A stretch of DNA of 64,000 nucleotides, taken from the NCBI GenBank assembly GCA_039714535.1, contig JBDLJC010000003.1, positions 42,178 to 106,177 of the forward strand. Reading direction: 5' to 3'. This DNA is from Thermodesulfobacteriota bacterium (lineage in GTDB: Bacteria > Desulfobacterota > Desulfobulbia > Desulfobulbales > JAGXFP01). Position numbers and translations under genes: made by a program. The notes beneath the pieces were generated by a model, which was not told where the DNA came from, did no database searches, and worked only from the letters and a program-made list of their open reading frames with translations. The first letter of the stretch is position 1; each line of letters begins with the position of its first letter. Positions 1 to 64,000 of the stretch are shown piece after piece.

Positions 1-105
1 CAAACCATTTCATCTATCCGCTGTTCTCCCGCTGTTTATTTCCAGGTAGCCGCGCCTACGGGCCAAAACAACCAAATGGCGCCCGACACCAAAATTGCAA
101 ACTCT

Positions 106-555
106 TCAAGAGATGGCAACGATATACCCGGTAATATCCGTACCACCGATCTTCTCTACCGTGAAGATCGGTAAATCAAGGCGAGCGGGACCAGCCAGCC
201 TTTTACCATCTTTGCCAAACTGGCTCTTATGACACGGACAGATGAGTACCCCCTCAAGTTCATGATAATTCAACTTACATCCCAGGTGGGTACAGGTCCG
301 GGAAACGGCAATCGGCTCATTAGCAATATCAAACAGGATAAAATCCGCTTCAATTATAAAACCGCCTTCCTTAAGAACCTTGTTGACCTCGAAAAATTTG
401 GGTTTTGCAGGAGGGGTAAAGCCAAGAAACCGGGCTAAAGGTAGCAGTAAGGCGAAGAAGGCCAAAAACTTAACAACTAGTTCTGCATTGGCCAGGAAAA
501 CACGGCGGCCAGGACGAACCAAATCCTTCTCAGCTTTTTGGGTGACAGTTTTCAT
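106..555 (-). CDS. Rieske [2Fe-2S] domain protein with N-terminal membrane/Tat-like segment
   Basis: 149-aa ORF containing both Rieske cluster-binding boxes, CTHLGC and CPCH, close together. The N-terminus has an RRVFL motif followed by a hydrophobic helix. Confidence 0.75.
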   Translation of the reverse strand: MKTVTQKAEKDLVRPGRRVFLANAELVVKFLAFFALLLPLARFLGFTPPAKPKFFEVNKVLKEGGFIIEADFILFDIANEPIAVSRTCTHLGCKLNYHELEGVLICPCHKSQFGKDGKRLAGPARLDLPIFTVEKIGGTDITGYIVAIS

Positions 556-627
556 AGGCGCGTTTGCGGCAACAAGAAGTCACAGCCCTTACTAGGTGGT
601 CATGTAAAAGAATACCGGGAATACAAA

Positions 628-1164
628 TCAGATTTGCAGGTATTTCTCTCGCAGTTTTTCGCAGACGTGATCAGGAACCAGGCCACTAACATCACCGCCA
701 TGTCTTGCAGCATCCTTGATAATACTTGAGCTGATGAAGATCCACCGAAAACCGGTCATCAGAAACACCGTTTCAACTTCTCGTTCAATCCGCCTGTTCA
801 TCAAGGCGAGCTGGAACTCATAATCAAAATCGGAAACCGCCCGCAAGCCCCTGATAATAGCCTTAGCGCCTTTGGTATAGGCAAAATCAACCAGCAAACC
901 TTCAACTGTGTCAACTTCTATCCTATCTTCACTGCCGGGAAAACTATCTCTGATCATCTTCAATCGCTCGTCAATACTGAAGAGAGGTTCCTTGGAACTA
1001 TTTGCCGCGATGGCAACAATAACCTTATCAAAGAGATGCAAACCGCGTTCGATTATGTCAAGATGACCCATGGTTATGGGATCAAAAGTACCTGGATAAA
1101 CAGCTATCGATTTATCTGTTTTTTCGGCAACAAATGGCTCGTAATCACTCATGCTGTTTCTCAT
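628..1164 (-). CDS. coaD: Phosphopantetheine adenylyltransferase
   Basis: The GTFDPITMGHLDII nucleotidyltransferase motif and overall length are typical of CoaD. The start may instead be the internal MSDYE Met at 1152. Confidence 0.9.
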   Translation of the reverse strand: MRNSMSDYEPFVAEKTDKSIAVYPGTFDPITMGHLDIIERGLHLFDKVIVAIAANSSKEPLFSIDERLKMIRDSFPGSEDRIEVDTVEGLLVDFAYTKGAKAIIRGLRAVSDFDYEFQLALMNRRIEREVETVFLMTGFRWIFISSSIIKDAARHGGDVSGLVPDHVCEKLREKYLQI

Positions 1165-1735
1165 CTACATTGTTTCGATAAAAACATATCGCGGTATCGC
1201 CATACACCCGCCGATCACTCATCTGCAAACCATTGATCTCATCAGGCAATTCAATATCAGAGGCTTCCTCCGCAACCAGCAGACCATCTTTACTCAATAA
1301 ATCAAATTTACCAAGATACCTAAGGATTTTCACGGAAATCCCCCGCCGATAAGGCGGATCAACGAAGATAAGATCGAAACCAGCAACTGGCATTATCTTC
1401 CGCAAAAAAGAAGGGCCTTTCAACAGGTCACGTCTAAGAACGGTCGCCCGGTTTGAAAAGCCGCATATATCGAGGTTTTTTTTGACCAACCGGATTGCAT
1501 CCGAGCTGGTATCGACAAAAACCGCCCTGCTGCCGCCACGGCTTAGCGCTTCAAGGCCCAACGCCCCGGTGCCGGCAAAAAGGTCGAGGGTGACAGCATC
1601 TGCGACGCTATCAGCCAGAATATTATAAACAGCCTCACGGACACGATCCGAAGTCGGTCGTATGGCCGAGGTTCCGATGCTACGACCGGGTGTGAAAAGC
1701 CGCCGACCTCTAACTGTTCCTGAAATTATTCGCAA
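1145..1735 (-). CDS. rsmD: 16S rRNA (guanine966-N2)-methyltransferase
   Basis: Contains LDLFAGTGALGLEALSRG (SAM-binding) and FVDPPY motifs. The rsmD-coaD pair is conserved and the two genes overlap here. Confidence 0.85.
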   Translation of the reverse strand: MRIISGTVRGRRLFTPGRSIGTSAIRPTSDRVREAVYNILADSVADAVTLDLFAGTGALGLEALSRGGSRAVFVDTSSDAIRLVKKNLDICGFSNRATVLRRDLLKGPSFLRKIMPVAGFDLIFVDPPYRRGISVKILRYLGKFDLLSKDGLLVAEEASDIELPDEINGLQMSDRRVYGDTAICFYRNNVDEKQHE

Positions 1736-1862
1736 ATCAATCTATTTATAACAATATTAAACTCTGTATCCGACAAATCTACGGAAAAAAGCCACCGCCT
1801 GTGGAGCTTGCCACTACAATTATTTTGGGGCCTGAGATGGTTTCATCCAGCTCAGAACAGGG

Positions 1863-2891
1863 TTAGATATGTGATTTAATGAGTTCTTCTGCAATCTGAA
1901 CCGCGTTGAGAGCAGCCCCTTTAAGGATATTATCGGCAACAACCCACAGGTTGATCCCATTTTCAATTGATTCATCTTCTCTGATCCGACCAACCAGAGT
2001 CTCGAATTTACCCGCACAGTCCACTGCCATCGGGTAAGACAAGTTTGCGGGGTCATCAACCAGCTTGACTCCCGGTGCAGCTGCCATGAGTTTTTTAACC
2101 TCGGCCGCCGTCAGTTTCTTCTCGGTCTCAATATTAATTGATTCAGAATGACCATAGATCACCGGGACGCGCACGGCCGTGGCCGTTATTCCGATCGAGT
2201 CATCACCAAAGATCTTGCGGGTTTCATTAACCATCTTCATCTCTTCTTTGGTATAACCATTATCAAGAAAAGAATCGATATGGGGCAGACAATTGAATGA
2301 TATCTGGTGAGGATAGACATTATTGCTAGAGTCAGTGCCATTAACATAAGCGGCAACCTGTTCCTGGAGTTCGTCTATGGCCTTGGTCCCCGTGCCGGAA
2401 ACAGCCTGGTACGTGGATACCACTATCCTTTTTATTCGGGCCAGGTCATGAATCGGCTTCAAGGCCACCAGCATCTGAATCGTTGAGCAGTTGGGATTGG
2501 CGATGATGCCGCGTTTCTTGTATTGAGCAATGGCCTGAGCATTAACTTCAGGAACCACCAGCGGTACCTCGGGATTCATCCTGAAACCACTGGAGTTATC
2601 AACCACTATTGCTCCCGCCGCCGCAGCGGCAGGACCAAATTCCAGTGAACGCTCAGCCCCGGCTGAAAAAAGCGCAACGTCAATGCTGTCAAACGCGTCC
2701 TTTGTCAGGAGCTGCACCGGAATTTCTTCGCCTTTAAAGGTAAGCTTCTTACCAACCGAACGTTCCGATGCCAGCAATCTCAGTTCTTTGAGAGGGAAGT
2801 TTCTACGGGCAAGAACATCAAGCATCGCCCCACCAACAGCCCCTGTGGCTCCGGCAATAGCAACATTAAATTTACGCTCAGACTGACTCAT
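1863..2891 (-). CDS. asd: Aspartate-semialdehyde dehydrogenase
   Basis: 342 aa with the N-terminal VAIAGATGAVG Rossmann motif and the active-site region IANPNCSTI. Confidence 0.92.
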   Translation of the reverse strand: MSQSERKFNVAIAGATGAVGGAMLDVLARRNFPLKELRLLASERSVGKKLTFKGEEIPVQLLTKDAFDSIDVALFSAGAERSLEFGPAAAAAGAIVVDNSSGFRMNPEVPLVVPEVNAQAIAQYKKRGIIANPNCSTIQMLVALKPIHDLARIKRIVVSTYQAVSGTGTKAIDELQEQVAAYVNGTDSSNNVYPHQISFNCLPHIDSFLDNGYTKEEMKMVNETRKIFGDDSIGITATAVRVPVIYGHSESINIETEKKLTAAEVKKLMAAAPGVKLVDDPANLSYPMAVDCAGKFETLVGRIREDESIENGINLWVVADNILKGAALNAVQIAEELIKSHI

Positions 2892-2995
2892 TTAAAACTC
2901 CTTATTTACAGAGCACCAAAATCGTCTCTTAAGTATCTTTATGCAATTATGTAAACAAATTTAAAAGATCTAACTCTAATTACCAAACGGGCCTT

Positions 2996-4519
2996 TCAAT
3001 TCCCCTTTTCCAGATAAATCAGTCGATTCAAGGCATTCAGGTAAGCCTTTGCCGCAGCAGTAATAATGTCCGGATCTGCTCCCTGGCCGATAACGACCCG
3101 CCCCTTATCTTCAACCCGGACCATAACTTCACCTTGGGCATCGGTACCACCGGTTATGGAATTAACTGAGAAGAACAACAATTTACTCTTGGTCCCGGTA
3201 AGCTCGGCAATTGACCTGAAGGTTGCATCGATAGGACCAATACCGATGGCGGCCTTCTCGACTTCCTGGCCGTCAATTTCCAATCTTACGCCGGCGGTGG
3301 GCATCACCCTGCTGCCACTCATAACTCCGAGAGTTTGCAGTGAATAAGCCTCAGGAATGCGCAAGACTTCATCCATCAGGATAGCTTCGAGATCTTCATC
3401 AAACATCTCCTTCTTAACATCGGCCAGTTCTTTGAACCGGTCAAAAACTCGGTTCAATTCTTCATCGGTGAGGTTGTAGCCCATTGAATCAATACGATCC
3501 TTCAAGGCGTGTCTGCCCGAATGTTTGCCCAGAACCAGATTGCCCTTCGAAAGCCCGATATCGAGCGGGTTCATGATTTCGTAAGTTGTGCGCTCCTTAA
3601 GCATGCCATCCTGATGGATGCCGGATTCATGGGCAAAGGCATTGGCGCCGACAATGGCCTTATTGGGCTGGACTGGCATACCCGTAATAGTGCTAACCAG
3701 ACGACTGGCCGGATAAATATGCTCGGTAATAATATTGGTCTCCACCGTCATCTGATCGGCGCGAGTGCGAATGACCATGGCCAACTCTTCCATGGCCGTA
3801 TTACCAGCCCTTTCCCCCAAACCGTTAAGGGTACACTCAACCTGGCGGGCGCCATTATTGATAGCAGCCAGGGAATTGGCCACCGCCAAACCCAGATCGT
3901 TGTGGCAATGGACACTGAGCACGGCCTTATCAATATTGGGAATATTCTCCATCAAGTAACGGATCTGGGTCCCGTGCTCTTCCGGCAAGGCGTATCCGGT
4001 AGTATCGGGGAAATTAAGGGTAGTAGCGCCAGCCTCAATAACCGCCGCAAAGACCTGACAGACAAAATCAAGGTCACTACGGGAACCATCTTCTGCGGAG
4101 AACTCCACATTGTGAGTGTAGGAAGCAGCATGTTTGACCGATTCGATAGCCCTGGCCAACACCTCTTCCCTGCTCATCTTGAGCTTATACTTCATATGAA
4201 TTTCAGAGGTGGCCAGAAAAACATGGATGCGCGGATTATCTCCGCCTTTCAAGGCCTCCCAGGCAACATCAATATCTTTCTTGTTACACCGGGCCAGGGC
4301 GGCTATCTGGGCGCCCTTGATGTTGTCGGCGATATTCTTGACGCAGTCGAAATCACCGGTCGAAGCGGCGGGGAAACCGGCCTCAATAACATCAACATTC
4401 AATTTGACCAGCTTTTGGGCCAGACGAAACTTCTCCTGCAAGTTCATACTTGCCCCGGGTGACTGCTCACCGTCACGGAGGGTTGTATCAAATATAATTA
4501 TCTTGTCTTTAGCAGACAT
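2996..4519 (-). CDS. leuA: 2-isopropylmalate synthase
   Basis: 507 aa. The sequence IFDTTLRDGEQSPG and the HCHNDLGLAVANSLAA motif match the HMGL-like/LeuA family, and a C-terminal regulatory domain is present. Confidence 0.85.
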   Translation of the reverse strand: MSAKDKIIIFDTTLRDGEQSPGASMNLQEKFRLAQKLVKLNVDVIEAGFPAASTGDFDCVKNIADNIKGAQIAALARCNKKDIDVAWEALKGGDNPRIHVFLATSEIHMKYKLKMSREEVLARAIESVKHAASYTHNVEFSAEDGSRSDLDFVCQVFAAVIEAGATTLNFPDTTGYALPEEHGTQIRYLMENIPNIDKAVLSVHCHNDLGLAVANSLAAINNGARQVECTLNGLGERAGNTAMEELAMVIRTRADQMTVETNIITEHIYPASRLVSTITGMPVQPNKAIVGANAFAHESGIHQDGMLKERTTYEIMNPLDIGLSKGNLVLGKHSGRHALKDRIDSMGYNLTDEELNRVFDRFKELADVKKEMFDEDLEAILMDEVLRIPEAYSLQTLGVMSGSRVMPTAGVRLEIDGQEVEKAAIGIGPIDATFRSIAELTGTKSKLLFFSVNSITGGTDAQGEVMVRVEDKGRVVIGQGADPDIITAAAKAYLNALNRLIYLEKGN

Positions 4520-4571
4520 TTTAAAATCTCCAGATCAACAACTGTATTAACTACGGGGAAACATCCTGGGC

Positions 4572-5366
4572 TTATTGGCGGGAAACTGGCTCCCCCTGTT
4601 TGCCAGCCTCTTCTTCCTTACGACTCTTCATCAATAGTCGATATAGGGCGCCGAAGGGGCCGGAAAGAACATAGAAAAAAGCCATAGCGAATAGAGTTAC
4701 TTCCGGTTGCGCTGCGATAACCATAATCAGCAACACCATCGTCACCAAGACCTGGAACTTTCTGGGTTTAGACGTTTCGGGACTTTTAAAACTTAAATAC
4801 TCAACGGAGCTAACCATCAGATAGGAGAGACCATAAACCAGGGCCAACATGGGCAAGCCCATTGAATCGGCGCTTATTCCGACAAAACCGCAAAAAAGAA
4901 TAGTCGTGGCAACAGTTCCTGCCGCAGCAGGACAGGGTAAACCAGTAAAATCCTTGTTACTACTGGTATCCTGAATATTAAACCGGGCCAATCTCAAGGC
5001 GGTAGTCGCCACATAGAGGAACGCCGCCAACCAGCCATAACGACCGTAGTTAACCAGAGTCCATTGGTAGGCGATCAGGGCCGGCGCCACCCCGAAAGCA
5101 ACCAGATCACAGAGAGAATCGTATTCTTTACCGAAGAGACTGGTAGTACCGGTCATCCGGGCCACCCGCCCATCCAGACCATCAAATACTGCAGAAACAA
5201 GCAAAGCCACAGCCGCATGAATGAACAATCCGTTAATAGCGGAAATCATGGCATAGAAGCCGCTAAACAGGCTTATTGTGGTCAACATGCTGGGGATCAG
5301 ACAAATAGTCCCCTTGGGACCATCGCTCTTGATTGTACTCTTACTTTCTGCCATGGCTAAAGACAC
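4572..5366 (-). CDS. pssA: CDP-diacylglycerol--serine O-phosphatidyltransferase
   Basis: Carries the CDP-alcohol phosphatidyltransferase motif DGLDGRVAR...G...DSLCD in a multi-pass membrane protein. It lies next to psd. Confidence 0.85.
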   Translation of the reverse strand: MSLAMAESKSTIKSDGPKGTICLIPSMLTTISLFSGFYAMISAINGLFIHAAVALLVSAVFDGLDGRVARMTGTTSLFGKEYDSLCDLVAFGVAPALIAYQWTLVNYGRYGWLAAFLYVATTALRLARFNIQDTSSNKDFTGLPCPAAAGTVATTILFCGFVGISADSMGLPMLALVYGLSYLMVSSVEYLSFKSPETSKPRKFQVLVTMVLLIMVIAAQPEVTLFAMAFFYVLSGPFGALYRLLMKSRKEEEAGKQGEPVSRQ

Positions 5367-5533
5367 CTCTAGGAAAACGAAAAAACCCAGTTAAACAAGG
5401 AATTAATTTAAATCATTTATCTGATTTTATCAAATTAATCGAAAACTATTAAGCTGCAGGTATGGAACAAGCGAAAACATCGTCCGGTAACGGTTCAGCA
5501 ACTCCCAGTCGAGTGGTGCAGACAAGCCAGTTC

Positions 5534-5551
5534 TCGAAGTCTTCGCTTAAC
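5534..5551 (-). repeat. Dispersed intergenic motif copy (GTTAAGCGAAGACTTCGA on the minus strand)
   Basis: Lies between psd and pssA. It matches the copy at 25596 in 16 of 18 positions. Confidence 0.5.
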
Positions 5552-5593
5552 GGGAAGTGGGGCTGTAACCGTCACACAAATTGTGGTATTTAT

Positions 5594-6238
5594 TCAGGAG
5601 AGATAACCGAGAATGGTCTCACCAGCACGAACCTTTTGGCCCTTGGCGACTTCTAGCTGGGTTTGGAGCGGCAAGTAAAGATCAACCCGGGAACCGAACC
5701 TAATCAAGCCGAAACGTTCCCCCTTATTCAACTCATCACCGCGAACGGCCCAGCAGACGATGCGTCTGGCAATCAGACCGGCGATCTGGACAAATGCCAT
5801 TTTCTTGCCATCACCGGTCTCAAGCACAACCGCACATGATTCATTACCAAGGGAACTCTTCTCGGTATTCGCAGAATAAAAGGTCCCGGGCGTATAAATT
5901 ACCTTGCGGACCTTGCCAGGAAAGGGCACGCGGTTGACATGGACGTTGAAGACATTCATAAAGATACTGATCTTGTAGACATGCTCTTTAACATATCTTT
6001 CATCGAAAACCTTTTCGATCAGAATCACCTTGCCGTCGGCGGGTGAGATCAAAGCATCTTCATCATCACAACCAATCCTTTCCGGATCACGAAAAAAATA
6101 GAGGACGAAAGCAGTAAGGGTCAAGGCTGCAAAAGATAGCAAAGAATAATGCAAAACAGCTAAAACCAGAGAAAGCAAGGCCGCAAAAGCTATAAAGGGT
6201 ATTCCCTCTTTGGCAACCGGCACTGTTGGCTTTTTCAT
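5594..6238 (-). CDS. psd: Phosphatidylserine decarboxylase (short, archaetidylserine-decarboxylase-like type)
   Basis: 214 aa with an N-terminal TM segment and the C-terminal FGSRVD self-cleavage region. It is syntenic with pssA. Confidence 0.85.
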   Translation of the reverse strand: MKKPTVPVAKEGIPFIAFAALLSLVLAVLHYSLLSFAALTLTAFVLYFFRDPERIGCDDEDALISPADGKVILIEKVFDERYVKEHVYKISIFMNVFNVHVNRVPFPGKVRKVIYTPGTFYSANTEKSSLGNESCAVVLETGDGKKMAFVQIAGLIARRIVCWAVRGDELNKGERFGLIRFGSRVDLYLPLQTQLEVAKGQKVRAGETILGYLS

Positions 6239-6354
6239 TCGACTGAATTTCTCTCAATTTTATTATTATGTATAAATAAAACAAACGTGATTAGCGCCCT
6301 TAAAAAAACAAAGTCGGGACGAAGATCACGTTTAATTTCCCAGGCGAACAGAAA

Positions 6355-6840
6355 CTACAAATTCTTTTTCGCTCTGGCCATGGCGATGACGCCAGTCTTG
6401 ACTATCTCTTGAATACCGATGGGCTTCAGGATGTCGATAACCGCCTGGATCTTCTCTTCATTACCGGTAATCTCTATCGCGTAGCTTTTGGGGCTCACAT
6501 CTACTACTTTGCCGCGAAAGATGTCAATTACCCTTAAGACCTCTGCTCTGGTGCCCGCTTCTGCCTTGACCCTGATCAAAGCCATTTCCCTTTCGACATA
6601 CTCGGTTTCGGCCATATCAGTGACTTTAATTACATCAATCAGCTTATGGAGTTGTTTGGTAATCTGTTCAATTATCTGATCATCTCCGTAAGAGACCAAA
6701 GTCATGCACGAGACATTAGGATCAAGAGTCTTGTTAACGCAGAGACTTTCAATATTATAACCCCGGCCGCTAAAGAGACCTGTTACCCGGGAAAGGACCC
6801 CTGGTTTATTTTGCAGCAAAACTGAAATTGTATGTTTCAT
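6355..6840 (-). CDS. ilvN: Acetolactate synthase small (regulatory) subunit
   Basis: 161 aa with the N-terminal ACT domain sequence (HTISVLLQNKPGVLSRVTGLFSGRGYNIESL). It lies downstream of ilvB. Confidence 0.9.
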   Translation of the reverse strand: MKHTISVLLQNKPGVLSRVTGLFSGRGYNIESLCVNKTLDPNVSCMTLVSYGDDQIIEQITKQLHKLIDVIKVTDMAETEYVEREMALIRVKAEAGTRAEVLRVIDIFRGKVVDVSPKSYAIEITGNEEKIQAVIDILKPIGIQEIVKTGVIAMARAKKNL

Positions 6841-7027
6841 CGATTTACCCTAAAATTTATCTTCATTAAATTTTGTCGGTCTCATAAAAAGCCACGAGAC
6901 GGACGGACAGTGCCACCTAACTTACTGATTTAACGTTGGCCAAGTTGGTCGATTTAGACTTTTACAAAGCCATCAATTTTCGACCCGTGAATAGCCCAGA
7001 TCGAGTCGAAACAATTAAAATATCAAA

Positions 7028-8734
7028 TTAAACCAGCAGCATCTCCGTAGTAGCCTTACCAGCCGGAACCATGGGATAAACCCCCTCTTCCCTGGAGATC
7101 ACGAAGTCCATTATCACGGTGTTATCAGTGGCAAGGGCCTCTTTGATAACCGCTTCTACTTCACTGGTTTTGGTAGCCCTCAGGCCCACGGCGCCGTACG
7201 CCTCTGCCAGTTTGACGAAATCAGGCGCAGTATCCAGGACAGTGTTCGAATAACGTTTATCATAAAAAAGTTCCTGCCATTGGCGAACCATGCCCAGGTA
7301 ATTGTTGTTCAAGATGGCGATCTTGACCGGACAATTATATTGCCGGGCCGTAGCCAGTTCCTGAATGTTCATCTGAATACTGCCATCACCGGCAATATCG
7401 ATTACGGTCCGCTCCGGAGCCGCCATCTGGGCCCCAATTGCAGCGGGGAAACCATAGCCCATAACCCCCAGTCCGCCGGAGGTCATAAAGGTCCGCGGGT
7501 CATTGAAATGATAAAATTGCGCGGCCCACATCTGATTCTGGCCAACTTCGGTGGTGATGATCGCATCACCGCCGGTAAGTTCATGCAGTTTCTCAACAAC
7601 GAATTGCGGCTTGATAGTGTCGCCCTCATCGGTGTAACCAAGAGGATGTTTGCTCTTCCACTCGCGAATTTTATTAAGCCAAGGCTCATGCTTTTTGGCA
7701 GTCTCGTCAGCATTATAATCCTTGGCATTGGCAAACCAGCTATTCATTGCCCCGACAGCATGTTTACAATCGGCGACAATCGGGATATCAACCTTGATGT
7801 TCTTGCTGATTGAAGTCGGGTCAATGTCAATATGAACAATCTTGGCCTTCGGCGCAAAGGCATCGAGCCTGCCGGTAACCCGATCATCAAATCGAGCCCC
7901 GATGGCAATCAACATATCGCATTCACTAACCGCCATATTGGCAAAATAGGTACCATGCATACCCAGCATGCCCATGGACAGATCATCGGTTCCCGGAAAA
8001 CCGCCAAGCCCCATCAGAGTCATGGTGACCGGTGCGGATAACTTCTTGGCCAGCTCGGTAACTTCCTTATTGGCATTTGAGGCAATAACTCCACCGCCGA
8101 TATAGATAACAGGTCGCTTGGCCTTGAGAATCGCCTTGCAGGTTTTCTCGATCTGACCGGGATGAGGCTCATAGGTCGGTCGATAGGTCCTCATCTTAAC
8201 CGGTTTCATCTCGGTAAAATTAACCATGGCGGCCATAACATCTTTAGGCAGATCTATTAAAACCGGGCCCGGCCGACCAGTCCGAGCGATATGAAAAGCT
8301 TCTCTAATAGTAGCAACCAGTTCTTTAGGATCGGTGACCAGATAATTATGTTTGGTACAAGGTCTGGTTATACCGACAATATCAACCTCCTGAAAGGCAT
8401 CATTGCCGATCAGGGCAGTCGGAACCTGGCCGGTAAAAACTACCATGGGGATTGAATCCAGATAAGCCGAGGCGATACCGGTGACGGTGTTAGTGGCGCC
8501 GGGTCCAGAAGTCGCCAGAGCGACACCCACGTCACCGACAACCCTGGCGTAGGCATCAGCGGCATGGACGGCAGCCTGCTCATGCCGAACCAGAACGTGG
8601 GTCAGGTCTTTGTTTTTCATTATCTCATCGAAGATATCGATAACAGCCCCTCCGGGGAACCCGAAGATAACGTCAACGTTCTGTTCCTTCAGGCATTTCA
8701 TTAAAGCCTGAGCGCCTGTAACTTTCATATTCAT
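7028..8734 (-). CDS. ilvB: Acetolactate synthase large subunit (biosynthetic type)
   Basis: 568 aa with the ThDP-enzyme motifs GGAVIDIFD and GDGSIQMNIQELAT. Confidence 0.92.
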   Translation of the reverse strand: MNMKVTGAQALMKCLKEQNVDVIFGFPGGAVIDIFDEIMKNKDLTHVLVRHEQAAVHAADAYARVVGDVGVALATSGPGATNTVTGIASAYLDSIPMVVFTGQVPTALIGNDAFQEVDIVGITRPCTKHNYLVTDPKELVATIREAFHIARTGRPGPVLIDLPKDVMAAMVNFTEMKPVKMRTYRPTYEPHPGQIEKTCKAILKAKRPVIYIGGGVIASNANKEVTELAKKLSAPVTMTLMGLGGFPGTDDLSMGMLGMHGTYFANMAVSECDMLIAIGARFDDRVTGRLDAFAPKAKIVHIDIDPTSISKNIKVDIPIVADCKHAVGAMNSWFANAKDYNADETAKKHEPWLNKIREWKSKHPLGYTDEGDTIKPQFVVEKLHELTGGDAIITTEVGQNQMWAAQFYHFNDPRTFMTSGGLGVMGYGFPAAIGAQMAAPERTVIDIAGDGSIQMNIQELATARQYNCPVKIAILNNNYLGMVRQWQELFYDKRYSNTVLDTAPDFVKLAEAYGAVGLRATKTSEVEAVIKEALATDNTVIMDFVISREEGVYPMVPAGKATTEMLLV

Positions 8735-8995
8735 TTTCCTGTTTTTTTAGGTTTTAAAAATAACTGTTGTTGAACCGTAGAAGGCAAAACAAAAGAGTTT
8801 ATAACATAATCAAGCGAACTCCGTTCTCATGAAAAACAGCAGAAACGGGATGAGTACTTTATCAGATTCTTTTCAAAAAACACGAAAACAATCTGTAAGG
8901 TACTAAATATTTAAGCGAACATTAAAATCTAATTGTTTACCAAAAAAGCGCAACGTGAAAAAGCCTCGCTGCTAAAAAAAATGGCGTGGATTTTT

Positions 8996-9853
8996 TTATT
9001 TATCTACAAAGGAATCAGACAACGATGAATCCGGCAATATCCCGGCCTGGCGGCCACGGTTAAAAAAGACCTCAACGGCACGGCGCCCTTCCCTCCCTAA
9101 ATCGACGGAAAAATCGTTAACGTAAAGACCGATATGCTCGCGACTCACCTGCTCGTCCATCTCCTGGGCATGCAAACTAATGTATTCTCTGGACGCATTC
9201 TGATCTTTAAAAGCACGTTGCACACTTTCCCTGATGCCCTTTTCAAGCAAAGCGATCAGGTTGCTGCCCAAGGAGCGGCGGGCCACAATGCCGCCAAGGG
9301 GAATCGGGCAACCGCTGGTCTCTTCCCACCATTCCCCCAAATCCTGATGGACGACAAAACCTTCCTTCTGATAGGTAAAACGACTCTCGTGAATTATCAC
9401 CCCGGCATCGACCTCACCTCTGGCAAGAGCTGGCATGATCTCGTCAAAATTCATATAGACAAGATTTTTACAACGTGGTTCATAGAGCCTGAGCAGCATT
9501 GCCGCAGTAGTCAGACGGCCGGGGATGGCGATACGCAGATCAGGAATCAGGTCTCTGGCTATTGTCTTATTTGTGATCAACAACGGCCCGCAACCTCGAC
9601 CCAAAGCACTACCAGCTCCCAATAACACATAATCGTCAAGGACATGGCCAAGGGCATGAAATGAAAGCTTGGTCACGTCAAGCCGACTCTGCATCGCCCA
9701 TTCATTCAATGTTTCAACATCAGCCAGAATCGGCGGAGCCAGATCAAGGCCAAGTTCAGTAGCCAGACCATGAACCAGAGCATGAAAGATAAATGTGTCG
9801 TTGGGACAGGGGGAAAAGCCAAGAGTGAGGGGAGTACCAGTATGATCAACCAC
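8996..9853 (-). CDS. mqnD: 1,4-dihydroxy-6-naphthoate synthase (futalosine pathway)
   Basis: LTLGFSPCPNDTFIFHALVHG is the typical MqnD N-terminus. I place the start at an in-frame GTG (9853) that overlaps the mqnB stop. The ORF-track start at 9958 would add about 35 unconserved residues inside mqnB. Confidence 0.78.
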   Translation of the reverse strand: MVDHTGTPLTLGFSPCPNDTFIFHALVHGLATELGLDLAPPILADVETLNEWAMQSRLDVTKLSFHALGHVLDDYVLLGAGSALGRGCGPLLITNKTIARDLIPDLRIAIPGRLTTAAMLLRLYEPRCKNLVYMNFDEIMPALARGEVDAGVIIHESRFTYQKEGFVVHQDLGEWWEETSGCPIPLGGIVARRSLGSNLIALLEKGIRESVQRAFKDQNASREYISLHAQEMDEQVSREHIGLYVNDFSVDLGREGRRAVEVFFNRGRQAGILPDSSLSDSFVDK

Positions 9854-10499
9854 CAGCAAGTCCCTCCAAAACTGCTTGCACAGCGCGAGTGCATCCCGTA
9901 ACAGCCTCTTTGACCTGCCACTGTTGGTCGCTACGATCAACCACCATATTGCTGACACATCGAAGCTCTAGACAAGGTAGTGAAAACTGGCTGCAAACTC
10001 TGGCCACGGCTGCGCCTTCCATGTTCTCACAAATTGCCTGATATTTTTCCTGCAGATATCTGCTTCGGGAAATAGTGCCACTGGCTGCAGATACCGAAAC
10101 AAAATTACCGCGATAACATTCAAAGCCGGCATCAGACAAGCATTTGGCGGCATCGCTTAACAGTTGCTGGTTCAAATCAAATTTGAGGGGTGGGGAAAAA
10201 GAGTGATCCAGTTCATCGATCCGTCCAGCCATGCAGATGCCAATATCGCCAAAAGCCTCTTTTTCAGCAAGACAGATTGCAAGGGGGGGGATACCGGCAT
10301 CAGGATAAGCACCGGCCAGCCCGACATTGATCACTGCCGAAATATGCTTAAGTTCAACACGGACGAGATATTCGGTCAAATTTATAGCCGCTTCGACCGG
10401 CCCTACTCCCGACAATAAAAAATCAACCCCAGCCGAATCAGGAAAGAGATCCGTGATCGGCTCCAGTTCCATCCGGGTTGAGGCAACAACTAGATACAT
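9846..10499 (-). CDS. mqnB: Futalosine hydrolase (nucleoside phosphorylase family)
   Basis: 217 aa with a PNP/MTAN-like fold signature (LLSGVGPVEAA, ENMEGAAVA). It overlaps mqnD. Confidence 0.7.
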   Translation of the reverse strand: MYLVVASTRMELEPITDLFPDSAGVDFLLSGVGPVEAAINLTEYLVRVELKHISAVINVGLAGAYPDAGIPPLAICLAEKEAFGDIGICMAGRIDELDHSFSPPLKFDLNQQLLSDAAKCLSDAGFECYRGNFVSVSAASGTISRSRYLQEKYQAICENMEGAAVARVCSQFSLPCLELRCVSNMVVDRSDQQWQVKEAVTGCTRAVQAVLEGLAGG

Positions 10500-10535
10500 C
10501 GACCGATCACCAAAGTGGACTGAATAGATAAATGC

Positions 10536-10919
10536 TTAAGCGATAGGTGGCGGGTTATCCGCATTATAGATCTGCTTAATCCCATTCTCTGGATTAAGTA
10601 CAACTATCTGGGGATGATAGCCCGAAAGTTCTTCAGCCGAAAATATGGCGTAACTGGCGATAATAATGAGATCTCCAATCATACCCTTACGAGCAGCAGC
10701 GCCATTCAAGGCTATAGTTCCTGAACCAGCAGGACCTTCGATTACGTAGGTATCAAATCTCTCGCCATTATTGATATTATAAACTTTTACTTTTTCAAAA
10801 GGGATAAGACCTGCTTCCTTCATCAACTCACAGTCAACGGTGAGACTACCTTCATAATTAAGATTGGAATCGGTTATGGTAGCTCGGTGTATCTTACATT
10901 TCAACATCGTTTGCAACAT
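10536..10919 (-). CDS. panD: Aspartate 1-decarboxylase
   Basis: Contains [21 protein letters not shown], including the GS self-processing site. It is adjacent to panC. Confidence 0.9.
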
Positions 10920-10937
10920 TCAAATCACCTTGTTTCT

Positions 10938-11780
10938 TTAAAACAGCAAAGAATTATCTATAAGTCTGGTCTTGCCGACCCTTACTGCCATGACGAGCAG
11001 AGAGTTTTCTGTAATGGTCTGCTGCACAGTCAGATCGTTATGATCAACTATGGTCAAGTATTCAATTTCAACATTATCATGCATACCTATCAATTTTTCA
11101 AGTTTTGCCAGTAGCAGAGCTGCATCTCGAACTCCGTCCCTGACCATTTCCAAGGCGGCGCCGATAGCCTTGGAGAGCGACAGAGCACTTTCACGCTCCT
11201 CCGGCGATAGATATTTATTCCTTGAGCTTAAAGCCAGCCCGTCTTCAGCGCGGACAATAGGGTGGGCAATAATGTCGACATCCCAACTTAGATCAGCTAC
11301 CATCCGCCGAATCACGGCAAGTTGCTGGTAATCCTTGCTGCCAAAAACAGCCAGTGACGGCTTAACAATATTGAAAAGCTTGGCCACAACGGTGCAGACC
11401 CCATCAAAATGACCAGGTCTGGCACTGCCGCACAGTCCTTCTGTCAAGCCCGCAACAGTCACTCTGGTTTTTGGTGATTCAGGATACATCGCTCGTTGAT
11501 CCGGCACAAAAAGTACCGCCACCCCCTCCTGACTCGCCAAGGAAATGTCTTGGTCAAGATCTCGGGGATATCTGGCCAGGTCCTCATCGGGGCCAAACTG
11601 AATTGGATTGACGAACAAACTGACAACAACCAGATCACCAAGTTCAGCCGCCCGACGCATCAATCTGAGATGACCTTCATGAAAATACCCCATGGTGGGT
11701 ACCAGGCCGATCTTCCGTCCTGAATCAAGCTGGGCCGCTGACCACGCTAACATCTGCTCCGGAGAATTTATAATTTTCAT
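10938..11780 (-). CDS. panC: Pantoate--beta-alanine ligase
   Basis: 280 aa with the motifs VPTMGYFHEGHLRLM and FGSKDYQQ. Confidence 0.92.
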   Translation of the reverse strand: MKIINSPEQMLAWSAAQLDSGRKIGLVPTMGYFHEGHLRLMRRAAELGDLVVVSLFVNPIQFGPDEDLARYPRDLDQDISLASQEGVAVLFVPDQRAMYPESPKTRVTVAGLTEGLCGSARPGHFDGVCTVVAKLFNIVKPSLAVFGSKDYQQLAVIRRMVADLSWDVDIIAHPIVRAEDGLALSSRNKYLSPEERESALSLSKAIGAALEMVRDGVRDAALLLAKLEKLIGMHDNVEIEYLTIVDHNDLTVQQTITENSLLVMAVRVGKTRLIDNSLLF

Positions 11781-11860
11781 GGCAGATTGATCAAAACAAA
11801 AGAGTACATCAAATAGAGAGACTAAGTCTTCCCGCCTAACGTAAATCCAAATTTAACGCG

Positions 11861-12568
11861 TCAGCTACCTTCTTCACCAGCCCCGCCTGTCTGCAAAGTA
11901 TTGATCTTCTCGGTCAGAATACTCTTGTCCTGACCGCTTATTTCAACGTTCTCCGAGGCTTCACGGTATACCCGAAGAGCCTCCTGCTTTTCTTCCTGCA
12001 GCTCGTATATTCTGCCCTGGGCCATCAACCCCTTAACTTCAAAGCCTTTATAGCCAGCCAGTTGTGCATAATAGGTCAGGGCTTTACTTTGCTCACCACT
12101 ATTTTCGTAGGCCAAACCCATATTGTAACTCAGAAGGGGCAAAAGCGGACTGTCACTATCAAGATCAGCAAAGATATCATTATAGAGAGACAAAGCCTCC
12201 TCATATTTTTCGTCCTGGAACGCCAGGTGGGCCTGCTCAACCTGACTCCAAAGGGCGGCATCAGTCCTGGAGAAATCATTAACAACGCCTTGTAAGAGTT
12301 CAACCCGGGCGGCAGTATCCTCTTCCAGAACGGCTAAGTTTAGGGCAGAAGAAGCCTTGGTTTCACGGGTTTCAGTATAATAGTCTAAATAAGTCCAGGC
12401 AAAAACCAATAGAACAATACAACCGGCGACAATCTGCAAATTACGGGCATTTGCACGAATAAACCTGGTAACGACGGGCGGCAAGTTAAGTTCATCAAGC
12501 AAACTCTCTTTGCGTTCGATATCGATGGTCTTCTCTTCTTTTCCAACAAGAGCGCTTTGCTCAGCCAT
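11861..12568 (-). CDS. Membrane-anchored TPR-like protein (YfgM-like architecture)
   Basis: Has a single TM segment followed by TPR-like helical repeats. The start is set at ATG 12568, which follows an AGGAG located inside the longer ORF-track version (12586). Confidence 0.55.
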   Translation of the reverse strand: MAEQSALVGKEEKTIDIERKESLLDELNLPPVVTRFIRANARNLQIVAGCIVLLVFAWTYLDYYTETRETKASSALNLAVLEEDTAARVELLQGVVNDFSRTDAALWSQVEQAHLAFQDEKYEEALSLYNDIFADLDSDSPLLPLLSYNMGLAYENSGEQSKALTYYAQLAGYKGFEVKGLMAQGRIYELQEEKQEALRVYREASENVEISGQDKSILTEKINTLQTGGAGEEGS

Positions 12569-12780
12569 TTGGTCTCCTCTACTCATAAATTACTTCTTAA
12601 TAATGCCTGCGGAAAAACAGGCGCAATATAACCTCATACTTTTAAAAAAGCATCGGGAAATTGCGGAAATTCGTCTTTCATATCTGAGTCTTCCGTATTA
12701 ATGTATCTTTCTTGCTTACTTGAACTGCGCTAAAAACAGACCATAACCCAAAAGCCTCTTATCGCAACCGACCGGCACCC

Positions 12781-14127
12781 ATGTTAACAACACACTCCGT
12801 TAAAATTCAATCTGTTTCAGAGTTAACCCAATCGATCAGAGGACTACTGGAAACAGAATTCCCCTTCGTTACCGTGAGCGGAGAGATATCAAACTTACGA
12901 AAACCATATTCAGGCCATCTCTACTTCACCCTAAAGGACAATAATGCCCAGTTACGGGCCGTTCTTTTCAAACAACAGCAACGTTATCTGGATATTATCC
13001 CGGCAAACGGCCTTGAAGTGATCTGCCGGGGGCGGATCACCCTCTATGAACCACGGGGCGAATATCAGCTTCTGGTGGATACCATCGAGTCCCTGGGGGC
13101 AGGTCAACTCCAGATCGCCTTCGACAAACTAAAATCATCACTGGCCCAAGAGGGCCTTTTTGATCAATCCGCCAAACAGCCCCTCCCCTTTCTGCCCGAA
13201 AAAGTTACCCTTATCACCTCACCGGGCGGCGCTGCGGTCCACGACTTTCTGCAAATGGCCGAAAATCGCTACCCCGGCGTACCGATTGAAGTAATCCCAA
13301 CCAGGGTTCAGGGTGAATTTGCGGCAGGTGAAATCGTTGAAGCCTTAACTGTTCTTAACCAACGTAAAGGTACAGACGTCATTATCCTCTGTCGGGGCGG
13401 CGGTTCTCTTGAGGACCTCTGGGCATTCAATGAAGAGAAGGTAGCCCGGGCAATATACGCCTCAAAGATCCCGGTTGTTTCGGCGGTCGGCCACGAGATT
13501 GATTTCACAATCAGCGATTTTGTCGCGGATTTCAGGGCAGCCACGCCGACCGGTGCTGCCGAAGCGGTGATACCCGATAAACTCGCTCTCCTGGCGAGGA
13601 TAAACCGGGCCAATAATGAACTGGGCAATAATTTACAGAGAATCATTGGCCGCTATCGCTTGCAGATTAACACCCAGGAAAGGATTCTCGGCGATCCGTC
13701 AATTTTATTGACCAATTTCTCTCTCAAGTTGAGAAACATAACCACAGAGTTTGGCCACGCCCTGAAAACCCGACTAAATACCAAACACCAGAAACTTAAA
13801 TTCCATGAAGATTCTCTAAGGGACGCCAATCCAGGCAGGGTTTTAACTTTAAAAAAGCAACGAATCGTTGAACTCTTCAAACTCGCACAACTGTTAATCA
13901 GACTCAAGATTGAGAAAGAACGAGACAGATTCGGCAAGGCTGCAGCATTGCTGGATGCCGTAAGCCCTCTTGCCGTTCTTGGTCGTGGCTATTCGATAAC
14001 ACGGGGAAAAACTGCTCGCAAAGTAATCAGAGACAGCCACGAACTCTCCGTCGGTGAAGAGATCGAAGTGATTCTCGATAGCGGTAGTTTAGAAGCCGAA
14101 GTAACCAGAACCAAACACCGAAAGTAG
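12781..14127 (+). CDS. xseA: Exodeoxyribonuclease VII large subunit
   Basis: 448 aa with an N-terminal OB-fold region (VSGEISNLRKPYSGHLYFTLKD) and a catalytic core (RGGGSLEDLWAFNEE). Confidence 0.9.
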   Translation: MLTTHSVKIQSVSELTQSIRGLLETEFPFVTVSGEISNLRKPYSGHLYFTLKDNNAQLRAVLFKQQQRYLDIIPANGLEVICRGRITLYEPRGEYQLLVDTIESLGAGQLQIAFDKLKSSLAQEGLFDQSAKQPLPFLPEKVTLITSPGGAAVHDFLQMAENRYPGVPIEVIPTRVQGEFAAGEIVEALTVLNQRKGTDVIILCRGGGSLEDLWAFNEEKVARAIYASKIPVVSAVGHEIDFTISDFVADFRAATPTGAAEAVIPDKLALLARINRANNELGNNLQRIIGRYRLQINTQERILGDPSILLTNFSLKLRNITTEFGHALKTRLNTKHQKLKFHEDSLRDANPGRVLTLKKQRIVELFKLAQLLIRLKIEKERDRFGKAAALLDAVSPLAVLGRGYSITRGKTARKVIRDSHELSVGEEIEVILDSGSLEAEVTRTKHRK

Positions 14128-14177
14128 CAAAAAGTAGAAAGGAGCAGATGAAACAGATAATCATTGCAGAATAAAAC

Positions 14178-14254
14178 TGGTCGGGATGAGAGGATTCGAA
14201 CCTCCGACCCCAGCGTCCCGAACGCTGTGCTCTACCAGACTGAGCCACATCCCG
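14178..14254 (-). tRNA. tRNA-Pro (anticodon CGG), CCA encoded
   Basis: The reverse complement reads CGGGATG-TG-GCTCAGTCTGGTAGAGC-A-CAGCG-TTCGGGA-CGCTG-GGGTC-GGAGGTTCGAATCCTCT-CATCCCG-A-CCA. This folds into a full cloverleaf with CGG at positions 34-36. Confidence 0.95.
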
Positions 14255-14345
14255 ACCCGGATGTAAAATCAAATACTTAAGACTGTTTTTACTGTCATTT
14301 GTTTTTCAGTTTTTGGTAATACTTGGTATTACCAAGGCCCGGCAG

Positions 14346-14623
14346 CTAGGTAATTGTCTTCTTTCCGGGCCACTGGGTTAAATGTTGGTAGCTCTTTAGC
14401 ATAGTGACTACATTATGTCCAGCCAATTCCGCAACAGCCCGTAGGGAACCCCTTCTTCCAGAAAGACAGTAAAAAAAGCGGCGGATATCGTGTGATCAGA
14501 AGGCCGCAGGTTACCCCTGTCCTTTTCTTCACAGTACCCTATAAGAGGCCGCACTGAATTGATCCGCCACACCTTAATATCTGATAAGACAACTGCGTGG
14601 AAATTTCGCTGAAGATCTAACAA
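14346..14623 (-). pseudogene. Decayed 3' fragment of a tyrosine recombinase (phage-type integrase)
   Basis: One frame of the minus strand gives ...NLRPSDHTISAAFFTVFLEEGVPYGLLRNWL. After a frameshift the reading continues as ...AGHNVVTMLKSYQHLTQ*. This resembles the integrase box II region (HxLRHT...G(V/I)...LGH....T..Y.H). The N-terminal two-thirds of the gene is missing. Confidence 0.55.
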
Positions 14624-14705
14624 GCAATCTGATCAATCTTCAGGGGCAGTTCACAATAACCTTTAGTCATTATAAGCCAACCCCTTCCTTAAATTTCCCT
14701 TAGTT

Positions 14706-17700
14706 TCAATAAAGCGCCGCCTCTCCTTCAACAACACGCAGATATTCTCCCAGTAAAACCCTCAAATCGGAGCTGTCAAAAGGCAGTTTCTCAACCTGCT
14801 GGACACATTGCACTAAGTGACGAATAACCTGCTCGCACTCTTTAAGAGAAGTTCTGGGCATATCGGTAAGGCCAGCCAGCCGATCAGCAATAACGGCCAG
14901 TTCATCAACGGAGGCTGGATATTGGCCGCCATAATCATCGAGCAAGTTAATGGCCTGCACCTGTAGCCCATCCGAATCTGGCTCAACCATAAAAGCATGG
15001 GTATAAACATCATACGGGACATAGCTGCCATCGAGGCCAAATGACACCTCGGTTTCTTTAAAGTATTCGCCACCCTGATCGGGAATATTCACAAAATAGC
15101 GATAAACAGCCTCTCCGCCGTCCTCGAAGCGGAATTGATATTCCAATCGTTCCTCGACAAGATCGAAAAGGGGTAAATAAATTAAACCTTCACCAAGTTT
15201 TTCGACCGCCAGAACATCCATACTCGAACCACGTAACTTTATTCTGGTCTCAAACAGGGCGATGCCACCGGCATCAGATCTAGCCTCCTGCGGCAGCAGA
15301 TATGACGCACCATTTCTTAACAGAGAGGCGTGTTCGGCTAACTCCCCGGACAGAGCCGATTCGATAATATTATAGGCAAAGAAAGCCGTCCGACCCTGGC
15401 CATACTCACCCAGCACCACGGCTGGCAGACCTTCTTCGGCCACGACCCCAGCCAGTTCACCACCATCGAGGGCCATCTTCAACATTCTGCCCTCGGCAAT
15501 CAGGGTCTGCTCCAGACCTATTGGACTCTCGGAAAGGAAGAGTTCGCGTTTACTCTCATTCATCGGCAGAGAACCGCTGAAATCAATCCCGAAAAGATCC
15601 TGCCAGATCGGATGAACGTTGTTGCCCCAGCTGGAGACCAAAAGCCCCATTCCCCGGTTCACGGCTTCACGCATCTCTCCCAGAAAACCGGCATCAAAAG
15701 GTGTATCCTGATTAATCACCATAGCCATATTGTAGATGCCTGAACGCAGCTCGCTCTTGAATTCATCCTTATCGGTGACCACACCAAGATAAATATCCGG
15801 GACGCCTAAAGCCTCCTCGAACAGCAATAGAAGATCATCACGGTCATAGGCTGGCCGGTTTTTGCCGTGCAAACCATCAGGATCTTCCGTCCAGACCAAT
15901 ACCCGGGGCAGATTCAAGATCCCGGTACTGACCTCAACACCGACCAGGGTAAAGGCCACCGATCTGACCGATTCGGTATTGGTTAGATTATCAACACTGT
16001 AGAAGTGGATGAGATGATCGCCAAAAGAGAGGTTCTCAAGGCGGAAGGGACTGTCATAGGTCCGCCAGTTGATCTGATCGTCAAAGCGATAATAGCTCGT
16101 ATTAACCCCGGAAAGCGGGTCAATTGCCGAGACAATCACCTGGGTCACTTTAGATAGGTAAGTACTGTCGTTACCCTCAAAACTCTTGCTGTTGAATTTG
16201 ACCCCGGTTACCGGTGGTTTGTTATCTAACACCACGGAATAGCTCTGCTCGGCTGCAACATTACCAAGCTGATCGGTGGACCGGTAGCCGATGGTATGGC
16301 CACCATCCGCCAGACCGGCGAGGTTGAGCGGAGCGTAGGCTGTCCAGCTGCCGCTATCGATTCGGTACTCGATTGCAGCAATGCCGGAGAAGACATCAGT
16401 AGCGCTTAAGGTAAATTCAGTTGCCCCCACCACATACATGGTGGTGTCCGTGCCAATATATTTCGGATCTCCAGTGGTGATAGTTGTTACCGGTGCGGTA
16501 TTATCCGCCACCACGGCAAGAGTCTGCTCAATTTCAATATTACCAAGCTGATCAATGGACCGGAATACGATGGTATGCGCGCCATCAGCCAGACCGGCGA
16601 GATTAAATGGTGCGTATGCTACCCAGCTGCCGTTATCAAGCCGGTACTCGGTGGTGGCAACGCCGGAGGAGGTATCAATTGCGCTTAAGGTAAACTCGGT
16701 GGCCCCACCTACATATAAAGTACCGTCACCAACCGTCTGCGGGCTACCAATACTGATCTCTGTTACAGGCGCGGCATTATCGACCATCACGGCAAGAGTC
16801 TGCTCAGTTTCAATATTACCAAGCTGATCAATGGACCGGAATGCGATGGTATGCGCGCCATCAGCCAGACCGGCGAGATTAAACGGTGCGTATGCTACCC
16901 AGCTGCCGTTATCAAGCCGGTACTCGGTGGTGGCAACGCCGGAGGAGGTATCAATTGCGCTTAAGGTAAACTCGGTGGCCCCACCTACATATAAAGTACC
17001 GTCACCAACCGTCTGCGGACTACCGATACTGATCTCTGTTACAGGCGCGGCATTATCGACCATCACGGCAAGAGTCTGCTCAGTTTCAATATTACCAAGC
17101 TGATCAATGGACCGAAATGCGATGGTATGCGCGCTATCCGCCAGACCGGCGAGATTAAACGGTGTATAGGCCAACCAGTTGCCGCTATCAAGACGGTACT
17201 CGGTGGTGGCAACACCCGAGAAGCTATCGAACGCACTCAAACTAAACACAGTTGATCCGCCCACATACAAGATGCCATCGGCCGCTGTATGCTTAGGATC
17301 ATCGCTAGTAATCTCAGTTACTGGTGCCGTATTGTCCACAATTACCGCCAGACTCAACTCATCCTCCACGTTACCCAGATTATCGGTTGAGCGGTAACCA
17401 ATGGTATGGCCGCCATCCGCCAGACCGGCGAGATTAAGCGGAGCGTACGCTGTCCAGCTACCGCTATCGATTCGGTACTCGGTGGTGGCAACGCCGGAGA
17501 AGACATCAGTAGCGCTTAAGGTAAACTCGGTTTCCCTAACCACATACATGGTGGTGTCCGTGCCAATATATTTCGGATCACCAGTGGTAATAGTTGTTAT
17601 CGGTGCGGTATTATCGACAACTACCGTCAAGCTCAGATCAGACTCCACGTTACCAAGCTGATCGGTGGACCGGTAGCCAATGGTATGCGCACCATCCAAC

Positions 17701-20027
17701 AGTCCGGCGAGATTAAACGGTGTGTAGATCAACCAGTTGCCGTTATCAAGCCGGTACTCGGTGGTGGCAACGCCGGAGGAGGTATCAATTACACTTAAGG
17801 TAAACTCGGTGGCCCCACCTACATATAAAGTACCGTCACCAACCGTCTGCGGGCTACCGATACTGATCTCTGTTACAGGCGCGGCATTATCGACCATCAC
17901 AGCCAAAGTCAGCTCGGCTTCAACATTACCGAGTTGATCTGTGGACCGGTAGCCAATGGTATGCGCGCCATCCGACAGGCCGACAAGAGTGAACGGGGCG
18001 TAAGCCAACCAAGTGGTGTTATCAAGCCGGTACTCAGTCGAAGCAATACCGGAGAAGCTATCGATAGCACTTAAGCTGAACTCGGTGGCCCCACCGACAT
18101 AGATAATACCGTCTGAACCAACCGCCTGCAGGCTGCCGATAGTGATAGTTGTCTCAGGCGCGCTATTATCAATCACAAATTCCAGCGTCTTATCAGCTTC
18201 CTGATTGCCTGCAGAATCAGTCGCACGATAGGTTAGTAAATTAGTGCCCTCGATTAATCCTTCCAAAGCAAACGGGGCAGAGTAATCTATCCATGAATCA
18301 GCACCATCCACCCGATATGCTATATCGGCTACCCCGGAGGCAACACTTCCGTTATCGGAAGATGTGAGTGAGATCAATGTCTGACCGGTTATATACAAGG
18401 TTCCGTCCGAACTAAATTGCGGTGTTCCCGTCTCAGCCGCACTCACAGGGGCAGTCCGGTCAAGTACAAAGTTAATCATCAGAGACGTGCTATTACCGGC
18501 CATATCCACTGCCGTTGCGGTCAAAGTATAAGCGCCCTCTTGAGTAATAGGCGTACCAGGCACATAAGGCTGGCCGTTCAGCAGATATGTTGTCAGTGCC
18601 TCATTGAGATGGAGATCATCAATGGTCAGATTCGGGATTAAATCACCATTGTAGAAACCACCTTGGACTACATTCTGCGGAATAATTACCGGCGCAGTCA
18701 AATCAATAGTAAACGAAATGCTTTGAGTTGTAGTGTTTCCGGCTGTATCTATAGCTGTTGCGGTCAGGGTATAAGTGTTTTCCTCGATTATGGCGGTACC
18801 CGCACTATAAGAGCTACCGTTCAAGGTTAAGCTTTGACTACCCGGATTCGTATCATCGACCGTTAGCTGCGGCGTAACGGCACCATTATAATGTGCCCCG
18901 TCCACGACGCCGGATAAAGTAATTATAGGATCAACATCATCGATAGCCAGGGCCGTAATTACCACACCGACACTTTCATTGCCGAAAGTATCATAAGCAC
19001 TGATGCGCAACGATTGTTCAACGCCGACAGCCAGCCCATCAACTTGCGCACTTGTTGCCTGGGGGGGGCGAACATCCGCCAACAAATCAGCGCCGAGATA
19101 AATGCGATAGCCCGCCGTATCAGCAGCCGTCGGCGGAGTCCAACTTAGAATAACCTGGCCGCTATCATCACCGGTTCTGTCAACCGCCCCAGCCGATGTT
19201 ACCTCGCCAGGAGCAACATTGACGGCCAGATCTATCGAGCTTTCACAATCAACTTCCCCGCCCGCAATAATGGCCTGTTCCAAGACAACATCAAGAGGAT
19301 GACTGTTGCCGGGATTGTCTATCTCATATACGTTGCCGACCACCAATGCGTTATCCGTCAGAATCTGGATAGATTCATCCAGAGAAAGTCCCAGTAACGA
19401 AGGCATAGGAGTAGTGCACCTTAAGGTAACAACACCTTCCTCATTGTAATCAAGCGGGTACGCCGGGCCACCGTCAAGCAGAAGAACATCCGTGAGAAAA
19501 ATCCTGATCTGTTCAGCTCCGACCAGTTCCCCTACTTTAAACATAAAACGGGCTACCGACCCGCTCCCGTCACTACGAATAGAGTCTTTGGTATGCGCAT
19601 AAGTAAAAAGGGCCGAGCCGTTCTCAAACGATTCATTATCGAGAACAAGGATACCGTTGTTTCCCTGCCCGTTAAGAAACATGGGACCAAGACCGGAACG
19701 GCTTGCCGTCGGCGCTGAGATTAAAAGGGGTGTGGAAACGGAAACATCAGCGCTTGTAGCCTGACCAAGATCATTCACTCCAGAGACAACGGCGCCGTCG
19801 GCAACGACATTAAGCCGGAACTGCACCGAGCCAAGCCCTTCGCTCGGGATTCCTTCGGCCATGATTTCGACTGAAAAGGACTCACCTGGCTCCACGCGCG
19901 CAGAGGAAGGTACAACCTTTACCCCGGCAGCCCAGGAATTTGCGGCAGCCAACAATAGCGACATAAAAAGGACCATAGTGCTCAACATCGCAACCTTGGT
20001 TTTATTCACTCGCCTTTCCGTTATCAT
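14706..20027 (-). CDS. Giant secreted modular protein. Domain order: signal peptide, cohesin-like domain, PASTA-like domain, FN3, three Ig-like domains, nine ~92-aa repeats, ~500-aa C-terminal region of unknown function
   Basis: Uninterrupted ORF. I prefer ATG 20027 (GAGAGGA lies 7 nt upstream) over the TTG at 20042. The signal peptide ends in ..AANSWA|AG. The cohesin-like segment is VKVVPSSARVEPGESFSVEIMAEGIPSEGLGSVQFRLN. The PASTA-like segment is LLGLSLDESIQILTDNALVVGNVYEID...VNV. The repeat consensus is TEYR(L/I)D.G.W..Y.PF.L.GL.DG.HTI.YRS.D.LGN.E. Confidence 0.85.
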   Translation of the reverse strand: MITERRVNKTKVAMLSTMVLFMSLLLAAANSWAAGVKVVPSSARVEPGESFSVEIMAEGIPSEGLGSVQFRLNVVADGAVVSGVNDLGQATSADVSVSTPLLISAPTASRSGLGPMFLNGQGNNGILVLDNESFENGSALFTYAHTKDSIRSDGSGSVARFMFKVGELVGAEQIRIFLTDVLLLDGGPAYPLDYNEEGVVTLRCTTPMPSLLGLSLDESIQILTDNALVVGNVYEIDNPGNSHPLDVVLEQAIIAGGEVDCESSIDLAVNVAPGEVTSAGAVDRTGDDSGQVILSWTPPTAADTAGYRIYLGADLLADVRPPQATSAQVDGLAVGVEQSLRISAYDTFGNESVGVVITALAIDDVDPIITLSGVVDGAHYNGAVTPQLTVDDTNPGSQSLTLNGSSYSAGTAIIEENTYTLTATAIDTAGNTTTQSISFTIDLTAPVIIPQNVVQGGFYNGDLIPNLTIDDLHLNEALTTYLLNGQPYVPGTPITQEGAYTLTATAVDMAGNSTSLMINFVLDRTAPVSAAETGTPQFSSDGTLYITGQTLISLTSSDNGSVASGVADIAYRVDGADSWIDYSAPFALEGLIEGTNLLTYRATDSAGNQEADKTLEFVIDNSAPETTITIGSLQAVGSDGIIYVGGATEFSLSAIDSFSGIASTEYRLDNTTWLAYAPFTLVGLSDGAHTIGYRSTDQLGNVEAELTLAVMVDNAAPVTEISIGSPQTVGDGTLYVGGATEFTLSVIDTSSGVATTEYRLDNGNWLIYTPFNLAGLLDGAHTIGYRSTDQLGNVESDLSLTVVVDNTAPITTITTGDPKYIGTDTTMYVVRETEFTLSATDVFSGVATTEYRIDSGSWTAYAPLNLAGLADGGHTIGYRSTDNLGNVEDELSLAVIVDNTAPVTEITSDDPKHTAADGILYVGGSTVFSLSAFDSFSGVATTEYRLDSGNWLAYTPFNLAGLADSAHTIAFRSIDQLGNIETEQTLAVMVDNAAPVTEISIGSPQTVGDGTLYVGGATEFTLSAIDTSSGVATTEYRLDNGSWVAYAPFNLAGLADGAHTIAFRSIDQLGNIETEQTLAVMVDNAAPVTEISIGSPQTVGDGTLYVGGATEFTLSAIDTSSGVATTEYRLDNGSWVAYAPFNLAGLADGAHTIVFRSIDQLGNIEIEQTLAVVADNTAPVTTITTGDPKYIGTDTTMYVVGATEFTLSATDVFSGIAAIEYRIDSGSWTAYAPLNLAGLADGGHTIGYRSTDQLGNVAAEQSYSVVLDNKPPVTGVKFNSKSFEGNDSTYLSKVTQVIVSAIDPLSGVNTSYYRFDDQINWRTYDSPFRLENLSFGDHLIHFYSVDNLTNTESVRSVAFTLVGVEVSTGILNLPRVLVWTEDPDGLHGKNRPAYDRDDLLLLFEEALGVPDIYLGVVTDKDEFKSELRSGIYNMAMVINQDTPFDAGFLGEMREAVNRGMGLLVSSWGNNVHPIWQDLFGIDFSGSLPMNESKRELFLSESPIGLEQTLIAEGRMLKMALDGGELAGVVAEEGLPAVVLGEYGQGRTAFFAYNIIESALSGELAEHASLLRNGASYLLPQEARSDAGGIALFETRIKLRGSSMDVLAVEKLGEGLIYLPLFDLVEERLEYQFRFEDGGEAVYRYFVNIPDQGGEYFKETEVSFGLDGSYVPYDVYTHAFMVEPDSDGLQVQAINLLDDYGGQYPASVDELAVIADRLAGLTDMPRTSLKECEQVIRHLVQCVQQVEKLPFDSSDLRVLLGEYLRVVEGEAALY
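15950..18450 (-). repeat. Nine tandem coding repeats with a 276-bp (92-aa) period inside the 1,773-aa gene. The central units are nearly identical.
   Basis: The string CACGGCAAGAGTCTGCTCA(A/G)TTTCAATATTACCAAGCTGATCAATGGACCG recurs at 16512, 16788 and 17064, an exact 276-bp period. The antisense ORFs 16555-16827 and 16831-17103 differ by 1 aa in 90. The outer units are progressively diverged and mosaic. Confidence 0.9.
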
Positions 20028-20083
20028 CACAAATCCTCTCAAAAGGAATAAATCTAAAATATTTTTAAAAAACGCGGATCTCG

Positions 20084-21058
20084 TTATTCCGCGTTGGTAT
20101 TTCCGTACTCAGTGGCAAACCGGGCAAAATCCCGCGCATCTATAATATCTTCCGCAACCACGGTCTCCATCTGGGCCGGAATTAAATTGTGATCAGGATT
20201 AAAGTCGCCGTCGTTGGCAGAATTACGATAATGGGATTTAAAAATGCCGAAGTCGGTTGCGTCGACAACACCGTCAAGATTGAAATCGGCAAAAAACCCC
20301 TTAACAGATTCAGAAACACTGCCTGCGTCGCTGTCTGCGGCAAACTTTCGATAATGGAGCAGGGTCGAGAAGGTGCCGCCGCGATAGATCCGAAGCATGG
20401 CTTTTTCGCCGCCCTGCAAATCAAGACTGGCCCCGTCCGTGCCGAATAAATTATTGAGATCCAGTACGCCTTCCGGTGCACTGATCCCCTCGCCGACGAA
20501 AGAACTGAGAGAACCATAGCCACCGTCCGTTTCCAGCAGCACCAGATCTCCTAAACCGGGAACCAGGGAAGCATCACCAGGTCGGATATAAACCTTGAAA
20601 CTCATAAGTTCGTTCGTTAACGGCAACAGTCCACCGCCCGACGCCTGCCGGTAACTTTTAACAATCCCAGCGGTAGTCACTTCCAGAAGAGAGGAGTAGC
20701 CAATACTGGCAGGAGCATCCGGGTCTTTGCTTACGGTACGCGCATAATAGGTTGTTGACGGCGCCAGTCCGGTGGCCCGGATTTTCATAATCCCCTTCTG
20801 TTGCGCAGCTGCCGCAACCTGGGCCGAAGCATCAGCCATTGGCGTCAACAGAACATCTTCACTAATCTGTCGCTGCATTGCCGCATCCAGGTAGATCTCC
20901 ACCTCTGGTACTGCCGCAACATCGGTCATCCAGACCACGGCAAAAGAAGTCGGCGTCACGTCAGTCACCCGAACGCTCACCGTTTCCGGCACGGCCAAAG
21001 CATTGCCCCGAAGGATCACGGCAAACAATAAGCCCAGTGCGGTTATAGATATCTTCAT
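20084..21058 (-). CDS. Secreted protein with an N-terminal FN3-like domain and a C-terminal dockerin-like module
   Basis: The start is set at ATG 21058 (MKISITALGLLFAVILRGNALA signal), which forms an ATGA overlap with the upstream stop. The C-terminus has the Ca-loop/F-hand pattern DFNLDGVVDATDFGIFKSHY, followed by a second degenerate segment AEDIIDARDFARFATEYG. Confidence 0.75.
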   Translation of the reverse strand: MKISITALGLLFAVILRGNALAVPETVSVRVTDVTPTSFAVVWMTDVAAVPEVEIYLDAAMQRQISEDVLLTPMADASAQVAAAAQQKGIMKIRATGLAPSTTYYARTVSKDPDAPASIGYSSLLEVTTAGIVKSYRQASGGGLLPLTNELMSFKVYIRPGDASLVPGLGDLVLLETDGGYGSLSSFVGEGISAPEGVLDLNNLFGTDGASLDLQGGEKAMLRIYRGGTFSTLLHYRKFAADSDAGSVSESVKGFFADFNLDGVVDATDFGIFKSHYRNSANDGDFNPDHNLIPAQMETVVAEDIIDARDFARFATEYGNTNAE

Positions 21059-21882
21059 TCCCGAACTCCTCCAGCTTGACTTCCCGGACAAGTCGGGCAG
21101 CCATCTTTATTGCTAACAGTCACCTTTTCACGGGCATCCGGTGAGGCAAGAAAGCCTCCTTCCATGACGCGAACATCCCCTTGGATATCCCATAGATATT
21201 TTTTATAAAATTTCAGGGCATCTACCTTGGCGGGAAAAACCAGAACCGTCGGCTCCTGGCTGGCAAGGTTTTCGCCCAAAACATTTGACGTGGACTTCCT
21301 CAGACTTCCGGCCAGGCGGGACAGCTTAACCTCAAAGTCAATGCCATTAACCGGAGAGCCGGTTGCCAATGGATATTTTTCCGCTTCCCCGGCGTCCCGC
21401 AAATCATGAACCACCACGGCAATTCCTTTAGCCAAGGCATTACGCAATTCATTAGGCATAATCTTTGCCAATTCAAAATCAGACTTGCCAATCAGGGGAT
21501 ATCCCACACCAAGCCAGGCACGGAGCCCGCCGCTCATCACAAACACCCGTTCATGACCACTGGCAGCCAAAGCTTCGGCAGCCTTTAATGCGTTTTGCTG
21601 CCCGAGACTATTGTCAACCAGCACCAGCATCTTGTTTTTTGAAAACCGTTTCATTGCCAGAATGGAATGGGGGATGTTTACCGCCCCTTCGATATGAATC
21701 GTCTCAAAAGAGGAGGCTGCCCGCACGTCGATCAACCACATCCTGCTGCCCTCCAGGAGCAGATCATGGACCTGCCGGGCCGATATCTGCTCCCATTCCG
21801 CCGCGAAAAGCACGACAGGAACAGACAGGACCATTAACATGATTAAAATTATCTTTTTCATAAGAACCTTATTCTTGTTCAT
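21055..21882 (-). CDS. Secreted tandem rhodanese-homology-domain protein lacking active-site cysteines, with a C-terminal CPTC motif
   Basis: Has a signal peptide and two rhodanese-like halves (WLIDVRAASSFETIHIEGAVNIP...VLVDNSLGQQ and VVHDLRD...VLVFPAKVDA). The catalytic-loop Cys position is D or P. The only cysteines are in the terminal ...DGCPTCPG. Confidence 0.75.
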   Translation of the reverse strand: MNKNKVLMKKIILIMLMVLSVPVVLFAAEWEQISARQVHDLLLEGSRMWLIDVRAASSFETIHIEGAVNIPHSILAMKRFSKNKMLVLVDNSLGQQNALKAAEALAASGHERVFVMSGGLRAWLGVGYPLIGKSDFELAKIMPNELRNALAKGIAVVVHDLRDAGEAEKYPLATGSPVNGIDFEVKLSRLAGSLRKSTSNVLGENLASQEPTVLVFPAKVDALKFYKKYLWDIQGDVRVMEGGFLASPDAREKVTVSNKDGCPTCPGSQAGGVRE

Positions 21883-21892
21883 CCTTCGATTT

Positions 21893-24800
21893 TCAAGGAG
21901 CCCAGCCGCTCACCATGTTTTTCATGGTCACAACCAAACCGTCACCGGGTTTAATCTCAAAGTTTTTACCGATAATCTCAAGTCCTGCCGATGTCTCCCG
22001 AACGGCGGCGCTCTGCCAGAGACCGGTTGTGTTATCGTAACGACGAACGCTGACGATATTCGCCAAACCCACCGAGTTCATCATGTCAGAGGCCTTATAG
22101 CCGTACGGAACGTTGAGCAGGCCAATATGGTTGGCGCCGACCCGGAGATTGTAAGTGGTCGTTTCGCCGCCGGCGGCGACCCGCAATGTCCCGGACGATT
22201 GCGAGTATAGATGCAAGGCCGAGCCGACGCTCAAGTCGAAATCAACCCCGCCCGCGCCACCGGCTTCACTGAACTGCTCCGTCTCCATAGTGGTCCCGTA
22301 TTTGAGGGCTTTTTCTATTGTCAGCCCCTCGGGCGTGGAGGAAATCAGATTGCCGGCTGTCGTGTAATCGCCGACCAGCTGCTGCCCGGTTGCCACAAGG
22401 TTGAAACCAACCTCGATGGGCACCTCAATCGGCAGCGCTACAACTTCAAGTTCGGCCATATAGATCTGGTAACGGCCCTCACGGTTATCCTGCCATACCA
22501 CGAAACCGTCGCCAATGGCCGGTTCTTCCTGTCTGGCGGGATTCGTGGTCAACGTACCACCGCCGCTTCCGACAAGATCAAGGAAGTTCAGGTTCGGATC
22601 ATCCACCCCGGCCGAATAATCGGTATAGACCAGCAGACCACCGTTAATGGCTGGCTGGCTGCGTTCCCCTTCACCATAAGTGAGCCGGATCGCTTCGCCG
22701 CCACCGCCGCGACGGTAGATCTCCTTGTGGCCGTCCCGCTGATCGGCCCAAAGGACATTACCTGAGAAAATGACAGGCTGGCTGGAATTGGCAGGTTCCA
22801 CGGTCAGCCGGGTCTCTTCACCGCTGGTCAGGTCGTATTTATAAATTTCCCCGAGCCCGTGCCGGTAATCTTCCCAGACCACGATATCGCCGGCGGCCAG
22901 GACCGGATGCACTTGGTCACGTTCATGACTGGTAAGCTGAATAACTTCGTTTGTTGCGAGGTTTTTGACGAAAATATCCCAATTGCCAGCGCTGTTATCC
23001 TGCCAGGCAACCCAGTTTTCCGATACGGTGGGATACTGCTGGTCGCCGATCCGGTCGCTCACGGTAAACTCGCCGGTACCACCCAGACGATACCCGTAAA
23101 TGTCCCAACCACCGTGCCGTTTGTCCTGCCAGACGATGAGATCACCATCGATCGCGGGGCGTTCCTGCCCGTATGGATCGGCAACGACTTGGGTCAGTGT
23201 CCCTTCAACAAGATCGTTCAGGTAAATATCCCAACTGCCGTTCCGCTTGTCCTGCCAGACGACCCTGGAACCGGATGCGGCCGGGTAGAGCTGATCGCCC
23301 GATCCACCATTGACCTGAACACCCGCGAACCAGTCGTTTACCGATAAGGTCAACACCTCGGAACCGGCGGTATGCGATGTCGCCTCGGGATCGCTTAAAT
23401 CATCCAGACCGTCCGAGACCAACACCTGTACTGTGTAATCCGCAGCAGGCACAAAGTTGCCGTTATCATCTTTACCGTCCCAAGGGACAATAATCGGGGT
23501 GGCGGTCAGAAAGGTTCCATCCAAGGTTCGAATAACCTTGTTGTTGCCATCCGTAATTTGAAGGGAATAGGATAAGCCCGGCACGGTGTCCGTGGCGTTC
23601 ACGGTAAAGGACACCGTTCTGACCGTCGTTACCCCGGCAGGGGCCTGCGGGCTGAAACCGTCCGCAGAAACGGTAAAATCGGTAATCTGCGGAGCACCAT
23701 CGTCCACCGTAAACTCGGCCGTTTTATGCTCTTCCTCATTTCCGGTCCGATCAACACTGAAGTATTCGAGGGAGTAGTCCCCCGCCTCCAGACTAAAGGG
23801 CAGCGCCGCGACATAATCAACATCCACCCCGGCTACCTTGCGCAGCATAGCCGCAACCCCGCTGCCGCCTTCATTATCCTCACCACTGAGGATGATCCGG
23901 GTCTGCGGGGTTATATATGTTAACTCTCCGCTAATGGCCGGGCCGTCGAAGATCAGGGAGGTGACCGGCGGCATAAAATCGATATCAGGCTGTTTGTAAA
24001 CCAGTTTGTAGCTGTTGGAAGTACCGCCGTTTTCACCGCGATAATCGATGAACTGCAACAGATAAACCGGCTGAAAGTCGCTGTCCAGCTTCTCGTCGAT
24101 CCAGAAGTTATGCGGGTCGAGATGGACGCCGTCGCTTCTAACAACATCCAGCAATTCCAGGAGACCTTGGGAAGGATCATTTATCCGCAAATAAACCCAG
24201 CCGGGAGGATTGGCCGACAGGTCAAGGTCGATATCGACCTCGGGCACTTGGGGCGTCGGCCGCTCAGGAGAGGCGATCAGGTTCACCGGGGTTACCGCTG
24301 CCTCCGCTTCTACTTTGTCGGTCGAACCATTCGGGTATTCGGACTCGTAGATCACATCCGGCATCGGCAAGGCCATCGGGTCGTCGGTGGTGCTCGGATT
24401 ATTTGCGACATCCCGCACCGCCAGATAATCGAGCAGTTCGTCTCGGCCCGGCAGATTGACCTTAACCTGATGGGTCAGATAATGGGCATTGGTTTCCTTA
24501 ATCAAGCTGGTCAGTTCGCCTCCCAATTCGGAGGCATGGCTGAAACTGACATCAAATCCAGAGAACCTGCCGGACAGAGTGGAGATCATCTTCCAATATG
24601 CAGTCGCGCCGTTCTTGCTGGCCAGATTACCCAAGTCAACCGTCAGACTCGAAGCAACTTCACTGTCATTAACCGCGGCGCCGAGCAGCTTGAAGTCGAT
24701 CAGCAACCCCTGCTTGTTTTCAATAATTTTCGGTTGGGCCGAATCTATTTTCAGCTTATTGGCCGGGCCATAACCGTCATTCATGACACGCACGGCCAAA

Positions 24801-25363
24801 GGAAAGGGTACGGGGGGTTCAACCTCGTCAGTAAAAGGGTTGTCGCCGATCACCTGATACGGGGTGAAATAGTCGAGATAGAGCTCCGGCATCGGCCTGA
24901 CATTGATCCGGTCGGGAAAGATATCGACCACCTGTTCAATGCCGGCCACCGTATAGGTCAAGGTAGCGCCAACGAAGTAGTAAACTCCGGTCGGGGACAT
25001 GCCCCCTGATCCGGGCGACGGGATAATCAGCCAGTGGACTTCGGCCCTGGTCCCGGCCTTGACCGTCCCGGTGCCATCGACATCAGAGATATTGCTGGTA
25101 ACCGGCTCCTGGACGAAAAAGATCTCGTCCTTGCGGTTACCGTCACCGTCCTCGATCTCGACATCAACCCGGACGCTCGCAAGATCCTTGGTCAGCAGGT
25201 TGTTGGTCAGGACCAGTTTGGCGTCAAACGCCACCCGCTCAAGGGTCAACTCCTGAACGATTTCCAGCACCACCTTGGCACAGGCGCTGTCTGCAGCCTG
25301 GACACGGGAAACCGGTGCCGACAAAAACAGACTTAATACTATGAAAAGCCACAACCTCTTCAT
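21893..25363 (-). CDS. Secreted 1,156-aa protein. Domain order: ~450-aa N-terminal region of unknown function, Ig-like (FlgD-Ig-like) domains, seven-repeat beta-propeller, C-terminal beta-rich domain(s)
   Basis: ATG start with GAGG upstream. The signal peptide ends in ..SRVQA|AD. There are seven repeats of about 45 aa with the consensus (Y/E)P.(I/V)....(V/I)VWQD.R.G.WDIY. The Ig-like segment includes VPWDGKDDNGNFVPAADYTVQVLVSD. Confidence 0.85.
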   Translation of the reverse strand: MKRLWLFIVLSLFLSAPVSRVQAADSACAKVVLEIVQELTLERVAFDAKLVLTNNLLTKDLASVRVDVEIEDGDGNRKDEIFFVQEPVTSNISDVDGTGTVKAGTRAEVHWLIIPSPGSGGMSPTGVYYFVGATLTYTVAGIEQVVDIFPDRINVRPMPELYLDYFTPYQVIGDNPFTDEVEPPVPFPLAVRVMNDGYGPANKLKIDSAQPKIIENKQGLLIDFKLLGAAVNDSEVASSLTVDLGNLASKNGATAYWKMISTLSGRFSGFDVSFSHASELGGELTSLIKETNAHYLTHQVKVNLPGRDELLDYLAVRDVANNPSTTDDPMALPMPDVIYESEYPNGSTDKVEAEAAVTPVNLIASPERPTPQVPEVDIDLDLSANPPGWVYLRINDPSQGLLELLDVVRSDGVHLDPHNFWIDEKLDSDFQPVYLLQFIDYRGENGGTSNSYKLVYKQPDIDFMPPVTSLIFDGPAISGELTYITPQTRIILSGEDNEGGSGVAAMLRKVAGVDVDYVAALPFSLEAGDYSLEYFSVDRTGNEEEHKTAEFTVDDGAPQITDFTVSADGFSPQAPAGVTTVRTVSFTVNATDTVPGLSYSLQITDGNNKVIRTLDGTFLTATPIIVPWDGKDDNGNFVPAADYTVQVLVSDGLDDLSDPEATSHTAGSEVLTLSVNDWFAGVQVNGGSGDQLYPAASGSRVVWQDKRNGSWDIYLNDLVEGTLTQVVADPYGQERPAIDGDLIVWQDKRHGGWDIYGYRLGGTGEFTVSDRIGDQQYPTVSENWVAWQDNSAGNWDIFVKNLATNEVIQLTSHERDQVHPVLAAGDIVVWEDYRHGLGEIYKYDLTSGEETRLTVEPANSSQPVIFSGNVLWADQRDGHKEIYRRGGGGEAIRLTYGEGERSQPAINGGLLVYTDYSAGVDDPNLNFLDLVGSGGGTLTTNPARQEEPAIGDGFVVWQDNREGRYQIYMAELEVVALPIEVPIEVGFNLVATGQQLVGDYTTAGNLISSTPEGLTIEKALKYGTTMETEQFSEAGGAGGVDFDLSVGSALHLYSQSSGTLRVAAGGETTTYNLRVGANHIGLLNVPYGYKASDMMNSVGLANIVSVRRYDNTTGLWQSAAVRETSAGLEIIGKNFEIKPGDGLVVTMKNMVSGWAP

Positions 25364-25399
25364 TGAACCCTCTCTTTGATGTACCGATTAAGAATGAAA

Positions 25400-25427
25400 A
25401 GTTTAGAATTAAGAATTGCGTTGGCAA
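25400..25427 (-). promoter_or_regulatory. Candidate sigma70-type promoter for the 1,156-aa/rhodanese/dockerin/cohesin operon
   Basis: The minus strand reads TTGCCA-16 nt-TAAACT. It lies about 40-60 nt upstream of the ATG at 25363. This is sequence resemblance only. Confidence 0.3.
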
Positions 25428-25595
25428 ATGCCCTTGTAAAACTCTCTTCACACTTAATTATTCAAGCTCTTCTTTAAGATTACCTCTTGCACAGAAGGTA
25501 GATATTCCCTGTCTGTCATCTCGAACGGCAAAGCCGGAGAGATATTGTCTTTTCCAATCAACAAACTCTTTTAAGATTTATCACATGCGTTCGAG

Positions 25596-25613
25596 GTAAG
25601 CGAAGACTCCGAA
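25596..25613 (+). repeat. Dispersed intergenic motif copy (GGTAAGCGAAGACTCCGA)
   Basis: Lies between the PBP4-like gene stop and the 1,156-aa operon. Confidence 0.5.
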
Positions 25614-25629
25614 TGACAGCAGCACCACC

Positions 25630-26985
25630 TCAATTGACTGCATATGTACCAGTCCTGATCGACTCTAACACCTCGGCCCCGCTCTGATCGCTGTTGGGCA
25701 TAAGACCCACACCCGGTCCGTTCATGATAAAGGTGAAAGCCACTTCCCGCCCCACCGCATCAATCCCATATCCGGCAAGAGCGTAAACGTCCTCCAACCA
25801 ACCGCTTTTGACCCGAAACCGAGGGTCGTCAAAAGGGATGTCCTTGACCGTTCCTTCCCTTCCCGGCCTGGGCAGGGTGTTTTTAAACCTTTCAAACCAC
25901 GGCTTCTTCGAAACTTGGTATAGGTACTTGGTCATGAAGTCGGCCGTTACCCGGTTCCTACCGCTCAGGCCAGAACCATCGGAGATCTCAACCTCGTCCA
26001 TCGGCAGTCCCAGACCTTTCAGGAACTCACCGGTTACCCGAACACCCTTCTCCCTTGTTCCCGGCACACCGAATTTATCAGTGCCCGCCTTAAGGAACAG
26101 GTTATCGGCCAGCACGTTAAGGCTATGGACATTCATCTTGCGCAGCATCTCGTCCTTATCCGGCCCTGGTAATAAATCAGCCAGCAAAACGGCTTCTCCA
26201 GGAGTCTTGCCCTTTCTGATCTTGCCCTTAACGGCAACGCCCTTATCCGCCAATAAGGACTTCAAGACACCGCCTGCATAGAGAGCAGGATCATCCAGGC
26301 TAAAACGTTCGCTGACCATCCCGCCGTTTTCACCTATATTGCCGGTGACCTTATAGGCCAAGTCGTCAAGCCGGGTGATTTTGATCGTATTGGCGGCTCC
26401 CTTAACCGTCCTGGCCGGCACCGCAATCCTGACAGCCTTGTTCGGAGGCTCGATTTCTACAGGGGGAGCCTCTCCCGGCCAGCCCGGTTTTACAGTTACG
26501 GCGACTGTATGGAGATCGAGACCAAGGGCACCGGGCGGGGCATAGGCTGAGCCCCTCCGAGTTCTTTCAAGCCCCTTTATATCGAGCATCGAATCATCCA
26601 CCACAATATCGCCCGTTACTTCCCCGGTCCCTTTGTTAACCAGTTTGTCAACTACCTCTACCAATCCAGCCTTGTCCAAGAGGGCATTCCCGCCACCCTG
26701 CAGATAAAGATTTCCCGAAGCATCGACTGACAGCCGACCATCAAGTCTCATTTTTCCAGCAAGAGCAAAACCGGCTACAAACAACTTATTCAAAGATCCA
26801 GGTCCCATTAGCTTGGCCTGGCCCGAACCATTATTAACATTTAGCGTCCCACCTAAATCCCTGACCGTCAGACTCCACTCCGCCTGTTTGGGAAGCTGCT
26901 TCTCAAATCCTGCTACGCCTGCTGAAGACAAAAATATCATCAACAGACTGGCAACAAATCTCATGGAAAAAGAGTTCAAAACCAC
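25630..26985 (-). CDS. dacB: PBP4-family D-alanyl-D-alanine carboxypeptidase/endopeptidase (peptidase S13-like)
   Basis: All three penicillin-binding motifs occur in the expected order: SLNK (SxxK), DGSGLSGRN and KSG. Signal peptide present. The start is either GTG 26985 or ATG 26964. Confidence 0.7.
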   Translation of the reverse strand: MVLNSFSMRFVASLLMIFLSSAGVAGFEKQLPKQAEWSLTVRDLGGTLNVNNGSGQAKLMGPGSLNKLFVAGFALAGKMRLDGRLSVDASGNLYLQGGGNALLDKAGLVEVVDKLVNKGTGEVTGDIVVDDSMLDIKGLERTRRGSAYAPPGALGLDLHTVAVTVKPGWPGEAPPVEIEPPNKAVRIAVPARTVKGAANTIKITRLDDLAYKVTGNIGENGGMVSERFSLDDPALYAGGVLKSLLADKGVAVKGKIRKGKTPGEAVLLADLLPGPDKDEMLRKMNVHSLNVLADNLFLKAGTDKFGVPGTREKGVRVTGEFLKGLGLPMDEVEISDGSGLSGRNRVTADFMTKYLYQVSKKPWFERFKNTLPRPGREGTVKDIPFDDPRFRVKSGWLEDVYALAGYGIDAVGREVAFTFIMNGPGVGLMPNSDQSGAEVLESIRTGTYAVN

Positions 26986-27107
26986 AACCCGGCCACAACC
27001 TTTTTTATTGCAATAACCTCCAACACATTAAAAACTATTAACATTTTGTTCATAGTAATCTTGCCATGTTGTAGTGTATGCCTGTTATTGTTGGATATCT
27101 TTATTAA

Positions 27108-27695
27108 TTATTCTCCATGCAATACGACTCTGTCTTCATCAAGATAATTAGAAACAGGATAATCAGAATAAATATTTGTTGCTTTCCAGAAATTATCAAT
27201 TTTTCTAAAATTCAGGTTGTTTTTTTTCTCTGTACCATCTTCCTTTTTTACTGAGTATTCTATAATTATCATTTTTTCAGTATCAATCCACCTAAGGAGG
27301 TATATTGTTGATCCAGTATAAATCTCGTTCCACTTATCAATTAAAGCTTGAGAAGATTGTTGAGAACTGATAATGCTTTCGAGCTCTAATTTAGATTCAG
27401 AATCATAACAATCTAAAACCCAACTAATATCCTTATTTTTCATACCAGAAAGAATTGACAAAAGAGTCTTCTCAGGTGAACTAAAATCTACATTTATTTT
27501 TTCTATAAAATCTACGGACAAAGGCTGCTTGTATAGACGTACATCATAATTATATGCCGATTCAATAATCAGAGTTTTATTATCAACTGATTCAATAGGG
27601 TAAGATGGGTTTTCTAGTGCATGAGAAGGACAACACAATATTATAACAACATAAAAACTTAACAAAATAATTCTAAACACATTACACCTCATCAA
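27108..27695 (-). CDS. Small secreted hypothetical protein encoded in strongly AT-rich DNA
   Basis: 195-aa ORF lying 26 nt downstream of the giant gene stop. The N-terminal hydrophobic signal is FRIILLSFYVVIILCCPSHA|LE. No recognisable motif and no clear SD. Its composition matches the 3' end of the giant gene. Confidence 0.55.
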   Translation of the reverse strand: MMRCNVFRIILLSFYVVIILCCPSHALENPSYPIESVDNKTLIIESAYNYDVRLYKQPLSVDFIEKINVDFSSPEKTLLSILSGMKNKDISWVLDCYDSESKLELESIISSQQSSQALIDKWNEIYTGSTIYLLRWIDTEKMIIIEYSVKKEDGTEKKNNLNFRKIDNFWKATNIYSDYPVSNYLDEDRVVLHGE

Positions 27696-27721
27696 TTATT
27701 ATTAATAAATAATTTCCAACA

Positions 27722-30700
27722 TCAATTAAAATATTTTCTAAGATCCCAATCTACTGAATCCCATTTTTCTTTTGGTACGACATAAAAACCTTTATAAGAA
27801 TATTTTTTTAGACCATCAGCTAAAACGGCTTCTCCTTTAAAATAAACTCCTTTAAACCGAGGAACTCCCTTATAAATTCCATCTTCTACCGGACCAACCA
27901 TTTTCAAACCAGAGTTAATGCTTCCACCTATTTTCAAAATTCCACCAGCTATCTTTCCTTCGGCCCCCCCTGATGCTGTAAAATCAAAACCTCCAGTTCC
28001 ATCATACCAATCCGGCAAATCACACAGGTTCGCTTGTATATGCGCCTTAATTTCAACTTCACCCTTACCTTCAACATAGGCAAAAGCTGACACAAATTTT
28101 AATGGAAATTGATAGAAAGGAGCTTTTATTTTACCCACAATTTTACCTGAAATACCGCCTTCAATTACGGGTAAGAGTAGTTCTTTATTTTCACAGCAAC
28201 TTAAAGTTTTGTCATAATCGACTTGAATTGCACCGTCTAAAGACAATTCGGCATTTAAAAATTTAATATATTTTTTTGCAGGATTTAGGATAGGCGGTTC
28301 TACGATTTTAAAGCTTGTTTTGTCTGCCAATTCATCTGGAATAGGTTTCAATTCCCCGCCAACACATTCTCTACAAAAGAACTCATCAATTTTTGTTCCA
28401 TCCGGTTTAGGTATGAGTTGCCCATCCACAAAATCCCAACAAAGATCATCTTCCAAAACCACAACCCTAATAGTGCTTTGCCCATTAGATTTCAGAGGTA
28501 TTGCCACCTTGGATTCATCACAAGATACGCACTCTACATTAACAGAGACTCGATATTCGCCTGGTTCAGGGTATTTGTACGAAAAACCGGAGGTATATCT
28601 ACTTTCTCCATTCCCCAAACGCCACTCGAGAGTTTCCAGATCACATTCACCCTCGAAAGCAAAAATATTTCTAGCAGAGAAATCGAGTGTTTCACCAACC
28701 ACTATAGTTATTTCCTCTTCAAACCATTCCGCATCTTCACCAGAAAGCCGCACTAAACTTTCTATCTCAGCTTCGGGAGGGTGAGGGTCCCATACACAAT
28801 CACCATCCTCACATCTCTCGTTTATAGTACAGGCATCATCATCTCTACAATCCATACACTCACAAGGATCTGTAACAGCAATTGGAGTAGTTTGACCAGG
28901 GGCACCGCCTCCCCCCCCCTGCCAACCACCAGCATAACCACCACCGCCCGAGCCTCCACTAGGTGCAACAGCCGAACCAGCCGGGACACTAGGCGGACAA
29001 AGAGTTGGAATAGCCATCCGGAAATCGACCAGTCTTGAGATAATCCTTTCGAAAGCTGTGTTCGGACAGATGATAACGGAACTACTAAGTTTAATTGTTA
29101 CATAACTGAAACAATTGCCGCCGCCGAAACCGGTAACCTGCTCGAAGAGAGACTTGAATGATGACAGGATAGTCCGGTCTCGCTTGGTCACTCGATACTG
29201 GACGCGGATAGTCTCCATAGGTTCGATCCGATCAGGAATAAATTCCTTCATAACCTCGATATCAAAATCACCATAACTGCTCGGAAAGTCGATCCCGACA
29301 TCGTAGACGGCAATCAAACCATGGTTCTTGACGGTAAATTCACCGTTAAAGACTTCATTCACTCCCATCTCCGGCAGGGTAATACCGGCCGGTTCAGCGA
29401 TCAGCACCGGAGTCGGGACATTGGTCTCGAAGGTCTGGGTAATGGTGACCTCGTACTTATCCTCGATAACCGTCGGCGTTACGCTCCACTCGATTTCGAC
29501 CATATTGACCTCAAGGGCCAGGTGGACGGTGGAGGTAAGGCCGGGCTCGACTACGAATGAACCGGAGAACGGCACACAGCCAGGAGAACTGACATTGTAA
29601 CTATAGCGTCCTTCGGCAATATCATTAAGCATAACCGTGCCGTCACTAGCGGTTCGCAAGGTATAACGCAGATCCAGCAACTGCTGATGCTGCAGGGTAA
29701 TGCTGGCGCCGGAGAGCTTCTCGTAAATCTCATTCTGGACGTCAAAATAGACACTACCCACCGCATCGGAAGAGACGGTGACCTGGACGTTGAAGCGAAA
29801 GGGGACATGATTGTCCGAATAAATGACTAGACTGTCGTCGTAAATGCCTGGAGCGACGGTCTCACCGGGTCGTAACATAATGCCGATATCCTTGCTGCTG
29901 CCGGCATTAATATCACCAAGGAGCTTATCGATGGTCAAATCGAGCCACGGAATGGACGGGCCGTCGATCCGGGCATTTCGCAACACTTCCTGACCACTGT
30001 TACTGATGGTGAAATTAACCATCTTCTGGGTGCCACGCATCATCCCGGTATCGATGTAAGAGGGATAGGTCCGGATCTGCGGGGTCAGGGTGACCATGCC
30101 GACATTGACATTGACCTTGCCGCCCAGGCCCGCATCGGTATCGACGGTGAGGCTGGCGTAACCGGTCTGGGGCGCGTCATCGGCGGCGATGATCTTCAGG
30201 TAGACCCGCTGGTTTTCGCCGCCGCCGATGATCGTATCGCCGCTGTTAATGATCGTCGCGGTCAAGCCCTGCGAGGCCTCGCTGACCATGGTCAGACCGG
30301 TAATAGCAACATTGCCGAGATTGCGGATATTGACAGGGACATTGTAAGAGCGGCCCTGGGCGAGATTGAGATTGAAGACCGAAGGTGAAACTAGCAGGCC
30401 GATAATGTTGAAGGTGGCCTGAACGTCACGGTCGTTAAGCTCGGGATGGGTGGCCCAGACGGAATAGGTGCCCGCCTCGTTGGCCGCCGGGGTAAAGGTG
30501 TGACTGAAGTTACCTTCTGCATCGGTATCGACATTGAAGAACCGGTCGAAGCCTCTGGTAGACACGCCAATCCTAACCGGGACATTGGCTACCGGCAGAC
30601 CATCGATGCTGGAGAGCGCGGTGCCGCTGATCGTCACCGGTTTTCCCATATGATAGACTTCCTTGTCGGTAGTTGCGGCCGCAAAGTAAGGAAGATCGGC

Positions 30701-33700
30701 GATCTCCGACTGGACCGTCCGGCTGAAACCAGGAGCGGTGACCTGATCGGGCCAATCGTAATGGTAATAGGTCTTGGCGACCCTGGCCTCAATCAAGACC
30801 TTGGCCGGAGCGTTGACCGGTACCTGGAAGGTAATCGGCTCGGAGAGGAAACTTCCGCCCGGCTCCAATCTAGCGCTGGCATAGCCGTTGGAGTTGACCA
30901 CGGCGCTGCCGGTCCGCTGGTCAAGAAAACCCTTGGCCAGCAGATTGCCGTCCTGATCGCGGAGATAGACGCTAACCTCATCGGTGAGCCCGCCTCTCTC
31001 GCTGGTCAGCAACTCCAGTTGGGCAGAACCAAGATTGTTGACCTTGATCCTGACCTGAGCCTCGGCGCCACGCACCAGGGGCTCGTTAAACACCTCAAAG
31101 GCCGAACCGGCTGCTGCAACCGGAACAGCCGAGGTCCGGGTCAGGACGACGCTGGTTCCCGGCGCGCTAGCTAGGGTGACGGTGGTCACAACGGCGACGC
31201 TGTCAAGGGCATCAAGGGCCGTGGCCGCAACCTTTTCGATGATTTTCGCTTCACCAGCAACGAGACTGATCGGGCCGGGTTTGATGGTTTCCACGTTGCT
31301 ACCAACCTTAAAGTTCAGTTTACTGATTGTCAGGTCTTCACCGCCGGTCAGGGCCAGGGAGATCTTTTCAATCACCCCACGGCGCAGAACGGTATCGGCA
31401 GGAATGTCGATATCAAGGGCAGGCAATCTTACATCCCGGATCGGGCTCTCATTGCCTTGATCATCAACGACCGACACGCCATAGGTTGCGCCATTGCCGT
31501 CATAGAACCCATCTGAATAAGTGGTAGACGGGGTCGGCGCGCTATTGACCCGATTGCCGTTCCGATAGACATAGTAGCCCTGGATCGAACCAGCATCACT
31601 CTGCCAGGCAAGAACGGGGCCTGCATCTTCATGGCGGGTAAGATTTAGACTGTTTACAGGCGCCACAGGAATGGCCAGTTCGACACTTGTTGACAGAGCA
31701 CTTTCGTTACCCAATGCGTCAACCGAGGTCACACCATAAAAAATCTGGCTGGTCGATGGCGAGGTATCAATTGCTTCCGTGGTAGAAACGACTACTACCG
31801 GCTTGCGGCTGCCAACAGAAGCAAACGAAGAGGCCGCACGATAGAGCCGGTAAGAAGCAGGGATTTCGTCTTGTGGAACATCCCAAACAGCAGTCACACC
31901 GTCACCATCGAGACTTAGGCTTAGACCGGATGGAACAGCCGGACCAGTGCGGTCGGAAACACCTTCAACTTCTGCACACCGGTCCCCTTCGGTTCCGAGC
32001 AGACCTACTGCGGAGACCGAATAGTTCCAGGCACCGTCAGCAGACGGCAGCTCAGAGAAAGTCAGACCGGTAGTGGTGCCGATCTCAACAGCAACACCGG
32101 CAAGACGTCTGTAAACTTTATAGGCCTGGACTCGATCAACCGAACGGCTCCAAGAGAGATCAATTTTACCACCTAATTTTGACGTTGCAGTGAGATCGGT
32201 CGGGGCAGCAGGCGCCGGTGGTGTATCAGTATAGAGATAGAGTTTTTCTCCCGTGGCGACAGTCTCACCGGTGTTGCCGAAGTTGTCGATAGCGTTAACT
32301 AGTTTAAACGTTGCTTCGCCCTCGGCAAGGGGTGAGATGTCTATTTGCGCCGTCCAATGCAGATCGTCGCCGGCCATCACCGGACCATTAAATGCGGCGC
32401 TATTGCCAGTGGCATCGAACAGTGTCATTACCGGGATATCGACCGGCGCTTCGTCGAAGGAGAAATCAACGGTCAGAGATTCCGTGCCAATCTGCTGTAA
32501 AACTGTAGGTGTTGTAATGGTTGCGACCGGACCTCGAACATCAAGGGTCGGGCCTTGGCCCTGACTGTTGCCACGGTTGCCGACAAGATCTTTGCCGGAG
32601 AATTTCCAAACAGTCGGTCCGTGCGGCCCGGCAGGGTCGATCTCCAGGACGGCGCTGTAGTTGAGTTCGTCAACCTTGACGGGAGAAAGCACAATGGGCG
32701 AGCCTATCTGTGGCTCCAAGCTGAGGAATGGCATTTCCTGCAACGGCTCGGAAACGGTCATGCTAACGTTTATCGTCCCGGGACCGGCGACAACGGTAGA
32801 AGCAGGAGTGCCGCCGTTAAACGCGAACATAATCCCGGTTGCGGCCGGCGCGATACCATCCGAGGCAACATTGATCTGCGTGGAGAGACCACTTTCATTG
32901 CCGGCACCGTCAAGGGCTGTTACTGCGTAATAGCTTGCCGTATCGTCAGCCGGAATAATCTCTTTGAATAGATAGGGAATCGGGGTGTTGTTTAGGGGTT
33001 GCATCCCGACAGTTACCGAAGTCGGCAGCGACGCTTGATCGCTATATAAATTATAGCCGGTCGGCAATTCACCCGGCCCTGATTGCCAGTTGAACTGGAT
33101 CGTGCCACCAGGTAATACCTTGGAGACAAGATCCACCGGTGCCGGTGGGGCCCCGGTATCAACCGTGATGATGTGCGGCATGCTGAAGGCGCTGGCGCCA
33201 CCACGGTGGGTGGCCTGCAGGTAGATATTGTTATCTCCTTCGGCTAGAGGAACCGAGGTAAAGGTCCAACTGCCATCGGCCGCCGTATTGGTTTCGCCGG
33301 TAATCTGATCATTGACCTTTAAGGTTACAGTGGTATAGAGATCGGCGGTGCCTCTAATAGTAACCAGATAGTCCGGTGTTATTGCCTCGACTGTGTGGCT
33401 ACCGTATACAGGCACATTCGGCGGGGCCAGACTGACCGTGACTGTTTTGCTTGTTTCCGTGAAGTTGCCGTGTTCGTCATAGGCGACAACTTTGACCGAA
33501 TGGTTGCCGTCACTTGCCGCCACCAGATTCCACAGATAGCTGACGGATGATCCGGTGGTGCTCTGGACCAGGCTGCTGTCGATATACAGCTCAACCCGGG
33601 CCATTGCGCTTTCGTTGTCAGTACCATTTGCCTTGAGAGTAACCGTTCTGGCCAATACCTGATTCTGGGTCAGCGGGATATCACCCTGGGAACTAACAAT

Positions 33701-36700
33701 GAACGGCCCTGCGATCTGCGGGCCGGTCGCATCCTGACGGGGCTCGACACTGATAGTCGATACAACAGGGTTTTCCAGACCAAAGGTGTTGACGACGGTC
33801 ACCCCATACTGATAGGTCGTGCCGTTAGTCAGACCGGGATCGGTATAGGTCGTTTTGTTCGTATCAACGGCCAGCTGCATAGCACCGACATCTGTTTGGA
33901 GATCAGCGGATTGCAGACGGTAGACGCGATAATTTTTGAGATACGGGGAACCGGACGCAGCCCAACTAATGGTGGCCTGATTTTTACCCGGTTCGGCAGC
34001 CAGAGCGGCAGGATTATCGAGGCGGGTGACGGCCTCGGTGACAACCCCGCCACTTTCGGGATTCTCCGCGTCTTTGCCGGTCAGTTTAAACCTGTACAGG
34101 GTGGCGTCAGCCAGGTTGTTCAGCGTATGGGAAATCGCTTCACTGCCGAGGGATATACCCGTATCAGGGTATCCTGGCCCATTATCTACATAAAGGAGCT
34201 GATCGACAAGATCACCGTTGCTACCGGCATCGATACTGGCGGTCCATTGCAGGTTAATACCGTTGCCGTTGGCTGTACTGTAGGTTGGTGTCGCAACAAA
34301 ACCGCTAACTTCCGTCGGCGGCATGGTGTCGACCGGAAAGGCAGTGGCAAAATTAACGGTGGCGGATGAATTGCCGGCCAAATCAACCGGGATTACCACG
34401 AAATAATAAGTAGTACCTTCAGTCAAGCCTTCGATTACGAATGATTTGGTGCCGGAGTTTGTCGTAGCGATTGCCTGCAGTCCGCTGACATCCGTTATCT
34501 CGGAGGTGCTGTAATAAATCCGGTAATAGGCCAGATCGACGGGCTCTTCGTAGTTGTTCCAACCCAAGCGGACCTGATCGCCGCGCCCGGAACCATTGGC
34601 CATCAACACCCCCGGCCCAAGAGCGGCAGGCGGGGCGGCATCATAAATCAAATCAAGAGTCTTGGTGGCAGTATTACCGAGTGCATCGGAGGCTCTAAAG
34701 ACCAGGTGGGTGGCAAGCCCTTCGACTAGGGTGATCTCGTGATTCCAGGAAACACCCAAGTCATCGGCGTTGATAATTGTTTCGCCATTCAGGGTAACGC
34801 TGCACCCCGGTTCCTTGGTTCCTGCCAGGGTCTGCGTTGCGGAGGCGGCCTGATCCTGGTATTCGTCAATGGTAAATACCGGCGGCGTGGTATCGAGCTC
34901 TACTGTAACAGTGGTTTCGGGGAAGGAGTCATTCCCGGCAAGATCACGGGTTGTTACCTTAAGGATGTTTTCACCTTCCTTGAGCGGATAACTGGTACTC
35001 CAGTCGGTTTGATCCGAAACATCGACCTTCTTGACGCCGTTGATCACGATACCTGTTTGAAGTTGCTTGCTACCGCTAAGGACCTGGCTGGAAACGGTAG
35101 TTGGAGAATCAACTGAATCTACCGTTGGTGGGGCCGGGGCTGCTGCATCAAGGACAAAAGTGCCGGTATCCTGAGGAGTCATCTGATTACCAGCCACATC
35201 CCCGGCGTTAGAAACTTCGACAACATAATCACCATCGCCGGTGGTTTCGGTAAAGGCTACAGTACCTCTCCAGGTATTGTGATTTCGCCAGGAACCGTTG
35301 ATCGAGAGAGACTGGCTGCCCCCCGTTCGGTGCAAAACCACAGACGGTTGCAATGAGGTGTTCATTGACTCATTAAACTTAATTGTGAAGGTTACTGTTT
35401 CGACCTTATGCGGGCTGGGCGGACTCATAGTCAGAGACTCAACCTGCGGAGCTGTTTTGTCCACGGTAAAACCGAAAGAAACCGTGCTGGTATTGCCAAC
35501 TTTATCAACGGGGTTAAGAGTGACGGTAACAATCCCTTCTGCCAGCTCCGTTTGGTGGATAAATTCGAGGGCGTCGTTCTCGCTGTTTACGCCCCAGGTT
35601 CCAGTTACTATTGAACCACTGGAATCTTCAACCGTAGCGTTTTCATGGGAGCGGGTGAGGTCAGGGCCTGACCCGTAATTGGGATCGCTGAGGAAAACGG
35701 ATATTTTACCGGTTTGATTTGTTCGGGAATTTATTGCCGGAATTGTGGATGAAACAGTCGGCCCCTGATTGTCCTTGATGATCGTAACTGGTTTGGGCTG
35801 ACAAATATTACCGTGGCTGTCACCAGAGGTTAAATCAAGAGTATTTCTGCCATTATTCAGATCAACCTGAATCTCCCAACTGGTAGCGTTATCAAGCAGA
35901 ATGGTTTCCGTACCGTCAACAATCAGTGATGAATCGGCTTCTTTTGTGCCCCGCAGAACAAATTGGGACTCGCTGGTGTAAAGAAACAGAGCCGGGTCAA
36001 CAGTCGGTTGGGCCGGAGGAGTAAGGTCTCCGGTTAAAACACTAAGTTCTTGAGAATAAGGGCTGTCGTTTGACAGCTTGTCGACGGCTTTTGCTACATA
36101 ATAATATATTGTGTCAGTTGCATGGGCAGCGGTGTCACTAAAAGTAGTTGCACCGGTCTGGCCAAGATATTGGTAACCGGACCCTTTGGTAATGCTGCGA
36201 TATATACGATATATATCAATGTCACATTCCGTATTCGGCTGCCACTTAAGAATGACCTTGTCATGGTCAAGGGTAGCGGTTAGTCCTTCCGGGGCGACCG
36301 GGCTGCCGACCAAGTTGGAAACCGCGCTCTTCTCAATGGAGAACGAACTTCCAAGACCTGTATAACCAATGGCTTTAACCGCGACAAAGTATGTCTGGCA
36401 ACCTGCCAGATTATTAAGTCGAATAGTGCCGGATGTTGTGGTCAGGGGCGGTGAATATTGACCGCTTTCCGTGCCGTGATATACCTGATATTCCTTTATG
36501 TCCGGCGAAAGGTTATTAGACCAACTGACATCTATATAGCCATCGCCGCTAGTTAAATTAATACTGGCGGGCGCTACCGGCGGCGCCAGGGCCACGCTAA
36601 TCGGATAATCGACCGAGGTTGGATTGCCCAATGAATCATAGACCTTGACGGTTAATGTATAACTGCCGTCACCGACTTCGATAATATTCCAGGCCCAGCT

Positions 36701-39700
36701 GTATTCCGGTCCGCTCGAATCGGTTGCCTGCAGGGAGTTATCCAGATAAAACTCAACATGACTGACCCCGGAGAAATCGGCGGCGGCAACCCTAAAACTT
36801 CCCTGTCTAATGAGGGTTGGAGTTGTGGCAATATCGGCGGTGTTATAGGTAAGAGCGCTAATGACCGGGCCATTCACGTCTTTAAGATTGCTGAGAACCG
36901 AGGTTACCTGTTGTCGCTCACCGCCGGCGCTATCAACACTGGTCACCGCCAAATAGTATTTCGTATCCTGACTCAAACCGGTCATCGCACTACTGGTACC
37001 GGTGACAGACTGGACCGGGGTCATTCCCGCCACTGAGGTGAAAGGGGTTTCACTCACATAAACATTGTACTGTTGGAGATGGACCGCCGGTTCAACCGGG
37101 CTCCAGGAGATGCCTATGTTGTCGACATTTACAATAGTCGTAACCCCGGTCGGATTAGCCAGCCGGAACGATATAGCAACCTCTCCCGAGGCCGGGCCGA
37201 AACCGGTCCGATTGAAAGCCTTGGCGCTTAAAAGATTGTCACCGATATTCAGAGAGTAATTAAAACTGAATTGGCCATTATCATCGACTTTGGCGGTGAC
37301 GCCGGTGCTGACCCCATTGTTGAACAATTCGACGTCGGTGAATTTTTCGGCTGTGCCGTTGACCGTGATATCAGGACTGCTGAAAACTGCTCCGGTTACA
37401 GGCAGGGAAATAACGGGAGCATCCGGTAACGCCAAAACGACGCTGAAATTCAGATCGGTGGTTGAAAGATTGCCTACCGTATCGTAGGCCTTGATGGTCA
37501 GGAGATGTTGACCATCACTCAGCGCCACGATGTTCAGAAAACAGTTAAAATCGGGCCCGCTGTCATCCGTACAGACAAGACCACCGTCAACCAGGAATTC
37601 GACCCGATCAACACCGGAAAAATCGGTGGCGCTAACACTTATCGTGGGAGGTATCGTAAATTCATATCCTTCCGTCAAATTATCAATTCCGGCCAGAAGA
37701 TCGGTGACCAGCGGACCATTGACATCTTTTAGATGGCCCACGACCGGCACAACGGTTTTCTTTTCACCATCGGCATAATTAACACTGGTGACCGCTACAT
37801 AATAGTTGGTGTCAATGGCGAGACCGTTAAGGTCAACCGTCGCAACTGTGACGGTCTGGACCGGCGTCATATCAACAACGGAGGTAAAAGGTGTTTCACT
37901 TCGATAGATATTGTAATGATCGAGAATATCGACCGGGCTGACCGGAGCCCAGGAAAGAGTCAGGTGATCTACTTCGGAAACCAGAGTAAGCCCGGTCGGA
38001 TTATCGAGAAGAGTATTAAGGGTAGCGGTGACCTCGTTGCTATGGGGACTGTCTCCGGCATTATTCCTGGCGATTGCCGTAATAGTGTTTTCACGCTCAG
38101 TCAAAGTAACCGGAATAGCAAACGACCCATCCGCTTTGTTCGGAGTCGGATTGCCATAGGGCTGACCGTTCAGCAGGATGACAATATTCATCTCCGGCTC
38201 AGCAGTACCGCTGACCGTAATCGCACCAGCGGTGAAGATATCACCACTGACCGGGTGGGTAATAACCGGTGCCTCAGGAAGAATTACCGCTAGTTCCAGA
38301 GAATATGTGACCGAAGATTTGTTGTCAAAAGAATCAAAGGCTTTAATCGTTAAGGTATATATGCCATTCAGTAGACCAGCCATATCAAACTGATAAGTAT
38401 ATGCACTAGCACCACTGGTGTCGGCCAGAACAACCGAGTCGTTTATGGAGACTTCCACCAGCTTGACATTATAAGGATCGTGGACATTAAAAGTGATCGG
38501 TCCCGAACCGTATATGATCATATTATTGTTTACAGGGTCGCCATCAAAGAGGATACCGGTTATCTCCGGCAATTCTGGCTCGAAATCCTCAAGAAGCCAG
38601 ATTTCTGTGAGTGCCGCTCTGGTAGACAGGAGGGGGTTATCATTTACGAAACTTAGGTTGATATTCCCGGTTGTATAATAATCAGAAGGTATGGAGAACT
38701 CATGTTGCACCGGCATCATAGTTGGCATTACCATGGCAGAATGAACCACTTTGCCTGGTCCAGCATTTATACTCTGCAGACTTCCTTCTTCACCGTCACC
38801 ATTAAAATAGCTGGTCCTGATTTTATATCTCTTCTCAGGATCGAGGTCTGTATAGCCCACTTCGACTGCATTAGAACCCCAGGCTATAGTTCTGTCCGGT
38901 CTGAGGCTAATTGGATCCCAGAGATCATCTCTGACTCCAGCATCCAGAATTGGTTCAGTTATCGAACCAGCTGAAGAGCCAGCTGCAAAACTATAATTAA
39001 CATAGGACATTTCGGTTGCGACTGTGTCCAGATAATCATCAAATGAAACATTATCGGATATTTTTCCTCCGGTACCATCTGGATTACTAGTGAGGTTATA
39101 GGGTCCGCTACCATCGAAATCCCCCCACCAGTTTCGGGTGGCATCAGCGACATTAGCGGTCTGGTTCTTGACAGCCAGCCCTCGGTTCATGAAAATCTGG
39201 TTGTTGGAGATCTCTGCGTTTGCAGTTCCCAGAAGTTCAACACCATCGGAAAGGTTGGTTGATATGTGGCTGAAACTGATGTCCGCATTGGAAGCCCCCT
39301 CCAACCTGATGCCATCACCATTATTTCCCCAGATCCTGCTACCGATTATATTCAGGGTGCCGTTGATACTCCTGATACCATTTGACGAACTCTTCGATAT
39401 TTCGGTGTTTTCAATACGTGCACTAACCACTCCGTTGAAGTAGAGAGCCCCGCTCCCATTTCCACCGGCATAAAGAATCTTGGTGTTATTAAAGATCGAT
39501 CCTTCACCAAATAAAGAAGCATTGAGGGTAATTCCTTTCCAACTACCATTTACCGGATAGGTCGCCATAACATCTTTGTTAGTGTCACCGCCATGATAAT
39601 CATCCTTGATAGTAGTAAAGATGATCTTTTCGTTGAAAGTCGCGTCGGCAATCAGGGCGCCGTCAACATCGACTACCAAGGCCCCACCCTGAAACTTTAC

Positions 39701-41716
39701 AATGACTCCGGGATCTATCTTAAGAGATGTATGAGTTGGAACTCTAAGGGTTCCAAAGATTATATATACACCGATCTCATTGCCAGTTCCCTTACCCCAA
39801 ACCTGCAGATTCTTGTCCGTCTGCAGGTTGTTGCCATGGACTTCTAAGAAGTTGTTAACATTAGGTGTGAGTGTATTTGTGCTGTCAGGAAGTGCGCTGG
39901 CCGGAATACGAAATGCAATGAGATTACCCGTAATAATATTATTGGTAATTTCCGGCGCATTCTGACCATCCGTAAAATAGATCCCGTAATTAGTATTATT
40001 CCTGATCGTGTTGCCGTCTATTGTCGGCCGAACATAGCCAACAGTGTCAGGTGTATAATGAGATACGTAGATTCCATGCCGGCCATTACCTTCAATAGTA
40101 TTATTACGGTCAACAGGAAGACTGGCTGCATGATAATAAGCATAATGATTAATGCCATCGAGGGTATTACCGGTAATTGTGTTGTTCTCGATAACCGGAT
40201 TTTCATTGTATGTGTAAATACCATGACTGCTGTTGTTGGTGATCGTGTTCCAGGAAATTAAAGGGGTGCTGATATGTGTGTAAATACCATATGAACTGCC
40301 GGCGGTTATCACGCTATTCTTTATAGTGACATCTGTATTATTCATATAGATGTTGCCAGACCCTCCGGATCCGCCATAGCTAACCAAGACATTGGCAAGG
40401 ATTGAATCAGGCGAACCATTCACGAAATTCAATCTATCCCAACTACCGGCTGTTGCGGTAGTCGCGCCACCATCGCCGTTACTGTCCCCGCCGTATTTAT
40501 CATCTTTGATTGAGGTAAATACAATCTGGTCGGCCCCAGAGGCATCGGCAAGCAATGTGCCCTTTACTGTCAGGTTTCTACCCGGCGCAAACTTGACAAT
40601 CGTCCCGGGCTCTATCGTCAACTTGACCCCTGTGGCTACTGTGGCATTACCACCAGCCTGATAATAGGTATTGCCGGTCTCAAAAACCAGATCATGATCA
40701 AGCTGGTTGCCCCAATACTCGAGATGATTATCTATAGTATTGGGAGAAAGGGTGTTGTTGGCTGAAGGACCGGGTAAAGAGGAAAACGGCAGCCGGAAGA
40801 CTTTTTGATTACCCGTAATAATATTATTGGTAATTTCCGGCGCATTCTGACCATCCGTAAAATAGATCCCGTAATTAGTATTATTCCTGATCGTGTTGCC
40901 GTCTATTGTCGGCCGAACATAGCCAACAGTGTCAGGTGTATAATGAGATACGTAGATTCCATGCCGGCCATTACCTTCAATAGTATTATTACGGTCAACA
41001 GGAAGACTGGCTGCATGATAATAAGCATAATGATTAATGCCATCGAGGGTATTACCGGTAATTGTGTTGTTCTCGATAACCGGATTTTCATTGTATGTGT
41101 AAATACCATGACTGCTGTTGTTGGTGATCGTGTTCCAGGAAATTAAAGGGGTGCTGATATGTGTGTAAATACCATATGAACTGCCGGCGGTTATCACGCT
41201 ATTCTTTATAGTGACATCTGTATTATTCATATAGATGTTGCCAGACCCTCCGGATCCGCCATAGCTAACCAAGACATTGGCAAGGATTGAATCAGGCGAA
41301 CCATTCACGAAATTCAATCTATCCCAACTACCGGCTGTTGCGGTAGTCGCGCCACCATCGCCGTTACTGTCCCCGCCGTATTTATCATCTTTGATTGAGG
41401 TAAATACAATCTGGTCGGCCCCAGAGGCATCGGCAAGCAATGTGCCCTTTACTGTCAGGTTTCTACCCGGCGCAAACTTGACAATCGTCCCGGGCTCTAT
41501 CGTCAACTTGACCTGATCAACAACCGTAACACTGGATGTAACATGATGAACATCTGAGTTGGACCAGTATGTATCCTGGGAAATTGTCCCACCTTCATTG
41601 ATAGCAGCCACGCTATTTGAATAAAGGAACAACGGCAAAAAAGAACATAGACAAAGGACAAATAATTTCCGCCTGATCATCATTCTTCTCTTTTTGGTAT
41701 TTATGGCACTTGTCAT
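27722..41716 (-). CDS. Giant (4,664-aa) secreted modular protein. It has an N-terminal duplicated right-handed beta-helix (PbH1/NosD-like) region, dozens of Ig-like/FN3 modules, and MG/alpha2-macroglobulin-like and carboxypeptidase-regulatory-like domains. These are followed by a Gly-rich linker, a Cys-rich repeat, a PKD-like domain and an unknown ~210-aa C-terminal domain.
   Basis: Single 13,995-nt ORF. The signal is KKRRMMIRRKLFVLCLCSFLPLFLYSNSVAA. The beta-helix repeats follow the pattern N(N/T)I.GN..(H/Y)GIY. There are multiple FN3-like units (..L.WAPV....L..Y.IYRSETPF). Three super-repeats of about 850 bp (Ig, Ig, FN3) start near 38575, 37725 and 36880. The linker is GGSGGGGYAGGWQGGGGGAPG. 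The Cys-rich unit is CRDDDACTINERCEDGDCV. The PKD-like segment is WRLGNGESRYTSGFSYKYPEPGEYRVSVNV. Confidence 0.9.
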   Translation of the reverse strand: MTSAINTKKRRMMIRRKLFVLCLCSFLPLFLYSNSVAAINEGGTISQDTYWSNSDVHHVTSSVTVVDQVKLTIEPGTIVKFAPGRNLTVKGTLLADASGADQIVFTSIKDDKYGGDSNGDGGATTATAGSWDRLNFVNGSPDSILANVLVSYGGSGGSGNIYMNNTDVTIKNSVITAGSSYGIYTHISTPLISWNTITNNSSHGIYTYNENPVIENNTITGNTLDGINHYAYYHAASLPVDRNNTIEGNGRHGIYVSHYTPDTVGYVRPTIDGNTIRNNTNYGIYFTDGQNAPEITNNIITGNQKVFRLPFSSLPGPSANNTLSPNTIDNHLEYWGNQLDHDLVFETGNTYYQAGGNATVATGVKLTIEPGTIVKFAPGRNLTVKGTLLADASGADQIVFTSIKDDKYGGDSNGDGGATTATAGSWDRLNFVNGSPDSILANVLVSYGGSGGSGNIYMNNTDVTIKNSVITAGSSYGIYTHISTPLISWNTITNNSSHGIYTYNENPVIENNTITGNTLDGINHYAYYHAASLPVDRNNTIEGNGRHGIYVSHYTPDTVGYVRPTIDGNTIRNNTNYGIYFTDGQNAPEITNNIITGNLIAFRIPASALPDSTNTLTPNVNNFLEVHGNNLQTDKNLQVWGKGTGNEIGVYIIFGTLRVPTHTSLKIDPGVIVKFQGGALVVDVDGALIADATFNEKIIFTTIKDDYHGGDTNKDVMATYPVNGSWKGITLNASLFGEGSIFNNTKILYAGGNGSGALYFNGVVSARIENTEISKSSSNGIRSINGTLNIIGSRIWGNNGDGIRLEGASNADISFSHISTNLSDGVELLGTANAEISNNQIFMNRGLAVKNQTANVADATRNWWGDFDGSGPYNLTSNPDGTGGKISDNVSFDDYLDTVATEMSYVNYSFAAGSSAGSITEPILDAGVRDDLWDPISLRPDRTIAWGSNAVEVGYTDLDPEKRYKIRTSYFNGDGEEGSLQSINAGPGKVVHSAMVMPTMMPVQHEFSIPSDYYTTGNINLSFVNDNPLLSTRAALTEIWLLEDFEPELPEITGILFDGDPVNNNMIIYGSGPITFNVHDPYNVKLVEVSINDSVVLADTSGASAYTYQFDMAGLLNGIYTLTIKAFDSFDNKSSVTYSLELAVILPEAPVITHPVSGDIFTAGAITVSGTAEPEMNIVILLNGQPYGNPTPNKADGSFAIPVTLTERENTITAIARNNAGDSPHSNEVTATLNTLLDNPTGLTLVSEVDHLTLSWAPVSPVDILDHYNIYRSETPFTSVVDMTPVQTVTVATVDLNGLAIDTNYYVAVTSVNYADGEKKTVVPVVGHLKDVNGPLVTDLLAGIDNLTEGYEFTIPPTISVSATDFSGVDRVEFLVDGGLVCTDDSGPDFNCFLNIVALSDGQHLLTIKAYDTVGNLSTTDLNFSVVLALPDAPVISLPVTGAVFSSPDITVNGTAEKFTDVELFNNGVSTGVTAKVDDNGQFSFNYSLNIGDNLLSAKAFNRTGFGPASGEVAISFRLANPTGVTTIVNVDNIGISWSPVEPAVHLQQYNVYVSETPFTSVAGMTPVQSVTGTSSAMTGLSQDTKYYLAVTSVDSAGGERQQVTSVLSNLKDVNGPVISALTYNTADIATTPTLIRQGSFRVAAADFSGVSHVEFYLDNSLQATDSSGPEYSWAWNIIEVGDGSYTLTVKVYDSLGNPTSVDYPISVALAPPVAPASINLTSGDGYIDVSWSNNLSPDIKEYQVYHGTESGQYSPPLTTTSGTIRLNNLAGCQTYFVAVKAIGYTGLGSSFSIEKSAVSNLVGSPVAPEGLTATLDHDKVILKWQPNTECDIDIYRIYRSITKGSGYQYLGQTGATTFSDTAAHATDTIYYYVAKAVDKLSNDSPYSQELSVLTGDLTPPAQPTVDPALFLYTSESQFVLRGTKEADSSLIVDGTETILLDNATSWEIQVDLNNGRNTLDLTSGDSHGNICQPKPVTIIKDNQGPTVSSTIPAINSRTNQTGKISVFLSDPNYGSGPDLTRSHENATVEDSSGSIVTGTWGVNSENDALEFIHQTELAEGIVTVTLNPVDKVGNTSTVSFGFTVDKTAPQVESLTMSPPSPHKVETVTFTIKFNESMNTSLQPSVVLHRTGGSQSLSINGSWRNHNTWRGTVAFTETTGDGDYVVEVSNAGDVAGNQMTPQDTGTFVLDAAAPAPPTVDSVDSPTTVSSQVLSGSKQLQTGIVINGVKKVDVSDQTDWSTSYPLKEGENILKVTTRDLAGNDSFPETTVTVELDTTPPVFTIDEYQDQAASATQTLAGTKEPGCSVTLNGETIINADDLGVSWNHEITLVEGLATHLVFRASDALGNTATKTLDLIYDAAPPAALGPGVLMANGSGRGDQVRLGWNNYEEPVDLAYYRIYYSTSEITDVSGLQAIATTNSGTKSFVIEGLTEGTTYYFVVIPVDLAGNSSATVNFATAFPVDTMPPTEVSGFVATPTYSTANGNGINLQWTASIDAGSNGDLVDQLLYVDNGPGYPDTGISLGSEAISHTLNNLADATLYRFKLTGKDAENPESGGVVTEAVTRLDNPAALAAEPGKNQATISWAASGSPYLKNYRVYRLQSADLQTDVGAMQLAVDTNKTTYTDPGLTNGTTYQYGVTVVNTFGLENPVVSTISVEPRQDATGPQIAGPFIVSSQGDIPLTQNQVLARTVTLKANGTDNESAMARVELYIDSSLVQSTTGSSVSYLWNLVAASDGNHSVKVVAYDEHGNFTETSKTVTVSLAPPNVPVYGSHTVEAITPDYLVTIRGTADLYTTVTLKVNDQITGETNTAADGSWTFTSVPLAEGDNNIYLQATHRGGASAFSMPHIITVDTGAPPAPVDLVSKVLPGGTIQFNWQSGPGELPTGYNLYSDQASLPTSVTVGMQPLNNTPIPYLFKEIIPADDTASYYAVTALDGAGNESGLSTQINVASDGIAPAATGIMFAFNGGTPASTVVAGPGTINVSMTVSEPLQEMPFLSLEPQIGSPIVLSPVKVDELNYSAVLEIDPAGPHGPTVWKFSGKDLVGNRGNSQGQGPTLDVRGPVATITTPTVLQQIGTESLTVDFSFDEAPVDIPVMTLFDATGNSAAFNGPVMAGDDLHWTAQIDISPLAEGEATFKLVNAIDNFGNTGETVATGEKLYLYTDTPPAPAAPTDLTATSKLGGKIDLSWSRSVDRVQAYKVYRRLAGVAVEIGTTTGLTFSELPSADGAWNYSVSAVGLLGTEGDRCAEVEGVSDRTGPAVPSGLSLSLDGDGVTAVWDVPQDEIPASYRLYRAASSFASVGSRKPVVVVSTTEAIDTSPSTSQIFYGVTSVDALGNESALSTSVELAIPVAPVNSLNLTRHEDAGPVLAWQSDAGSIQGYYVYRNGNRVNSAPTPSTTYSDGFYDGNGATYGVSVVDDQGNESPIRDVRLPALDIDIPADTVLRRGVIEKISLALTGGEDLTISKLNFKVGSNVETIKPGPISLVAGEAKIIEKVAATALDALDSVAVVTTVTLASAPGTSVVLTRTSAVPVAAAGSAFEVFNEPLVRGAEAQVRIKVNNLGSAQLELLTSERGGLTDEVSVYLRDQDGNLLAKGFLDQRTGSAVVNSNGYASARLEPGGSFLSEPITFQVPVNAPAKVLIEARVAKTYYHYDWPDQVTAPGFSRTVQSEIADLPYFAAATTDKEVYHMGKPVTISGTALSSIDGLPVANVPVRIGVSTRGFDRFFNVDTDAEGNFSHTFTPAANEAGTYSVWATHPELNDRDVQATFNIIGLLVSPSVFNLNLAQGRSYNVPVNIRNLGNVAITGLTMVSEASQGLTATIINSGDTIIGGGENQRVYLKIIAADDAPQTGYASLTVDTDAGLGGKVNVNVGMVTLTPQIRTYPSYIDTGMMRGTQKMVNFTISNSGQEVLRNARIDGPSIPWLDLTIDKLLGDINAGSSKDIGIMLRPGETVAPGIYDDSLVIYSDNHVPFRFNVQVTVSSDAVGSVYFDVQNEIYEKLSGASITLQHQQLLDLRYTLRTASDGTVMLNDIAEGRYSYNVSSPGCVPFSGSFVVEPGLTSTVHLALEVNMVEIEWSVTPTVIEDKYEVTITQTFETNVPTPVLIAEPAGITLPEMGVNEVFNGEFTVKNHGLIAVYDVGIDFPSSYGDFDIEVMKEFIPDRIEPMETIRVQYRVTKRDRTILSSFKSLFEQVTGFGGGNCFSYVTIKLSSSVIICPNTAFERIISRLVDFRMAIPTLCPPSVPAGSAVAPSGGSGGGGYAGGWQGGGGGAPGQTTPIAVTDPCECMDCRDDDACTINERCEDGDCVWDPHPPEAEIESLVRLSGEDAEWFEEEITIVVGETLDFSARNIFAFEGECDLETLEWRLGNGESRYTSGFSYKYPEPGEYRVSVNVECVSCDESKVAIPLKSNGQSTIRVVVLEDDLCWDFVDGQLIPKPDGTKIDEFFCRECVGGELKPIPDELADKTSFKIVEPPILNPAKKYIKFLNAELSLDGAIQVDYDKTLSCCENKELLLPVIEGGISGKIVGKIKAPFYQFPLKFVSAFAYVEGKGEVEIKAHIQANLCDLPDWYDGTGGFDFTASGGAEGKIAGGILKIGGSINSGLKMVGPVEDGIYKGVPRFKGVYFKGEAVLADGLKKYSYKGFYVVPKEKWDSVDWDLRKYFN
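39922..40628 (-). repeat. Copy 2 of a 707-bp perfect direct repeat inside the giant gene (beta-helix block)
   Basis: Appears identical to 40807-41513 at an offset of exactly 885 bp. The edges were read directly: GATTACCCG... on the low side and ...CAACTTGACC on the high side. The encoded 235 aa (VKLTIEPGTIVKF...NNIITGN) are identical in both copies, and the shadow ORFs 40018-40224 and 40903-41109 are identical. Confidence 0.9.
40807..41513 (-). repeat. Copy 1 of the 707-bp perfect direct repeat inside the giant gene
   Basis: See copy 2. The two copies are separated by a unique 178-bp spacer (40629-40806) encoding QKVFRLPFSS...ATVATG. Confidence 0.9.
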
Positions 41717-41750
41717 GTGTAAATTTCTCAGTTTTAAATGGTCTTGGTTT

Positions 41751-42496
41751 TTAAATATTCATATTTACTTTCAGCCCCTCGCCTTTCACCTTGAATCGGT
41801 CAAAATCGGCGATGGTTTTTTTTATATTGTTGCTGATAATTCTGGTAGCGATATATTCGGTTTGCTTATCATCAAGGACTTTGTTTTGCGGGGCAGCCAG
41901 TTTCCACACTCCTTTGTCGTAAAACTCAGCCCAATTGAGGTAACTGTTCGAGCGAAGGACAGAGTTCCGGGAAGTTATATAACCGCCGATTCTTAAAGCT
42001 GGAACGCCAGGAGCTCTTGAAAGGGGCGGAGAATAAGTCCATATGTTCGGTGCAGTCACCAGCCTTGTTTTTCAAGGTGTATCAACCAGAATTAAATCGG
42101 AGCGATTCACTAGCAGCCGACGGACTACGTCCGGTTGAATTAATTTCACCTGCCCTGCCCCCTCGAACATAGTAATCTTGTCCGGGAACGCAGAAACTAT
42201 TTCCTTTTGCTGTATTCCCCCCAAGATTTCACAGGAATAAAAGAAAAGAGAATAATAACTAACAAAGACAGGGTTATATGACCAAAACCCTTCATAATCA
42301 TTTAAAAAACTCCTTAGATAGTCCCCGGCCAAGTACCGGTGGAGATAAAATCAAAACCATCGCCAACCGGGGCTAAAGCACTTGCAAACCCGGCAAAGGT
42401 TAAAAAGAACACGACAGGATAACTATTAAAAGAATCCTGTTCAACAAAGAGAATTAAATGGAGGAATGATGTGAATAGAACCAACGGAGTCAACAA
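41751..42496 (-). pseudogene. Possible disrupted gene: three adjoining short ORFs (60, 86 and 102 aa) just upstream of the giant gene
   Basis: All three ORF-track starts are non-ATG codons (TTG, TTG, GTG). ORFs 42314-42496 and 42072-42332 overlap out of frame at a CCCC/GGGG run. ORFs 42072-42332 and 41751-42059 are in the same frame, separated only by TGA at 42072-42074 plus 4 codons. The region is AT-rich. Confidence 0.3.
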
Positions 42497-43014
42497 GTGC
42501 TACTCCCCCCCGAAGAAGCACAGACTTAACACGAACCTACAAGAACTATTTGCTTCAATCAAGCGTTATTTTCAGATCAATCCTACGATAGATAGCCTAG
42601 CATTTCCCGAATTGCCTATCATGCAAGGGATTGCAAGAGATCGACTTGGTCTAATAAAAAAACTAAGCAGTAACCTTTCTCATTTAAAATACAAGAAATA
42701 GATAGGGGTATACCCTACCAACAAGTAAGGACAACCCCCATCAACAAAGATTCTTTAATTTGCCCAAGGGGATATTGATTAACTTCCATCTATTTTGGCC
42801 GAGGATTATCACTGACCCGTACCAAGAAAAGCGAAGAACATCTGAAGAGGTTAATAACTGTCAATACCCAAAGGGCATAAGTTTCGTTTGAACCGACTAT
42901 CGGCTCAACTCAGCTTTATGTTGCAGACAGGAAAAAGGACTGGAAGATCTGGAGTGGGAGTTAAAGAAACACGGGTATAAAATCAAATAGAACAATCTAT
43001 AAGGAAAATTCTTT

Positions 43015-43067
43015 AAAAAGAGCCTGAAATAGATTCAGGGGTTAGAAGAAAACTTCTAACCCCTGAA
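43015..43067 (-). terminator. Intrinsic terminator downstream of hup
   Basis: Perfect 15-bp stem (TTCAGGGGTTAGAAG / CTTCTAACCCCTGAA, 43034-43048 and 43053-43067) with a 4-nt loop. On the minus strand it is followed by the U-rich sequence TCTATTTCAGGCTCTTTTT. Confidence 0.6.
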
Positions 43068-43106
43068 CAAACAACACTTTGAATACTTACGTATTTACAA
43101 ACAGAA

Positions 43107-43379
43107 CTACCTTACAGCGTCTGCCAATTTGCTGCCAGGCTTGAAGCGAGCAACTGTCCGAGCCGCAATCTGAATTGTTGCACCGGTCTGGGGATTACGA
43201 CCTTGGCGTGCGGATCTCTTTGAAACGGAAAAGGTTCCGAAGCCGACCAATGTCACCTTATCACCCTTAGAAAGTGCGCCTGAAATTGCGTCAAGAAGAC
43301 CAGTAAGAGATCTCTCTGCGGCAGCCTTACTAATTCCAGCAGCATCAGCCATGTTTTCAACCAGTTCACCTTTGTTCAT
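43107..43379 (-). CDS. hup: HU family DNA-binding protein
   Basis: The sequence MNKGELVENMADAAGISKAAAERSL...FGTFSVSKRSARQGRNPQTGATIQI is a canonical HU arm. AGGAGG lies 9 nt upstream of ATG 43379. Confidence 0.9.
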   Translation of the reverse strand: MNKGELVENMADAAGISKAAAERSLTGLLDAISGALSKGDKVTLVGFGTFSVSKRSARQGRNPQTGATIQIAARTVARFKPGSKLADAVR

Positions 43380-43664
43380 GCTCACATTCCTCCTGTAAAT
43401 TTATGATACGTTGCCCTTGAGCGATTATCTCAATCAAATTAACTGATCTAATCAAATGAAAATTGATTGTCAAACAAAAATACTCAGTGTTGGCAACCAA
43501 AATCAAGTAACACTACATCCTAAACAGAGGCAAATATCAAGAAAAAAAGCAGCCTTTTTCAAAAAAAATCGCAAACAATATCTGTTTTTTCTTGCGGCTG
43601 TCAGCAATTATCTGCGCCAGCGAACACCATCTACCTGTTTTATGGTTAAAAACAGAGCAGCAAA

Positions 43665-44444
43665 CTAGCGCCCCTCCAAGGAGAGCCATAATTTATCAAC
43701 ACCTGTTTTTTTAAACTCCAAATTCAATTTTTGCCTGATTTCCGGCTGGCAGACCGTTGTTAGATCGATTTCTTTTACTTCAAAAAAAACCGCTTGCGAA
43801 TCATCGGCGCCAAGCCTGGCCCGGCAGCCAGCAAAACCCAAATCAAGAAGAATCTTCTCGTAACTGGCGACCAGTTGCAGATTTTCCTCTGTAATTTTAG
43901 TGTTGGTGGGAATCCTGGTGGCCAGACAAGAAGCAGACTCACGATTCCAGGTGGGTAAACCAAGATATTTGCCCAGGCGGCGAATATCAGCTTTGGCCAA
44001 ACCCGCTTCGACCAAAGGAGTTAGCACCCCTAGCTCAACAATTGCTCGCCGCCCCGGCCTGTCCTGTTGGAGATCATCAAGGTTGCTGCCATCAAAAAGC
44101 ACCATGTCTTTCTTGGGCAGAAGGCCCTGAAAGAGAAGATAGACCTTCTTCTTACATAAATAACAACGATCAGGCGGATTAACGATAAATTCCTGCCATT
44201 GCAGTGGAGATATCTCTACGACCTGTAATGTAGCGCCAAGCTGCTCGGCAGTTGCAACAGCATTAATCCTATCTGCTTCGGTCTGGAGTATTGAATCCGC
44301 AAAAAAAGCCGGGGTCTGCTCACCAAAGACATCGACAGCGGCCTTTAACAGCAGCGAACTATCGGCACCACCGGAAAAGGCAACCCCCCCTGGGGTCCGG
44401 GCAACAATATCCAGTAACACTTCATATCTTTGACGTAATTCCAT
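43665..44444 (-). CDS. PP-loop ATP pyrophosphatase of the LarE-like (sulfur-transferase) family
   Basis: Has the SGGADS PP-loop and a later ESASCLATRIP motif, which resembles the LarE S-x-C-L-A-S-R region. The start is taken at MELRQRY (44444). The ORF-track start at 44495 would add a hydrophobic 17-aa extension. Confidence 0.65.
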   Translation of the reverse strand: MELRQRYEVLLDIVARTPGGVAFSGGADSSLLLKAAVDVFGEQTPAFFADSILQTEADRINAVATAEQLGATLQVVEISPLQWQEFIVNPPDRCYLCKKKVYLLFQGLLPKKDMVLFDGSNLDDLQQDRPGRRAIVELGVLTPLVEAGLAKADIRRLGKYLGLPTWNRESASCLATRIPTNTKITEENLQLVASYEKILLDLGFAGCRARLGADDSQAVFFEVKEIDLTTVCQPEIRQKLNLEFKKTGVDKLWLSLEGR

Positions 44445-44501
44445 CACTTGGCCAAGCACAAAGAAGGACAACAATAAAAGACTGGGAAGGGGCAATCCGG
44501 T

Positions 44502-45674
44502 TTAACTACCATCCGGTAACATTTTGACCGGCACCCCTAACTCAAAGCCATCATCCTCGATCCATTTTTTCAGGGTCTCAGCGATCTCTCTGGCTCGGAC
44601 AACACTGGATAACGGGGCGGTCTGCACGGTCTGTCCATTAACTTCTATTTGGCCGCTCTTAAGTTCCGCGTAACTGACCTGTCCATAATTTCTGGCAATC
44701 CCATGGGAATAATCGTGTGAGTAATCGACAACATGGGTAAAGATATCCTCATCCGCCACAGCGGTGAAGGCGGCAATCTCTTCATTGAGAATCGGAATCG
44801 GCACCCCAACCCCAACCGCAAGGGTGCAACCGTAACCCTGCATACTGATACCCTTGAGCCAGCGGGGCGACATCTGCTTTAAATCACCCTGCAGCATAAG
44901 GGTGCCGGCAGGCTTAATCGGCACCCCGTTTTCACCGCGCGGGGCCGTGGGATTATGCTGAGTACCATGCCAGGTCACATACCCCTCCCCACCACCGAGG
45001 AAAATTCTGGTACCCATGCCGATGGTCCGATAATAGGGATCGTTCATCAACGGGCTTAACTGGCCGGCACTGCAATAAGTGGCATTACGGCCCTTGGCCT
45101 TCAAGGTCCCCATGTAGGTATATATGGTCTTATCAGAGAGGTTGATCGCGCAGTTATAATTCTGATAACAGTTTCGGGGATTGCACAACAGGGCATAGGG
45201 AAGATCGGCCAAAGTCACGCTCTTCTCCAGGTTGCGGTTGGGGTAACAGTCTGTCCCGTAACCACTCCCTTCAAGAAGCACTTCCTTGCCGGCCACCAGA
45301 TCCTCGATCACATGACCGCCGCCATAGCGAAACCCTCCGGGAAAGACCTTGTTCAAGGGATCATCTTCAGCAGGTTCGGTGGCGCCGATATAGACATCAA
45401 CCGCAGCCAGACCGCCGTAAGCGGGAACCTTATTCAAGGCAACCTTTGAGGCCTTGAAAGTCGGGTTGGCATGACCAAAATTTATAAAGGCGCCGGAGGA
45501 ACACATTGGCGAAAAGGTGCCGGTGGTAACAACATCAACCTGTTTGGCTGCTGCAACCGCCCCTTTTTTCTTAACTATCGAGATCATTTCCTCGGCAGTG
45601 ACAACAACTGCCTCACCGGCACGGATGCGGGCATTGATCTCCTCGATGGATTTTACGACCTGGTAATTCCCCAT
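44502..45674 (-). CDS. COG1900/DUF39 homocysteine biosynthesis protein (aspartate-semialdehyde sulfurtransferase-like)
   Basis: 390 aa. The motifs TDCYPNRN, NPRNCYQNYNCAIN and GGGEGYVTWHGTQHNP are characteristic of the COG1900 family as I recall it. Confidence 0.75.
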   Translation of the reverse strand: MGNYQVVKSIEEINARIRAGEAVVVTAEEMISIVKKKGAVAAAKQVDVVTTGTFSPMCSSGAFINFGHANPTFKASKVALNKVPAYGGLAAVDVYIGATEPAEDDPLNKVFPGGFRYGGGHVIEDLVAGKEVLLEGSGYGTDCYPNRNLEKSVTLADLPYALLCNPRNCYQNYNCAINLSDKTIYTYMGTLKAKGRNATYCSAGQLSPLMNDPYYRTIGMGTRIFLGGGEGYVTWHGTQHNPTAPRGENGVPIKPAGTLMLQGDLKQMSPRWLKGISMQGYGCTLAVGVGVPIPILNEEIAAFTAVADEDIFTHVVDYSHDYSHGIARNYGQVSYAELKSGQIEVNGQTVQTAPLSSVVRAREIAETLKKWIEDDGFELGVPVKMLPDGS

Positions 45675-45880
45675 TTATTAATCACCTTGCGGATGATGGA
45701 GTCGTAAAAATCCGATCTACTGCGTCGTAGCGCATTTTTGTTCGCTCTGCATACCACATGTATGCCTCGCTCACAAAAAAACACTACTCCTTGCATATCG
45801 AAATTTTTACTTAGCCATCCCTATACTTTTTTTGCAAAACCATCACGAACAAGTAACAGTTGTAAATTACGTTTGATGGA

Positions 45881-46480
45881 TTATTTCATAACCGAGACTA
45901 CTTTGTGGCCGGCAACCTCCAGGGCCTTAACCACCGGCTCGATATCACCTTTGCCGAGCCGGAAATAATAGACCTTGCGCTTTGCAGACTGGTTTTCAGT
46001 GGCAACGCTAAATATTTCAATATCTTTTTCCGTAATAATCCGCGTAACATCCTCGACTCCACCATCCTTGTCGACGATAACGTCAAGCCGGGTGGATGAT
46101 TGCAAAAGGCCCAGCACTTCAATAAACCCTGAAACTATATCCGAAGAGGTAATCACTCCAACCAGTTTATCACCATCCATGACCGGTAAACCGCCTATCT
46201 TATAATCATGGATCAGGCGGGCCGCCTGATCGATGCTGGAATTAACCGCAATGGTATAAGGCTTGACGACCATAACATCATGGACAGTAATATCTTCCAC
46301 CATGGAAGGGAAAAAGTATTGGCGCAGATCCGTCTGGGTAATAAACCCTTCCAAGCGGTCACCATCGACGACCGGTAAATGACGAATGGAGTGCTTTTTC
46401 ATTAATTCAGCCGCCTCCTGAATCAACATGGTTCTGCCGATCGTCACAGGATCAGCTTTCATCCAGTTTTTGACTTTCAT
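45881..46480 (-). CDS. CBS-pair domain protein with C-terminal ACT-like domain
   Basis: Contains two CBS motifs (IRHLPVVDGDRLEGFITQTDL and IGGLPVMDGDKLVGVITSSDI) followed by a small alpha/beta domain. Confidence 0.8.
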   Translation of the reverse strand: MKVKNWMKADPVTIGRTMLIQEAAELMKKHSIRHLPVVDGDRLEGFITQTDLRQYFFPSMVEDITVHDVMVVKPYTIAVNSSIDQAARLIHDYKIGGLPVMDGDKLVGVITSSDIVSGFIEVLGLLQSSTRLDVIVDKDGGVEDVTRIITEKDIEIFSVATENQSAKRKVYYFRLGKGDIEPVVKALEVAGHKVVSVMK

Positions 46481-46915
46481 CTATATCATACCTGCGAAAA
46501 GATTTTTCTAATCCGACCAAGTCCTTATCAGGGCTTAAACTAGAACAAAAGACCTTTAATTTCAAGCCAGAAAGCATGGATATTTTTTAAGGGCCCAGCG
46601 GTTATTTTCGTGCTTTTTATCCTCCTCAAATGATCCTGGAATAAGGGACCTGACTTAGAACAGTTAAATTGCTTTTGCGTTACACTCTAATTGTTGGGTC
46701 ACTGGCCCGAATATTTCATGAGCAGTTTTGAGAATCCATCTAACTATTGGCTTTCAGGTCAATAAATTGATTTTAGATAGCATAAGATCCATGGGACCTA
46801 TAAAATTAACCACTCAAACACTATTTCACTTGTTGAATGATCTGTTTATAGATAAGATTCCAACCTTTCTTTTTTCAAATTCTTAAACAACTAAAAACGA
46901 CTTCGGATATCCGCC

Positions 46916-48025
46916 ATGGCAAAAGAACCAGACCAGTCTCTTACCCCTGTTAATAAACAGGCCCTGATAAAGATTCGCAATCGCATCGATGCGATAGACC
47001 AGCAATTACTATCCTTACTCAAGGATAGACTGGGCTGTGCCAAAGAAGTTGGCCGGATTAAGAGCAAAGATGATATGCCCAAATGGGACCCGAAACGGGA
47101 ACAGGAGATCTTTGCGAGTCTACATAAAACCAATGACGGAGTATTCCCCGAACAATCACTCGATTCCATCTTCCAGGAAATCATCACTACCTGCCGTCTC
47201 TCCCAAAAGAAGGTAGAAGTTGCCTATCTAGGCCCGGAAGCAACTTTCTCCAATCTGGCAGGCGTCGAACATTTCGGCCACAGCGCTGACTACCGACCCA
47301 TGGAAACCATTGAAGATGTTTTCATCGAAATCGAGAGAGATCGAGTCCATTACGGGATTGTGCCGGTGGAAAACTCTATCGAGGGCGCAGTTACCTCAAC
47401 CCTTGATTCTTTCATGAATTACAATGTTAAGATCTGCGGGGAGCTCAATCTCTGCATCAGCCACAATCTGGTCAGCCAGTCGGGCGACATAAACGCTATC
47501 AAAAAGGTGGTTTCCCATTCCCAGCCCGTGGCCCAGTGCCGCCAGTGGCTCAAAAAGAACCTGCCTGAGGTTAAAACCCAAACCGTCTTCAGCACTGCTC
47601 TGGCATCGATGATGGCCGCCGAGGATCCATCTCTGGCTGCCATCGCCAGTTCGATGGCCGCCAAAACCTACCACCTGCATACAGTGGTAAAAGGAATTGA
47701 AGACTATAGCGGCAACTCCACCCGTTTCCTGCTGATCGGTCAATCCTCACCAGGCCGCAGCGGCTGCGACAAGACCTCGCTATTGGTCGGCCTGATGGAT
47801 CGCCCCGGCGCCCTGCATAACTCCTTAAGCATCCTGGCCACCCACGGCATAAATCTGACCAGAATTGAATCGCGACCGTTAAAGGGTGAGGCGGGAAAAT
47901 ACCTGTTCTTCCTGGATATGGAAGGACACATGGAAGACGAAAACATCAAAGAAGGGTGCCACCAGCTCAAGCAGGTATGTTCATCCTACGTTTGGTTGGG
48001 CTCCTATCCCCGCGCCAAGACCTGA
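46916..48025 (+). CDS. pheA: Bifunctional chorismate mutase / prephenate dehydratase (P-protein)
   Basis: Has an N-terminal CM helix (LIKIRNRIDAIDQQLLSLLKDR), a PDT domain (VAYLGPEATFS...TRFL) and a C-terminal ACT domain (ESRP...YLFFLD). Confidence 0.9.
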   Translation: MAKEPDQSLTPVNKQALIKIRNRIDAIDQQLLSLLKDRLGCAKEVGRIKSKDDMPKWDPKREQEIFASLHKTNDGVFPEQSLDSIFQEIITTCRLSQKKVEVAYLGPEATFSNLAGVEHFGHSADYRPMETIEDVFIEIERDRVHYGIVPVENSIEGAVTSTLDSFMNYNVKICGELNLCISHNLVSQSGDINAIKKVVSHSQPVAQCRQWLKKNLPEVKTQTVFSTALASMMAAEDPSLAAIASSMAAKTYHLHTVVKGIEDYSGNSTRFLLIGQSSPGRSGCDKTSLLVGLMDRPGALHNSLSILATHGINLTRIESRPLKGEAGKYLFFLDMEGHMEDENIKEGCHQLKQVCSSYVWLGSYPRAKT

Positions 48026-48041
48026 GTGACAGGACCGGTCA

Positions 48042-49070
48042 TTAACCGCCAATTCTCGACATCCGGCCGTGGCAGTTATTAATTTCAGACTCGGACAGGT
48101 TGTGGCCTTTGGGCTTATGCTTGATGGTTTCGATTAATGCCGCTCGAATATCATCTTCGCTGCCACCACCCCGGATAATCGATTTAAGATCGGTTTCGTT
48201 GTCGGTCAGCAGACAGGAGCGCAATTGTCCTTCAGAGGTCAACCGCAAACGATTGCACTGGGAACAAAAATGATCACTGATGGGGCTGATAAAACCCACC
48301 GTCCCCAGAGCATCCGGCAATCGATAGGTTCTGGCCGGCCCATCCAACTTCCCAGAGCTTATTGGCGTCAATTCACCTAAATTCGCTATTTTCGCCATTA
48401 TCTCAGCAGAGGTGACGTAATAATCTTCATGCCAATTACTGTCGTTGCCCATCGGCATGAATTCGATGAATCTGACCTGCACCGGTTTAGTCATCGACAT
48501 CTTGGCAAAGTCGATAAATTCATCATCATTAATCCCGTTCATCGCCACAACATTGATCTTCACCGTGGAAAATCCCCGCTGCAGAGCCTGCTCAACCCCC
48601 TGCCAGACCTGGGCGAAGGCGTTAACACCGGTAATTTTCCGGAATCTCTCCGGCTTAAGGGTATCAAGGCTGATATTAAGTTTCCGGATTCCGGCATCAT
48701 AAAGTTCAGCCGCCTTTTCAGCCAACAGAACCCCATTGGTGGTGATCCGTACCTCTTCAATGCCCTCAATACCCATCAACTGCCGAATGAATCCGGTAAT
48801 ATCCCGCCGGACCAGGGGTTCACCACCGGTCAAACGCACCTTTCTAATGCCTAAAGCAGCCGCACCTTTTATGACCCGGAGCAACTCTTCGTAGCTCAAA
48901 AGTTCACCGACAGGGAGCTTATCGTCCAAGGGCCTCGGAGTACAGTAAAAGCAACGCAGATTACACTGGTCGGTCAGGGACACCCGTAAATAACTGACTG
49001 ACCGGGAAAACGCATCGACCAACTTACCCTGCCCCTCATTCACACCTACTAACTTGTCAAGAACGTTCAT
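48042..49070 (-). CDS. moaA: GTP 3',8-cyclase (molybdenum cofactor biosynthesis protein A)
   Basis: Has the radical-SAM motif CNLRCFYC, a C-terminal second-cluster region CSQCNRLRLTSEGQLRSCL, and a terminal GG. Confidence 0.92.
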   Translation of the reverse strand: MNVLDKLVGVNEGQGKLVDAFSRSVSYLRVSLTDQCNLRCFYCTPRPLDDKLPVGELLSYEELLRVIKGAAALGIRKVRLTGGEPLVRRDITGFIRQLMGIEGIEEVRITTNGVLLAEKAAELYDAGIRKLNISLDTLKPERFRKITGVNAFAQVWQGVEQALQRGFSTVKINVVAMNGINDDEFIDFAKMSMTKPVQVRFIEFMPMGNDSNWHEDYYVTSAEIMAKIANLGELTPISSGKLDGPARTYRLPDALGTVGFISPISDHFCSQCNRLRLTSEGQLRSCLLTDNETDLKSIIRGGGSEDDIRAALIETIKHKPKGHNLSESEINNCHGRMSRIGG

Positions 49071-49266
49071 TTATAAGTCCAGCACATGTTTTTCTAGATT
49101 ACCCAGAACATCACTGCTATTTTAAACTGGCAGTTCTTTGAAAATTGGGCTTTATAATAACGCGTATTAAATTGTTAGCCAAATTACTCGCTTTGTATTA
49201 AAGAAAAAGCCGTTTTAAAGCAAGCTCTTAAATGCCTTGCTAAAATTTTAAGGAATCACCAATATC

Positions 49267-50277
49267 ATGCTGATCCTCGGGATAGAAAGCTCCTGTGACG
49301 AAACTGCCGCCGCAGTGCTGGCCGATGGCAAAACTCTGCTGTCGAGTGTCATCAACTCACAGATCGATGTTCACGCTCTTTATGGCGGGGTCGTCCCGGA
49401 ATTGGCCTCCCGACAGCATATCCGCAATATATCATCCGTAGTCAATAATGCCCTGCAAGAGGCCAATGTCTCTCTGGAGCAGATCGATGGCTTGGCGGTC
49501 ACCGAAGGCCCGGGGTTGATCGGCTGCCTGCTGGTTGGCCATACCTATGCCAAAGCCATTTCGCTGGTCCAAAAGATCCCGATGGTCGGGGTGGATCATC
49601 TGTCCGGCCATCTTTTGTCAATTTTTCTTGGCGATACGGTCCCCGAATTTCCCTATATCGCCATGGTTGCCTCGGGCGGCCATTCGAGCATTTTTATGGC
49701 CGAGGGGCCGGAAAGCTTCAAACTTTTAGGACGAACCCGCGACGATGCCGCCGGCGAAGCCTTTGATAAGGTCGCAAAACTTCTCGGTCTTGATTACCCC
49801 GGCGGCCCGGTTATCAGCAGATTGGCCGAAACAGGAAATGGTAAGGCCATCGATTTTCCCAGGGCCTGGCTGGGCAAGGACAGCCTCGATTTCAGCTTTA
49901 GTGGCCTGAAGACGGCGGTGGCAAACTATGTTAATCGACATAAGAGCAAAAACATCGAGATAAATATCCCTGATGTCTGTGCATCTTTCCAGGAAGCTAT
50001 TGTTGAGGTTATTACAACCAAGACCTTCCTCGCCGCCAGACAGACCGGCTGTAAAAACATTGTCCTGGCCGGGGGAGTTGGTGCCAACCCACGCTTACGG
50101 GAGGCAATGACCCTGAGAGGCCAAAAGGACGACATGGCGGTCTTTTTGACTCCCCGCCAATTCTGCACTGACAATGCGGCGATGATTGCCCTGGCCGGCC
50201 AGTTTAAATTTAAAACCAACGCTGCCATATGTCCGGATTCGGATGTATATTCCAGATCAGCCTTGATTGTTTCATAA
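49267..50277 (+). CDS. tsaD: tRNA N6-adenosine threonylcarbamoyltransferase
   Basis: The sequence MLILGIESSCDETAAAV with the HLSGHL motif is canonical for the Kae1/TsaD family. Confidence 0.92.
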   Translation: MLILGIESSCDETAAAVLADGKTLLSSVINSQIDVHALYGGVVPELASRQHIRNISSVVNNALQEANVSLEQIDGLAVTEGPGLIGCLLVGHTYAKAISLVQKIPMVGVDHLSGHLLSIFLGDTVPEFPYIAMVASGGHSSIFMAEGPESFKLLGRTRDDAAGEAFDKVAKLLGLDYPGGPVISRLAETGNGKAIDFPRAWLGKDSLDFSFSGLKTAVANYVNRHKSKNIEINIPDVCASFQEAIVEVITTKTFLAARQTGCKNIVLAGGVGANPRLREAMTLRGQKDDMAVFLTPRQFCTDNAAMIALAGQFKFKTNAAICPDSDVYSRSALIVS

Positions 50278-50347
50278 AATTCACTGGTATAGCTAAACCG
50301 CTAAGCAAAAACTGCGAAAATTTCGATAAACCGGTAGAGAACCAATA

Positions 50348-50860
50348 ATGATCAAACCACACCGCACTGCGCGTTTTTATTTCCTCAAGTTCAAAAGACT
50401 TAGGGGCGACCCGGCTTCATTGGCCAGAGGTGTTGCTTTGGGTTTTTTTGTCGGTATCACCCCAACCATCCCACTGCACACGATATCGATTATTGTCCTC
50501 TCATTTCCATGCAGGGCCAGCAAGATCTCCGCCCTGCTGGCATCGGTCGTGATCAGTAATCCACTGACTATTTTCCCGACATATTATTTCTCCTGGCTGA
50601 TCGGTGACCGCTTTTTGCCAGGAATCCTGACCTGGGAAAAGATCGACTCGCTCATGGTACTTATAAATGAAGGCGCCGGCTTCACGGCCATAATTACGGA
50701 ACTAAGCAAGCTGGGAGTTAATGCCCTGACCGTTCTGCTGATCGGCGGCTGTGTCCTTGCCACTCCTTTTGCCATAGCCGGCTATTTTCTGTCCCTGAAT
50801 TTCTTCAAGGTTGTTGAAGAGAAAAGAGCTAAACGTAGGGCCTTACAAGAGAGCAAATGA
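50348..50860 (+). CDS. DUF2062-type membrane protein
   Basis: 170 aa. The sequence GDPASLARGVALGFFVGITPTIPLHT is followed by TM helices. The stop overlaps the rsmA start (ATGA). Confidence 0.65.
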   Translation: MIKPHRTARFYFLKFKRLRGDPASLARGVALGFFVGITPTIPLHTISIIVLSFPCRASKISALLASVVISNPLTIFPTYYFSWLIGDRFLPGILTWEKIDSLMVLINEGAGFTAIITELSKLGVNALTVLLIGGCVLATPFAIAGYFLSLNFFKVVEEKRAKRRALQESK

Positions 50861-51708
50861 CTAATTTAAGCGACATAAAGAACATCCTTAAAAGTGGCCA
50901 ACTGGCGCCCAGCAAGCAGCGCGGCCAGAACTTCCTGGTTAATCACCAAACGGCCGAGGCCATCGTCGCCAATGCTGGCGTCACCGGAGATGATACGATT
51001 GTCGAACTTGGTGTGGGACTGGGCTCCCTGACCCTGCCCTTGGCGGCTAAAGCCAAGCACGTAATCGGCATCGAAGTGGATAAGGGCATCATCACATGGC
51101 ATGAAGAGAAAAATATTCTCCCGGCCAATGTCACCTTGATTCATCAGGATCTACTCAAATCTGATTTCCGGGAATTAGCGAAACGGGCCGGGGGCCGGCT
51201 GAAGATTATTGCCAACCTGCCCTACTCTATTTCGAATCCTCTGATCTTCAAGCTCCTTGAAAATCGTGAGATCATGGAGTACGCGGTGCTGATGCTCCAA
51301 AAGGAAGTCGGCCAACGATTGCAGGCCAATCCGGGGAGTAAGACATACGGGGTTCTTTCGGTACTTCTTGGCGCCTATGCCGCAACAGAGATTATTATGA
51401 ATGTGGGACCGGGACAATTCCACCCCCGTCCCAAGGTCGACTCGGTGGTTACCAAAATCACCTTCAAGCCGACTCCAAACAGGGTTAAAGAGCTGCCGGC
51501 CCACGATTTCACCCTGCTCAAAAATTTGGTAAACGCCTCTTTCCAGCAACGGCGCAAGACCCTGTTCAACAGCCTTTCCTCATCCAATATCCCCGGCACC
51601 GCCAAGGCCAACCTGGCTGTTGTTCTGGAAAAGGCCGGTATCTCCCCAAAGATCCGCCCCGAAAGACTTTCTGTCGAGGATTTTGTCCGCCTGACTAATA
51701 CTATTTAG
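50857..51708 (+). CDS. rsmA: 16S rRNA (adenine1518/1519-N6)-dimethyltransferase
   Basis: Contains the KsgA family motifs QNFLVN, VELGVGLGSLT and IANLPYSIS. Confidence 0.92.
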   Translation: MTNLSDIKNILKSGQLAPSKQRGQNFLVNHQTAEAIVANAGVTGDDTIVELGVGLGSLTLPLAAKAKHVIGIEVDKGIITWHEEKNILPANVTLIHQDLLKSDFRELAKRAGGRLKIIANLPYSISNPLIFKLLENREIMEYAVLMLQKEVGQRLQANPGSKTYGVLSVLLGAYAATEIIMNVGPGQFHPRPKVDSVVTKITFKPTPNRVKELPAHDFTLLKNLVNASFQQRRKTLFNSLSSSNIPGTAKANLAVVLEKAGISPKIRPERLSVEDFVRLTNTI

Positions 51709-51751
51709 CGCCACTGTTTGAAACAAAACCCTGGTTGAACAGAGAACTATA

Positions 51752-52276
51752 TCAAAAACAGAGACCACAGTCGGGACACTCCATGCCCCCGGAAAACTGA
51801 TGACCACAGGCAGGGCAGGTGTTGCCAGGCGCCAATGGATCAAAAACCGAGTCACCGGCGGCCGCCCCATCATGGGCCACCGAATCAATAACGGCAGTAC
51901 GCCGGATTTCAGCCTCTATAATTAGCACGGCGTCATGGGCCTCTTCCCGCCTAACTAACAGATCAAAAGTCCCCCCGCCGCAACATCCTTTGCCGCAAGA
52001 GCTCTCATCACCAGCCAAAACAGTGCAGATCCGCTCCCCACTCAATAACTCTTCATAGGCTCTCATTTCTGCCAGAGGTCCGCGCTTGACCGCCACCAGA
52101 TCATCGTCAGGGCTGAGTTCGCCGGAGCGGTCGGCCATTTTTTGCTGCTGCTTTTCCTTCCGGGCAATCATCTCACTGCCTGGCAACAAATCACATGCGC
52201 AGACAGGACATTTTTCAATATCTGCCCGGTACTCATCCTGACACTGGGGACAATAATTCAGATCCTGCTCAAACAT
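51752..52276 (-). CDS. Hypothetical protein with N- and C-terminal zinc-ribbon motifs
   Basis: Has CPQC...CPVC near the N-terminus and CPAC...CPDC at the C-terminus. The start is set at ATG 52276, preceded by GAAGGA. Confidence 0.5.
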   Translation of the reverse strand: MFEQDLNYCPQCQDEYRADIEKCPVCACDLLPGSEMIARKEKQQQKMADRSGELSPDDDLVAVKRGPLAEMRAYEELLSGERICTVLAGDESSCGKGCCGGGTFDLLVRREEAHDAVLIIEAEIRRTAVIDSVAHDGAAAGDSVFDPLAPGNTCPACGHQFSGGMECPDCGLCF

Positions 52277-52353
52277 TATTTTTCCTTCTTTGATGACAAA
52301 GTAAAAACCACCCAAGTGGCATAGCAATATCGATAATTTTGCGCCGCTATTTT

Positions 52354-53724
52354 TTACAGGATAAAACGGCTTAAGTCCTCGTCTTGAGAAATCTCAGATA
52401 GTTGCTCATTAACGTAGTCAGCCGTGACCAGAAACTTAAGATCTGTCATCTCCGGGGCCTTGAAGGAAAGGTCTTCAAGAACTCTTTCCAAAACGGTATG
52501 GAGCCGTCTGGCTCCGATATTCTCAGTACGCTCATTAACTTCGGCGGCAATCTCGGCAATTTTATGGATGGCCGGATCCTCAAAAACCAGCTCCACACCT
52601 TCGGTTTCCATCAGGGCAACATACTGTCTAATCAGAGCGTTTTGGGGCTCGGTGAGGATCCGGTAGAACTCATCCCTGCCCAGGGAGTGCAATTCAACCC
52701 TGATAGGGAAACGCCCCTGCAACTCTGGCACCAGATCAGAGGGCTTGGTCAGATGAAAAGCGCCACTGGCAATAAAAAGGATATGATCGGTCCGGACCAT
52801 GCCATGTTTGGTGGTAACCGTCGATCCCTCGACAATGGGCAAGAGATCGCGTTGCACCCCCTCCCGGGATACCTCACCACTCTGAGAGTTTCCTTGGCGG
52901 GATGCGATTTTATCAATCTCGTCAATGAAGATAATGCCGGATTGCTCAGTCCGGTTGATGGCCAGACTGGCCACCTTTTCCATATCGATAAGTTTGGCAG
53001 ACTCCTCGGTGGTCAACAAAAGCATCGCTTCACCAACCTTGATCTTGCGCAGCTCCTTCTTTTGCGGAAACATCTTGCCAACCATCTCCTTGACCCCCAT
53101 GCCCATATCATCCATGCCGGGACCTGAGAGAATTTCGATCATCGGCATCTGCTGGGATTGCTCGAAATCCATCTCCACCATGCGATCATCAAGTTTACCC
53201 TCCCTCAGCATCTGCCTGAATTTTTCCCTGGTGGTATCAAGGCGGTCAACAGCATCATCGTCTTCGGGGAAACCCGGGGTGGTGGCATAGGCTGGTTTAG
53301 CGGGTGGGACCAGAACATCAAGCAAACGCTCTTCGGCCATCTCGGCCGCCCTCGCCGTCACTTTTTCCCGCTCCTCATCTTTTACCATTTTAATCGCCAG
53401 ATCGGTCAGATCACGGATCATCGACTCAACATCACGACCGACATAGCCAACCTCGGTAAATTTAGAGGCCTCAACTTTCAGGAAAGGTGATTGGGCAAGA
53501 TTGGCCAACCGCCGGGCAATCTCGGTCTTTCCTACCCCGGTGGGACCGATCATTATTATATTCTTTGGCGCGATCTCATCGGATAATGGCGGCGGCACCT
53601 GCTGCCGACGCCAGCGATTCCGTAGGGCGACAGCGGTAAAACGTTTAGCGTCGTCCTGGCCTATTATGTATTTATCCAGTTCTGCGACTATCTCACGGGG
53701 GGTCAATGAAGCTTTAGATTCCAT
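52354..53724 (-). CDS. hslU: ATP-dependent protease ATPase subunit HslU
   Basis: Contains the Walker A motif [15 protein letters not shown]. The sequence [10 protein letters not shown] and the intermediate I-domain are typical of HslU. Confidence 0.95.
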
Positions 53725-53770
53725 ATTTTTATCTGTCTGTATTAATTTTAGTAATGTTTAAAACAAGATA

Positions 53771-54313
53771 TTATTCACTTGCGGCCATTTTCTCGATAAC
53801 AATATTATCGTTGGTGTAGATGCAGACCGAGGCGGCGATCAGCATTGCTTCCCGGCAAACAGCTTCGGCGCCAAGCTTGCTGTGGGTTACCAGGGCCTTG
53901 GCCGCCGACTGGGCGTAGGGGCCGCCGGAACCAATGGCCAAAATACCGTCGTCCGGTTCAATCACATCACCGGACCCGCTAAGCAGCAACGAATGATCTT
54001 TATCGACCGCTATCAGCATGGCCTCGAGACGACGCAGCATCTTGTCCGTTCGCCAATCCTTGGCCAGCTCAACCGCCGCCCGCATAAGATTGCCATTATA
54101 GCGTTCCAGTTTCTGCTCAAGTTTATCGAAAAGGGTGAAGGCATCGGCAGTGGCGCCGGCAAAACCGGTAATAACCTTGCCGTCGTAAAGTCTTCTAACC
54201 TTGCGGGCCTGATGTTTCATGATCGTATTACCAAAGGAAACCTGGCCATCACCAGCCAAAGCCACCTCGCCATTGTGACGCACGGCAATTATTGTTGTCG
54301 ACCTGATTTCCAA
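53771..54313 (-). CDS. hslV: ATP-dependent protease subunit HslV
   Basis: The start is set at TTG 54313 (AGGAG lies 8 nt upstream), giving [15 protein letters not shown] with the catalytic Thr close to the N-terminus. The ORF-track start at 54376 would add 21 unconserved residues. Confidence 0.88.
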
Positions 54314-54396
54314 TTTTATATCTCCTGATCTTTTATTTTTTTCGCACCGTTCACGGGAAAACCGGTAACTCAACAAGGCTAGCTACTTCCCAACAT

Positions 54397-54427
54397 GTAA
54401 GCGACCGTAGGGAGATTTCCGGATGCA
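54397..54427 (+). repeat. Dispersed intergenic motif copy, variant (GTAAGCGA-CCGTAGGG-AGATTTCCGGATG)
   Basis: Lies between xerC and hslV. It shares the GTAAGCG start and the TCCGGATG end with the copy at 63559. Confidence 0.4.
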
Positions 54428-54445
54428 GTGGTTATGAATGCTTAA

Positions 54446-55357
54446 CTATTTTTTTGCCATGGGATGGGCCTTATCATAAACTTCGGCCAGATAATCCATA
54501 TTCAGATGAGTGTACCTCTGGGTGGTCGACAAACTGGCATGGCCCAGCAACTCCTGGACCGTCCGCAGATCGGCCCCCATCTCCAGCAGATGCGTTGCAA
54601 AAGAATGGCGCAGGGCATGGGGGGTAACTTTATTAATTATCCCAGCCCGCAGAGCATAACCACTGACCAGTCGTTCGACGCTGCGAACCGTCAAGCGGCT
54701 GCCCCTGGTATTCAAAAAAACTGCGTTGTTTTCAGGTGCGTGGCCCCTCTTTATTCTTGCCAGCAGCAACTCCTCTCGCTGGGGAAGATAGGCCCGCAAG
54801 GTCTCCAGAGCCGGACCGCCAATCGGCACAATCCGTTCCTTACTACCCTTGCCAAGTACTCTAACTGATTCATTGGCAAAATCAAGCCGCTTGAGATCAA
54901 GGGACACAAGTTCGGCAACCCTTATCCCCGTTGAGTAAAGCAGCTCCAGAATCGCTTTATCCCTCGGTGCGAAAGTGTCATTGTCACCAGGAGTCTCCAG
55001 CAAGGCAAAGACCTCATCCACAGACAAAAAGGAAGGCATGTAATGATCCTGTTTGGGCATGGCAATGGGGAGGACAGGGTTTGCCGAAACAACCTTTTCC
55101 CGGAGCAGAAAGCGGAAAAAAGTACGGAGGGCCGATAACTTCCGGGCCACCGAGCTGCTCTTGTTCTTGTGGTTAAGGGAGTAAACAAAAGATCTGACCA
55201 TCGGCGTATCAATTGAACGGGGATCATCCGTATCGATAAAACCAGCAAACTCCAAAAGGTCGCGGTTATAACCCTCAACCGTGTTGCCGGAATAACCCTT
55301 CTCCACTTCAAGCCACCGGGCGAATTGGTCAAGGCATGTGACTAGGTTTTGCACCAA
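54446..55357 (-). CDS. xerC: Site-specific tyrosine recombinase XerC
   Basis: The catalytic residues sit in the motifs RVAELVSL, HALRHSFATHLL and LGHASLSTTQRYTHL. The xerC-hslV-hslU order is conserved. Confidence 0.85.
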   Translation of the reverse strand: MVQNLVTCLDQFARWLEVEKGYSGNTVEGYNRDLLEFAGFIDTDDPRSIDTPMVRSFVYSLNHKNKSSSVARKLSALRTFFRFLLREKVVSANPVLPIAMPKQDHYMPSFLSVDEVFALLETPGDNDTFAPRDKAILELLYSTGIRVAELVSLDLKRLDFANESVRVLGKGSKERIVPIGGPALETLRAYLPQREELLLARIKRGHAPENNAVFLNTRGSRLTVRSVERLVSGYALRAGIINKVTPHALRHSFATHLLEMGADLRTVQELLGHASLSTTQRYTHLNMDYLAEVYDKAHPMAKK

Positions 55358-55541
55358 ATTGATCCCTTGAATAATAAATTAGCACTGCAATAAAGAAACC
55401 GGCCAGAAATTCTGGCTAGTCAAAATAATCGAAAAATCTTATTTTTAAAAGACATTGCCCATAGACGGTTATTTTTTTATTATATGCAATTCTGAATATT
55501 TTGAGACACACCACTTTCCCCTCAAATTTAAGGTAAAGGCC

Positions 55542-55772
55542 ATGGCAAAAAAAAGTTTCGAGGACTCCTTGGCATCACTTGAAAATATAACGGCAGAACT
55601 TGAAAGCGGCGATCTCGGTCTTGAGGAATCTTTAAAGAGATTTGACGAGGGAGTAAAACTGGCCGAATTTTGTAACCGCAAACTGGATGAAGCCCAGCAA
55701 AAGGTCAATATTCTGCTCAAAAAAAATAACGTTCGAGAAGAAATTCCCTCTGCCAACGATGAACTAACCTAA
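55542..55772 (+). CDS. xseB: Exodeoxyribonuclease VII small subunit
   Basis: The sequence MAKKSFEDSLASLENITAELESGDLGLEESLKRFDEGVKL is canonical XseB. I use the internal ATG 55542 rather than the ORF-track start at 55455. Confidence 0.88.
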   Translation: MAKKSFEDSLASLENITAELESGDLGLEESLKRFDEGVKLAEFCNRKLDEAQQKVNILLKKNNVREEIPSANDELT

Positions 55773-55796
55773 TAACCCCTGACTATTGCCATTTTT

Positions 55797-56693
55797 ATGG
55801 ATCTGAAAATCTACCTTGATGAAAAGCGCCGACTGGTCGAGCAGACCATGGCCGATCTTGTGCCCATGGCCGACGACCTGCACCCTGACTTGGCCCGCCA
55901 TATTGAGTCAATGCGCTACAGTTTATTTGCCGGCGGCAAAAGAGTGCGACCGATTCTCGCGATTGCCTCCTGCGAAGCAGTGGGGGGTGAGGCCAAAGAT
56001 GTCTTACCAGCTGCCGTTGCCTTAGAATGCATTCATACCTATTCGCTGATCCACGACGACCTGCCGGCCATGGATGATGATGACCTGCGCCGGGGTAAAG
56101 CGACGAACCACGTCCTTTACGGTGAAGCGGGGGCGATCCTGGCCGGAGACGGCCTGCTGACCATGGCCTTTGCATTGCTCAGCAGCAACCTGCTGACCAC
56201 CATTTCACCTGATAATCGCCTTAGGATTATTAACATAATTGCCACCGGGGCCGGCCCGCTGGGAATGGTTGGCGGTCAAGCCCTGGATATCGCCTGCGAA
56301 GGAAGGGACATCGATATAGCCACCCTCCGGCAAATCCACCGCCGCAAAACAGGGGCTTTAATAACCGCGGCGGTACAGAGCGGCGGTGTGATTGGCGGCG
56401 CAGATGCCAAACAACTTACAGCCCTGACTACCTACGGCGAAAAGATCGGCCTCGCCTTTCAGATAGTCGACGACCTGCTCAATGTTGAAGGAACAACCGA
56501 GCAGCTCGGCAAAGCCGCAGGTTCTGATGCAGCTCGCTGTAAAGCAACCTATCCTGCCATTTTCGGTGTCGCAAAAACCAAAATGATGGCCGAAGAGACA
56601 ATTGCCGAGGCCCTGGAAGCACTGGATATCTTTGCTGAGCGAGGAGCACTTCTTCGGGAACTAGCAGCCTACATAATCAGTCGAAATAAATAA
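55797..56693 (+). CDS. ispA: (2E,6E)-farnesyl diphosphate synthase / polyprenyl synthetase
   Basis: Contains two Asp-rich motifs, LIHDDLPAMDDDDLRRG and FQIVDDLLN. The xseB-ispA-dxs order is conserved. Confidence 0.88.
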   Translation: MDLKIYLDEKRRLVEQTMADLVPMADDLHPDLARHIESMRYSLFAGGKRVRPILAIASCEAVGGEAKDVLPAAVALECIHTYSLIHDDLPAMDDDDLRRGKATNHVLYGEAGAILAGDGLLTMAFALLSSNLLTTISPDNRLRIINIIATGAGPLGMVGGQALDIACEGRDIDIATLRQIHRRKTGALITAAVQSGGVIGGADAKQLTALTTYGEKIGLAFQIVDDLLNVEGTTEQLGKAAGSDAARCKATYPAIFGVAKTKMMAEETIAEALEALDIFAERGALLRELAAYIISRNK

Positions 56694-56791
56694 TAGGAAC
56701 CAGCCAATAAATTATCCTTAGGATTTATAAAATAACTTAAACGACCTAATCTTAAATTAAAGAACCATACCCCCTGTAAAATATAAATATT

Positions 56792-58690
56792 ATGACCGAT
56801 GACAATTCAATTCTAGAATCCATTAATTCCCCCCAAGACCTCAAAAAGCTGCCGGTAAAAGACTTGCCGGTTCTCGCTAACGAGATTCGCCGGGAAATCA
56901 TAACTACCTGTGCCAAAACCGGTGGGCACCTGGGTCCCTGCCTGGGTGTAGTCGAACTGACCATCGCCCTGCATTATGTTTTCGACACCCCGGATGACAA
57001 ACTCATCTGGGATGTCGGCCACCAGGCATACGCCCATAAATTATTAACCGGCAGAAGGGAAAACTTCCACACCCTGCGACAATACAAAGGGATAAGCGGT
57101 TTTCCTAAAAGGGAAGAAAGCCCCTACGATGCCTTTGATACCGGACATAGCAGCACTTCCATCTCAGCAAGTCTCGGTATTGCCCTGGCCCAATCATTGA
57201 AAGGCGATCCCCACCGTTCAATCGCGGTGATTGGCGATGGCTCCATGACCGGCGGCATGGCCTTCGAAGCATTAAATCAGGCCGGTCATCTGGACAAGAA
57301 TCTGATCGTCATTCTCAATGATAATGAGATGTCGATCTCACCCAATGTCGGGGCTATTTCCAGCTTTATGAGCCGCAAAATGACGGGTAAGACTGTTTCC
57401 CGATTCAAGCGGGAAACAGAAACTTTTTTAAAGTCATTCTCCAATGTCGGCGAGAACATCTTCAATGTCCTGAAAAGAAGCGAGGAAAGCTTCAAGGCCT
57501 TCTTTACCCCCGGCATGCTGTTTGAGGCCTTTAAATTTGAGTATATCGGGCCTATTCAGGGTCATCAGGTTGAGAGCCTGATCGAAACCATGCAGAATGT
57601 CAGGGCTTTCAGCAAGGGTCCGGTTCTCATTCATGTGCTCACAACCAAGGGCAAGGGCTATGCCCCGGCCGAAGAAAATCCTGATCAATACCACGGCGTC
57701 GCCCCCTTTGAGATCTTGTCCGGCCAACCGGTCCCCGTTCCACCCGCACCGGTCTCCTACACAAAGGTTTTTGGTGATACCATTGTCAAGATGGCCGAGG
57801 ACGATCCTCGCATTGCCGCAATTACCGCCGCCATGCCGGCCGGCACCGGCTTAAACCGATTTGCTGAACTCTTTCCGGACCGTTTTTTTGATGTCGGAAT
57901 TGCCGAACAACATGCTGTTACCTTTGCTGCGGGCCTCGCCACAGAAGGCATCATGCCAATAGTGGCTATTTATTCGACATTCATGCAACGAGCCCTTGAC
58001 CAGATCATCCATGATGTCTGTTTGCAGAATCTGCCAGTGACCTTCGCCATTGACCGCGGCGGGATCGTCGGTGACGATGGACCAACCCACCACGGTGTCT
58101 TTGACCTATCGTTCCTGCGTTTCATTCCCAATCTGGTCCTGATGGCCCCCAAAGATGAAAGAGAGTTGCAAAACATGCTCTACTCGGCCATTCGATACCC
58201 AGGCCCGGTGGCTATCCGCTATCCAAGAGGCTCCGGTATCGGCTGTGATCTAACTGGTTCTTTTGAGAAACTGCCTTTGGGCAAAGGAGAACTACTCAGG
58301 GAAGGCAAGGATGTTCTGATTCTGCCGGTCGGCAATCGAGTCCACCCTGCCCTGGCGGCTGCCGAAGAGTTACAGAAGCTTGGGGTTGAAGCTGCAGTTA
58401 TTAATCCCAGATTCATCTCCCCCCTTGACGGAGACCTGATCGGCGAATGGGCAGTAAAAACAGGCCTGGTTGTAACGGTGGAGGATAACGCGAAGAAAGG
58501 CGGCTTCGGTAGTGGTGTACTGGAACTCTTAGCCGATCGAGGTCATCTCAACCATGTCAAAGTCACAACTTTGGGCTTACCTGATCATTTCGTGGAACAT
58601 GGCCCCCAGGAAACACTCCACAAAAACGGTAGGATAGACACTCCGGCCATAACCCAGGCAGTTCTCGATTTGATCGCCGACAAGCAGTAA
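56792..58690 (+). CDS. dxs: 1-deoxy-D-xylulose-5-phosphate synthase
   Basis: 632 aa with the motifs [29 protein letters not shown] and [15 protein letters not shown]. Confidence 0.95.
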
Positions 58691-58792
58691 CTCAACTTTC
58701 CCAGTTGCATTAACAACTGGGAATCACGAGATTTTTCACACTAGAGAGACGGTCCTATTCCTTTGCTATTCAGAATGCAGGAATCAGAAGTC

Positions 58793-58821
58793 AGGTAAGC
58801 GAGCCCGAGGTCTTCGCTTAC
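58793..58821. repeat. Dispersed intergenic motif, inverted pair forming a 9-bp hairpin (GGTAAGCGA...TCGCTTACC)
   Basis: Lies between the convergent dxs and skp genes. The minus strand reads GGTAAGCGAAGACCTCG, and the plus strand continues with AGACTCCGGG after the hairpin. Confidence 0.5.
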
Positions 58822-58979
58822 CTACGAGACTCCGGGAGAAAGGAGGGGAAAACAGTTTTTCTAACTCATGAAGACTGTCTCCTGATCTCCTCAAGAAATG
58901 AATAGAGGGTTACAATAGTTAGAAAACACCAGGAACTTAACAACATATCTTAAGTGGGAAAGTTGAATCAGTAAGCAGG

Positions 58980-59026
58980 GCAAAAAAAACCGGCAAAATT
59001 CCTTACGAACAGAACTTTGCCGGTTT
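58980..59026 (-). terminator. Intrinsic terminator downstream of skp
   Basis: 11-bp stem (AAACCGGCAAA / TTTGCCGGTTT, 58987-58997 and 59016-59026). On the minus strand it is followed directly by TTTTTTTT. Confidence 0.65.
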
Positions 59027-59049
59027 CAGCGCTACTATTTTTTAAGACA

Positions 59050-59586
59050 TCAATTCTTCGCGGAGTGGATCTTATCCAGCTCCTGCGCCAAATCATTACT
59101 GATATCAATTGATTCATCCTGGTACAGGACGCCTCTGCTAGTGTCAAGAATAAGAGAATATCCCTTCTTCTTACCGTACTCTTCGATAATTGTCTCAAGC
59201 TCTTTAAGAATCGGTCCGACCTGCTGTTGTTCAAACTCCTTCATATCATTTGAAGCAAATTGAGATTCTTCTTCCAGGTCCTGGACACTTCGCTTGAATT
59301 CCCGCTCTTTTTTGGTCTTGACTGCCTCACTCCAGGCGGAAGACTTCTTTTCGATCTCTGCCTTAAGCGCCATCAAAGATTCTTCCTGCTTTCGCAGTTT
59401 ATCCTGATAAGTGTCAAACTTCTTTGTTACAGAAGTTTTGACAGCCTGACCTGTTTTAGAAATAGCCAGAACCTTCTGCAAATTCATGGTACCAATCTTA
59501 CCAGACTCACTTGACCAACCAAGCTGGGCTGAAAACAATAAAAAGGTGAGACAAAAAACAAATATGGACAACAGCTTTTTCGACAT
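59050..59586 (-). CDS. skp: OmpH/Skp-family periplasmic chaperone
   Basis: 178 aa with a signal peptide and a long charged coiled-coil region (KFDTYQDKLRKQEESLMALKAEIEKK). Confidence 0.78.
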   Translation of the reverse strand: MSKKLLSIFVFCLTFLLFSAQLGWSSESGKIGTMNLQKVLAISKTGQAVKTSVTKKFDTYQDKLRKQEESLMALKAEIEKKSSAWSEAVKTKKEREFKRSVQDLEEESQFASNDMKEFEQQQVGPILKELETIIEEYGKKKGYSLILDTSRGVLYQDESIDISNDLAQELDKIHSAKN

Positions 59587-59614
59587 AATATTTCTCCTGT
59601 ATTAAAAAAGTACC

Positions 59615-59661
59615 CAAAAAAATCATAAAAAACCGGGATAAGCTCTTCCCTTAACCCGGTT
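59615..59661 (-). terminator. Intrinsic terminator downstream of pal
   Basis: 7-bp stem (AACCGGG / CCCGGTT, 59631-59637 and 59655-59661). On the minus strand it is followed by TTTTTATGATTTTTTT. Confidence 0.5.
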
Positions 59662-59693
59662 CTTACAAATCTTATTTCAAGCGCGACTAGATG

Positions 59694-60275
59694 TTATTCT
59701 ACAATAACAAAATCATCACGCCGGTTCTGAGACCATGACAATTCGTCATGCCCGAAATTCAAGGACCTCTCCTCACCATAACTAATCGTGTCAAGGCGGG
59801 ATCCTGCAACTCCGAGATTAACCAAATACTGTTGGCCGCTCAGCGCCCTTCTCTGGCCCAGGGCCATGTTATATTCGTTGGTGCCACGCTCATCGCAGTT
59901 GCCTTCGATCCGCACCCTCACCCCGGGGTTATTTTTCAGAAATTCGGCGTTTTTCTCAACCCGTTCAACCTGATCACTGCGAATCATGGATTTATCAAAA
60001 TCGAAGTACAGTGGAAAAAGACCAGCGGAAGTCCTGCCCTCTGGTGGTTCAACATCAGCGACAACCTCTGTTTCAAGTAACTCCGCACTGCCCATGCCTT
60101 CATCGACCTCTTGAACTTCAGCGGGTTCCACTTCAACAGCAGCAACTTCTTCCACCTGGGCAACATCTTCTTGCTCAACCATAGCAACAGGCTTTTTGAC
60201 GCACGCAGGCATGCTAGCGAAAAGTAAAGCCACCATCACTAAAACAACAAAATGACTACGATTATTAATCCTCAT
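59694..60275 (-). CDS. pal: Peptidoglycan-associated lipoprotein (OmpA-family C-terminal domain)
   Basis: The start is ATG 60275, with AAGGAG upstream. The lipobox-like sequence is LFASMPAC. The OmpA-like domain includes FDFDKSMIR...IEGNCDERGTNEYNMALGQRRA. Confidence 0.8.
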   Translation of the reverse strand: MRINNRSHFVVLVMVALLFASMPACVKKPVAMVEQEDVAQVEEVAAVEVEPAEVQEVDEGMGSAELLETEVVADVEPPEGRTSAGLFPLYFDFDKSMIRSDQVERVEKNAEFLKNNPGVRVRIEGNCDERGTNEYNMALGQRRALSGQQYLVNLGVAGSRLDTISYGEERSLNFGHDELSWSQNRRDDFVIVE

Positions 60276-60549
60276 TTCCCCATTCTCCTTTTTGAGAGTA
60301 AAGATAATTAAACTAATGAATACATTTAGTGATACGATAAAATGCAACTCACAAAATATGCTTACGTCAAAACGCAAAAGAAAGTCAAATGGAAATCAAT
60401 ATCAACTTTCTGTTAGATGACCCTAAAGAAATACTAAGCAAAATTCAATGTTTTTTTCAAATTAGATCTCATAAAGTTACTTGCCATTATCTGGCAAAAC
60501 TGCTTATTGATAAAAGGATCAGCATATTTTCGGGAACTTAACAGTAAAT

Positions 60550-62760
60550 ATGAAAAAACCAAGCTCCACATTTATTGATAAAGACCAAATCCTGCACGAC
60601 ATGGTTTCGACCAACCGCTGGGGAACCTATTTCGGCATTTCTCAAAAAGTGCTGGATCAAGTCTGGAGCAATCTCACGGCCCCAACTGGCAATTCGGTGA
60701 CCTACATCTCTATGGAGATCGCAGCAGACCGGGACGTTTTTCATCCAATCAAGTCCCGGTTGCTTGAACTTGATATTACCGGCAGCACCGATCCGGTTCT
60801 TAATGATTTCACCAAGAGTTTCCTCTTTGGCCCCGCCAAAATCCCCAACTATGGCGGTGGTCTGGGGGTGCTGGCTGGTGACACCTTGAAGAGTTTTGCC
60901 GATTGCAAAGTACCGGTTGTCGCGATCTCTTTACTTTACCGGCAAGGGTACTTCTCCCAGATGGTTGATTCCCAGATAGGGCAAATATCCTGGTCAAGCA
61001 GCTGGGATCCGGGGACAACCCCTTCAATCTACGCACTCCACCAGGCAGATGCTCCCCAAACCAGTCTGCAGATCAAAGTCCCTTTCTACGATCAACAAGA
61101 CCGGGTTGTCAACGCCTACGCGAAATTGTGGCTGAAGATGGAGGTGAATAGTCAGCTGGATTATTTTGTCCCCCACATCCTCCTTGACTACCATACCGAA
61201 GAATCACCCGAATGGATAAGGGAAGCGGCGCAGAATCTCTATGACAGCAGCTCGGAGAGAACAAAGATAACCCAACGGCGAATGCTGGGCGCCGGGGTAA
61301 TTCCCGCGCTGAATGCCCTCGGAATCACCTCACGGACCATCCATCTTAATGAGCAACATGGCGTAGCGGTAATTCTGACCCAAATTGTCGACAAATTGCG
61401 GCGTAAATACGGAGACAGATATTATCAAAAAGCCATCGATCACGATATTATTGAAGCCGCTGCCGAGGTGGCCAAAAGCATCGTCTATACGATTCACACT
61501 CCGGTGAAGGCTGGTCATGATCGTTTCGACAAAGAGCTGCATCGGGCGATTGGCCACTCCTTTTGTCAACGCATCCTCCATCTTCTTGCTGAAGATAGTG
61601 ATAATCGTGCCGCTTTTAATTTTACTTCGCTGGCCATGCGAGTCAACCGGGCCACCAATGCTGTAAGCCGCCTGCACAAGGAAGTAACCAAACAGCAATT
61701 TCCTGAATTTGCTGAGAAGATTTCGGCAATTACCAACGGGGTCCACCACATTACCTGGATAAGTGATGCCAAGGCGGAATTATATGACAACACCCTAGAA
61801 CTTGATAACTGGCGACAAGATCCAAGTGTTTTCAAAAACGCTGTCTCCCTGAAAACCAATAAAAGGTTCAGGGTTTTTCTGGAGAGAGCGTGGCAAAAAG
61901 ACAATTTACAACTAATCTCCTACGTTAACAACATGCTTGCCACCCACCGCACGATGATGCAAGAGACCTGGATTGATCCCCCTAATTTCCTCTCCAACCT
62001 TGACGACGAGAAAGCCTGCCTACGACCAGACACATTTACCATTGGTTTTGCCCGAAGGTTCTCCACCTATAAAAGGGCCGACCTCATTTTTGAGGATATT
62101 GAAGAGCTGCTGAAACCAGTCCTCAAGAAAAATTGGTCGGTCAACTTCATCTTTGCCGGCAAAGCCCATCCTGCCGATGAGCCAGGCAAGGCCTTGATAA
62201 AAATGGTTATCGATGTTCAGGAAGAGCTTTTCCACAAAAGTAACGGTCTCGTTAAACTGGTATTTATCCCCGGTTATGATATGGCAATCGCCAAAATGAT
62301 GGTGGCCGGTGTCCATTGTTGGCTAAACAGCCCCAAACGCCCGCTTGAGGCCAGCGGCACCAGCGGTATGAAAGCGGCCTTAAATGGCGTACCCAATATC
62401 AGCATCATTGATGGCTGGTGGGGCGAGGGATACCATGAGGGTGCGACCGGCTGGAAATTCGGTTATGAAGAACCGGTGAACTCAAGCAATATAAGCGAAA
62501 ACCGCTCCGAATTACTTTACGAGGAAGATTCCGCTGCATTTTACAAGATCTTCCCTGAAATCATGGCTGACTTTTATGGTCCTGAAAAGTTCGCCCCTTT
62601 CATTGACAAAGCGATTATGAATATCGCCCTGAACAATCCCCGTTTCAACACCCACAGAATGACGGCCGAATATCTGTCACGCTACAATCTTGATCTTCCC
62701 GGGCCGCTCACCAGGAGAATGGCTAAATTAAAAGAAAATTACGACAGCGACTCAGAATAA
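60550..62760 (+). CDS. glgP: Alpha-glucan phosphorylase (GT35, alpha-glucan family phosphorylase)
   Basis: 736 aa with the motifs GGGLGVLAGD and EASGTSGMKAALNGVPN (PLP-Lys region). Confidence 0.85.
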   Translation: MKKPSSTFIDKDQILHDMVSTNRWGTYFGISQKVLDQVWSNLTAPTGNSVTYISMEIAADRDVFHPIKSRLLELDITGSTDPVLNDFTKSFLFGPAKIPNYGGGLGVLAGDTLKSFADCKVPVVAISLLYRQGYFSQMVDSQIGQISWSSSWDPGTTPSIYALHQADAPQTSLQIKVPFYDQQDRVVNAYAKLWLKMEVNSQLDYFVPHILLDYHTEESPEWIREAAQNLYDSSSERTKITQRRMLGAGVIPALNALGITSRTIHLNEQHGVAVILTQIVDKLRRKYGDRYYQKAIDHDIIEAAAEVAKSIVYTIHTPVKAGHDRFDKELHRAIGHSFCQRILHLLAEDSDNRAAFNFTSLAMRVNRATNAVSRLHKEVTKQQFPEFAEKISAITNGVHHITWISDAKAELYDNTLELDNWRQDPSVFKNAVSLKTNKRFRVFLERAWQKDNLQLISYVNNMLATHRTMMQETWIDPPNFLSNLDDEKACLRPDTFTIGFARRFSTYKRADLIFEDIEELLKPVLKKNWSVNFIFAGKAHPADEPGKALIKMVIDVQEELFHKSNGLVKLVFIPGYDMAIAKMMVAGVHCWLNSPKRPLEASGTSGMKAALNGVPNISIIDGWWGEGYHEGATGWKFGYEEPVNSSNISENRSELLYEEDSAAFYKIFPEIMADFYGPEKFAPFIDKAIMNIALNNPRFNTHRMTAEYLSRYNLDLPGPLTRRMAKLKENYDSDSE

Positions 62761-62798
62761 TTTGCTCGTCCTAGATTAAAAAAATATTGGAGAGAGAA

Positions 62799-63086
62799 AT
62801 GGCTGAAACGATTGATGAAATAACAATAAATTACGAAGAAGATGGCATTCAGGTGGTTAAGGAGCTTGAAAAGGAGGTCCTGACAAAAGGGGCCTGGTCA
62901 ACAATTATCTTCAAGTACCAGCAATGGGAAAAAGGCAAGAATAAATATAGCGAAGATAAATACACTATCCGCCGTTACCGCAAAATGAAAGGCGCCTATT
63001 CTCCCCAATCAAAATTCAATATCTCCGGAAAGAAACAGGCTGCCCAGCTAGCCGAGATCTTGGAAAAATGGTCCAAAGAGAGCTAA
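62799..63086 (+). CDS. Small hypothetical protein
   Basis: 95-aa ORF starting at ATG 62799, preceded by GGAGAGAG. The product is Lys/Glu-rich with no motif I recognise. Confidence 0.45.
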   Translation: MAETIDEITINYEEDGIQVVKELEKEVLTKGAWSTIIFKYQQWEKGKNKYSEDKYTIRRYRKMKGAYSPQSKFNISGKKQAAQLAEILEKWSKES

Positions 63087-63154
63087 GGCTGGATTAATAT
63101 GTAAATTTTGTGGTAGAAATTCAAGTATATACCGAACTACGTGGAGATAAACCT

Positions 63155-63370
63155 TTGAAGATAACTATCGAATACTGCGCCGCATGAAACTATCTTCCCC
63201 GTGCTTCCAGTTTGGAAGAAGATATAAAAAAAAGCTTTGATTTGGAGGTTGAACTTATTGCCGGTTCAGGCGGGGTTTTTAATGTCTCTATGGATAGCGA
63301 AGAAATATTCTCTAAACGGAAAGAGGGGCGCTTCCCGGAACCAGCAGAGATACTAGCCAAACTCAAATAA
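63155..63370 (+). CDS. SelW/Rdx-family selenoprotein with in-frame UGA (Sec) at 63185-63187
   Basis: It is absent from the ORF track because of the TGA. TTG 63155 has GGAG 8 nt upstream. The translation is (M)KITIEYCAAUNYLPRASSLEEDIKKSFDLEVELIAGSGGVFNVSMDSEEIFSKRKEGRFPEPAEILAKLK. It carries the CxxU redox motif, the GSGGVFxV motif and the IFSK..GRFPE motif typical of the Rdx fold. Confidence 0.8.
63192..63223 (+). promoter_or_regulatory. SECIS-like hairpin immediately downstream of the UGA
   Basis: ATCTT[CCCCGTG bulge]CTTCC-AGTTT-GGAAGAAGAT. The inner 5 bp (63204-63208 with 63214-63218) stack on an outer 5 bp (63192-63196 with 63219-63223). The hairpin starts 5 nt after the UGA. Confidence 0.5.
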
Positions 63371-63455
63371 AATTTACAACAGATCCTGACTTAAATGTAA
63401 AACAAGATTGCAACTATCCAGCGTAATGCCCCAACCTGGAGGGGAAACACCCAAA

Positions 63456-63602
63456 TGTAACTGTTCAGCAGCGCCGCTTCGCTGCTGCTCCAGATGTGTA
63501 CGCCCACTGGTAGTGCCCTTAGGGTATATGCATATGCGAGACAGCCTGATCGTGCACAGGTAAGCGTAGACTCTCCGGATGGAGAGCTGCTGAACAGTTA
63601 CA
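63456..63602. repeat. 147-bp element bounded by 17-bp perfect inverted repeats (structured RNA leader or MITE-like element)
   Basis: TGTAACTGTTCAGCAGC (63456-63472) is the exact reverse complement of GCTGCTGAACAGTTACA (63586-63602). The interior contains a competing local hairpin, CAGCAGC-GCCGCTTC-GCTGCTG, and a CTCTCC-GGAT-GGAGAG hairpin. Confidence 0.6.
63559..63573 (+). repeat. Dispersed intergenic motif copy (GGTAAGCGTAGACTC)
   Basis: Lies inside the inverted-repeat-bounded element upstream of the FHA gene. Confidence 0.45.
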
Positions 63603-63644
63603 CAAGATTCAAATTTACATCTCATCCAACAAGCAGTGGAACAC

Positions 63645-64000
63645 ATGCCAGAACATTCCAAACAAGCTCTTCTCCAAGAACTTAATCCTGAAGGATCTCC
63701 GGGAAACAACTGGAATCTCACAGGAAAGAACAACTTTACGATAGGGCGCGAAGCAACTAACGAAATTATTTTGCCGTATTCATGGATATCACGCAAACAT
63801 ACGATGATCCAGCGGAAAAGCGGCGGTATCTTTCACATAATAGATCTTGGCAGCTCCAACGGCACTTACCTGAACAACAAGAGAATCCACGCACCAGCTA
63901 TTCTCAACAACGGCGATCTGATCACCCTGGGTAAAACGACTATAAAATTTATCCAGTACATGGAAAATAGCGATTACGATAAAGGTGAATCAGAACTGAC
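63645..64000 (+). CDS. FHA domain protein (3' end beyond window)
   Basis: It is absent from the ORF track because the frame stays open to the window edge. The translation is MPEHSKQALLQELNPEG...FTIGREATNEIILPYSWISRKHTMIQRKSGGIFHIIDLGSSNGTYLNNKRI...GDLITLGKTTIKF. This matches the FHA signature (GR...ISR.H...DL.S.NGT.LN). Confidence 0.8.
   Translation, partial: MPEHSKQALLQELNPEGSPGNNWNLTGKNNFTIGREATNEIILPYSWISRKHTMIQRKSGGIFHIIDLGSSNGTYLNNKRIHAPAILNNGDLITLGKTTIKFIQYMENSDYDKGESEL

Follow-up and report, generated by a model that had tools for sequence, protein, structure and literature searches.

A horizontally spread gene cassette for a putative cohesin-dockerin-linked envelope assembly in a Thermodesulfobacteriota genome

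Genes and features of the locus

The window (the whole 64-kb stretch of DNA analyzed, from a Thermodesulfobacteriota bacterium) carries seven consecutive, co-oriented open reading frames (ORFs), g1 to g7, which run on the minus strand from 41716 to 14706 in an ORF scan. The features of the locus are as follows.

41754..42156, minus strand, transglutaminase-like pseudogene remnant (c2-family HMM), ending ~35 nt before the g1 ATG
27722..41716, minus strand, g1, giant exoprotein, 4,664 aa (Pfam and NCBIfam)
39922..41513, minus strand, perfect 707-bp direct duplication inside g1 (39922-40628 = 40807-41513, offset 885 nt)
27108..27695, minus strand, g2, signal-peptide protein, 195 aa, GC 0.27-0.30
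25630..26985, minus strand, g3, PBP4/DacB-type D,D-carboxy/endopeptidase (Peptidase S13), 451 aa
21893..25363, minus strand, g4, constant-length core protein, 1,156 aa
23924..25363, minus strand, G4N, Ig-like sandwich chain of g4 (aa 1-480)
22454..23326, minus strand, beta-propeller of g4 (aa ~680-970)
21896..22441, minus strand, C-terminal tandem alpha/beta domain of g4 (aa 975-1156)
21055..21882, minus strand, g5, secreted double rhodanese-like protein, 275 aa
20084..21058, minus strand, g6, fn3-like domain, conserved middle and dockerin-like module, 324 aa from ATG
20090..20305, minus strand, C-terminal dockerin-like module of g6
20067..20093, minus strand, hairpin CGCGGA-(9 nt)-TCCGCG followed by T6, across the g6 stop codon (read from the sequence)
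14706..20027, minus strand, g7, rod protein, 1,773 aa from ATG
19407..19922, minus strand, N-terminal cohesin-like module of g7
19221..19403, minus strand, Cys-bracketed PASTA-like module of g7
16207..18171, minus strand, 11 OmpL47-type barrels of g7 in tandem ~279-nt repeats
14709..15935, minus strand, conserved C-terminal ~400-aa domain of g7

By inspection, all seven N termini have a basic n-region, a hydrophobic core, and a small-x-small site of the Sec type, and the putative cleavage sites in the set are SVA/A, SHA/L, VAG/F, VQA/A, LFA/A, ALA/V, and SWA/A. Direct reading of the junctions places 10 nt containing GAAGG between the g4 TGA and the g5 ATG, an ATGA overlap between g5 and g6, and 56 nt between the g6 TAA and the g7 ATG. 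The g2-g3 and g3-g4 gaps are 122 nt and 266 nt long. The original prediction of seven consecutive minus-strand signal-peptide genes with junctions of 10 nt, a 4-nt ATGA overlap, and about 56 nt was thus borne out. The large mosaic proteins that it described, built from beta-helix, Ig-like, FN3, and propeller modules, agree with the Pfam and NCBIfam content. Domain scans with both collections likewise found no glycoside hydrolase, secretion, regulator, or transposase gene within the seven-gene block, as had been stated, and no secretion gene was found in the 64-kb window. The hairpin at the end of g6 looks like a putative terminator or attenuator between g6 and g7. Promoter and terminator scans performed no better than chance level, and Rfam gave no match over the 2 kb upstream of g1.

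The gene row between 41716 and 14706 stands as first delimited, but the locus extends beyond 41716, since the transglutaminase-like remnant, which the earlier gene inventory had overlooked, lies directly upstream. The remnant retains the C-terminal third of the protein; the N-terminal ~190 aa are gone, and there is a frameshift near 42024. Positions 213-301 of the 302 in the c2-family HMM match 41757-42023 (iE 1.6e-31), and positions 193-212, which include the catalytic-Cys motif GDCTE, match 42025-42084 in a different frame.

The g1 product starts with a signal peptide and three beta-helix modules (aa ~40-1050), one of which is doubled by the 707-bp duplication, and continues into Ig/fn3/Big arrays. 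Beta-helix, Big_7, Big_13, fn3, Glucodextran_B, CarboxypepD_reg, and PKD domains were identified with Pfam and NCBIfam, including NosD and right-handed beta-helix matches in Pfam. A conserved part, termed G1core (aa ~3225-4320), consists of CARDB/MG2/CarboxypepD_reg-like domains and a Cys-rich end and is followed by a nonconserved, low-GC tail with PKD (aa ~4320-4664). The g2 product has no match in Pfam or NCBIfam. It is a divergent member of a family of ~200-aa proteins encoded directly after the G1 gene in Desulfuromonadales loci: a profile of the small proteins of loci L003, L006, L025, and L015 matched g2 with an E value of 4.4e-10 in hmmsearch and a probability of 94.5% over 178 columns in hhalign. 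No relation was found between g2 and the c9 small-protein family.

The g3 product matches Peptidase_S13 (E 2.5e-55; 188.4 bits versus a cutoff of 22.8) and TIGR00666 (145.6 bits versus 107.8). All 19 cassette PBP4s retain the motifs SxxK (SLNK), SxN (SLN), and K[ST]G (KSG), and the catalytic motif set of g3 is intact. This peptidase had been taken for the only enzyme-like member of the block, but g5 contains a Rhodanese domain (PF00581; E 2.5e-13; 50.8 bits versus a cutoff of 22.2). The active-site loop of g5 (LVLVDNSLG) has no catalytic Cys; in a 40-member alignment of the family, the active-site position is D, N, G, or another residue and never Cys. A role for g5 as a sulfurtransferase was therefore rejected, and it is regarded as a rhodanese-homology protein. 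Its only two cysteines form a C-terminal CxxC (CPTC; nt 21088-21099), which is conserved in the same alignment.

The G4N chain of g4 is followed by an OmpL47-type barrel and an FlgD-Ig domain (FlgD_ig in Pfam/NCBIfam), the propeller, which weakly matches TolB and Tricorn_N, and the C-terminal domain. At least 676 homologues were matched at an E value of ≤0.001, and the 120 listed are all full length with 48-68% identity. A protein identical to g4 exists at NCBI, and an exact-sequence lookup in public assemblies gave no match. Identity of ~50% across phyla and constant length exceed the conservation usual for adhesins, which hints at a machine or enzymatic role beyond that of an adhesin. The G4N domain is present in 2,732 representative clusters. 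Its AF2 model (pLDDT 80.7) gave only pilin/integrin-leg-like matches; the nearest structures are Gram-positive and chaperone-usher pilins and transglutaminase beta-barrels at low TM, and Foldseek matched generic Ig chains (TM ≤ 0.22). The C-terminal domain (AF2, pLDDT 93.1) had no PDB match in Foldseek (best E 0.08). The PDB gave just FlgD-Ig and one Ig-repeat match to the sequences of g1, g4, and g7.

The sole cysteine of g4, Cys28 (nt 25280-25282), is near-invariant across G4s at mature position ~5 according to a cysteine census. The original prediction had overlooked the significance of this residue and of the rhodanese-like CxxC protein. The surrounding motif, [HEDQ]-[AST]-A-C, lies 12 residues past the h-region and 4-5 past the AxA site, and position -1 is L, F, or I in distant members. 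A lipoprotein anchor was rejected, since a lipobox, L-[AS]-[GA]-C directly after the h-region, is not present. The G4 C terminus (conserved ...DGW.P) has neither a TM segment nor a basic tail.

The N-terminal domain of g6 is fn3-like and resembles the purple-acid-phosphatase N domain, with Pur_ac_phosph_N found in 18 of 19 orthologues. In its dockerin-like module, the first loop, DFNLDGVVDATD, is canonical and the second segment is degenerate but conserved (alignment A4). In g7, Big_13 and Big_3_3 are also present (Pfam/NCBIfam), and the C-terminal domain, kept in at least 11 G7s, gave weak GATase1-like or GH42M hints and no informative match in the PDB. A homologue search with the g7 N terminus gave no matches. 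The cohesin-, dockerin-, and PASTA-like modules noted originally find support at the family level, but the window's own proteins score below the Pfam gathering thresholds (Dockerin_1, 15.3 versus 22.9 bits; Cohesin, 23.4 versus 24.1; PASTA, 17.8 versus 23.2). Dockerin_1 was found in 15 of 19 g6 orthologues (best E 3.7e-4), Cohesin in 7 of 14 g7 orthologues (best E 8.9e-7), and PASTA in 13 of 14 (best E 4.6e-9). Against the PDB, the g6-family profile matched dockerins (best E 0.0017), and the g7-family profile A3 matched the ScaC cohesin (E 0.0035) and the PASTA domains of PknB/Stk1 (E 1.9e-5). At the family level, the g7 module is assigned to PASTA, the peptidoglycan- and beta-lactam-binding module of PBP2x and PknB. 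The cohesin-like and PASTA-like pair occurs in all 21 G7s, and the Cys pair flanking the PASTA module is conserved. Each cassette has one cohesin-like and one dockerin-like module; no dockerin was found in PBP4 or g1 and no catalytic domain in G6 (Pfam).

Distribution of the cassette and its wider family

The order G4, rhodanese-like protein, dockerin protein, and cohesin-PASTA rod recurs in ~27 loci of Geobacterales, Desulfuromonadales, Nitrospirota, and others. Some 20 genomes or more, from different phyla, preserve the longer order PBP4-G4-Rhd-G6-G7, and their flanks are unrelated. Across loci L001-L025 and L081-L083, gene order is conserved and no flanking genes are shared. In Desulfuromonadales loci, genes for a g1-like giant and a g2-like small protein lie upstream. 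G1core-like proteins occur within 10 kb of G4 or G4N in 20 loci (the G1core homologue search returned 10 proteins), and both the lengths and the repeat numbers of g1 and g7 differ greatly from relative to relative. The five core genes diverge in a correlated manner (Mantel r, 0.31-0.76).

The plasmid pFW12EY of Methylomonas koyamae carries homologues of g1, g4, g5, g6, and g7 and an intact transglutaminase gene on one strand. Its 4,657-aa beta-helix protein is collinear with g1 aa 22-4202, and its g6 homologue has an E value of 5e-32. On the same plasmid, a protein that begins with a cohesin and ends with a dockerin adjoins a short cohesin protein, whose tail is PEP-CTERM-like as judged by eye. 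Other carriers include Desulfobacterales, methanotrophs, Xanthomonadales, myxobacteria, and Eleftheria. Judged from these comparisons, the seven genes represent a single instance of a conserved cassette that has spread horizontally among several bacterial phyla, with G4, the dead-rhodanese/CxxC protein, the dockerin-like protein, and the cohesin-PASTA rod as its invariant core.

Co-occurrence and order are therefore conserved in relatives (~27 core-order loci) rather than the genes being independently distributed. The proposal of a coherent unit, as opposed to a collection of unrelated adhesins, is strengthened by the order across phyla, the 4-nt PBP4/G4 overlap, and plasmid cocarriage. The earlier remark that the combination is not a described system also agrees with the search results: literature searches turned up no account of the cassette, and NCBIfam has no names for the accessory proteins. 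The cassette appears unstudied so far.

PBP4 lies directly upstream of G4 in 19 loci, in 8 of which the two genes overlap by 4 nt. As a rule, G4 follows a PBP4 that is catalytically intact and coupled to it in translation. PBP4 is missing from ~8 of the 27 close loci and from all distant loci and is thus not essential to the core. In 35 loci of the wider family, the G4N gene is immediately preceded by an intact transglutaminase-like gene, whose product matches Transglut_core and which occupies the position held by PBP4 in close loci; the rhodanese-like gene adjoins G4 or G4N in 41 loci. The decayed transglutaminase-like gene of the window marks descent from this wider G4N family.

Type II secretion system (T2SS) genes adjoin or enclose the cassette in 6 of ~87 loci when flanks of 10 kb per locus are counted. 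A full gsp operon is directly upstream on the same strand in L019, GspF/GspE-like genes are directly downstream in L081, and GspE/F and secretin genes are near the cassette in L061, L046, and L030. In Eleftheria terrae, a single operon contains gspG-F-E, secretin, and pseudopilin genes with the G4N, rhodanese-like, and transglutaminase genes on either side, and a RefSeq-annotated PEP-CTERM sorting-domain protein is encoded beside the cassette. The C-terminal "cohesin domain" annotated by RefSeq in the E. terrae secretin was unconfirmed by phmmer against the PDB or hhalign against cohesin profiles. The description of the locus as self-contained is therefore doubtful: since six related loci adjoin or sit inside a T2SS operon and the window has none, export of the cassette products probably depends on a machine encoded elsewhere in the genome.

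Comparison with known systems

Non-cellulosomal occurrence of cohesins and dockerins was reportedly covered in a survey by Peer et al. in 2009. The cassette resembles such assemblies in its dockerin-like module with a DxNxDGxVDxxD loop, the cohesin-like module on a neighboring large Ig-rich protein, the absence of carbohydrate-active enzymes, and a presumed surface or adhesive role. Cohesin and dockerin modules are known outside cellulolytic bacteria, for example, in adhesin clusters of syntrophic sulfate reducers and ANME archaea (PMC10553843). In the cassette, unlike these assemblies, the pairing is fixed at 1:1 in a conserved operon and the cohesin is fused to PASTA; the PBP4 or transglutaminase-like enzyme, the inactive rhodanese-CxxC protein, and the G4N protein are foreign to described cohesin-dockerin systems. 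The cassette would share modular cohesin-dockerin docking and anchoring logic with the cellulosome of Clostridia, but it has diderm hosts and lacks a CBM and an SLH anchor. Identity with a cellulosome was rejected, since neither a multi-cohesin scaffoldin nor dockerin-tagged glycoside hydrolases are present.

The secreted transglutaminase-fold Cys enzyme beside giant Ig-repeat exoproteins in the wider family recalls LapA/LapG of Pseudomonas fluorescens, in which the periplasmic LapG, a cysteine protease of transglutaminase-like type, acts on a giant adhesin with repeats. However, the cassette enzyme matches Transglut_core and is a pseudogene in the window, and the adjoining export machine is of the T2SS type. 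T1SS genes, an RTX C terminus, and the LapD GGDEF/EAL receptor are absent from the window and related loci, and LapA/LapG was rejected. Bacterial alpha-2-macroglobulin/PBP1c pairs also combine a huge secreted multi-beta-sandwich protein (here with weak MG2/bMG3 matches) with a co-encoded penicillin-binding protein, but the cassette enzyme is a class C type 4 endopeptidase rather than a bifunctional PBP1c, and the A2M domain order is absent. That candidate was rejected, with C.EQ in none of the seven proteins and a weak MG2 match (17.6 versus 32.8 bits).

The likeness to T2SSs with dedicated co-encoded cargo lies in the Sec leaders and in the gsp genes (pseudopilins, E, F, L/M/C-like, and secretin) that six related loci carry next to the cassette or surrounding it; the differences are that the 64-kb window has no gsp gene and that the cassette has conserved accessories that are not cargo-like (dead rhodanese-CxxC protein and peptidase). 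Sortase-assembled pili were rejected because no sortase was found among the window's seven or the scanned related-locus proteins and G4 carries no LPXTG-type signal. An S-layer was set aside solely for the absence of S-layer families among the Pfam and NCBIfam matches.

Proposed assembly and alternative explanations

Our favored reading, held tentatively, is that the locus is a complete copy of a mobile cassette that supplies a dedicated cell-envelope or surface assembly with its cargo and accessory proteins. The product of the cassette is probably a surface structure that is linked by cohesin-dockerin pairs, associated with the cell wall, and exported by a type II secretion machine. All products would cross the inner membrane by Sec. 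The G6 dockerin would dock with the one cohesin that G7 carries at its base, and the adjacent PASTA module, stapled by a disulfide, would act with the PBP4 D,D-endopeptidase to anchor or thread this base through peptidoglycan. The single N-terminal Cys of G4 may be handled by the rhodanese-like CxxC protein in a mixed disulfide, oxidation, or chaperone step, although this Cys28/CxxC chemistry is conjecture. The g1 and g7 giants would form the extended outer part, adhesive or matrix-forming, and outer-membrane passage would proceed through a T2SS-type machine encoded elsewhere in the genome of the window. We infer a structural or adhesive role, as a sheath, matrix, or contact apparatus.

There is a topological tension in the favored reading, since PASTA and PBP4 act on periplasmic peptidoglycan and T2SS cargo ends outside. 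Also counted against it are the T2SS adjacency in just the six loci and none in the window, the subthreshold cohesin, PASTA, and dockerin scores of the window, a PBP4 that is not universal, and the un-adhesin-like conservation of G4.

If the favored reading is true, the cassette would encode a widespread, plasmid-transmissible, and completely unstudied envelope structure of metal- and sulfur-cycling anaerobes (Geobacterales, Desulfuromonadales, Nitrospirota, and Desulfobacterales), groups whose surface structures control how they attach to minerals, electrodes, and syntrophic partners. It would extend cohesin-dockerin docking as a structural principle to diderm envelopes, place PASTA modules at work in Gram-negative periplasms, and supply T2SS-type machines with maturation factors of their own. 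Direct tests of the system are possible in cultured carriers, namely Geothermobacter hydrogeniphilus HR-1, Geotalea toluenoxydans, M. koyamae Fw12E-Y, and E. terrae.

An unlikely alternative, though the likeliest of the rivals, is a periplasmic peptidoglycan-associated complex in which PBP4, the TolB/Tricorn-like G4, and the PASTA-bearing G7 form a scaffold for wall remodeling or surveillance and the giants stay periplasmic. The intact, translationally coupled PBP4, the weak TolB and Tricorn_N matches of the G4 propeller, the conserved PASTA modules, and the presence of Sec leaders only, with no outer-membrane anchor or secretion gene in the window, are all consistent with it. However, arrays of beta-helix, Big, fn3, and OmpL47 modules in proteins of 1,800-4,700 aa typify the cell surface or the extracellular space, six loci have T2SS operons next to or around the cassette, PEP-CTERM features accompany it in E. 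terrae (neighbor) and M. koyamae (tail, by eye), and PBP4 and PASTA are wholly missing from distant family members.

Somewhat less likely still is a bolder version of the surface assembly, an undescribed class of Gram-negative surface fiber or organelle. Maturation of its G4N-marked subunits would fall to an acyl-enzyme peptidase (PBP4 in this lineage, otherwise transglutaminase-like) and a dead-rhodanese CxxC thiol partner; the subunits would subsequently be docked by cohesin-dockerin pairing, tied to peptidoglycan by PASTA, and extruded by a T2SS/pseudopilus machine whose secretin in at least one lineage would hold the product by a cohesin.

The enzyme gene directly before the G4N gene in 35 loci could also point to covalent fiber assembly, in which the acyl-enzyme peptidase (transglutaminase-like in most lineages and PBP4 here) and the CxxC protein would join G4-type subunits covalently, via isopeptide bonds or the N-terminal Cys, into a T2SS-extruded, pilus-like polymer, comparable to sortase-built pili. 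The pilins and transglutaminase beta-barrels nearest to G4N (low TM), the near-invariant single Cys of G4 at mature position ~5, the conserved CxxC of its partner, and the embedding of the E. terrae genes among pseudopilin genes fit this idea, which we nevertheless consider improbable: PBP4 enzymes target D-Ala-D-Ala rather than proteins, the window's transglutaminase gene is dead and the remainder intact, neither a sorting motif nor a thioester motif (C.EQ) is present, and the Foldseek matches of G4N are generic Ig chains.

More improbable yet is a cellulosome-like extracellular degradative complex, with G7 as the scaffold for dockerin partners and the g1 beta-helices (pectate-lyase/NosD-like) and secreted PBP4 attacking polysaccharide or foreign walls. 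The cohesin and dockerin modules and the beta-helix and NosD matches of g1 agree with it, and the PBP4 endopeptidase and peptidoglycan-binding PASTA module could target prey walls. The single cohesin and single dockerin per cassette, the noncatalytic G6, the absence of a glycoside hydrolase, lyase catalytic signature, or CBM in Pfam and NCBIfam, and the lack of a dockerin on PBP4 or g1 argue against it.

A chance row of unrelated adhesin and housekeeping genes, including an ordinary dacB, is scarcely credible: each protein is built of common, promiscuous domains, g1 and g7 are variable, and the g2-g3 and g3-g4 gaps leave room for separate promoters, but this explanation is already contradicted by synteny, namely order and adjacency conserved across phyla with unrelated flanks, and by the PBP4/G4 translational coupling in relatives, the joint plasmid carriage, and the correlated divergence of the core genes.

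Gene content of the seven-gene locus

An ORF scan revealed that positions 41716 down to 14706 of the window are filled by seven consecutive minus-strand ORFs (g1 to g7). By inspection, the N-termini of all seven products have a basic n-region, a hydrophobic core, and a small-x-small site, bearing out the seven co-oriented signal-peptide genes of the original prediction. The junctions that it described were identical on direct reading, with g4 and g5 lying 10 nt apart, g5 and g6 sharing an ATGA overlap, and 56 nt separating g6 from g7.

Genes at 41716-14706, with lengths from the ORF scan and domains from Pfam and NCBIfam
g1, minus strand, 4664 aa: beta-helix, NosD, Big_7, Big_13, fn3, Glucodextran_B, CarboxypepD_reg, and PKD
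g2, minus strand, 195 aa: no database family
g3, minus strand, 451 aa: Peptidase_S13/PBP4, scores above curated cutoffs
g4, minus strand, 1156 aa: FlgD_ig, OmpL47-type barrel, and beta-propeller repeats
g5, minus strand, 275 aa: Rhodanese
g6, minus strand, 324 aa counted from ATG: fn3-like (Pur_ac_phosph_N)
g7, minus strand, 1773 aa counted from ATG: weak Cohesin, Big_13, and 11 OmpL47-type barrels

Both flanks consist of ordinary housekeeping genes, with ilvBN, leuA, asd, panCD, xseA, and tRNA-Pro on one side and HU, HcyBio, pheA, moaA, tsaD, hslUV, xerC/D, ispA, and dxs on the other. A protein identical to g4 occurs in an NCBI 'Thermodesulfobacteriota bacterium' MAG.

Three local features were also observed. 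A perfect 707-bp direct duplication in g1 (39922-40628 = 40807-41513, offset 885 nt) exactly doubles one beta-helix module; it reflects a tandem duplication of very recent date or a MAG assembly artefact. A sharp GC trough at 27001-28750 (0.27-0.43, versus about 0.5 or more around it) spans g2 and the nonconserved C-terminal tail of g1 (aa ~4320-4664) and looks like a lineage-specific replacement or insertion inside the cassette. A minus-strand hairpin at 20067-20093 (CGCGGA-9 nt-TCCGCG followed by T6) extends across the stop codon of g6; this terminator- or attenuator-like element could lower the expression of g7 relative to g6.

Conservation and mobility of the cassette

The cassette is a conserved, mobile, multigene set of Sec-exported proteins. 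Its core comprises G4 (the g4 family), a rhodanese-like/CxxC protein, a dockerin-like protein (G6), and a cohesin+PASTA rod (G7). In most cases an intact PBP4 comes before this core, giant beta-helix/Ig proteins go along with it, and in relatives the cassette is repeatedly linked to T2SS-type genes. At least 676 g4 homologues were found at E <= 0.001, and the 120 listed have a near-constant length (1113-1180 aa) and identities to g4 of 48-68%. A one-genome-per-species scan yielded 131 loci, 80 of which were retained; their ORFs were called, searched with the window proteins, and clustered. The 24 loci with full-length G4 keep the order PBP4 - G4 - rhodanese-like - G6 - G7, with PBP4 present in 19, the rhodanese-like gene in about 22, and G6 and a G7-like gene in 21 each. 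Their hosts include Geobacteraceae, Desulfuromonadaceae, Geothermobacter hydrogeniphilus HR-1, Geotalea toluenoxydans, Nitrospirae/Thermodesulfovibrio, a Desulfobacterales MAG (68% identity), and unclassified 'Deltaproteobacteria', while reduced variants occur in an Acidobacteriota MAG and others (L017, L018, and L021). Exact-protein lookup revealed the core G4 - Rhd - G6 - G7(PASTA) in three additional loci. In eight loci the end of the PBP4 gene and the beginning of G4 share 4 nt, and larger PBP4-G4 gaps contain an inserted PD-(D/E)XK gene. Pairwise divergences of the five core families correlate (Mantel r 0.31-0.76; 12 loci).

Desulfuromonadales loci carry upstream a giant protein with the g1-type C-terminal core (G1core, aa ~3225-4320), and such a giant lies within 10 kb of G4 or of its N-terminal part, G4N, in 20 loci overall. 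The g2 product matches the profile of ~200-aa proteins encoded directly after the giant gene (E 4.4e-10; hhalign probability 94.5%). The genes flanking the block in the window are absent from every related locus.

Additional genes recur around the cassette. A PDDEXK_3 gene (small PD-(D/E)XK nuclease family, ~115-141 aa) is found in or beside the cassette of unrelated lineages, between PBP4 and G4 in L008, L014, and L023, after G4N in L034, and upstream of G4 in L083, and the PBP4-G4 overlap is broken wherever it is inserted. A secreted ~460-aa protein without a Pfam or NCBIfam family (cluster c8) accompanies the cassette in six close loci, after G7 in L002, L007, L010, L016, and L019 and upstream in L081; its N-terminal ~80 aa are 57-65% identical to an Eleftheria terrae protein (L087 6456-8000), and its gene is absent from the window. 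In the draft assembly of Geotalea toluenoxydans JCM 15764 (L025), G4, the rhodanese-like gene, and G6 are each split into several ORFs and G7 is intact, reflecting either sequencing frameshifts or cassette decay in the isolate.

In loci without full-length G4, conservation is limited to G4N (N-terminal ~480 aa), fused to varied C-terminal parts; hosts include Desulfobacterales, Myxococcales, Xanthomonadales, Methylomonas, Sedimenticola, and others, and beta-helix or G1core giants are often present too. A g5-type rhodanese-like gene lies alongside G4 or G4N in 41 loci in total. A ~300-aa Transglut_core gene adjoins the G4N gene in 35 loci, nearly always directly upstream. When the window was searched with this transglutaminase family, a remnant emerged at 41754-42156, ending some 35 nt ahead of g1, with the last ~90 residues intact (iE 1.6e-31), the catalytic GDCTE motif in a different frame, and the N-terminal two-thirds missing. 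This remnant is an eighth, decayed member of the cassette. The ~1 kb between it and the HU gene (42157-43106) lacks any notable ORF, matches nothing in Rfam (E <= 1), and resembles no protein of the related loci; it is possibly the decayed rest of ancestral upstream genes. In total, 2,732 representative clusters (50% identity) contain G4N, 1,760 of them at E <= 1e-30, and it most often forms the N-terminal part of proteins 400-7,500 aa long. A G4N domain in the interior of a 5297-aa 'Calx-beta domain-containing protein' on plasmid pCC7120alpha of Nostoc sp. PCC 7120 (L084 3910-19803), whose gene has transposase genes on its flanks, places the domain family in a model cyanobacterium.

Plasmids, too, carry G4N. 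The mobilizable plasmid pFW12EY of Methylomonas koyamae carries cassette homologues all on one strand.

Cassette homologues on pFW12EY, in order
1: g6 homologue (E 5e-32), dockerin-like end
2: Ig protein, cohesin-like N-terminus and dockerin-like C-terminus
3: short 'cohesin domain' protein, PEP-CTERM-like tail (judged by eye)
4: beta-helix protein, 4657 aa, collinear with g1
5: rhodanese-like protein
6: transglutaminase, intact
7: 723-aa protein, G4N plus the G4 C-terminal domain

Linkage to secretion genes was found in several lineages. In Eleftheria terrae, gspG, gspF, gspE, a secretin gene, and three pseudopilin genes are bracketed by G4N, rhodanese-like, and transglutaminase genes, with G1core-like giants and a c8-like protein upstream, and the whole run forms one co-oriented 33-kb block. 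Among close relatives, the cassette of L019 is immediately preceded, in the same orientation, by an entire gsp operon for pseudopilins, K, L-like, M, C, and secretin D, and in an uncultured Desulfuromonas GspF/GspE-like genes follow the cassette at once. GspE/F and secretin genes are also adjacent in three more distant loci. No secretion genes were found in the 64-kb window.

A tRNA-Pro(CGG) gene lies at 14178-14254, 450 nt past the end of g7, and neither an integrase nor direct repeats were found beside it. Acquisition of the 27-kb block as an island fits this tRNA gene, the nonconserved flanks, and the plasmid-borne relatives.

Modules of the cassette proteins

The same N-terminal pair, a cohesin-like module followed by a PASTA-like one, opens 21 of 21 G7 proteins. 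For the first, 7/14 orthologues match Pfam Cohesin and a PDB search gave the ScaC cohesin (E 0.0035); the second, bracketed by two conserved cysteines, matches PASTA in 13/14 orthologues and PknB/Stk1 PASTA structures (E 1.9e-5). The G7 C-terminal domain (~400 aa) is conserved, with weak GATase1-like hints. A dockerin-like module closes every G6 protein, with Dockerin_1 matched in 15/19 orthologues and dockerins in PDB matched at E 0.0017. The window's own proteins fall below threshold for the cohesin, PASTA, and dockerin models. A word-indexed protein search with the g7 N-terminus (19173-19937, 255 aa) returned no match, not even the source MAG's protein, despite clear homologues in 21 loci, which probably reflects an index limitation rather than biology.

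The SxxK, SxN, and K[ST]G motifs are kept in all 19 cassette PBP4 copies. The g5 family lacks the catalytic Cys in 40/40 members examined. The first rhodanese-like half of g5 is followed by a degenerate second one, and its only cysteines are the two of a C-terminal CxxC, which is conserved into distant lineages. G4N, the dead rhodanese with CxxC, and the peptidase are the undescribed hallmark trio of the cassette.

Cys28, near position 5 of the mature protein, is the sole cysteine of the g4 product. Its surrounding motif, A-C-A-[KR]-V-S, hardly varies across 120 orthologues and can still be made out in distant G4N proteins; the motif does not constitute a lipobox, and a lipoprotein anchor at Cys28 was rejected. 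The AF2 model of G4N (pLDDT 80.7) is a beta-sandwich chain whose neighbours in PDB are confined to pilins, integrin legs, and transglutaminase barrels (TM <= 0.22). The C-terminal 197 aa form two tandem alpha/beta units in a very confident model (pLDDT 93.1), with no significant Foldseek match in PDB (best E 0.08).

Proposed function and alternatives

All seven window genes have syntenic counterparts in relatives and are not distributed independently. The proposal of one unit survives, with conserved order and unrelated flanks in relatives; that the genes form a unit, spread widely, and travel on plasmids is well supported and somewhat unexpected. The original prediction also did not match this combination to a described system, and full-text literature searches found no description of the cassette, whose accessory families have no NCBIfam names. 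Cohesin/dockerin adhesins are reported from syntrophic sulfate reducers in PMC10553843, where the window's cassette is not among them. Among known systems, the cassette comes nearest to non-cellulosomal cohesin-dockerin adhesin clusters, the cellulosome, LapA/LapG adhesin-protease control, gene pairs of alpha-2-macroglobulin and PBP1c, and T2SS operons with co-encoded cargo. It departs from each in at least one defining feature tested, though for T2SS cargo the picture is mixed, with gsp genes beside the cassette in relatives and none in the window.

For its function, we hypothesize from the sequence data a secretion-linked cohesin-dockerin surface assembly. G6 would dock onto the G7 base, and PASTA and the PBP4 endopeptidase may give a peptidoglycan anchor or passage, with, in other lineages, a transglutaminase-fold enzyme encoded immediately upstream of the G4-type gene. 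The transglutaminase fold includes cell-wall endoisopeptidases. The single Cys of G4 may be served by the CxxC protein, g1 and g7, both long, would make up the exposed part, and a T2SS-type machine whose genes lie elsewhere may export the complex.

In this model, periplasmic peptidoglycan modules sit uneasily, in topological terms, with extracellular cargo, and G4 is more strongly conserved than is usual for adhesins. As an alternative, a peptidoglycan complex that is wholly periplasmic is unlikely. We regard a covalent fibre-assembly system as rather improbable, and a cellulosome-like degradative complex as quite doubtful, the window having only one dockerin-like and one cohesin-like module. 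Coincidental adjacency, against which the syntenic counterparts of all seven genes stand, is scarcely credible.

An observation in Eleftheria terrae touches the export step of the surface-assembly model. Residues 21-592 of its T2SS secretin (L087 30025-32409; NZ_CP106952.1) are 46-48% identical to the secretins of two distant loci (L046 and L061), and a ~200-aa C-terminal extension is named a cohesin domain by RefSeq, an identity not confirmed by PDB search or hhalign. If true, this cohesin would tether dockerin-bearing products to the secretin.

Follow-up and report, generated by a model that had tools for sequence, protein, structure and literature searches.

In an uncultured bacterium of the sulfate-reducer type, from the Thermodesulfobacteriota, two genes lie next to each other: one encodes a protein that ends like a dockerin, the other a giant protein that begins like a cohesin. 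Do these modules belong to the families that they resemble, and do they bind each other outside a cellulosome? The genes lie in a stretch of 64 kb, all of which was analysed and which is called the window here, and NCBI names both products (MEN8134195.1 and MEN8134194.1) 'hypothetical protein'. Judged from sequence profiles and, for the cohesin, a structural model, both modules are true homologues of dockerin and cohesin. Across relatives the two are genetically coupled, almost always side by side in a conserved cassette of Sec-exported proteins. The two genes probably specify a cohesin-dockerin pair that is cognate and non-cellulosomal, in which the small protein is predicted to dock on the giant one.

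Two adjacent secreted proteins

The sequence-only reading had sited the two modules on neighbouring genes, where they were indeed found, on the minus strand, and the sizes that it gave, 324 and 1773 aa, are right with ATG starts at 21058 and 20027. For the giant protein, a TTG start at 20042 gives 1778 aa and the ATG at 20027 gives 1773 aa; the deposited version has 1767 aa. The pair has the following features.

20084..21058, minus strand: gene of the secreted 324-aa protein with FN3, beta-sandwich and dockerin (MEN8134195.1)
20993..21058, minus strand: Sec signal peptide of the small protein (MKISITALGLLFAVILRGNALA, then VPETV), read from sequence
20723..20989, minus strand: FN3-type domain, like the N-terminal domain of purple acid phosphatase (Pfam Pur_ac_phosph_N, E 7e-6)
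20321..20686, minus strand: conserved middle beta-sandwich domain of no known family (family conservation and AF2)
20087..20320, minus strand: dockerin module, last 78 aa (Pfam Dockerin_1, family profile, Ca-loop pattern)
20067..20095, minus strand: terminator-like hairpin between the two genes, 8-bp stem with the stop codon in the loop, and a U6 tract
14706..20042, minus strand: gene of the giant secreted protein (MEN8134194.1)
19929..20027, minus strand: Sec signal peptide of the giant protein (…LLLAAANSWA, then AGVKV), read from sequence
19416..19928, minus strand: cohesin domain, 171 aa, residues 39-209 of the 1778-aa ORF (Pfam, hhalign, AF2, Foldseek)
19200..19415, minus strand: PASTA domain, straight after the cohesin (family profile against PknB PASTA)
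15954..19199, minus strand: stalk of Ig-like repeats (Big_13, Big_3_3 and 11 OmpL47-type barrels), boundaries approximate
14706..15953, minus strand: C-terminal domain, about 415 aa, not clearly assigned to a family (the GATase1_like match is faint)

The ATG of the dockerin gene overlaps the stop codon of a rhodanese gene (ATGA) and has a GGAGGAG ribosome-binding site upstream, and the ALA-VPE junction of the signal peptide is invariant across the family. The FN3-type domain was modelled with an AF2 pLDDT of 81-97, and its Foldseek matches are tandem FN3 structures. In the middle beta-sandwich, for which AF2 confidence is low to moderate, polar residues are invariant (PEGVLDLNNLF, YRGG, HYR); no sequence relative of this domain was found in the PDB. 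The hairpin has an energy of -11.2 kcal/mol (z -2.5), and the spacing between dockerin and cohesin genes is not conserved, the genes of other loci often abutting or overlapping. Within the stalk of the giant, 276-bp tandem repeats run from 16222 to 18146, and the sequence of its C-terminus shows neither a sorting tag nor a membrane anchor.

A C-terminal dockerin homologue

The first repeat of the module has a canonical Ca loop, DFNLDGVVDATD (nt 20252-20287), with residues D1, N3, D5, G6, D9 and D12, and then a helix. An invariant NPD motif stands between this repeat and the second, which combines a degenerate loop with a conserved helix, IDARDFARFATEYG. The second segment had already been described as degenerate, and this holds for the lineage of the window, where it carries a 6-residue insertion, is without the loop glycine (Gly6) and has non-acidic residues at the early positions; in some family members, for example P0083 and P0090, repeat 2 is canonical. 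The duplication is seen in the family consensus, with GKVD..DF..F..Y in each segment. A regular expression for the canonical Ca loop matches once in all six-frame ORFs of the window, at the dockerin.

The C-terminal Ca-loop segment had been taken for a type I dockerin pattern, and profile searches agree: taken alone, the 78-aa module reaches 27.6 bits with Pfam Dockerin_1 (PF00404; cut-off 22.9, E 3.4e-6), and 28 of the 32 family members match (best 4.6e-11, 43 bits). Within the whole 324-aa protein the score is sub-threshold, at 15 bits. Repeat 1 alone matches the profile in the lineage of the window, and the short-type members, of 72 aa, align over positions 3-51 of 57. When the family profile was compared with the PDB, solved dockerins ranked first (2vn5_B, E 1.6e-5).

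An N-terminal cohesin homologue and PASTA

The beta-sandwich that had been called cohesin-like at about 19427-19940 is assigned to cohesin by Pfam, hhalign and fold search, with boundaries at 19416-19928. The isolated domain passes the Pfam Cohesin (PF00963) cut-off marginally, with 24.9 bits against 24.1, and scores 21 bits within the whole giant; both isolated modules are above the Pfam cut-offs in the profile searches that the sequence-only reading had proposed, and of the refuting conditions set by that reading, none that can be computed was fulfilled by the results. Pfam Cohesin is matched by 25 of 42 members at E<0.01, and no other family is matched. In hhalign, the family aligns with true cohesins at a probability of 98.75 % (E 1.5e-16). 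Eight of the ten strongest sub-family matches tested (E 3e-8 to 7e-5, from a library of 1.84 billion proteins) are bona fide Pfam cohesin proteins.

Structure prediction had also been proposed, and here the two modules differed. The AF2 model of the cohesin has a pLDDT of 95.7 and a pTM of 0.91, and its best 50 Foldseek matches in the PDB are all cohesins (E 1e-7 to 3e-5, TM 0.53-0.67, probability 1.00), spanning types I, II and III as well as non-cellulosomal ones; the region is confidently predicted to be a nine-stranded beta-sandwich (jelly-roll) like that of solved cohesins. The dockerin fold, in contrast, was modelled with low confidence (pLDDT 38-60), with a predicted helix directly behind each loop (278-288 and 319-328). 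The cohesin begins at residue ~28 in nearly all homologues and carries a conserved, family-specific insertion of about 30 residues, PLLISAPTASRSGLGPMFLNGQGNNGILVLDN.

The PASTA-like domain previously noted on the giant is real at the family level. The sequence in the window is by itself sub-threshold for Pfam PASTA (PF03793; 14.3 bits against 23.2); the family profile matches PknB PASTA (E 2.7e-5), and Pfam PASTA is recorded on homologues of the giant. PASTA follows the cohesin in 31 of 34 loci.

Coupling of the two genes among relatives

The dockerin gene lies immediately upstream of the cohesin-opening gene in 41 of the 42 distinct loci that have enough downstream DNA, in Geobacter, Desulfuromonas, Geothermobacter and Nitrospirota metagenome-assembled genomes. 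From the stop codon of the dockerin gene to the first cohesin residue the median distance is 159 nt. The coupling is kept where the stalk is wholly different, with for example PKD, He_PIG or MopE domains, and among the cohesin-side members sampled, the two that diverge most likewise have a gene ending in a dockerin directly upstream. Each cassette has one module of each kind. Two relatives have no cohesin gene alongside: the one in locus L024 is without a dockerin, and the one in L022 has only a divergent half-dockerin.

The other genes of the cassette in the window are as follows.

21055..21882, minus strand: secreted rhodanese-domain protein, 275 aa, a conserved member
21893..25363, minus strand: 1156-aa secreted protein (OmpL47-type barrel, FlgD_ig, TolB-like beta-propeller)
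25630..26985, minus strand: PBP4-type D-Ala-D-Ala carboxy/endopeptidase (S13)

The order is PBP4-like peptidase, 1156-aa beta-propeller protein, secreted rhodanese, FN3-dockerin protein and cohesin-PASTA giant. The 1156-aa protein, whose N- and C-terminal domains belong to no known family, is the most conserved member, and the PBP4-type peptidase gene adjoins the cassette in at least 15 loci. In the window the genes are tightly packed, and Sec signal peptides are present on all four cassette proteins.

Proposed docking and its alternatives

That the small FN3-dockerin protein plugs onto the giant had been suggested by the sequence-only reading, and it is probable, because the gene pair is found again in about forty related genomes, from two phyla. 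The coupling supports the idea strongly, if indirectly. According to this proposal, the small protein, made of a signal peptide, FN3, the conserved beta-sandwich and dockerin, would be exported by Sec, and its C-terminal dockerin would fold around Ca2+. The dockerin would then bind, in a Ca-dependent manner, the one cohesin that the giant carries, at its very N-terminus. The giant is made up of signal peptide, cohesin, PASTA, a long Ig-like stalk and the C-terminal domain. Binding may occur mainly through the second dockerin helix; at positions 10-11 of the Ca loop, the classical recognition sites, repeat 2 has a conserved Ala-Arg/Gln and repeat 1 varies. PASTA and the neighbouring PBP4-like peptidase may tie the assembly to peptidoglycan. 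Together the two proteins would form an assembly of the envelope or surface, with a constant cohesin-PASTA head and a stalk that varies between lineages.

The two modules could also be genuine without being partners, the dockerin binding another cohesin elsewhere in the genome, or the cohesin another ligand, and their adjacency reflecting a shared envelope pathway. One lineage (L039 and L060-L062) retains the dockerin gene next to a downstream gene without cohesin and PASTA, as this explanation would allow, and the phylogeny-controlled mirror-tree correlation between dockerin and cohesin is weak (partial r 0.29, 13 loci), the cohesin tracking the FN3 and middle domains better (0.66). We nevertheless consider it unlikely, given that adjacency persists in two phyla despite complete turnover of the stalk domains, that the window, like each cassette, has a single module of each kind, and that the cohesin always holds the same N-terminal position.

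In another explanation, the C-terminal module would bind Ca in the manner of an EF-hand, as a stabiliser or a sensor, or would attach the protein to a surface polymer other than protein; the cohesin fold would be a structural beta-sandwich spacer, with no plug-and-socket between them. The dockerin family profile also matches an EF-hand protein, the sarcoplasmic Ca-binding protein (2e-4), and some members pass EF-hand models; the degenerate second loop of the window's lineage and the low confidence of the dockerin model point the same way. Cohesin-fold domains without a known dockerin partner exist, for example in TMEM132 and in some clostridial proteins. However, among Pfam models Dockerin_1 matches best and most often by a wide margin, any one EF-hand model matching at most 4 of the 32 members. 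Independent structural roles would leave the strict co-occurrence of the modules unexplained, and the cohesin belongs to the most conserved regions of a giant that otherwise varies. We regard this explanation as improbable.

That the modules are chance motif matches, as single-sequence Pfam scores below cut-off within the whole proteins and insignificant single-sequence PDB searches might suggest, is rejected as next to impossible, since family-level profiles, profile-profile comparison and fold search all agree.

The five-gene cassette could represent a system, not described before, by which anaerobic diderm bacteria assemble envelope-anchored fibres or adhesins, a reading that we regard as quite doubtful; the host, one of the Thermodesulfobacteriota, is diderm. 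If it were true, the cohesin-dockerin joint would be the connector and PASTA the peptidoglycan anchor, with the stalk swapped between lineages.

Comparison with known systems

The present cohesin shares the jelly-roll of cellulosomal type I and type II pairs, with TM up to 0.66 (the Cel5A dockerin-cohesin complex of C. cellulolyticum, 2vn5, and the ScaB type II cohesin of A. cellulolyticus, 1qzn/3f2l), and the dockerin appears to repeat the layout of cellulosomal ones, in which a secreted protein ends in a doubled Ca-loop-plus-helix segment. The dockerin differs from cellulosomal ones in the invariant NPD linker motif and, in the window's lineage, the degenerate second loop, and the cohesin differs in its conserved insertion. 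A cellulosome requires a multi-cohesin scaffoldin that recruits dockerin-bearing carbohydrate-active enzymes, whereas here, in a Thermodesulfobacteriota host, one cohesin faces one dockerin, whose cargo is FN3 and a beta-sandwich. No secreted carbohydrate-active enzyme was found within the 64-kb window. The earlier remark that none lay nearby holds, the sole carbohydrate enzyme found in the window being a cytoplasmic alpha-glucan phosphorylase 40 kb away.

The closest structure to the cohesin is the ScaC complex of Ruminococcus flavefaciens (5lxv, E 1.2e-7), which is also the only PDB cohesin found by the cohesin sequence profile (E 0.14). Sequence identity is only about 15 %, and ScaC is an adaptor scaffoldin of a fibre-degrading cellulosome. 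The PASTA domain, of 72 aa, matches that of PknB-type kinases and class B PBPs (S. aureus PknB, 3m9g/3py9), but here only one copy is present, joined to a cohesin, and the secreted protein that carries it is not a kinase or a PBP. The 11 barrels of the stalk resemble Leptospira OmpL47, a multi-beta-barrel surface protein (NCBIfam NF047441/NF047446, E 2e-160), although the stalk type varies within the family and OmpL47 is without a cohesin-PASTA head. A full-text literature search for cohesin, dockerin and PASTA together returned nothing relevant.

The non-cellulosomal modules of Archaeoglobus fulgidus (cohesin, 2xdh) and Clostridium perfringens (cohesin-like, 2jh2) rank 19 and 49 among the fold matches. 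Putative cohesin/dockerin adhesin pairs have been described in ANME archaea and syntrophic sulfate reducers (PMC10553843, PMC9012536). Like these modules, the present pair has no cellulose-degrading context, and a role in surface or adhesin assembly is proposed for it. What sets it apart is that the two genes are adjacent with strict conservation, within a cassette of five genes, and that the giant Ig-repeat protein has at its N-terminus a cohesin joined to PASTA. Non-cellulosomal cohesin-dockerin pairs are already known as a class, and the present pair is a new, unannotated member of it.

Gene organisation of the cassette

The best-supported reading is a one-to-one joint in which the dockerin of the FN3/beta-sandwich protein would bind the cohesin in the giant Ig-repeat protein's N-terminal head. 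Both belong to a set of four tightly packed genes on the minus strand (25363 down to 14706 of the window), and Sec-type signal peptides, as read from the sequence, open all four encoded proteins. Both were deposited from this Thermodesulfobacteriota MAG as 'hypothetical protein'.

25630-26985: PBP4-type S13 peptidase, upstream of the four-gene set
First of the four, minus strand: 1156-aa protein with an OmpL47-type barrel, a FlgD_ig domain and a TolB-like beta-propeller
Second of the four, minus strand: rhodanese-domain protein, 275 aa
20084-21058, minus strand: small protein, 324 aa (MEN8134195.1); its ATG at 21058 shares the sequence ATGA with the rhodanese stop codon and is preceded by the ribosome-binding site GGAGGAG
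14706-20042, minus strand: giant protein (MEN8134194.1), 57 nt beyond the small gene; 1773 aa from the ATG at 20027

Between the dockerin and cohesin genes lies a terminator-like hairpin (20067-20095, minus strand; 8-bp stem followed by U6; −11.2 kcal/mol, z −2.5), with the stop codon of the small gene inside its loop. Its effect could be that the giant gene is expressed less strongly than the small gene. The hairpin is not conserved, since many other loci have the two genes abutting or overlapping. A tRNA-Pro (CGG; 14178-14254, minus strand) just 3′ of the giant gene marks where the cassette ends and is the sole Rfam match in the 64-kb window.

Upstream of the cassette, a secreted protein of 4664 aa (27722-41716, minus strand) carries right-handed beta-helix, Big_7, Big_13, fn3 and PKD domains and, in its N-terminal region, a stretch of roughly 300 aa that is duplicated exactly; related giants occur near the cassette in seven other loci. 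The 195-aa ORF between this gene and the PBP4 gene (27108-27695) gave no family match. In the stretch of about 1.4 kb that lies upstream of the 4664-aa gene (41717-43106), the G+C content is low, at 0.42-0.44; this stretch holds no ORF of at least 150 aa and no Rfam family match, and is flanked by the gene of a HU-like DNA-binding protein (43107-43385).

The dockerin module and its cargo

The sequence-only reading had placed a type I dockerin pattern at the C-terminus of the small protein, and profile searches bear this out. Pfam Dockerin_1 scores a sub-threshold 15 bits in the whole protein and 27.6 bits (cut-off 22.9) in the isolated module. It is matched by 28 of 32 family members, and any EF-hand model by at most 4 of the 32; the 72-aa members align to profile positions 3-51 of 57 with 35-43 bits. 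A homologue search placed the small protein in a large family whose members have about 320 aa (187 clusters, 50-64 % identity); among the most conserved parts of the family are the C-terminal 72-78 residues (consensus GFFADINLDGKVDxxDFxxFKxQYRT..YNPDxNF…GxIDARDFARFAxEYGRT). Against the PDB, the dockerin family profile ranks the dockerins of C. cellulolyticum and C. thermocellum first (E 1.6e-5), followed by an EF-hand protein (2e-4); single-sequence PDB searches with the dockerin module, or with the cohesin module, gave no significant match.

The loop of repeat 1 is canonical, with 12 residues (D1 N3 D5 G6 D9 D12), and a regular expression for such loops found no second match anywhere in the 64-kb window. 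The second, degenerate segment described in the same reading was recovered as repeat 2, which is canonical in some relatives; in the window's sub-lineage six residues are inserted and Gly6 is gone, so that this repeat may not bind Ca. The AF2 model of the small protein places helices directly after both loops with pLDDT values of 38-60, too uncertain for a meaningful fold comparison. Type I dockerins touch their cohesin through loop positions 10-11. In this family only repeat 2 conserves these positions (as Ala-Arg/Gln), and repeat 1 varies there, which would point to a single binding mode, predicted to run through the last dockerin helix.

The middle domain (20321-20686, minus strand) contains the invariant polar motifs PEGVLDLNNLF, YRGG and HYR, its invariant polar residues being N160, E207, D211, N214, Y236, R237, H246 and R248 in the numbering of the 335-aa ORF. 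It belongs to no known family, and a sequence search of the PDB found no relative. Given these invariant residues and the lack of a known family or PDB relative, the domain may be a ligand-binding or catalytic cargo.

The cohesin head and the giant protein

At the other partner's N-terminus, the proposed cohesin pattern holds at the level of both profile and fold. Residues 39-209 of the 1778-aa ORF score 24.9 bits against Pfam Cohesin when scanned in isolation (cut-off 24.1) and 21 bits within the whole protein, and Cohesin is the sole family matched, in 25 of 42 members. Word-indexed homologue searches with this region returned 1 and then 10 proteins, and homologues were collected by running a profile exhaustively against 1.84 billion representatives. 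This yielded 55 clusters at E<1e-30, in which the domain is nearly always N-terminal (typically residues ~28-200) in proteins that reach about 3100 aa; short members, the smallest of about 150 aa, are probably fragmentary. Of the weaker matches (1e-8 to 1e-4), the ten strongest (E 3e-8 to 7e-5) were tested; eight proved to be genuine cohesin proteins by Pfam, and several of them contain 4-7 cohesins. Aligned to those cohesins with hhalign, the family reaches 98.75 % probability (E 1.5e-16, 132 columns), in a test that is not fully independent since the reference set was drawn from our own profile-search matches. The comparison also exposes a highly conserved, family-specific insertion of ~30 residues.

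The AF2 model of the cohesin (pLDDT 95.7, pTM 0.91) has cohesins as all 50 of its best PDB structural matches, including R. flavefaciens ScaC (5lxv, E 1.2e-7), type II cohesins (TM 0.66) and the non-cellulosomal modules of A. fulgidus and C. perfringens. The two modules appear to resemble a cohesin–dockerin pair in their working. Both pass the sequence tests, and the cohesin passes the fold test as well.

A PASTA-like domain had also been proposed for the giant protein, and it was found directly after the cohesin, where 72 residues resemble the PASTA domains of PknB at the profile level (E 2.7e-5); homologues of the giant protein carry a Pfam PASTA assignment. The position of PASTA beside the cohesin, together with the conserved PBP4 neighbour, hints at a possible link to peptidoglycan. 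Further along the giant gene (16222-18146), 276-bp tandem repeats (6.9 copies, 77 % matches) encode one OmpL47-type barrel each. Two adjacent copies (about 16555-17103) are almost identical, which suggests either recent duplication or a risk of repeat collapse or expansion in the assembly. The C-terminal 415 aa had no significant PDB match by sequence (one chance-level match, E 0.13), and no membrane anchor or sorting tag was seen on reading the C-terminus; the predicted assembly may lie either in the periplasm or on the cell surface.

Conservation of the pair

Local HMMs for four pieces were scanned over 64 loci from genomes and metagenomes, of which 42, after duplicate removal, have a dockerin-ending small gene followed by at least 300 nt. 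In 41 of these, the cohesin stands at the start of the gene that follows in the same orientation, the median distance from the small-gene stop codon to the first cohesin residue being 159 nt (spacer plus signal peptide), and PASTA follows the cohesin in 31 of the 34 loci for which 1 kb or more of downstream sequence is available. Among the hosts are Geobacter, Desulfuromonas, Geothermobacter hydrogeniphilus HR-1, Geotalea toluenoxydans and Nitrospirota/Thermodesulfovibrio MAGs. When the cohesin was taken as the starting point, both of the two most divergent sampled members were likewise located behind a 330-aa gene ending in a dockerin, and their stalks consist of PKD, He_PIG and MopE domains, not OmpL47 barrels. 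Since the pairing is kept with different stalks, the cohesin-PASTA head and the dockerin partner are the constant part and the stalk is exchangeable. The 1156-aa protein and the rhodanese are conserved in 21 loci and PBP4 in 15. In a mirror-tree comparison of 13 loci, dockerin and cohesin distances correlate with r 0.70, but the partial r is only 0.29 once the 1156-aa protein is controlled for.

The pairing is broken in a single lineage, P0109 (L039/L060-L062), where an intact dockerin gene is followed, after a gap of about 290 nt, by a gene without signal peptide, cohesin or PASTA; this gene may reflect a 5′ deletion or rearrangement of the giant gene. In the draft genome of cultured Geotalea toluenoxydans JCM 15764 (L020, 7794-10920), two overlapping ORFs take the place of an intact small gene, and matches to the rhodanese and 1156-aa genes are only partial, owing either to frameshift sequencing errors or to pseudogenisation of the cassette.

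Dockerin and cohesin gene are both cleanly absent only from L024, a distant relative. There (9911-11767), the FN3/middle-domain protein carries, in fusion, thrombospondin-type-3-like Ca-binding repeats and, at its C-terminus, a domain homologous to the C-terminal one of the 1156-aa protein (24 % over 178 aa, E 3e-10). The fusion may be a 'Rosetta stone' that ties the beta-propeller protein to the small one. In contrast, a Desulfocapsa relative of the small protein (L022, 9968-10891) ends in a divergent single dockerin-like repeat (ADINDDNRIGLQESVNIMEKL), detected by neither the family HMM nor Pfam; no cohesin gene adjoins it.

Significance and relation to known systems

The predicted pair offers a clean, testable case, with a defined partner and a conserved cargo domain, in a gene context that stays the same across Desulfuromonadia and Thermodesulfovibrionia-type Nitrospirota active in metal and sulfur cycling. 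Because the cassette is intact in cultured Geothermobacter hydrogeniphilus HR-1, the role of a non-cellulosomal pair becomes directly testable. If the binding is borne out, it would add an orthogonal cohesin–dockerin specificity for protein-assembly engineering and would suggest that diderm bacteria have an envelope structure that contains PASTA.

Cohesin–dockerin pairs outside cellulosomes are widely predicted and, to our knowledge, their cargo and purpose are mostly unknown. A literature search found no description of this pair family or of a cohesin-PASTA fusion. A cellulosome was rejected: unlike one, the pair has a single cohesin, and the earlier remark that carbohydrate-active enzymes are missing nearby stands, in that the 64-kb window encodes no secreted CAZyme. 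Non-cellulosomal pairs are already known as a class, which the pair predicted here would join. The class is exemplified by the solved modules of A. fulgidus and C. perfringens and by cohesin–dockerin pairs, putatively of adhesins, in ANME archaea and in syntrophic sulfate reducers (PMC10553843).

Follow-up and report, generated by a model that had tools for sequence, protein, structure and literature searches.

A giant gene in the 64,000-nt stretch of DNA analyzed here (hereafter the window) turns AT-rich shortly before its stop codon, and a small, equally AT-rich gene follows it directly. Does this end of the locus form an exchangeable unit, and if so, of what kind? The initial annotation described a giant gene, a 26-nt spacer, a 195-aa open reading frame (ORF) and a PBP4-like gene, a layout that we find again (Table 1), and it proposed that the AT-rich gene end and the small ORF could be a toxin/immunity-like cassette carried by a large delivery protein.

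Table 1. Features of the giant-gene locus, in window coordinates and in the order of transcription.
Feature	Position	Strand	Basis
Giant gene, 4664 aa	27722-41716	(-)	ORF list
Conserved scaffold, putative delivery/presentation role, aa 1-4200	29117..41716	(-)	Pfam, NCBIfam, GC3, identity to L003
Last conserved domain, aa 4073-4242, motifs TQTFETNVPTPVL ... ICPNT	28990..29500	(-)	Alignment, HMM
Interval with GC3 changepoint, codons 4200-4234	29014..29116	(-)	Two-segment likelihood changepoint
Gly-rich linker GGSGGGGYAGGWQGGGGGAPG, aa 4254-4274	28895..28957	(-)	Sequence; most relatives have a Gly-rich stretch here
Junction motif QTTPIAVTDPCEC, aa 4275-4287	28856..28894	(-)	Family consensus roughly T-T-P-L-x-T-x-N-P-C-x-C
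Cys-rich unit CRDDDACTINERCEDGDCV, aa 4290-4308	28793..28849	(-)	Read from translation
PKD-like Ig domain, aa 4337-4395	28532..28708	(-)	Sub-threshold Pfam matches
Second Cys-rich unit, aa 4426-4460, CWDF...CRECVGGELKPIP	28337..28441	(-)	Pairwise alignment with L002
Terminal all-beta "CC" domain (~205 aa), aa 4461-4664	27725..28336	(-)	Candidate effector, putative new family
AT-rich spacer (26 nt), giant-gene stop codon to small ORF	27696..27721	(-)	Sequence
Small ORF, candidate immunity/partner protein	27108..27695	(-)	Translation; GC3 0.22; putative new family
Intergenic 3' cassette boundary, G+C back to genome level	26986..27107	(-)	Composition and sequence
PBP4-type D-Ala-D-Ala carboxypeptidase/endopeptidase gene, downstream flank	25630..26985	(-)	Peptidase_S13, 188 bits; TIGR00666, 146 bits

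Base Composition of the Locus

Measured in 300-nt segments, G+C is 0.50-0.63 across 29-35 kb, 0.27-0.39 between 27.0 and 28.35 kb, and 0.47-0.57 again by 26.7 kb. Total G+C falls without a step, from 0.48 at 28.65-28.95 kb through 0.42 and 0.33 to 0.28. Where the tip begins, its high content of Gly, Cys, and Asp holds codon positions 1 and 2 GC-rich. The synonymous signal is abrupt: third-codon-position G+C (GC3) in the giant gene is 0.62 before and 0.27 after a changepoint that falls at codon 4234 when the whole gene is analyzed, or at codon 4200 when the last 1500 codons are. GC3 averages 0.537 ± 0.052 in 35 further genes of the window and is never below 0.44 in them; compared with these, the tip, with a GC3 of 0.26, and the small ORF, with 0.22, are strong outliers (z-scores of -5.3 and -6.1). 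The low GC3 persists over the spacer region and the small ORF, with recovery ahead of the PBP4-like gene. The scaffold (GC3 0.54) is typical of the window, and the N-terminal quarter of the giant gene is somewhat AT-richer (0.45). Computation thus confirms the discontinuity that the initial annotation had judged by eye, with two refinements: its estimate of one-third G+C suits the small ORF (0.30) and the final ~200 codons of the giant gene but not the tip as a whole (0.41), and the Gly-rich linker, where it had placed the break, lies close by, but the GC3 shift begins ~20-55 codons upstream of it, within the last conserved domain.

An assembly chimera as the source of the break is ruled out by an independent Logan contig (L001) that covers the scaffold, tip, small ORF, and PBP4 gene in one piece, and by the same break at the same position in L002 and L003, both from other samples. 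Terminator-like sites are absent from 26800-29200, which fits co-transcription of the giant gene and the small ORF, and when the surroundings of the cassette were searched for boundary repeats and recombination sites, only short AT-rich chance matches turned up. The single Rfam match, a tRNA at 14181-14254, is unrelated to the cassette.

A Variable Slot Behind a Conserved Scaffold

The scaffold starts with a Sec-type signal peptide and contains repeats of the parallel beta-helix type as well as long Ig-like/FN3 arrays, with matches to Beta_helix, Big_7, Big_13, fn3, NosD and others in Pfam and to para_beta_helix and Ca_tandemer in NCBIfam. The signal peptide, visible in the sequence, is the sole recognizable export signal of the giant protein, and Pfam/NCBIfam scans recognized no delivery machinery (T1SS, TpsB/T5SS, T6SS, T7SS) in the 64-kb window. 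Searches of the open-access literature, where absence is weak evidence, turned up no account of a scaffold of this kind.

About 30 related loci were recovered, which share the scaffold up to its last domain, the Gly-rich linker and, mostly, the junction motif. The last conserved domain (TQTFETN...ICPNT) is common to all of them, and an HMM built from it matches ~38 ORFs in 32 loci; a loose search pattern for the junction motif matched 20 of 31 tails, with further cases visible by eye. Similarity among the relatives stops just past this motif. The closest relative, L003, is 50-92% identical to the scaffold over aa 2250-4250 (76-92% over aa 3500-4250) and at chance level past ~aa 4280; near the junction, identity drops from 0.60-0.80 to 0.13-0.37 after aa ~4280, and the tip of L003 is instead a Peptidase_M15_3 domain (24.5 bits, cut-off 23.2).

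Past the junction, 28 tails fall into 13 BLAST groups, and across the ~30 loci at least 13 unrelated kinds of tail occupy the slot. They include RHS_repeat (360 bits) together with RHS and DUF6531, as a complete RHS module in L018, L019, L021, L024, L031, and L032, and DUF6973 (60 bits). Tips that carry the motif C-x-x-H-D-x-C-Y are each followed by a related ~100-aa protein with multiple transmembrane segments; we do not claim the label "phospholipase A2-like", suggested by the motif, for the C-x-x-H-D-x-C-Y ... CNCC tips (L006, L007, L010), which have no Pfam match. Other tips hold no recognizable toxin, and consist of Ig/PKD domains plus a helical end (L005, L020, L026) or of a Gly/Cys-rich end (L016). 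The initial annotation had proposed aligning homologous giant genes across the linker: conservation ends just past it, at ~aa 4280, different pairs of C-terminus and small gene occupy the slot, and no one fixed C-terminal domain runs through the ~30 loci.

The tips are AT-rich wherever the host is GC-rich. In the RHS-type relatives the GC3 drop is shifted to the last 150 codons (0.66-0.70 to 0.25-0.35), which is the pattern reported for rhs genes, with 67.7% G+C in the core and 46.4% in the tip (PMC2935791). Orphan tip cassettes occur in L010, L007, L017, and L008, and none lies within the 64-kb window. In the first three of these loci they are truncated modules with different tips that retain a 5' piece of the last conserved domain, the L010 copies starting at profile positions 70-75, and this domain is likely the homology arm for cassette exchange. 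The downstream flank is constant: the PBP4 gene follows in relatives with CC, RHS, Ig/PKD, and unique tips. Conserved sequence thus borders the slot on both sides, with the scaffold at one end and PBP4 and beta-propeller genes at the other. In L004, L009, and L012 the slot also has a DsbA-like gene next to it.

The CC Tip and Its Putative Small Partner

Cys-rich repeats come after the junction in many relatives, and the tip in the window holds two such units on either side of a PKD-like domain. This domain had been named in the initial annotation and is found at the expected place, but its matches lie below the Pfam cut-offs (PF00801, E = 6.6e-4, 20.1 bits, cut-off 23.5; PF18911, E = 2.1e-4, 21.7 bits, cut-off 27); L002 lacks it and has Cys-rich repeats in its stead. 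The second Cys-rich unit resembles the CxxC-G repeats of L002 and L003, and the match to P0005 is confined to it.

The remaining ~205 residues, previously described as a beta-rich end with no recognized motif, match no Pfam or NCBIfam family and no PDB sequence; with the CC and small-ORF alignments as profile queries, nothing among the PDB sequences came below E = 0.25. An exhaustive phmmer search among 1.84 billion representatives found two proteins only. Distant members were identified in L004, L027, L009, and L012 (by hhalign at 90% probability, HMM, and alignment), which together with the window and L002 places the CC tip in six distinct loci. As judged from its sequence, the CC domain is a new family. 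The six-member alignment has a Cys-Cys pair, a third Cys and one Gly as its invariant residues, and no conserved residues of catalytic type. A single-sequence AF2 model was all-strand and unusable (pLDDT 35.7). The CC tip is the commonest tip type, and is found in a full syntenic locus from Desulfobacterales-like genomes to distant Geobacter; given this distribution, it could be an ancestral, non-toxic functional end.

The small ORF likely starts at a GTG at 27680, with GAGG ahead of it at 27687-27690, which gives a product of 190 aa, the length also annotated by NCBI for this MAG (P0001). Its N-terminal signal peptide, predicted earlier, is borne out, with a probable cleavage between SHA and LE. 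Members of the small-ORF family, all signal-peptide proteins, directly follow the tip in all six CC-tip loci, in three copies in L002, in two tandem copies in L027 and singly elsewhere, nine sequences altogether, and they follow no other identified tip type; a further family fragment lies at the start of the L008 contig (131-403), where the upstream tip is off the contig. This co-variation with tip type fits a cognate partner. Two of the L002 copies are full-length. The one next to the tip, at positions 2924-3499 of L002, is 28-29% identical to the window protein, much as the tips are to each other (29%), whereas the second, at positions 3548-4123, is 57% identical and so better conserved than the tip. 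No match was found for the small protein in Pfam, NCBIfam or PDB sequences, and it resembles no known immunity family. Its AF2 model, from a three-sequence alignment, was unusable (pLDDT 38.4); a Foldseek search with that model gave nothing at E ≤ 1e-3, and the weak top matches were mostly NTF2-like, a hint only that the protein possibly has such a fold. A resemblance between the small ORF and the C-terminal part of the tips in L005, L020, and L026, as if a partner were fused there, found no support (hhalign probability 1.7%), and the idea was dropped.

Comparison With Known Systems

In its architecture, the locus agrees with polymorphic toxin systems as Zhang et al. (2012; PMC3482391) define them. 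A conserved part (76-92% identical to L003) is followed by a C-terminus with no similarity (13 groups among 28 tails), and the small gene downstream co-varies with it, its family being present at the six CC-tip loci and at no other tip type.

A close parallel is the "C-terminal displacement" of Rhs/YD-repeat toxins (Jackson et al., 2009; PMC2935791). In both cases a conserved core of host-like or GC-rich composition is followed, past a short conserved junction, by an AT-rich, non-homologous tip with a small cognate gene directly downstream, and arrays of dissociated tips carry a piece of the core (here in L010, L007, and L017). Unlike Rhs proteins, the window protein has no RHS_repeat or RHS match and no PxxxxDPxGL core end, whereas L024 and other relatives do have RHS; its junction is the Gly linker with TTPLxTxNPCxC, its scaffold is a beta-helix and Ig/FN3 fiber of ~4,250 aa, and its surroundings lack PAAR, VgrG, and T6SS genes.

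The CdiA/CdiI systems (type Vb secretion) likewise pair a very large beta-helical or filamentous exoprotein, whose variable C-terminal domain is marked off by a conserved motif, with a (candidate) immunity gene immediately downstream, and they too have orphan CT/immunity modules with 5' homology. However, Pfam and NCBIfam scans of the giant protein and its neighbors found no TPS domain, FHA repeats or CdiB/TpsB partner, the translation contains no VENN motif, and the candidate immunity protein is exported, unlike most CdiI proteins, which are cytoplasmic. The Sec-dependent ("T2SS-class") polymorphic toxins, e.g., MafB-like proteins (Zhang et al., 2012; PMC3482391), share with this locus a signal peptide as the sole recognizable export signal, a variable C-terminal (candidate) toxin, a downstream (candidate) immunity gene and (probable) cassette recombination. 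Immunity families of NTF2 fold (Imm-NTF2) exist, a parallel for which the NTF2-like matches reported above are a weak hint only. In contrast to these toxins, the scaffold here is orders of magnitude larger and unrelated, and the tip and partner fall outside the described Tox/Ntox/Imm families, as compared through Pfam. Giant Ig-repeat surface adhesins (Bap/RTX-adhesin-like, Ca_tandemer) resemble the scaffold in their thousands of residues of tandem Ig-like/FN3 and beta-helix repeats, but no T1SS C-terminal signal and no ABC/MFP/TolC genes are found at this locus, which also differs in its polymorphic C-terminus with cognate small genes.

Interpretation and Alternative Explanations

The break in composition, the loss of homology at the same place and the diversity of tips beyond it make it probable that the segment from ~29.1 kb to 27.1 kb is an exchangeable C-terminal cassette of a giant exoprotein of polymorphic-toxin type. 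The toxin/immunity-like reading proposed at the outset is therefore supported, and none of the observations that it had named as contrary, namely one C-terminal domain conserved throughout the homologues, a match to a known anchor, or a lack of any computed G+C discontinuity, was made.

The scaffold would be a Sec-exported chain of ~4,250 residues, composed of the beta-helix, the Ig/FN3 array, the last domain, the Gly linker and the TTPLxTxNPCxC junction, that is vertically inherited and keeps the host's composition, while the module past the junction would be drawn from a shared AT-rich pool. Here, that module would consist of the Cys-rich units, a PKD-like spacer, the ~205-aa CC domain, presumably stabilized by disulfides, and the co-transcribed gene for the small exported protein. 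Modules may be swapped by homologous recombination through the last conserved domain, as in the "C-terminal displacement" of Rhs. By analogy with the general architecture and with the occupants of the same slot elsewhere, the CC domain would be the effector and the small protein its immunity factor. Since Cys and Gly alone are invariant and no catalytic-type residues are conserved, the CC domain would most likely attack the cell envelope without enzymatic activity, whether by inserting into the membrane, forming a pore or obstructing a target in the periplasm or at the surface; the small periplasmic protein, which may be NTF2-like, would bind and neutralize it in the producer and its kin.

The alternative that fares best retains the exchangeable cassette and removes the antagonism: a giant surface fiber would end in the CC domain as its binding or adhesion (specificity) tip, the small protein would assist its folding, export or assembly, and the diversity would stem from diversifying selection on surface recognition, as in pilin or tail-fiber variation. 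The same Cys/Gly-only conservation, with no catalytic signature, would suit such a tip, as would the lack of likeness to any toxin family, the frequency of CC tips and their syntenic spread from Desulfobacterales-like genomes to Geobacter, the adhesin-like scaffold with its Ig/FN3 domains and Ca_tandemer match, the DsbA-like gene that adjoins the slot in L004, L009, and L012, and the Ig/PKD-type, rather than enzyme-like, nature of some other tips. The slot itself argues otherwise, however, as it is occupied in relatives by RHS toxin modules, by an M15 peptidase and by DUF6973, and each tip type has its own small downstream gene. Furthermore, the tandem divergent copies in L002 and L027 look more like immunity arrays than a chaperone, of which divergence in step with the adjacent tip (28-29% vs. 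29%) would not be expected. We consider this alternative unlikely.

A second alternative, in which the protein would end in an autotransporter-like beta-barrel serving as outer-membrane anchor or translocator, with the small ORF as an accessory factor, appears very improbable. The CC domain is predicted to be all-beta with Gly-rich amphipathic stretches, and a Sec signal peptide with beta-helix repeats recalls autotransporter passengers. However, relatives with the same scaffold and flanks do without the CC domain altogether, and its six members end in YFN, TGE, AVD, VCQ, CFN, and VCP (0/6 aromatic), unlike the typical outer-membrane beta-signal. The conserved cysteines and the preceding disulfide-rich repeats are also untypical of a membrane barrel, and no barrel family in Pfam is matched consistently. 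The related suggestion of an anchoring or sorting domain, which the initial annotation had offered as its own alternative, meets the same objections: no known anchor was matched, the terminal aromatic is missing and the domain is absent from most relatives. That the break is incidental, with nothing exchanged and only amino-acid content, local mutational bias or an assembly chimera behind it, can be dismissed as scarcely credible, for although total G+C declines gradually and the N-terminal quarter is also somewhat AT-richer, the synonymous positions break sharply, 5-6 standard deviations from other genes, the same junction recurs in independent assemblies and in loci with unrelated tips, and the break coincides with the loss of homology.

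Returning to the toxin/immunity cassette, the locus has the look of a polymorphic-toxin system not described before, with a tip and a partner that lack known relatives. A more comprehensive reading, which we offer tentatively and hold to be possible rather than probable, is that bacteria of anaerobic sediments (Desulfobacterales-like Thermodesulfobacteriota, Geobacter, and Nitrospirota) have an antagonism system not yet described, in which a Sec-exported beta-helix/Ig/FN3 fiber of ~4,000-4,600 residues, whose locus also supplies its own PBP4-type peptidoglycan peptidase and a beta-propeller protein of TolB-like type, would present exchangeable toxins past the Gly-linker/TTPLxTxNPCxC junction without known T5/T6/T7 machines. 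The CC domain would then represent a new toxin without enzymatic activity, locked by disulfides and either directed at the envelope or pore-forming, and the small exported protein a new periplasmic immunity family.

Significance of a Probable Polymorphic-Toxin Locus in Uncultured Anaerobes

Most known polymorphic toxins come from Proteobacteria, Firmicutes, and Bacteroidota, where Rhs, CdiA, MafB, LXG or T6SS-linked proteins carry them. The locus described here follows the same evolutionary logic on an unrelated giant scaffold in uncultured anaerobes. As in those systems, the carrier is conserved, the junction is short, the AT-rich tips are exchangeable and come with cognate partners, and orphan modules form arrays. 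A simple GC3 changepoint within a giant gene can locate such cassette boundaries in metagenome-assembled genomes. If the proposed reading is true, these loci would provide a new carrier class, with a junction motif that can be used for toxin mining, and at least one new effector/immunity pair acting outside the cytoplasm. The conserved partner set (PBP4-like peptidase, beta-propeller, and DsbA-like protein) may then also point to an unknown route by which a protein of ~500 kDa (mass estimated from length) crosses the cell envelope.

Locus Layout and Composition Break

The giant surface-protein gene carries a Sec-type signal peptide at its N-terminus (read from the sequence), and its scaffold combines parallel beta-helix repeats with FN3 domains, numerous Ig-like domains (Big_7, Big_13), and modules akin to these. 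The order of genes described in the initial annotation, with a short spacer, a small ORF, and a PBP4-like gene directly 3′ of the giant gene, was borne out. The small protein corresponds to an annotated 190-aa product (P0001) of an NCBI Thermodesulfobacteriota MAG. There are three in-frame candidate starts (TTG 27695, ATG 27692, and GTG 27680), and the GTG is likely the true start, given the length of the NCBI product and a GAGG at 27687-27690, six bases ahead of it; on the same grounds, translation probably does not begin at the TTG. Upstream of the giant gene lies ∼1.4 kb of AT-rich DNA (41717-43106; G+C 0.37-0.43) with short ORFs only and no Rfam family match, and beyond it an HU/IHF-like 92-aa gene (43107-43385). 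An exact 707-nt direct duplication (39922-40628 and 40807-41513, 885 nt start to start) in the N-terminal beta-helix region yields two identical ∼236-aa blocks; it arose by tandem duplication in the very recent past, or else is an assembly collapse/expansion.

Coordinates of features in the window and in related loci
Feature	Location	Strand	Remarks
Giant gene	27722-41716	minus	ORF, 4,664 aa
Gly linker GGSGGGGYAGGWQGGGGGAPG	28895-28957	minus	aa 4254-4274
Spacer, giant gene to small ORF			26 nt
Small ORF	27108-27695	minus	
PBP4/S13 peptidase gene	25630-26985	minus	Pfam 188 bits; TIGR00666
Conserved gene set	14706-26985	minus	PBP4-like S13 peptidase, 1,156-aa TolB-like beta-propeller/FlgD-Ig, rhodanese-domain protein, 335-aa FN3-like, 1,778-aa Big_13/Big_3_3
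C-x-x-H-D-x-C-Y tips	L006; L007 8106-10541; L010 1-7467 and 7808-9061		C-terminal end CNCC
Arrays of truncated scaffold fragments, each with own tip	L010 7808-9928; L017 1544-6879; L007 5062-10541		
DsbA-like thiol-disulfide oxidoreductase gene	L004 13005-13835; L009 8229-9068; L012 4574-5518		between cassette and PBP4

By sliding window, G+C is 0.50-0.63 over 29-35 kb, 0.27-0.39 at 27.0-28.35 kb, and 0.47-0.57 again by 26.7 kb. Total G+C declines gradually into the tip (the part after the Gly linker), as the tip opens with a Gly/Cys/Asp-rich stretch in which codon positions 1 and 2 remain GC-rich. At synonymous positions the change is sharp: GC3 falls from 0.62 to 0.27 across a two-segment likelihood changepoint, placed at codon 4234 when the whole gene is analyzed and at codon 4200 for the last 1,500 codons, corresponding to 29014-29116. 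The discontinuity noted in the initial annotation is thus present, although it does not coincide exactly with the linker, and starts 20-55 codons upstream. Relative to the 35 other genes in the window (GC3 0.537 ± 0.052, minimum 0.44), GC3 is extreme at 0.26 in the tip (z = -5.3) and 0.22 in the small ORF (z = -6.1). An independent Logan contig, L001, runs from the end of the scaffold through the tip and the small ORF to the PBP4 gene, so the break is not an assembly artefact. A milder gradient occurs within the giant gene, whose first ∼1,000 codons (38000-41716) have a GC3 of 0.45, vs. 0.61 in codons 3000-4200.

Beyond the linker, QTTPIAVTDPCEC is followed in turn by a Cys-rich unit, a PKD domain, a second Cys-rich unit, and a ∼205-aa terminal domain. 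The PKD-like domain noted previously can be placed at aa 4337-4395, but its Pfam scores (20-22 bits) are below the cut-offs (23.5-27). Consistent with the earlier remark that the terminal domain has no recognizable motif, neither it nor the small ORF has a match in Pfam, NCBIfam, or PDB sequences. With the C-terminal 228 aa as query, an exhaustive phmmer search of 1.84 billion representative proteins recovered only the sequence itself, one relative (P0004), and one protein sharing the Cys repeat only, and the small ORF has just two relatives in a 5.8-billion-sequence collection.

Tail Diversity in Related Loci

The last conserved scaffold domain (TQTFETN...ICPNT), used as a probe, recovered 27 metagenomic loci and three in GTDB species genomes. 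The closest, L003 (a Desulfobacterales MAG), has 76-92% identity to the window protein over aa 3500-4250, whereas amino-acid identity is at chance level after ∼aa 4280, where nucleotide identity passes from 0.74-0.90 to 0.30-0.51; conservation stops near the linker, the point that the initial annotation had proposed to check. The L003 tip is a Peptidase_M15_3 domain (24.5 bits, cut-off 23.2), and GC3 drops there as in the window (0.61 to 0.30). Another relative, contig L002 (reached via the database protein P0002), covers the end of a homologue of the giant gene. Its GC drop lies at the same place, Cys-rich repeats stand where the window has the PKD domain, the terminal domain shares 29% identity with that of the window, and small-ORF paralogues are present (two full copies in tandem and one frame-shifted).

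The 28 post-linker tails fall into 13 BLAST groups. Complete RHS modules with differing end tips occur in six loci (RHS_repeat 360 bits, RHS, DUF6531), and one tip is DUF6973 (60 bits). Four tails in three loci have in common a Cys-rich domain with a C-x-x-H-D-x-C-Y motif and no Pfam match, each followed by one of a set of related ∼100-aa multi-TM proteins; the motif and the CNCC end of these tips are reminiscent of secreted phospholipase A2, at most a tentative assignment. Three tails close with Ig/PKD domains and a helical end, and several others are unique. The junction after the Gly-rich stretch, roughly T-T-P-L-x-T-x-N-P-C-x-C, is kept in most tails (20 of 31 by a loose pattern, with more visible by eye).

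Wherever scaffold GC3 is at least 0.57, the tip is AT-rich (difference -0.21 to -0.51). The RHS repeats of RHS-type relatives have scaffold composition, and the last 150 codons alone drop, to a GC3 of 0.25-0.35. This is the pattern reported for rhs genes, in which the core has 67.7% G+C and the tip 46.4%, and dissociated tips keep core fragments (PMC2935791). A GC3 shift inside the conserved domain, as in the window, would be expected if incoming cassettes carry a stretch of that domain, as orphan modules do.

Orphan Arrays and Flanking Genes

In L010, a full gene is followed by two truncated copies that start at conserved-domain profile positions 70-75, the first with its own complete tip and the second cut off shortly past the junction motif. 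Three copies, each ending in a different tip, are found in L017, and two or three copies in L007; in L008, a further module lies after a small-ORF fragment. Most fragments in the L010, L017, and L007 arrays have their own small downstream gene. IS200/RayT-like transposase-type ORFs lie just past the array in L010 (9993-10664) and L005 (8827-9789).

The variable slot sits between the scaffold and the conserved PBP4 and 1,156-aa beta-propeller genes, a flank seen with CC tips (window, L004, L009, L012; described below), RHS tips (L018, L024), an Ig/PKD tip (L026), and a unique tip (L013). A DsbA-like gene is interposed in some slots, namely in three loci with Cys-rich tips, and is absent at that position in the window. 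Downstream of the cassette, the gene order from PBP4 to the FN3-like protein is the same in Geobacter sp. UBA9976 (L004), which points to a single large cell-surface gene cluster. Together, these loci show a carrier passed on by vertical inheritance, whose conserved junction leads into a variable AT-rich slot; downstream genes are specific to the tip, and relatives contain orphan arrays. Different C-terminal ends and downstream genes thus occupy one slot across loci, in line with the swappable cassette that the initial annotation suggested.

The CC Domain and the Small-ORF Family

The invariant residues of the terminal domain are limited to a Cys-Cys pair, a third Cys, and one Gly, and it is therefore termed the CC domain. 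Profile searches over all ORFs of all loci placed it in six distinct loci: window/L001, L002, L004 (= L015), L027, L009, and L012. Directly after each of these tips, the small-ORF family is represented by one to three proteins with a signal peptide (window vs. L004, E = 7e-9; the L027 pair, E = 7e-17 and 4.5e-8; the L009/L012 subgroup, hhalign probability 81% and E = 1.2e-5 over 157 columns, with reciprocal HMM cross-hits). The sole further member is a fragment at the L008 contig start (131-403), whose upstream tip is off the contig, and the same searches found none in any locus with an identified non-CC tip. Other tip types have their own downstream partners, e.g., the multi-TM proteins. Of the L002 copies, the one adjacent to the tip shares 28-29% identity with the window's protein, in keeping with the 29% identity of the tips, and the next one shares 57%; a cognate partner with an additional, orphan-type partner behind it would look like this.

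A tip with a non-toxic role in specificity or adhesion, served by an assembly partner, would account for the lack of catalytic residues and the high frequency of the CC tip. It is a poor fit to the RHS toxins that occupy the slot elsewhere and to divergent partner genes in tandem, and we give it a fairly low probability. An outer-membrane barrel anchor (the initial annotation gave an anchoring domain as an alternative) is unlikely, as the domain is missing from most relatives, its C-terminus is not aromatic, and barrel families give no match. The sharp GC3 changepoint, the independent L001 contig, the same drop in relatives such as L003, and the loss of homology to L003 past ∼aa 4280 exclude a composition shift that is incidental or artefactual.

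Relation to Known Systems and Proposed Mechanism

With a large carrier, a variable C-terminus, and a downstream gene, the locus has, on sequence grounds, the architecture that defines polymorphic toxin systems (PMC3482391), in agreement with the layout originally suggested. The window protein is not Rhs, as it lacks RHS repeats, nor CdiA, as it lacks a TPS domain, FHA repeats, a VENN motif, and a CdiB partner, and it matches no known Sec-dependent toxin family. The carrier, junction motif, CC domain, and small protein appear to be undescribed in the family libraries and literature searched.

The only recognizable export signal of the giant protein is the Sec signal, and no T1SS, T5SS, T6SS, or T7SS genes are among its neighbors in the 64-kb window; speculatively, the PBP4-like peptidase and beta-propeller protein could help the fiber through the cell wall. 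Non-enzymatic, extracytoplasmic action is favored, since the CC invariants are Cys and Gly alone, disulfide-rich repeats precede the domain, a DsbA-like gene is nearby in three loci, and the partner is exported; we tentatively suggest, with low confidence, membrane insertion/pore formation or the blocking of an envelope target. In the proposed polymorphic toxin system, the CC domain would be the effector and the small exported protein its immunity factor, and cassettes may be replaced by homologous recombination via the conserved last domain, in the manner of Rhs-style C-terminal displacement.

Follow-up and report, generated by a model that had tools for sequence, protein, structure and literature searches.

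The locus described here raises the question of whether a TGA codon (63185-63187) ends a short reading frame, or is decoded as selenocysteine (Sec) within a gene that runs across it. The codon lies on the plus strand of the window, i.e. the whole stretch of 64,000 nucleotides that was analysed. The initial annotation had proposed an overlooked gene of the SelW/Rdx type with a CxxU motif and a downstream hairpin. In the present study, this proposal was compared with protein profiles, solved structures and homologous loci, and we hold with high confidence that the locus is a genuine Sec-encoding SelW-like (Rdx) gene with a product of 71 residues.

The reading frame and the family of its product

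The full coding sequence of the SelW-like/Rdx-family selenoprotein is predicted at 63155-63370 on the plus strand, with a TTG start, 71 sense codons, UGA as Sec at codon 11 and a TAA stop at 63368-63370. Read directly from the sequence, the frame consists of L/M-KITIEYCAA, the TGA, sixty sense codons (NYLPRASSLEEDIKKSFDLEVELIAGSGGVFNVSMDSEEIFSKRKEGRFPEPAEILAKLK) and the TAA. A Shine-Dalgarno-like GGAG (63143-63146, plus strand) precedes the TTG (63155-63157) with a spacer of 8 nt. The frame given in the initial annotation, with the GGAG, the 8-nt spacer, the TTG at 63155, the TGA and 71 codons, is exactly the one found in the sequence. The closest relative among the best 80 of 313 relatives (L001) has the same site and start (CGCGGAGGTACAACT-TTG), so that both the GGAG and the TTG are kept. 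Over the whole frame, the comparison of the window with L001 (85% identity) gave a dN/dS of 0.22. An in-frame GTG further upstream (63110) was considered as the start and rejected, because the extension meets a stop in L001.

The redox motif is formed by the last codons before the TGA and the TGA itself. The TGC at 63176-63178 (plus strand) encodes Cys8 of CxxU, a residue that is Cys in 79/79 distinct homologues and is aligned with the first Cys of CxxC in the structures 3DEX and 2FA8. The TGA, as the predicted codon of U11, is aligned with the second CxxC Cys of the solved Rdx proteins, and C-A-A-[TGA] of the window thereby falls on C-T-Q-C of 3DEX and 2FA8. The product contains C8-A-A-U11, G37-S-G-G-V-F-N-V44, I51-F-S-K54 and G58-R-F-P61; the CxxU, the G-rich turn and the IFSK...GRFP motifs that had been pointed out before are all present in the read-through product. 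In alignment A3, the residues S38, G39, G40, I51, S53, K54, F60 and P61 are invariant.

In the profile searches of the read-through product, Sec was written as Cys. The Pfam Rdx profile (PF10262) gave 74.1 bits against a cut-off of 22.6 (E=1e-20), with profile positions 1-72 of 74 covered. A 52-aa stub that starts downstream of the TGA was still above the threshold when searched alone (43.2 bits, E=4.8e-11), hence about 31 bits are contributed by the TGA region and the residues ahead of it. In addition, TIGR02174 (CXXU_selWTH) gave 59 bits (cut-off 34.2), and the NCBIfam equivalog NF041051, 'SelT/SelW/SelH family (seleno)protein', gave 94.5 bits against a curated cut-off of 88. The Rdx assignment of the initial annotation was borne out by PF10262, TIGR02174 and NF041051, each with a score above its cut-off, and the profile scores place the read-through frame far above chance expectation. 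Judged by its sequence, the product belongs to the Rdx family.

Sequence matches in the PDB were 3DEX, 2FA8, 2OJL, 2OKA, 2P0G, 2OBK and human MIEN1. The fold was examined by proxy, using the AlphaFold2 model of an 82%-identical homologue (P0001) in which Trp is written at the Sec site. This model has a pLDDT of 93.4 and consists of the elements E2-8, H14-27, E31-37, E42-46, E49-53 and H63-70. The order is beta1-alpha1-beta2-beta3-beta4-alpha2, which is thioredoxin-like, and the redox motif lies between beta1 and alpha1; CxxU directly follows the strand of residues 2-8. The top Foldseek match of the model was the SelW-related structure 2FA8 (TM 0.85-0.93, rmsd about 1 A), followed by other bacterial Rdx structures and then by MIEN1, mouse SelW and thioredoxins. 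By the proxy of P0001, the product would have the thioredoxin-like fold of Rdx proteins.

It had been stated that the gene is invisible to stop-to-stop ORF finders. This is right for the full gene, which is missed, but the 52-aa stub ORF from an internal TTG to the TAA (63212-63370, plus strand) is listed as the sole output of such a finder, and pipelines give it a name. The UGA could then be a stop, the stub the functional product, and the 10 codons upstream either untranslated or a tiny leader peptide, as might be thought from ORF finders and public annotations that call this stub and name it Rdx family protein, and from its own passage of the Pfam threshold (43 bits). However, the stub is without CxxU and without beta1 (residues 2-8), which is the first strand of the central sheet in the P0001 model, and direct reading finds no GGAG-like Shine-Dalgarno site ahead of the internal TTG (63212). 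The codon at this position among the homologues (best 80 of 313) is CTG (53), TTG (21) or ATG (3); since it is mostly CTG or TTG, the internal TTG is a conserved Leu and not a start. Furthermore, the 10 codons before the TGA are conserved as protein and the start codon is conserved as well. We regard termination at the UGA with a functional stub as very unlikely.

Conservation of the in-frame TGA

A scan of one genome per species gave 313 relatives, of which the best 80 loci, with 79 distinct sequences, were used. These 80 come from Desulfobulbia (including Candidatus Electrothrix), Thermoanaerobaculia and other Acidobacteriota, KSB1, Eisenbacteria, Krumholzibacteriota, Zixibacteria, Verrucomicrobiales, Planctomycetaceae, Myxococcota and Burkholderiales. 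They cover at least eight phyla, and the nearest relatives of the window are Desulfobulbaceae. The TGA stands at codon 11 in 80/80 loci, with coding conservation on both sides, and a Cys codon at the Sec site was found in none of the best 80 of 313 relatives. The prospect that homologues terminate at this position, which the initial annotation had raised against its own reading, did not materialise, as all 80 keep the TGA in frame. Their start codon lies ten codons upstream of the TGA and is ATG in 63/79 distinct sequences; in the same 79 sequences, the residues Y7, C8, N12, Y13 and P15 are invariant and I5 is conserved. These alignments demonstrate that the UGA is conserved, with purifying selection on both of its sides.

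The same observations bear on the possibility that the gene is a pseudogene, namely a decaying remnant of a CxxC Rdx gene in which TGA has replaced an ancestral TGC or TGT for Cys. Only one substitution separates TGA from TGC or TGT, Cys-form Rdx proteins do exist, all solved bacterial structures have CxxC, and no Sec machinery is present within the 64-kb window. Against this, the same TGA occurs in 80/80 loci (best 80 of 313); because the shared TGA spans many phyla, independent nonsense mutations are excluded as its cause. Decay is also at odds with the dN/dS of 0.22, with the intact start, ribosome-binding site and stop, and with a covarying RNA hairpin downstream, whose upkeep restricts synonymous change. 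The comparative sequence data effectively refute a pseudogene, and we consider it extremely improbable.

Another explanation is that the UGA is read as Trp or Gly under an alternative genetic code. Nine database homologues (P0001, P0002, P0005-P0011) are indeed recorded with Trp at this site. However, all of these entries come from short metagenome contigs of 500-1900 nt, for which the choice of code is unreliable; Trp is recorded in them because the contigs were called with a TGA=Trp code. Elsewhere in the window TGA is a normal stop that ends 10/30 long ORFs, the majority clearly identified by Pfam, and thus the code is the standard one with no genome-wide reassignment. In addition, solved homologues have the redox Cys of their CxxC at this site, and the many phyla represented by the relatives use the standard code. 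For the window, an alternative code is already refuted, and the chance that it applies is vanishingly small. The Sec reading of the UGA is the one followed below.

The hairpin downstream of the UGA

The conserved core of a bacterial SECIS element is predicted at 63204-63218 (plus strand), where CUUCCA (63204-63209) pairs with UGGAAG (63213-63218) around the loop GUU (63210-63212). The spacing from the UGA to the GUU loop is 22 nt. In the window the core is enclosed by a lower stem, UAUCUU (63191-63196) with AAGAUA (63219-63224), to give a window-specific stem-loop at 63191-63224 (plus strand). The single-sequence minimum free energy (MFE) fold had -10 kcal/mol with z=-1.33, and 22/200 shuffles were as stable. 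Because the fold of the window alone is not beyond chance, the support for the hairpin comes from the comparison of homologues.

For this comparison, 81 sequences (the window and the best 80 of 313) were anchored on the UGA in alignment A1. The consensus structure is G-C-Y-U-C-C-A / G-U-Y / U-G-G-N-G-G-C, whose two arms occupy columns 19-25 and 29-35. Pairing across the inner stem (63204-63209/63213-63218) amounts to 87%, 3 of its pairs have compensatory changes, and its covariation score was reached by 0/500 shuffles. Thirteen sequences show a switch between CG and UA at the 21:33 pair, and at the 24:30 pair CG is replaced by GC or UA. The apical loop is G[U/G]N in 81/81 sequences. Furthermore, in the homologue alignment the third-position entropy falls from 1.5-1.9 bits at codons 14-16 to 0.2-0.7 bits at codons 17-21, and the Ser codons under the hairpin are UCC in 75/76 and AGU in 68/68 cases, although six Ser codons are possible. 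The drop in entropy and the fixed Ser codons are therefore a direct sign that the sequence is constrained as RNA as well as by its coding role. That the hairpin is conserved and covaries is established by these alignments, and the inner hairpin at 63204-63218 is presumably the core bound by SelB.

The initial annotation had taken a stem-loop at 63192-63223 as the SECIS element. It does enclose the real core, but the conserved part is the inner hairpin at 63204-63218 only. The outer stem was rejected as a conserved element, as it is 49% paired across the homologues, which equals the shuffles. In most homologues a seventh G-C pair is found at the base of the upper stem, where the window has a G.A and an upper stem of 6 bp.

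The published consensus of bacterial SECIS elements (PMC13188914) has an apical loop of 3-9 nt with G in the first two loop positions, a stem of 4-16 bp, 16-37 nt from the UGA to the loop and an MFE of -7.5 kcal/mol or lower. The window falls within this consensus with its GUU loop, 6 bp, 22 nt and -7.9 kcal/mol, an energy that includes the window-specific lower stem and is -6.2 kcal/mol for the core hairpin alone. The region after the UGA, which had been put forward for SECIS prediction, thus agrees with the published consensus and in addition shows covariation. Rfam gave no family, SECIS families included, over 63050-63700 at E<=10.

Two further features of the RNA were observed. The motif CUUCC occurs twice (63194-63198 and 63204-63208), and either copy can pair with GGAAG at 63214-63218. 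The competing register, in which 63194-63198 is paired with GGAAG, is more stable than the SECIS fold (-10 vs -7.9 kcal/mol), and this competing fold might lower the efficiency of Sec insertion. At the fourth pair of the stem (A1 columns 22/32), U stands opposite C as a conserved non-standard pairing in 42/73 distinct sequences, mostly from Thermoanaerobaculia (such as L004, L006 and L009). The same columns hold U-A or U-G in the window and in other Desulfobulbia, and G-C in two sequences. By analogy with the bulged U of fdhF, the U.C pairing may be a lineage-specific feature for recognition by SelB.

Decoding, genomic surroundings and known systems

No tRNA-Sec was found in the 64-kb window, where ARAGORN and Rfam (gathering thresholds) gave tRNA-Pro only, and E. 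coli SelA, SelB and SelD had no tblastn match in the best-80 loci or in the window, for whose 64 kb such a negative is uninformative. When TGA-interrupted frames with a CxxU or UxxC context were searched over the whole window, only that at 63185 was credible; therefore no second selenoprotein lends independent support. Since the window carries none of selA, selB, selC and selD, we infer that these genes lie elsewhere in the genome, where the presence of an Rdx selenoprotein gene predicts them. This is supported by the purifying selection on the UGA and the SECIS element as well as by the literature. Thermodesulfobacteriota count among the bacteria richest in selenoproteins (PMC13188914), and for Desulfotalea psychrophila 12 selenoproteins are reported, SelD and a SelW-like protein among them (PMC1794560). 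This species belongs to the same order as the nearest relatives of the window. A search for literature that joins cable bacteria with selenocysteine returned nothing relevant.

We infer Sec insertion at the UGA and a redox function of the product. Translation would begin at the TTG (63155), and the ribosome would not terminate at the UGA (63185-63187). The mRNA 3' of the UGA, which also encodes A17-S-S-L-E21, would fold into the hairpin at 63204-63218, whose loop has G and U at its apex. By analogy with E. coli fdhF, the hairpin would tether SelB-GTP-Sec-tRNA(Sec), so that selenocysteine is inserted. In the folded protein, C8-x-x-U11 would cycle between a selenenylsulfide and the thiol/selenol form, and the product is most likely a thiol-dependent redox protein.

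The window represents ordinary chromosomal sequence, with asd, leuA, pssA/psd, ilvB, a futalosine-pathway gene, panC, xseA, tRNA-Pro, dacB, pheA, moaA, tsaD, ksgA, hslUV, xerC/D, ispA, dxs, skp and an OmpA-family gene. Three very large ORFs are found on the minus strand, at 27722-41716 (4664 aa), 14706-20042 (1778 aa) and 21893-25363 (1156 aa), and are accompanied by ORFs with a rhodanese domain or of purple-acid-phosphatase-like type. Bacterial Ig-like repeats (Big_13, Big_3_3) are present in the 1778-aa protein and a FlgD-Ig domain in that of 1156 aa.

Around the Rdx gene, the order is a glycogen-phosphorylase-like gene, a 95-aa ORF, the Rdx gene and an FHA-domain gene, which among the best 80 of 313 is shared only with L001. 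The 95-aa ORF (62799-63086, plus strand) has no Pfam match; given the 95% identity to its counterpart in L001, it probably encodes a genuine small protein that is conserved. A gap of 68 nt with no predicted terminator separates it from the Rdx gene, and the two are possibly co-transcribed. In a scan for promoters and terminators around the Rdx gene, the counts were not above those of shuffles, and a single terminator-like match inside the coding sequence was treated as chance. Among the best 80 of 313 loci, those of Thermoanaerobaculia have a co-directional upstream block of an unannotated 527-aa protein, a DnaJ-domain protein and an unannotated 353-aa protein, with a GAF-HD (HD_5) protein downstream of the Rdx gene, and those of Desulfobulbia are found beside a DtxR-like iron-dependent repressor, a RecN/SMC-like protein and an HD phosphohydrolase. 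No neighbour shared across clades was found in these 80 loci, and as the neighbours are clade-specific, no functional inference is drawn from the context.

An insertion of about 200 nt (63392-63604) lies between the stop of the Rdx gene and the FHA gene, and is absent from the syntenic L001. It has perfect terminal inverted repeats of 17-19 nt (AATGTAACTGTTCAGCAGC) with arms at 63454-63472 and 63586-63604 and a folding energy of -81 kcal/mol (z=-3.06); the direct repeat A[A/C]ACAAGATT flanks it. Rfam gave no match to it (63050-63700, E<=10). The 19-mer arm recurs in 31 metagenome contigs that are unrelated, 17 of which carry it in hairpin elements that are 43-192 nt long and have interiors of a variable, modular make-up. 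The insertion looks like a member of a dispersed MITE-like or REP-like repeat family.

For annotation, the locus should be one 71-codon coding sequence with a translation exception of UGA to Sec at 63185-63187, and not a 52-aa fragment or nothing. The gene would mark its source organism, a relative of the Desulfobulbaceae, as a user of selenocysteine. Public protein sets hold this protein in two wrong forms, the one with Trp at the Sec site in the nine entries named above and the other as 52-54 aa stubs starting after the UGA (P0003, P0004, P0012-P0014). Some of the stubs are named 'Rdx family protein' or 'selT/selW/selH-like putative selenoprotein', and no close relative in the protein database was recorded with Sec. 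The storage of close homologues as stubs or with Trp points to a general weakness of these sets.

A wider reading is that the Rdx clade of about 71 aa is obligately Sec-dependent, so that Cys cannot replace Sec, and that gene and SECIS element spread horizontally as one Sec cassette. It is suggested by the 0/80 Cys codons (best 80 of 313) and by the near-identical SECIS RNA fixed in the A-S-S-L codons; we put it forward tentatively and think it rather less likely than otherwise. As bacterial SelW-like proteins are still only predicted selenoproteins, the clade would be a clean test case.

Bacterial SelW-like selenoproteins were reportedly described by Kryukov and Gladyshev in 2004 and by Zhang et al. 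in 2005 and 2006. The family, the CxxU motif and the SECIS type are known ground, described since 2004-2006, and hence the present result is an annotation fix and poses no new biological question. In the Sargasso Sea selenoproteome, SelW-like proteins ranked first in abundance among the families, with 48 genes (PMC1088965), and Cys homologues of the family were noted to be few or absent in organisms that use Sec (PMC1794560). It was noted for Epsilonproteobacteria that SelW genes are often completely missed by genome annotation (PMC4607533), and a 2026 review lists the bacterial family as 'predicted with high confidence' only (PMC13188914). The window gene shares with this family the CxxU after the first strand, the class of about 70-75 aa and the small in-ORF hairpin with a loop G, and its close relatives (best 80 of 313) are without Cys forms. 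It differs in the TTG start, in an upper stem of 6 bp with U-A where most relatives have C-G, and in the lineage-specific lower stem, but nothing is different in kind.

The Cys-form Rdx proteins (2FA8 Atu0228, 3DEX SAV_2001, 2OBK, 2OKA, 2OJL and 2P0G) have the same fold as the P0001 model (TM 0.85-0.94, rmsd about 1 A) and the redox motif at the same place, with 28-40% sequence identity. They differ in having CxxC, a length of about 100-108 aa and extra termini. The sequence that follows their motif is (N/R)WL(P/L)RA(A/G)W(L/M)AQE, whereas the window has NYLPRASSLEED; in contrast to the Cys forms, the A-S-S-L codons of the Sec forms double as the SECIS hairpin.

Mouse SelW (2NPB) and MIEN1 (2LJK) also share the Rdx fold and CxxU/CxxC (Foldseek probability 1.00, TM 0.72 and 0.78), but the identity is only 18-30%. 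Eukaryotic SelW uses a kink-turn SECIS element in the 3' UTR, together with SBP2 and eEFSec. The window differs from it in having a SelB-type hairpin inside the ORF, and its hairpin is not of the kink-turn kind. Although its stem sequence differs from that of E. coli fdhF and it is without the bulged U, the window copy resembles the fdhF element as a hairpin inside the ORF just 3' of the UGA, with G-U at the start of the loop and a spacing of about two dozen nt.
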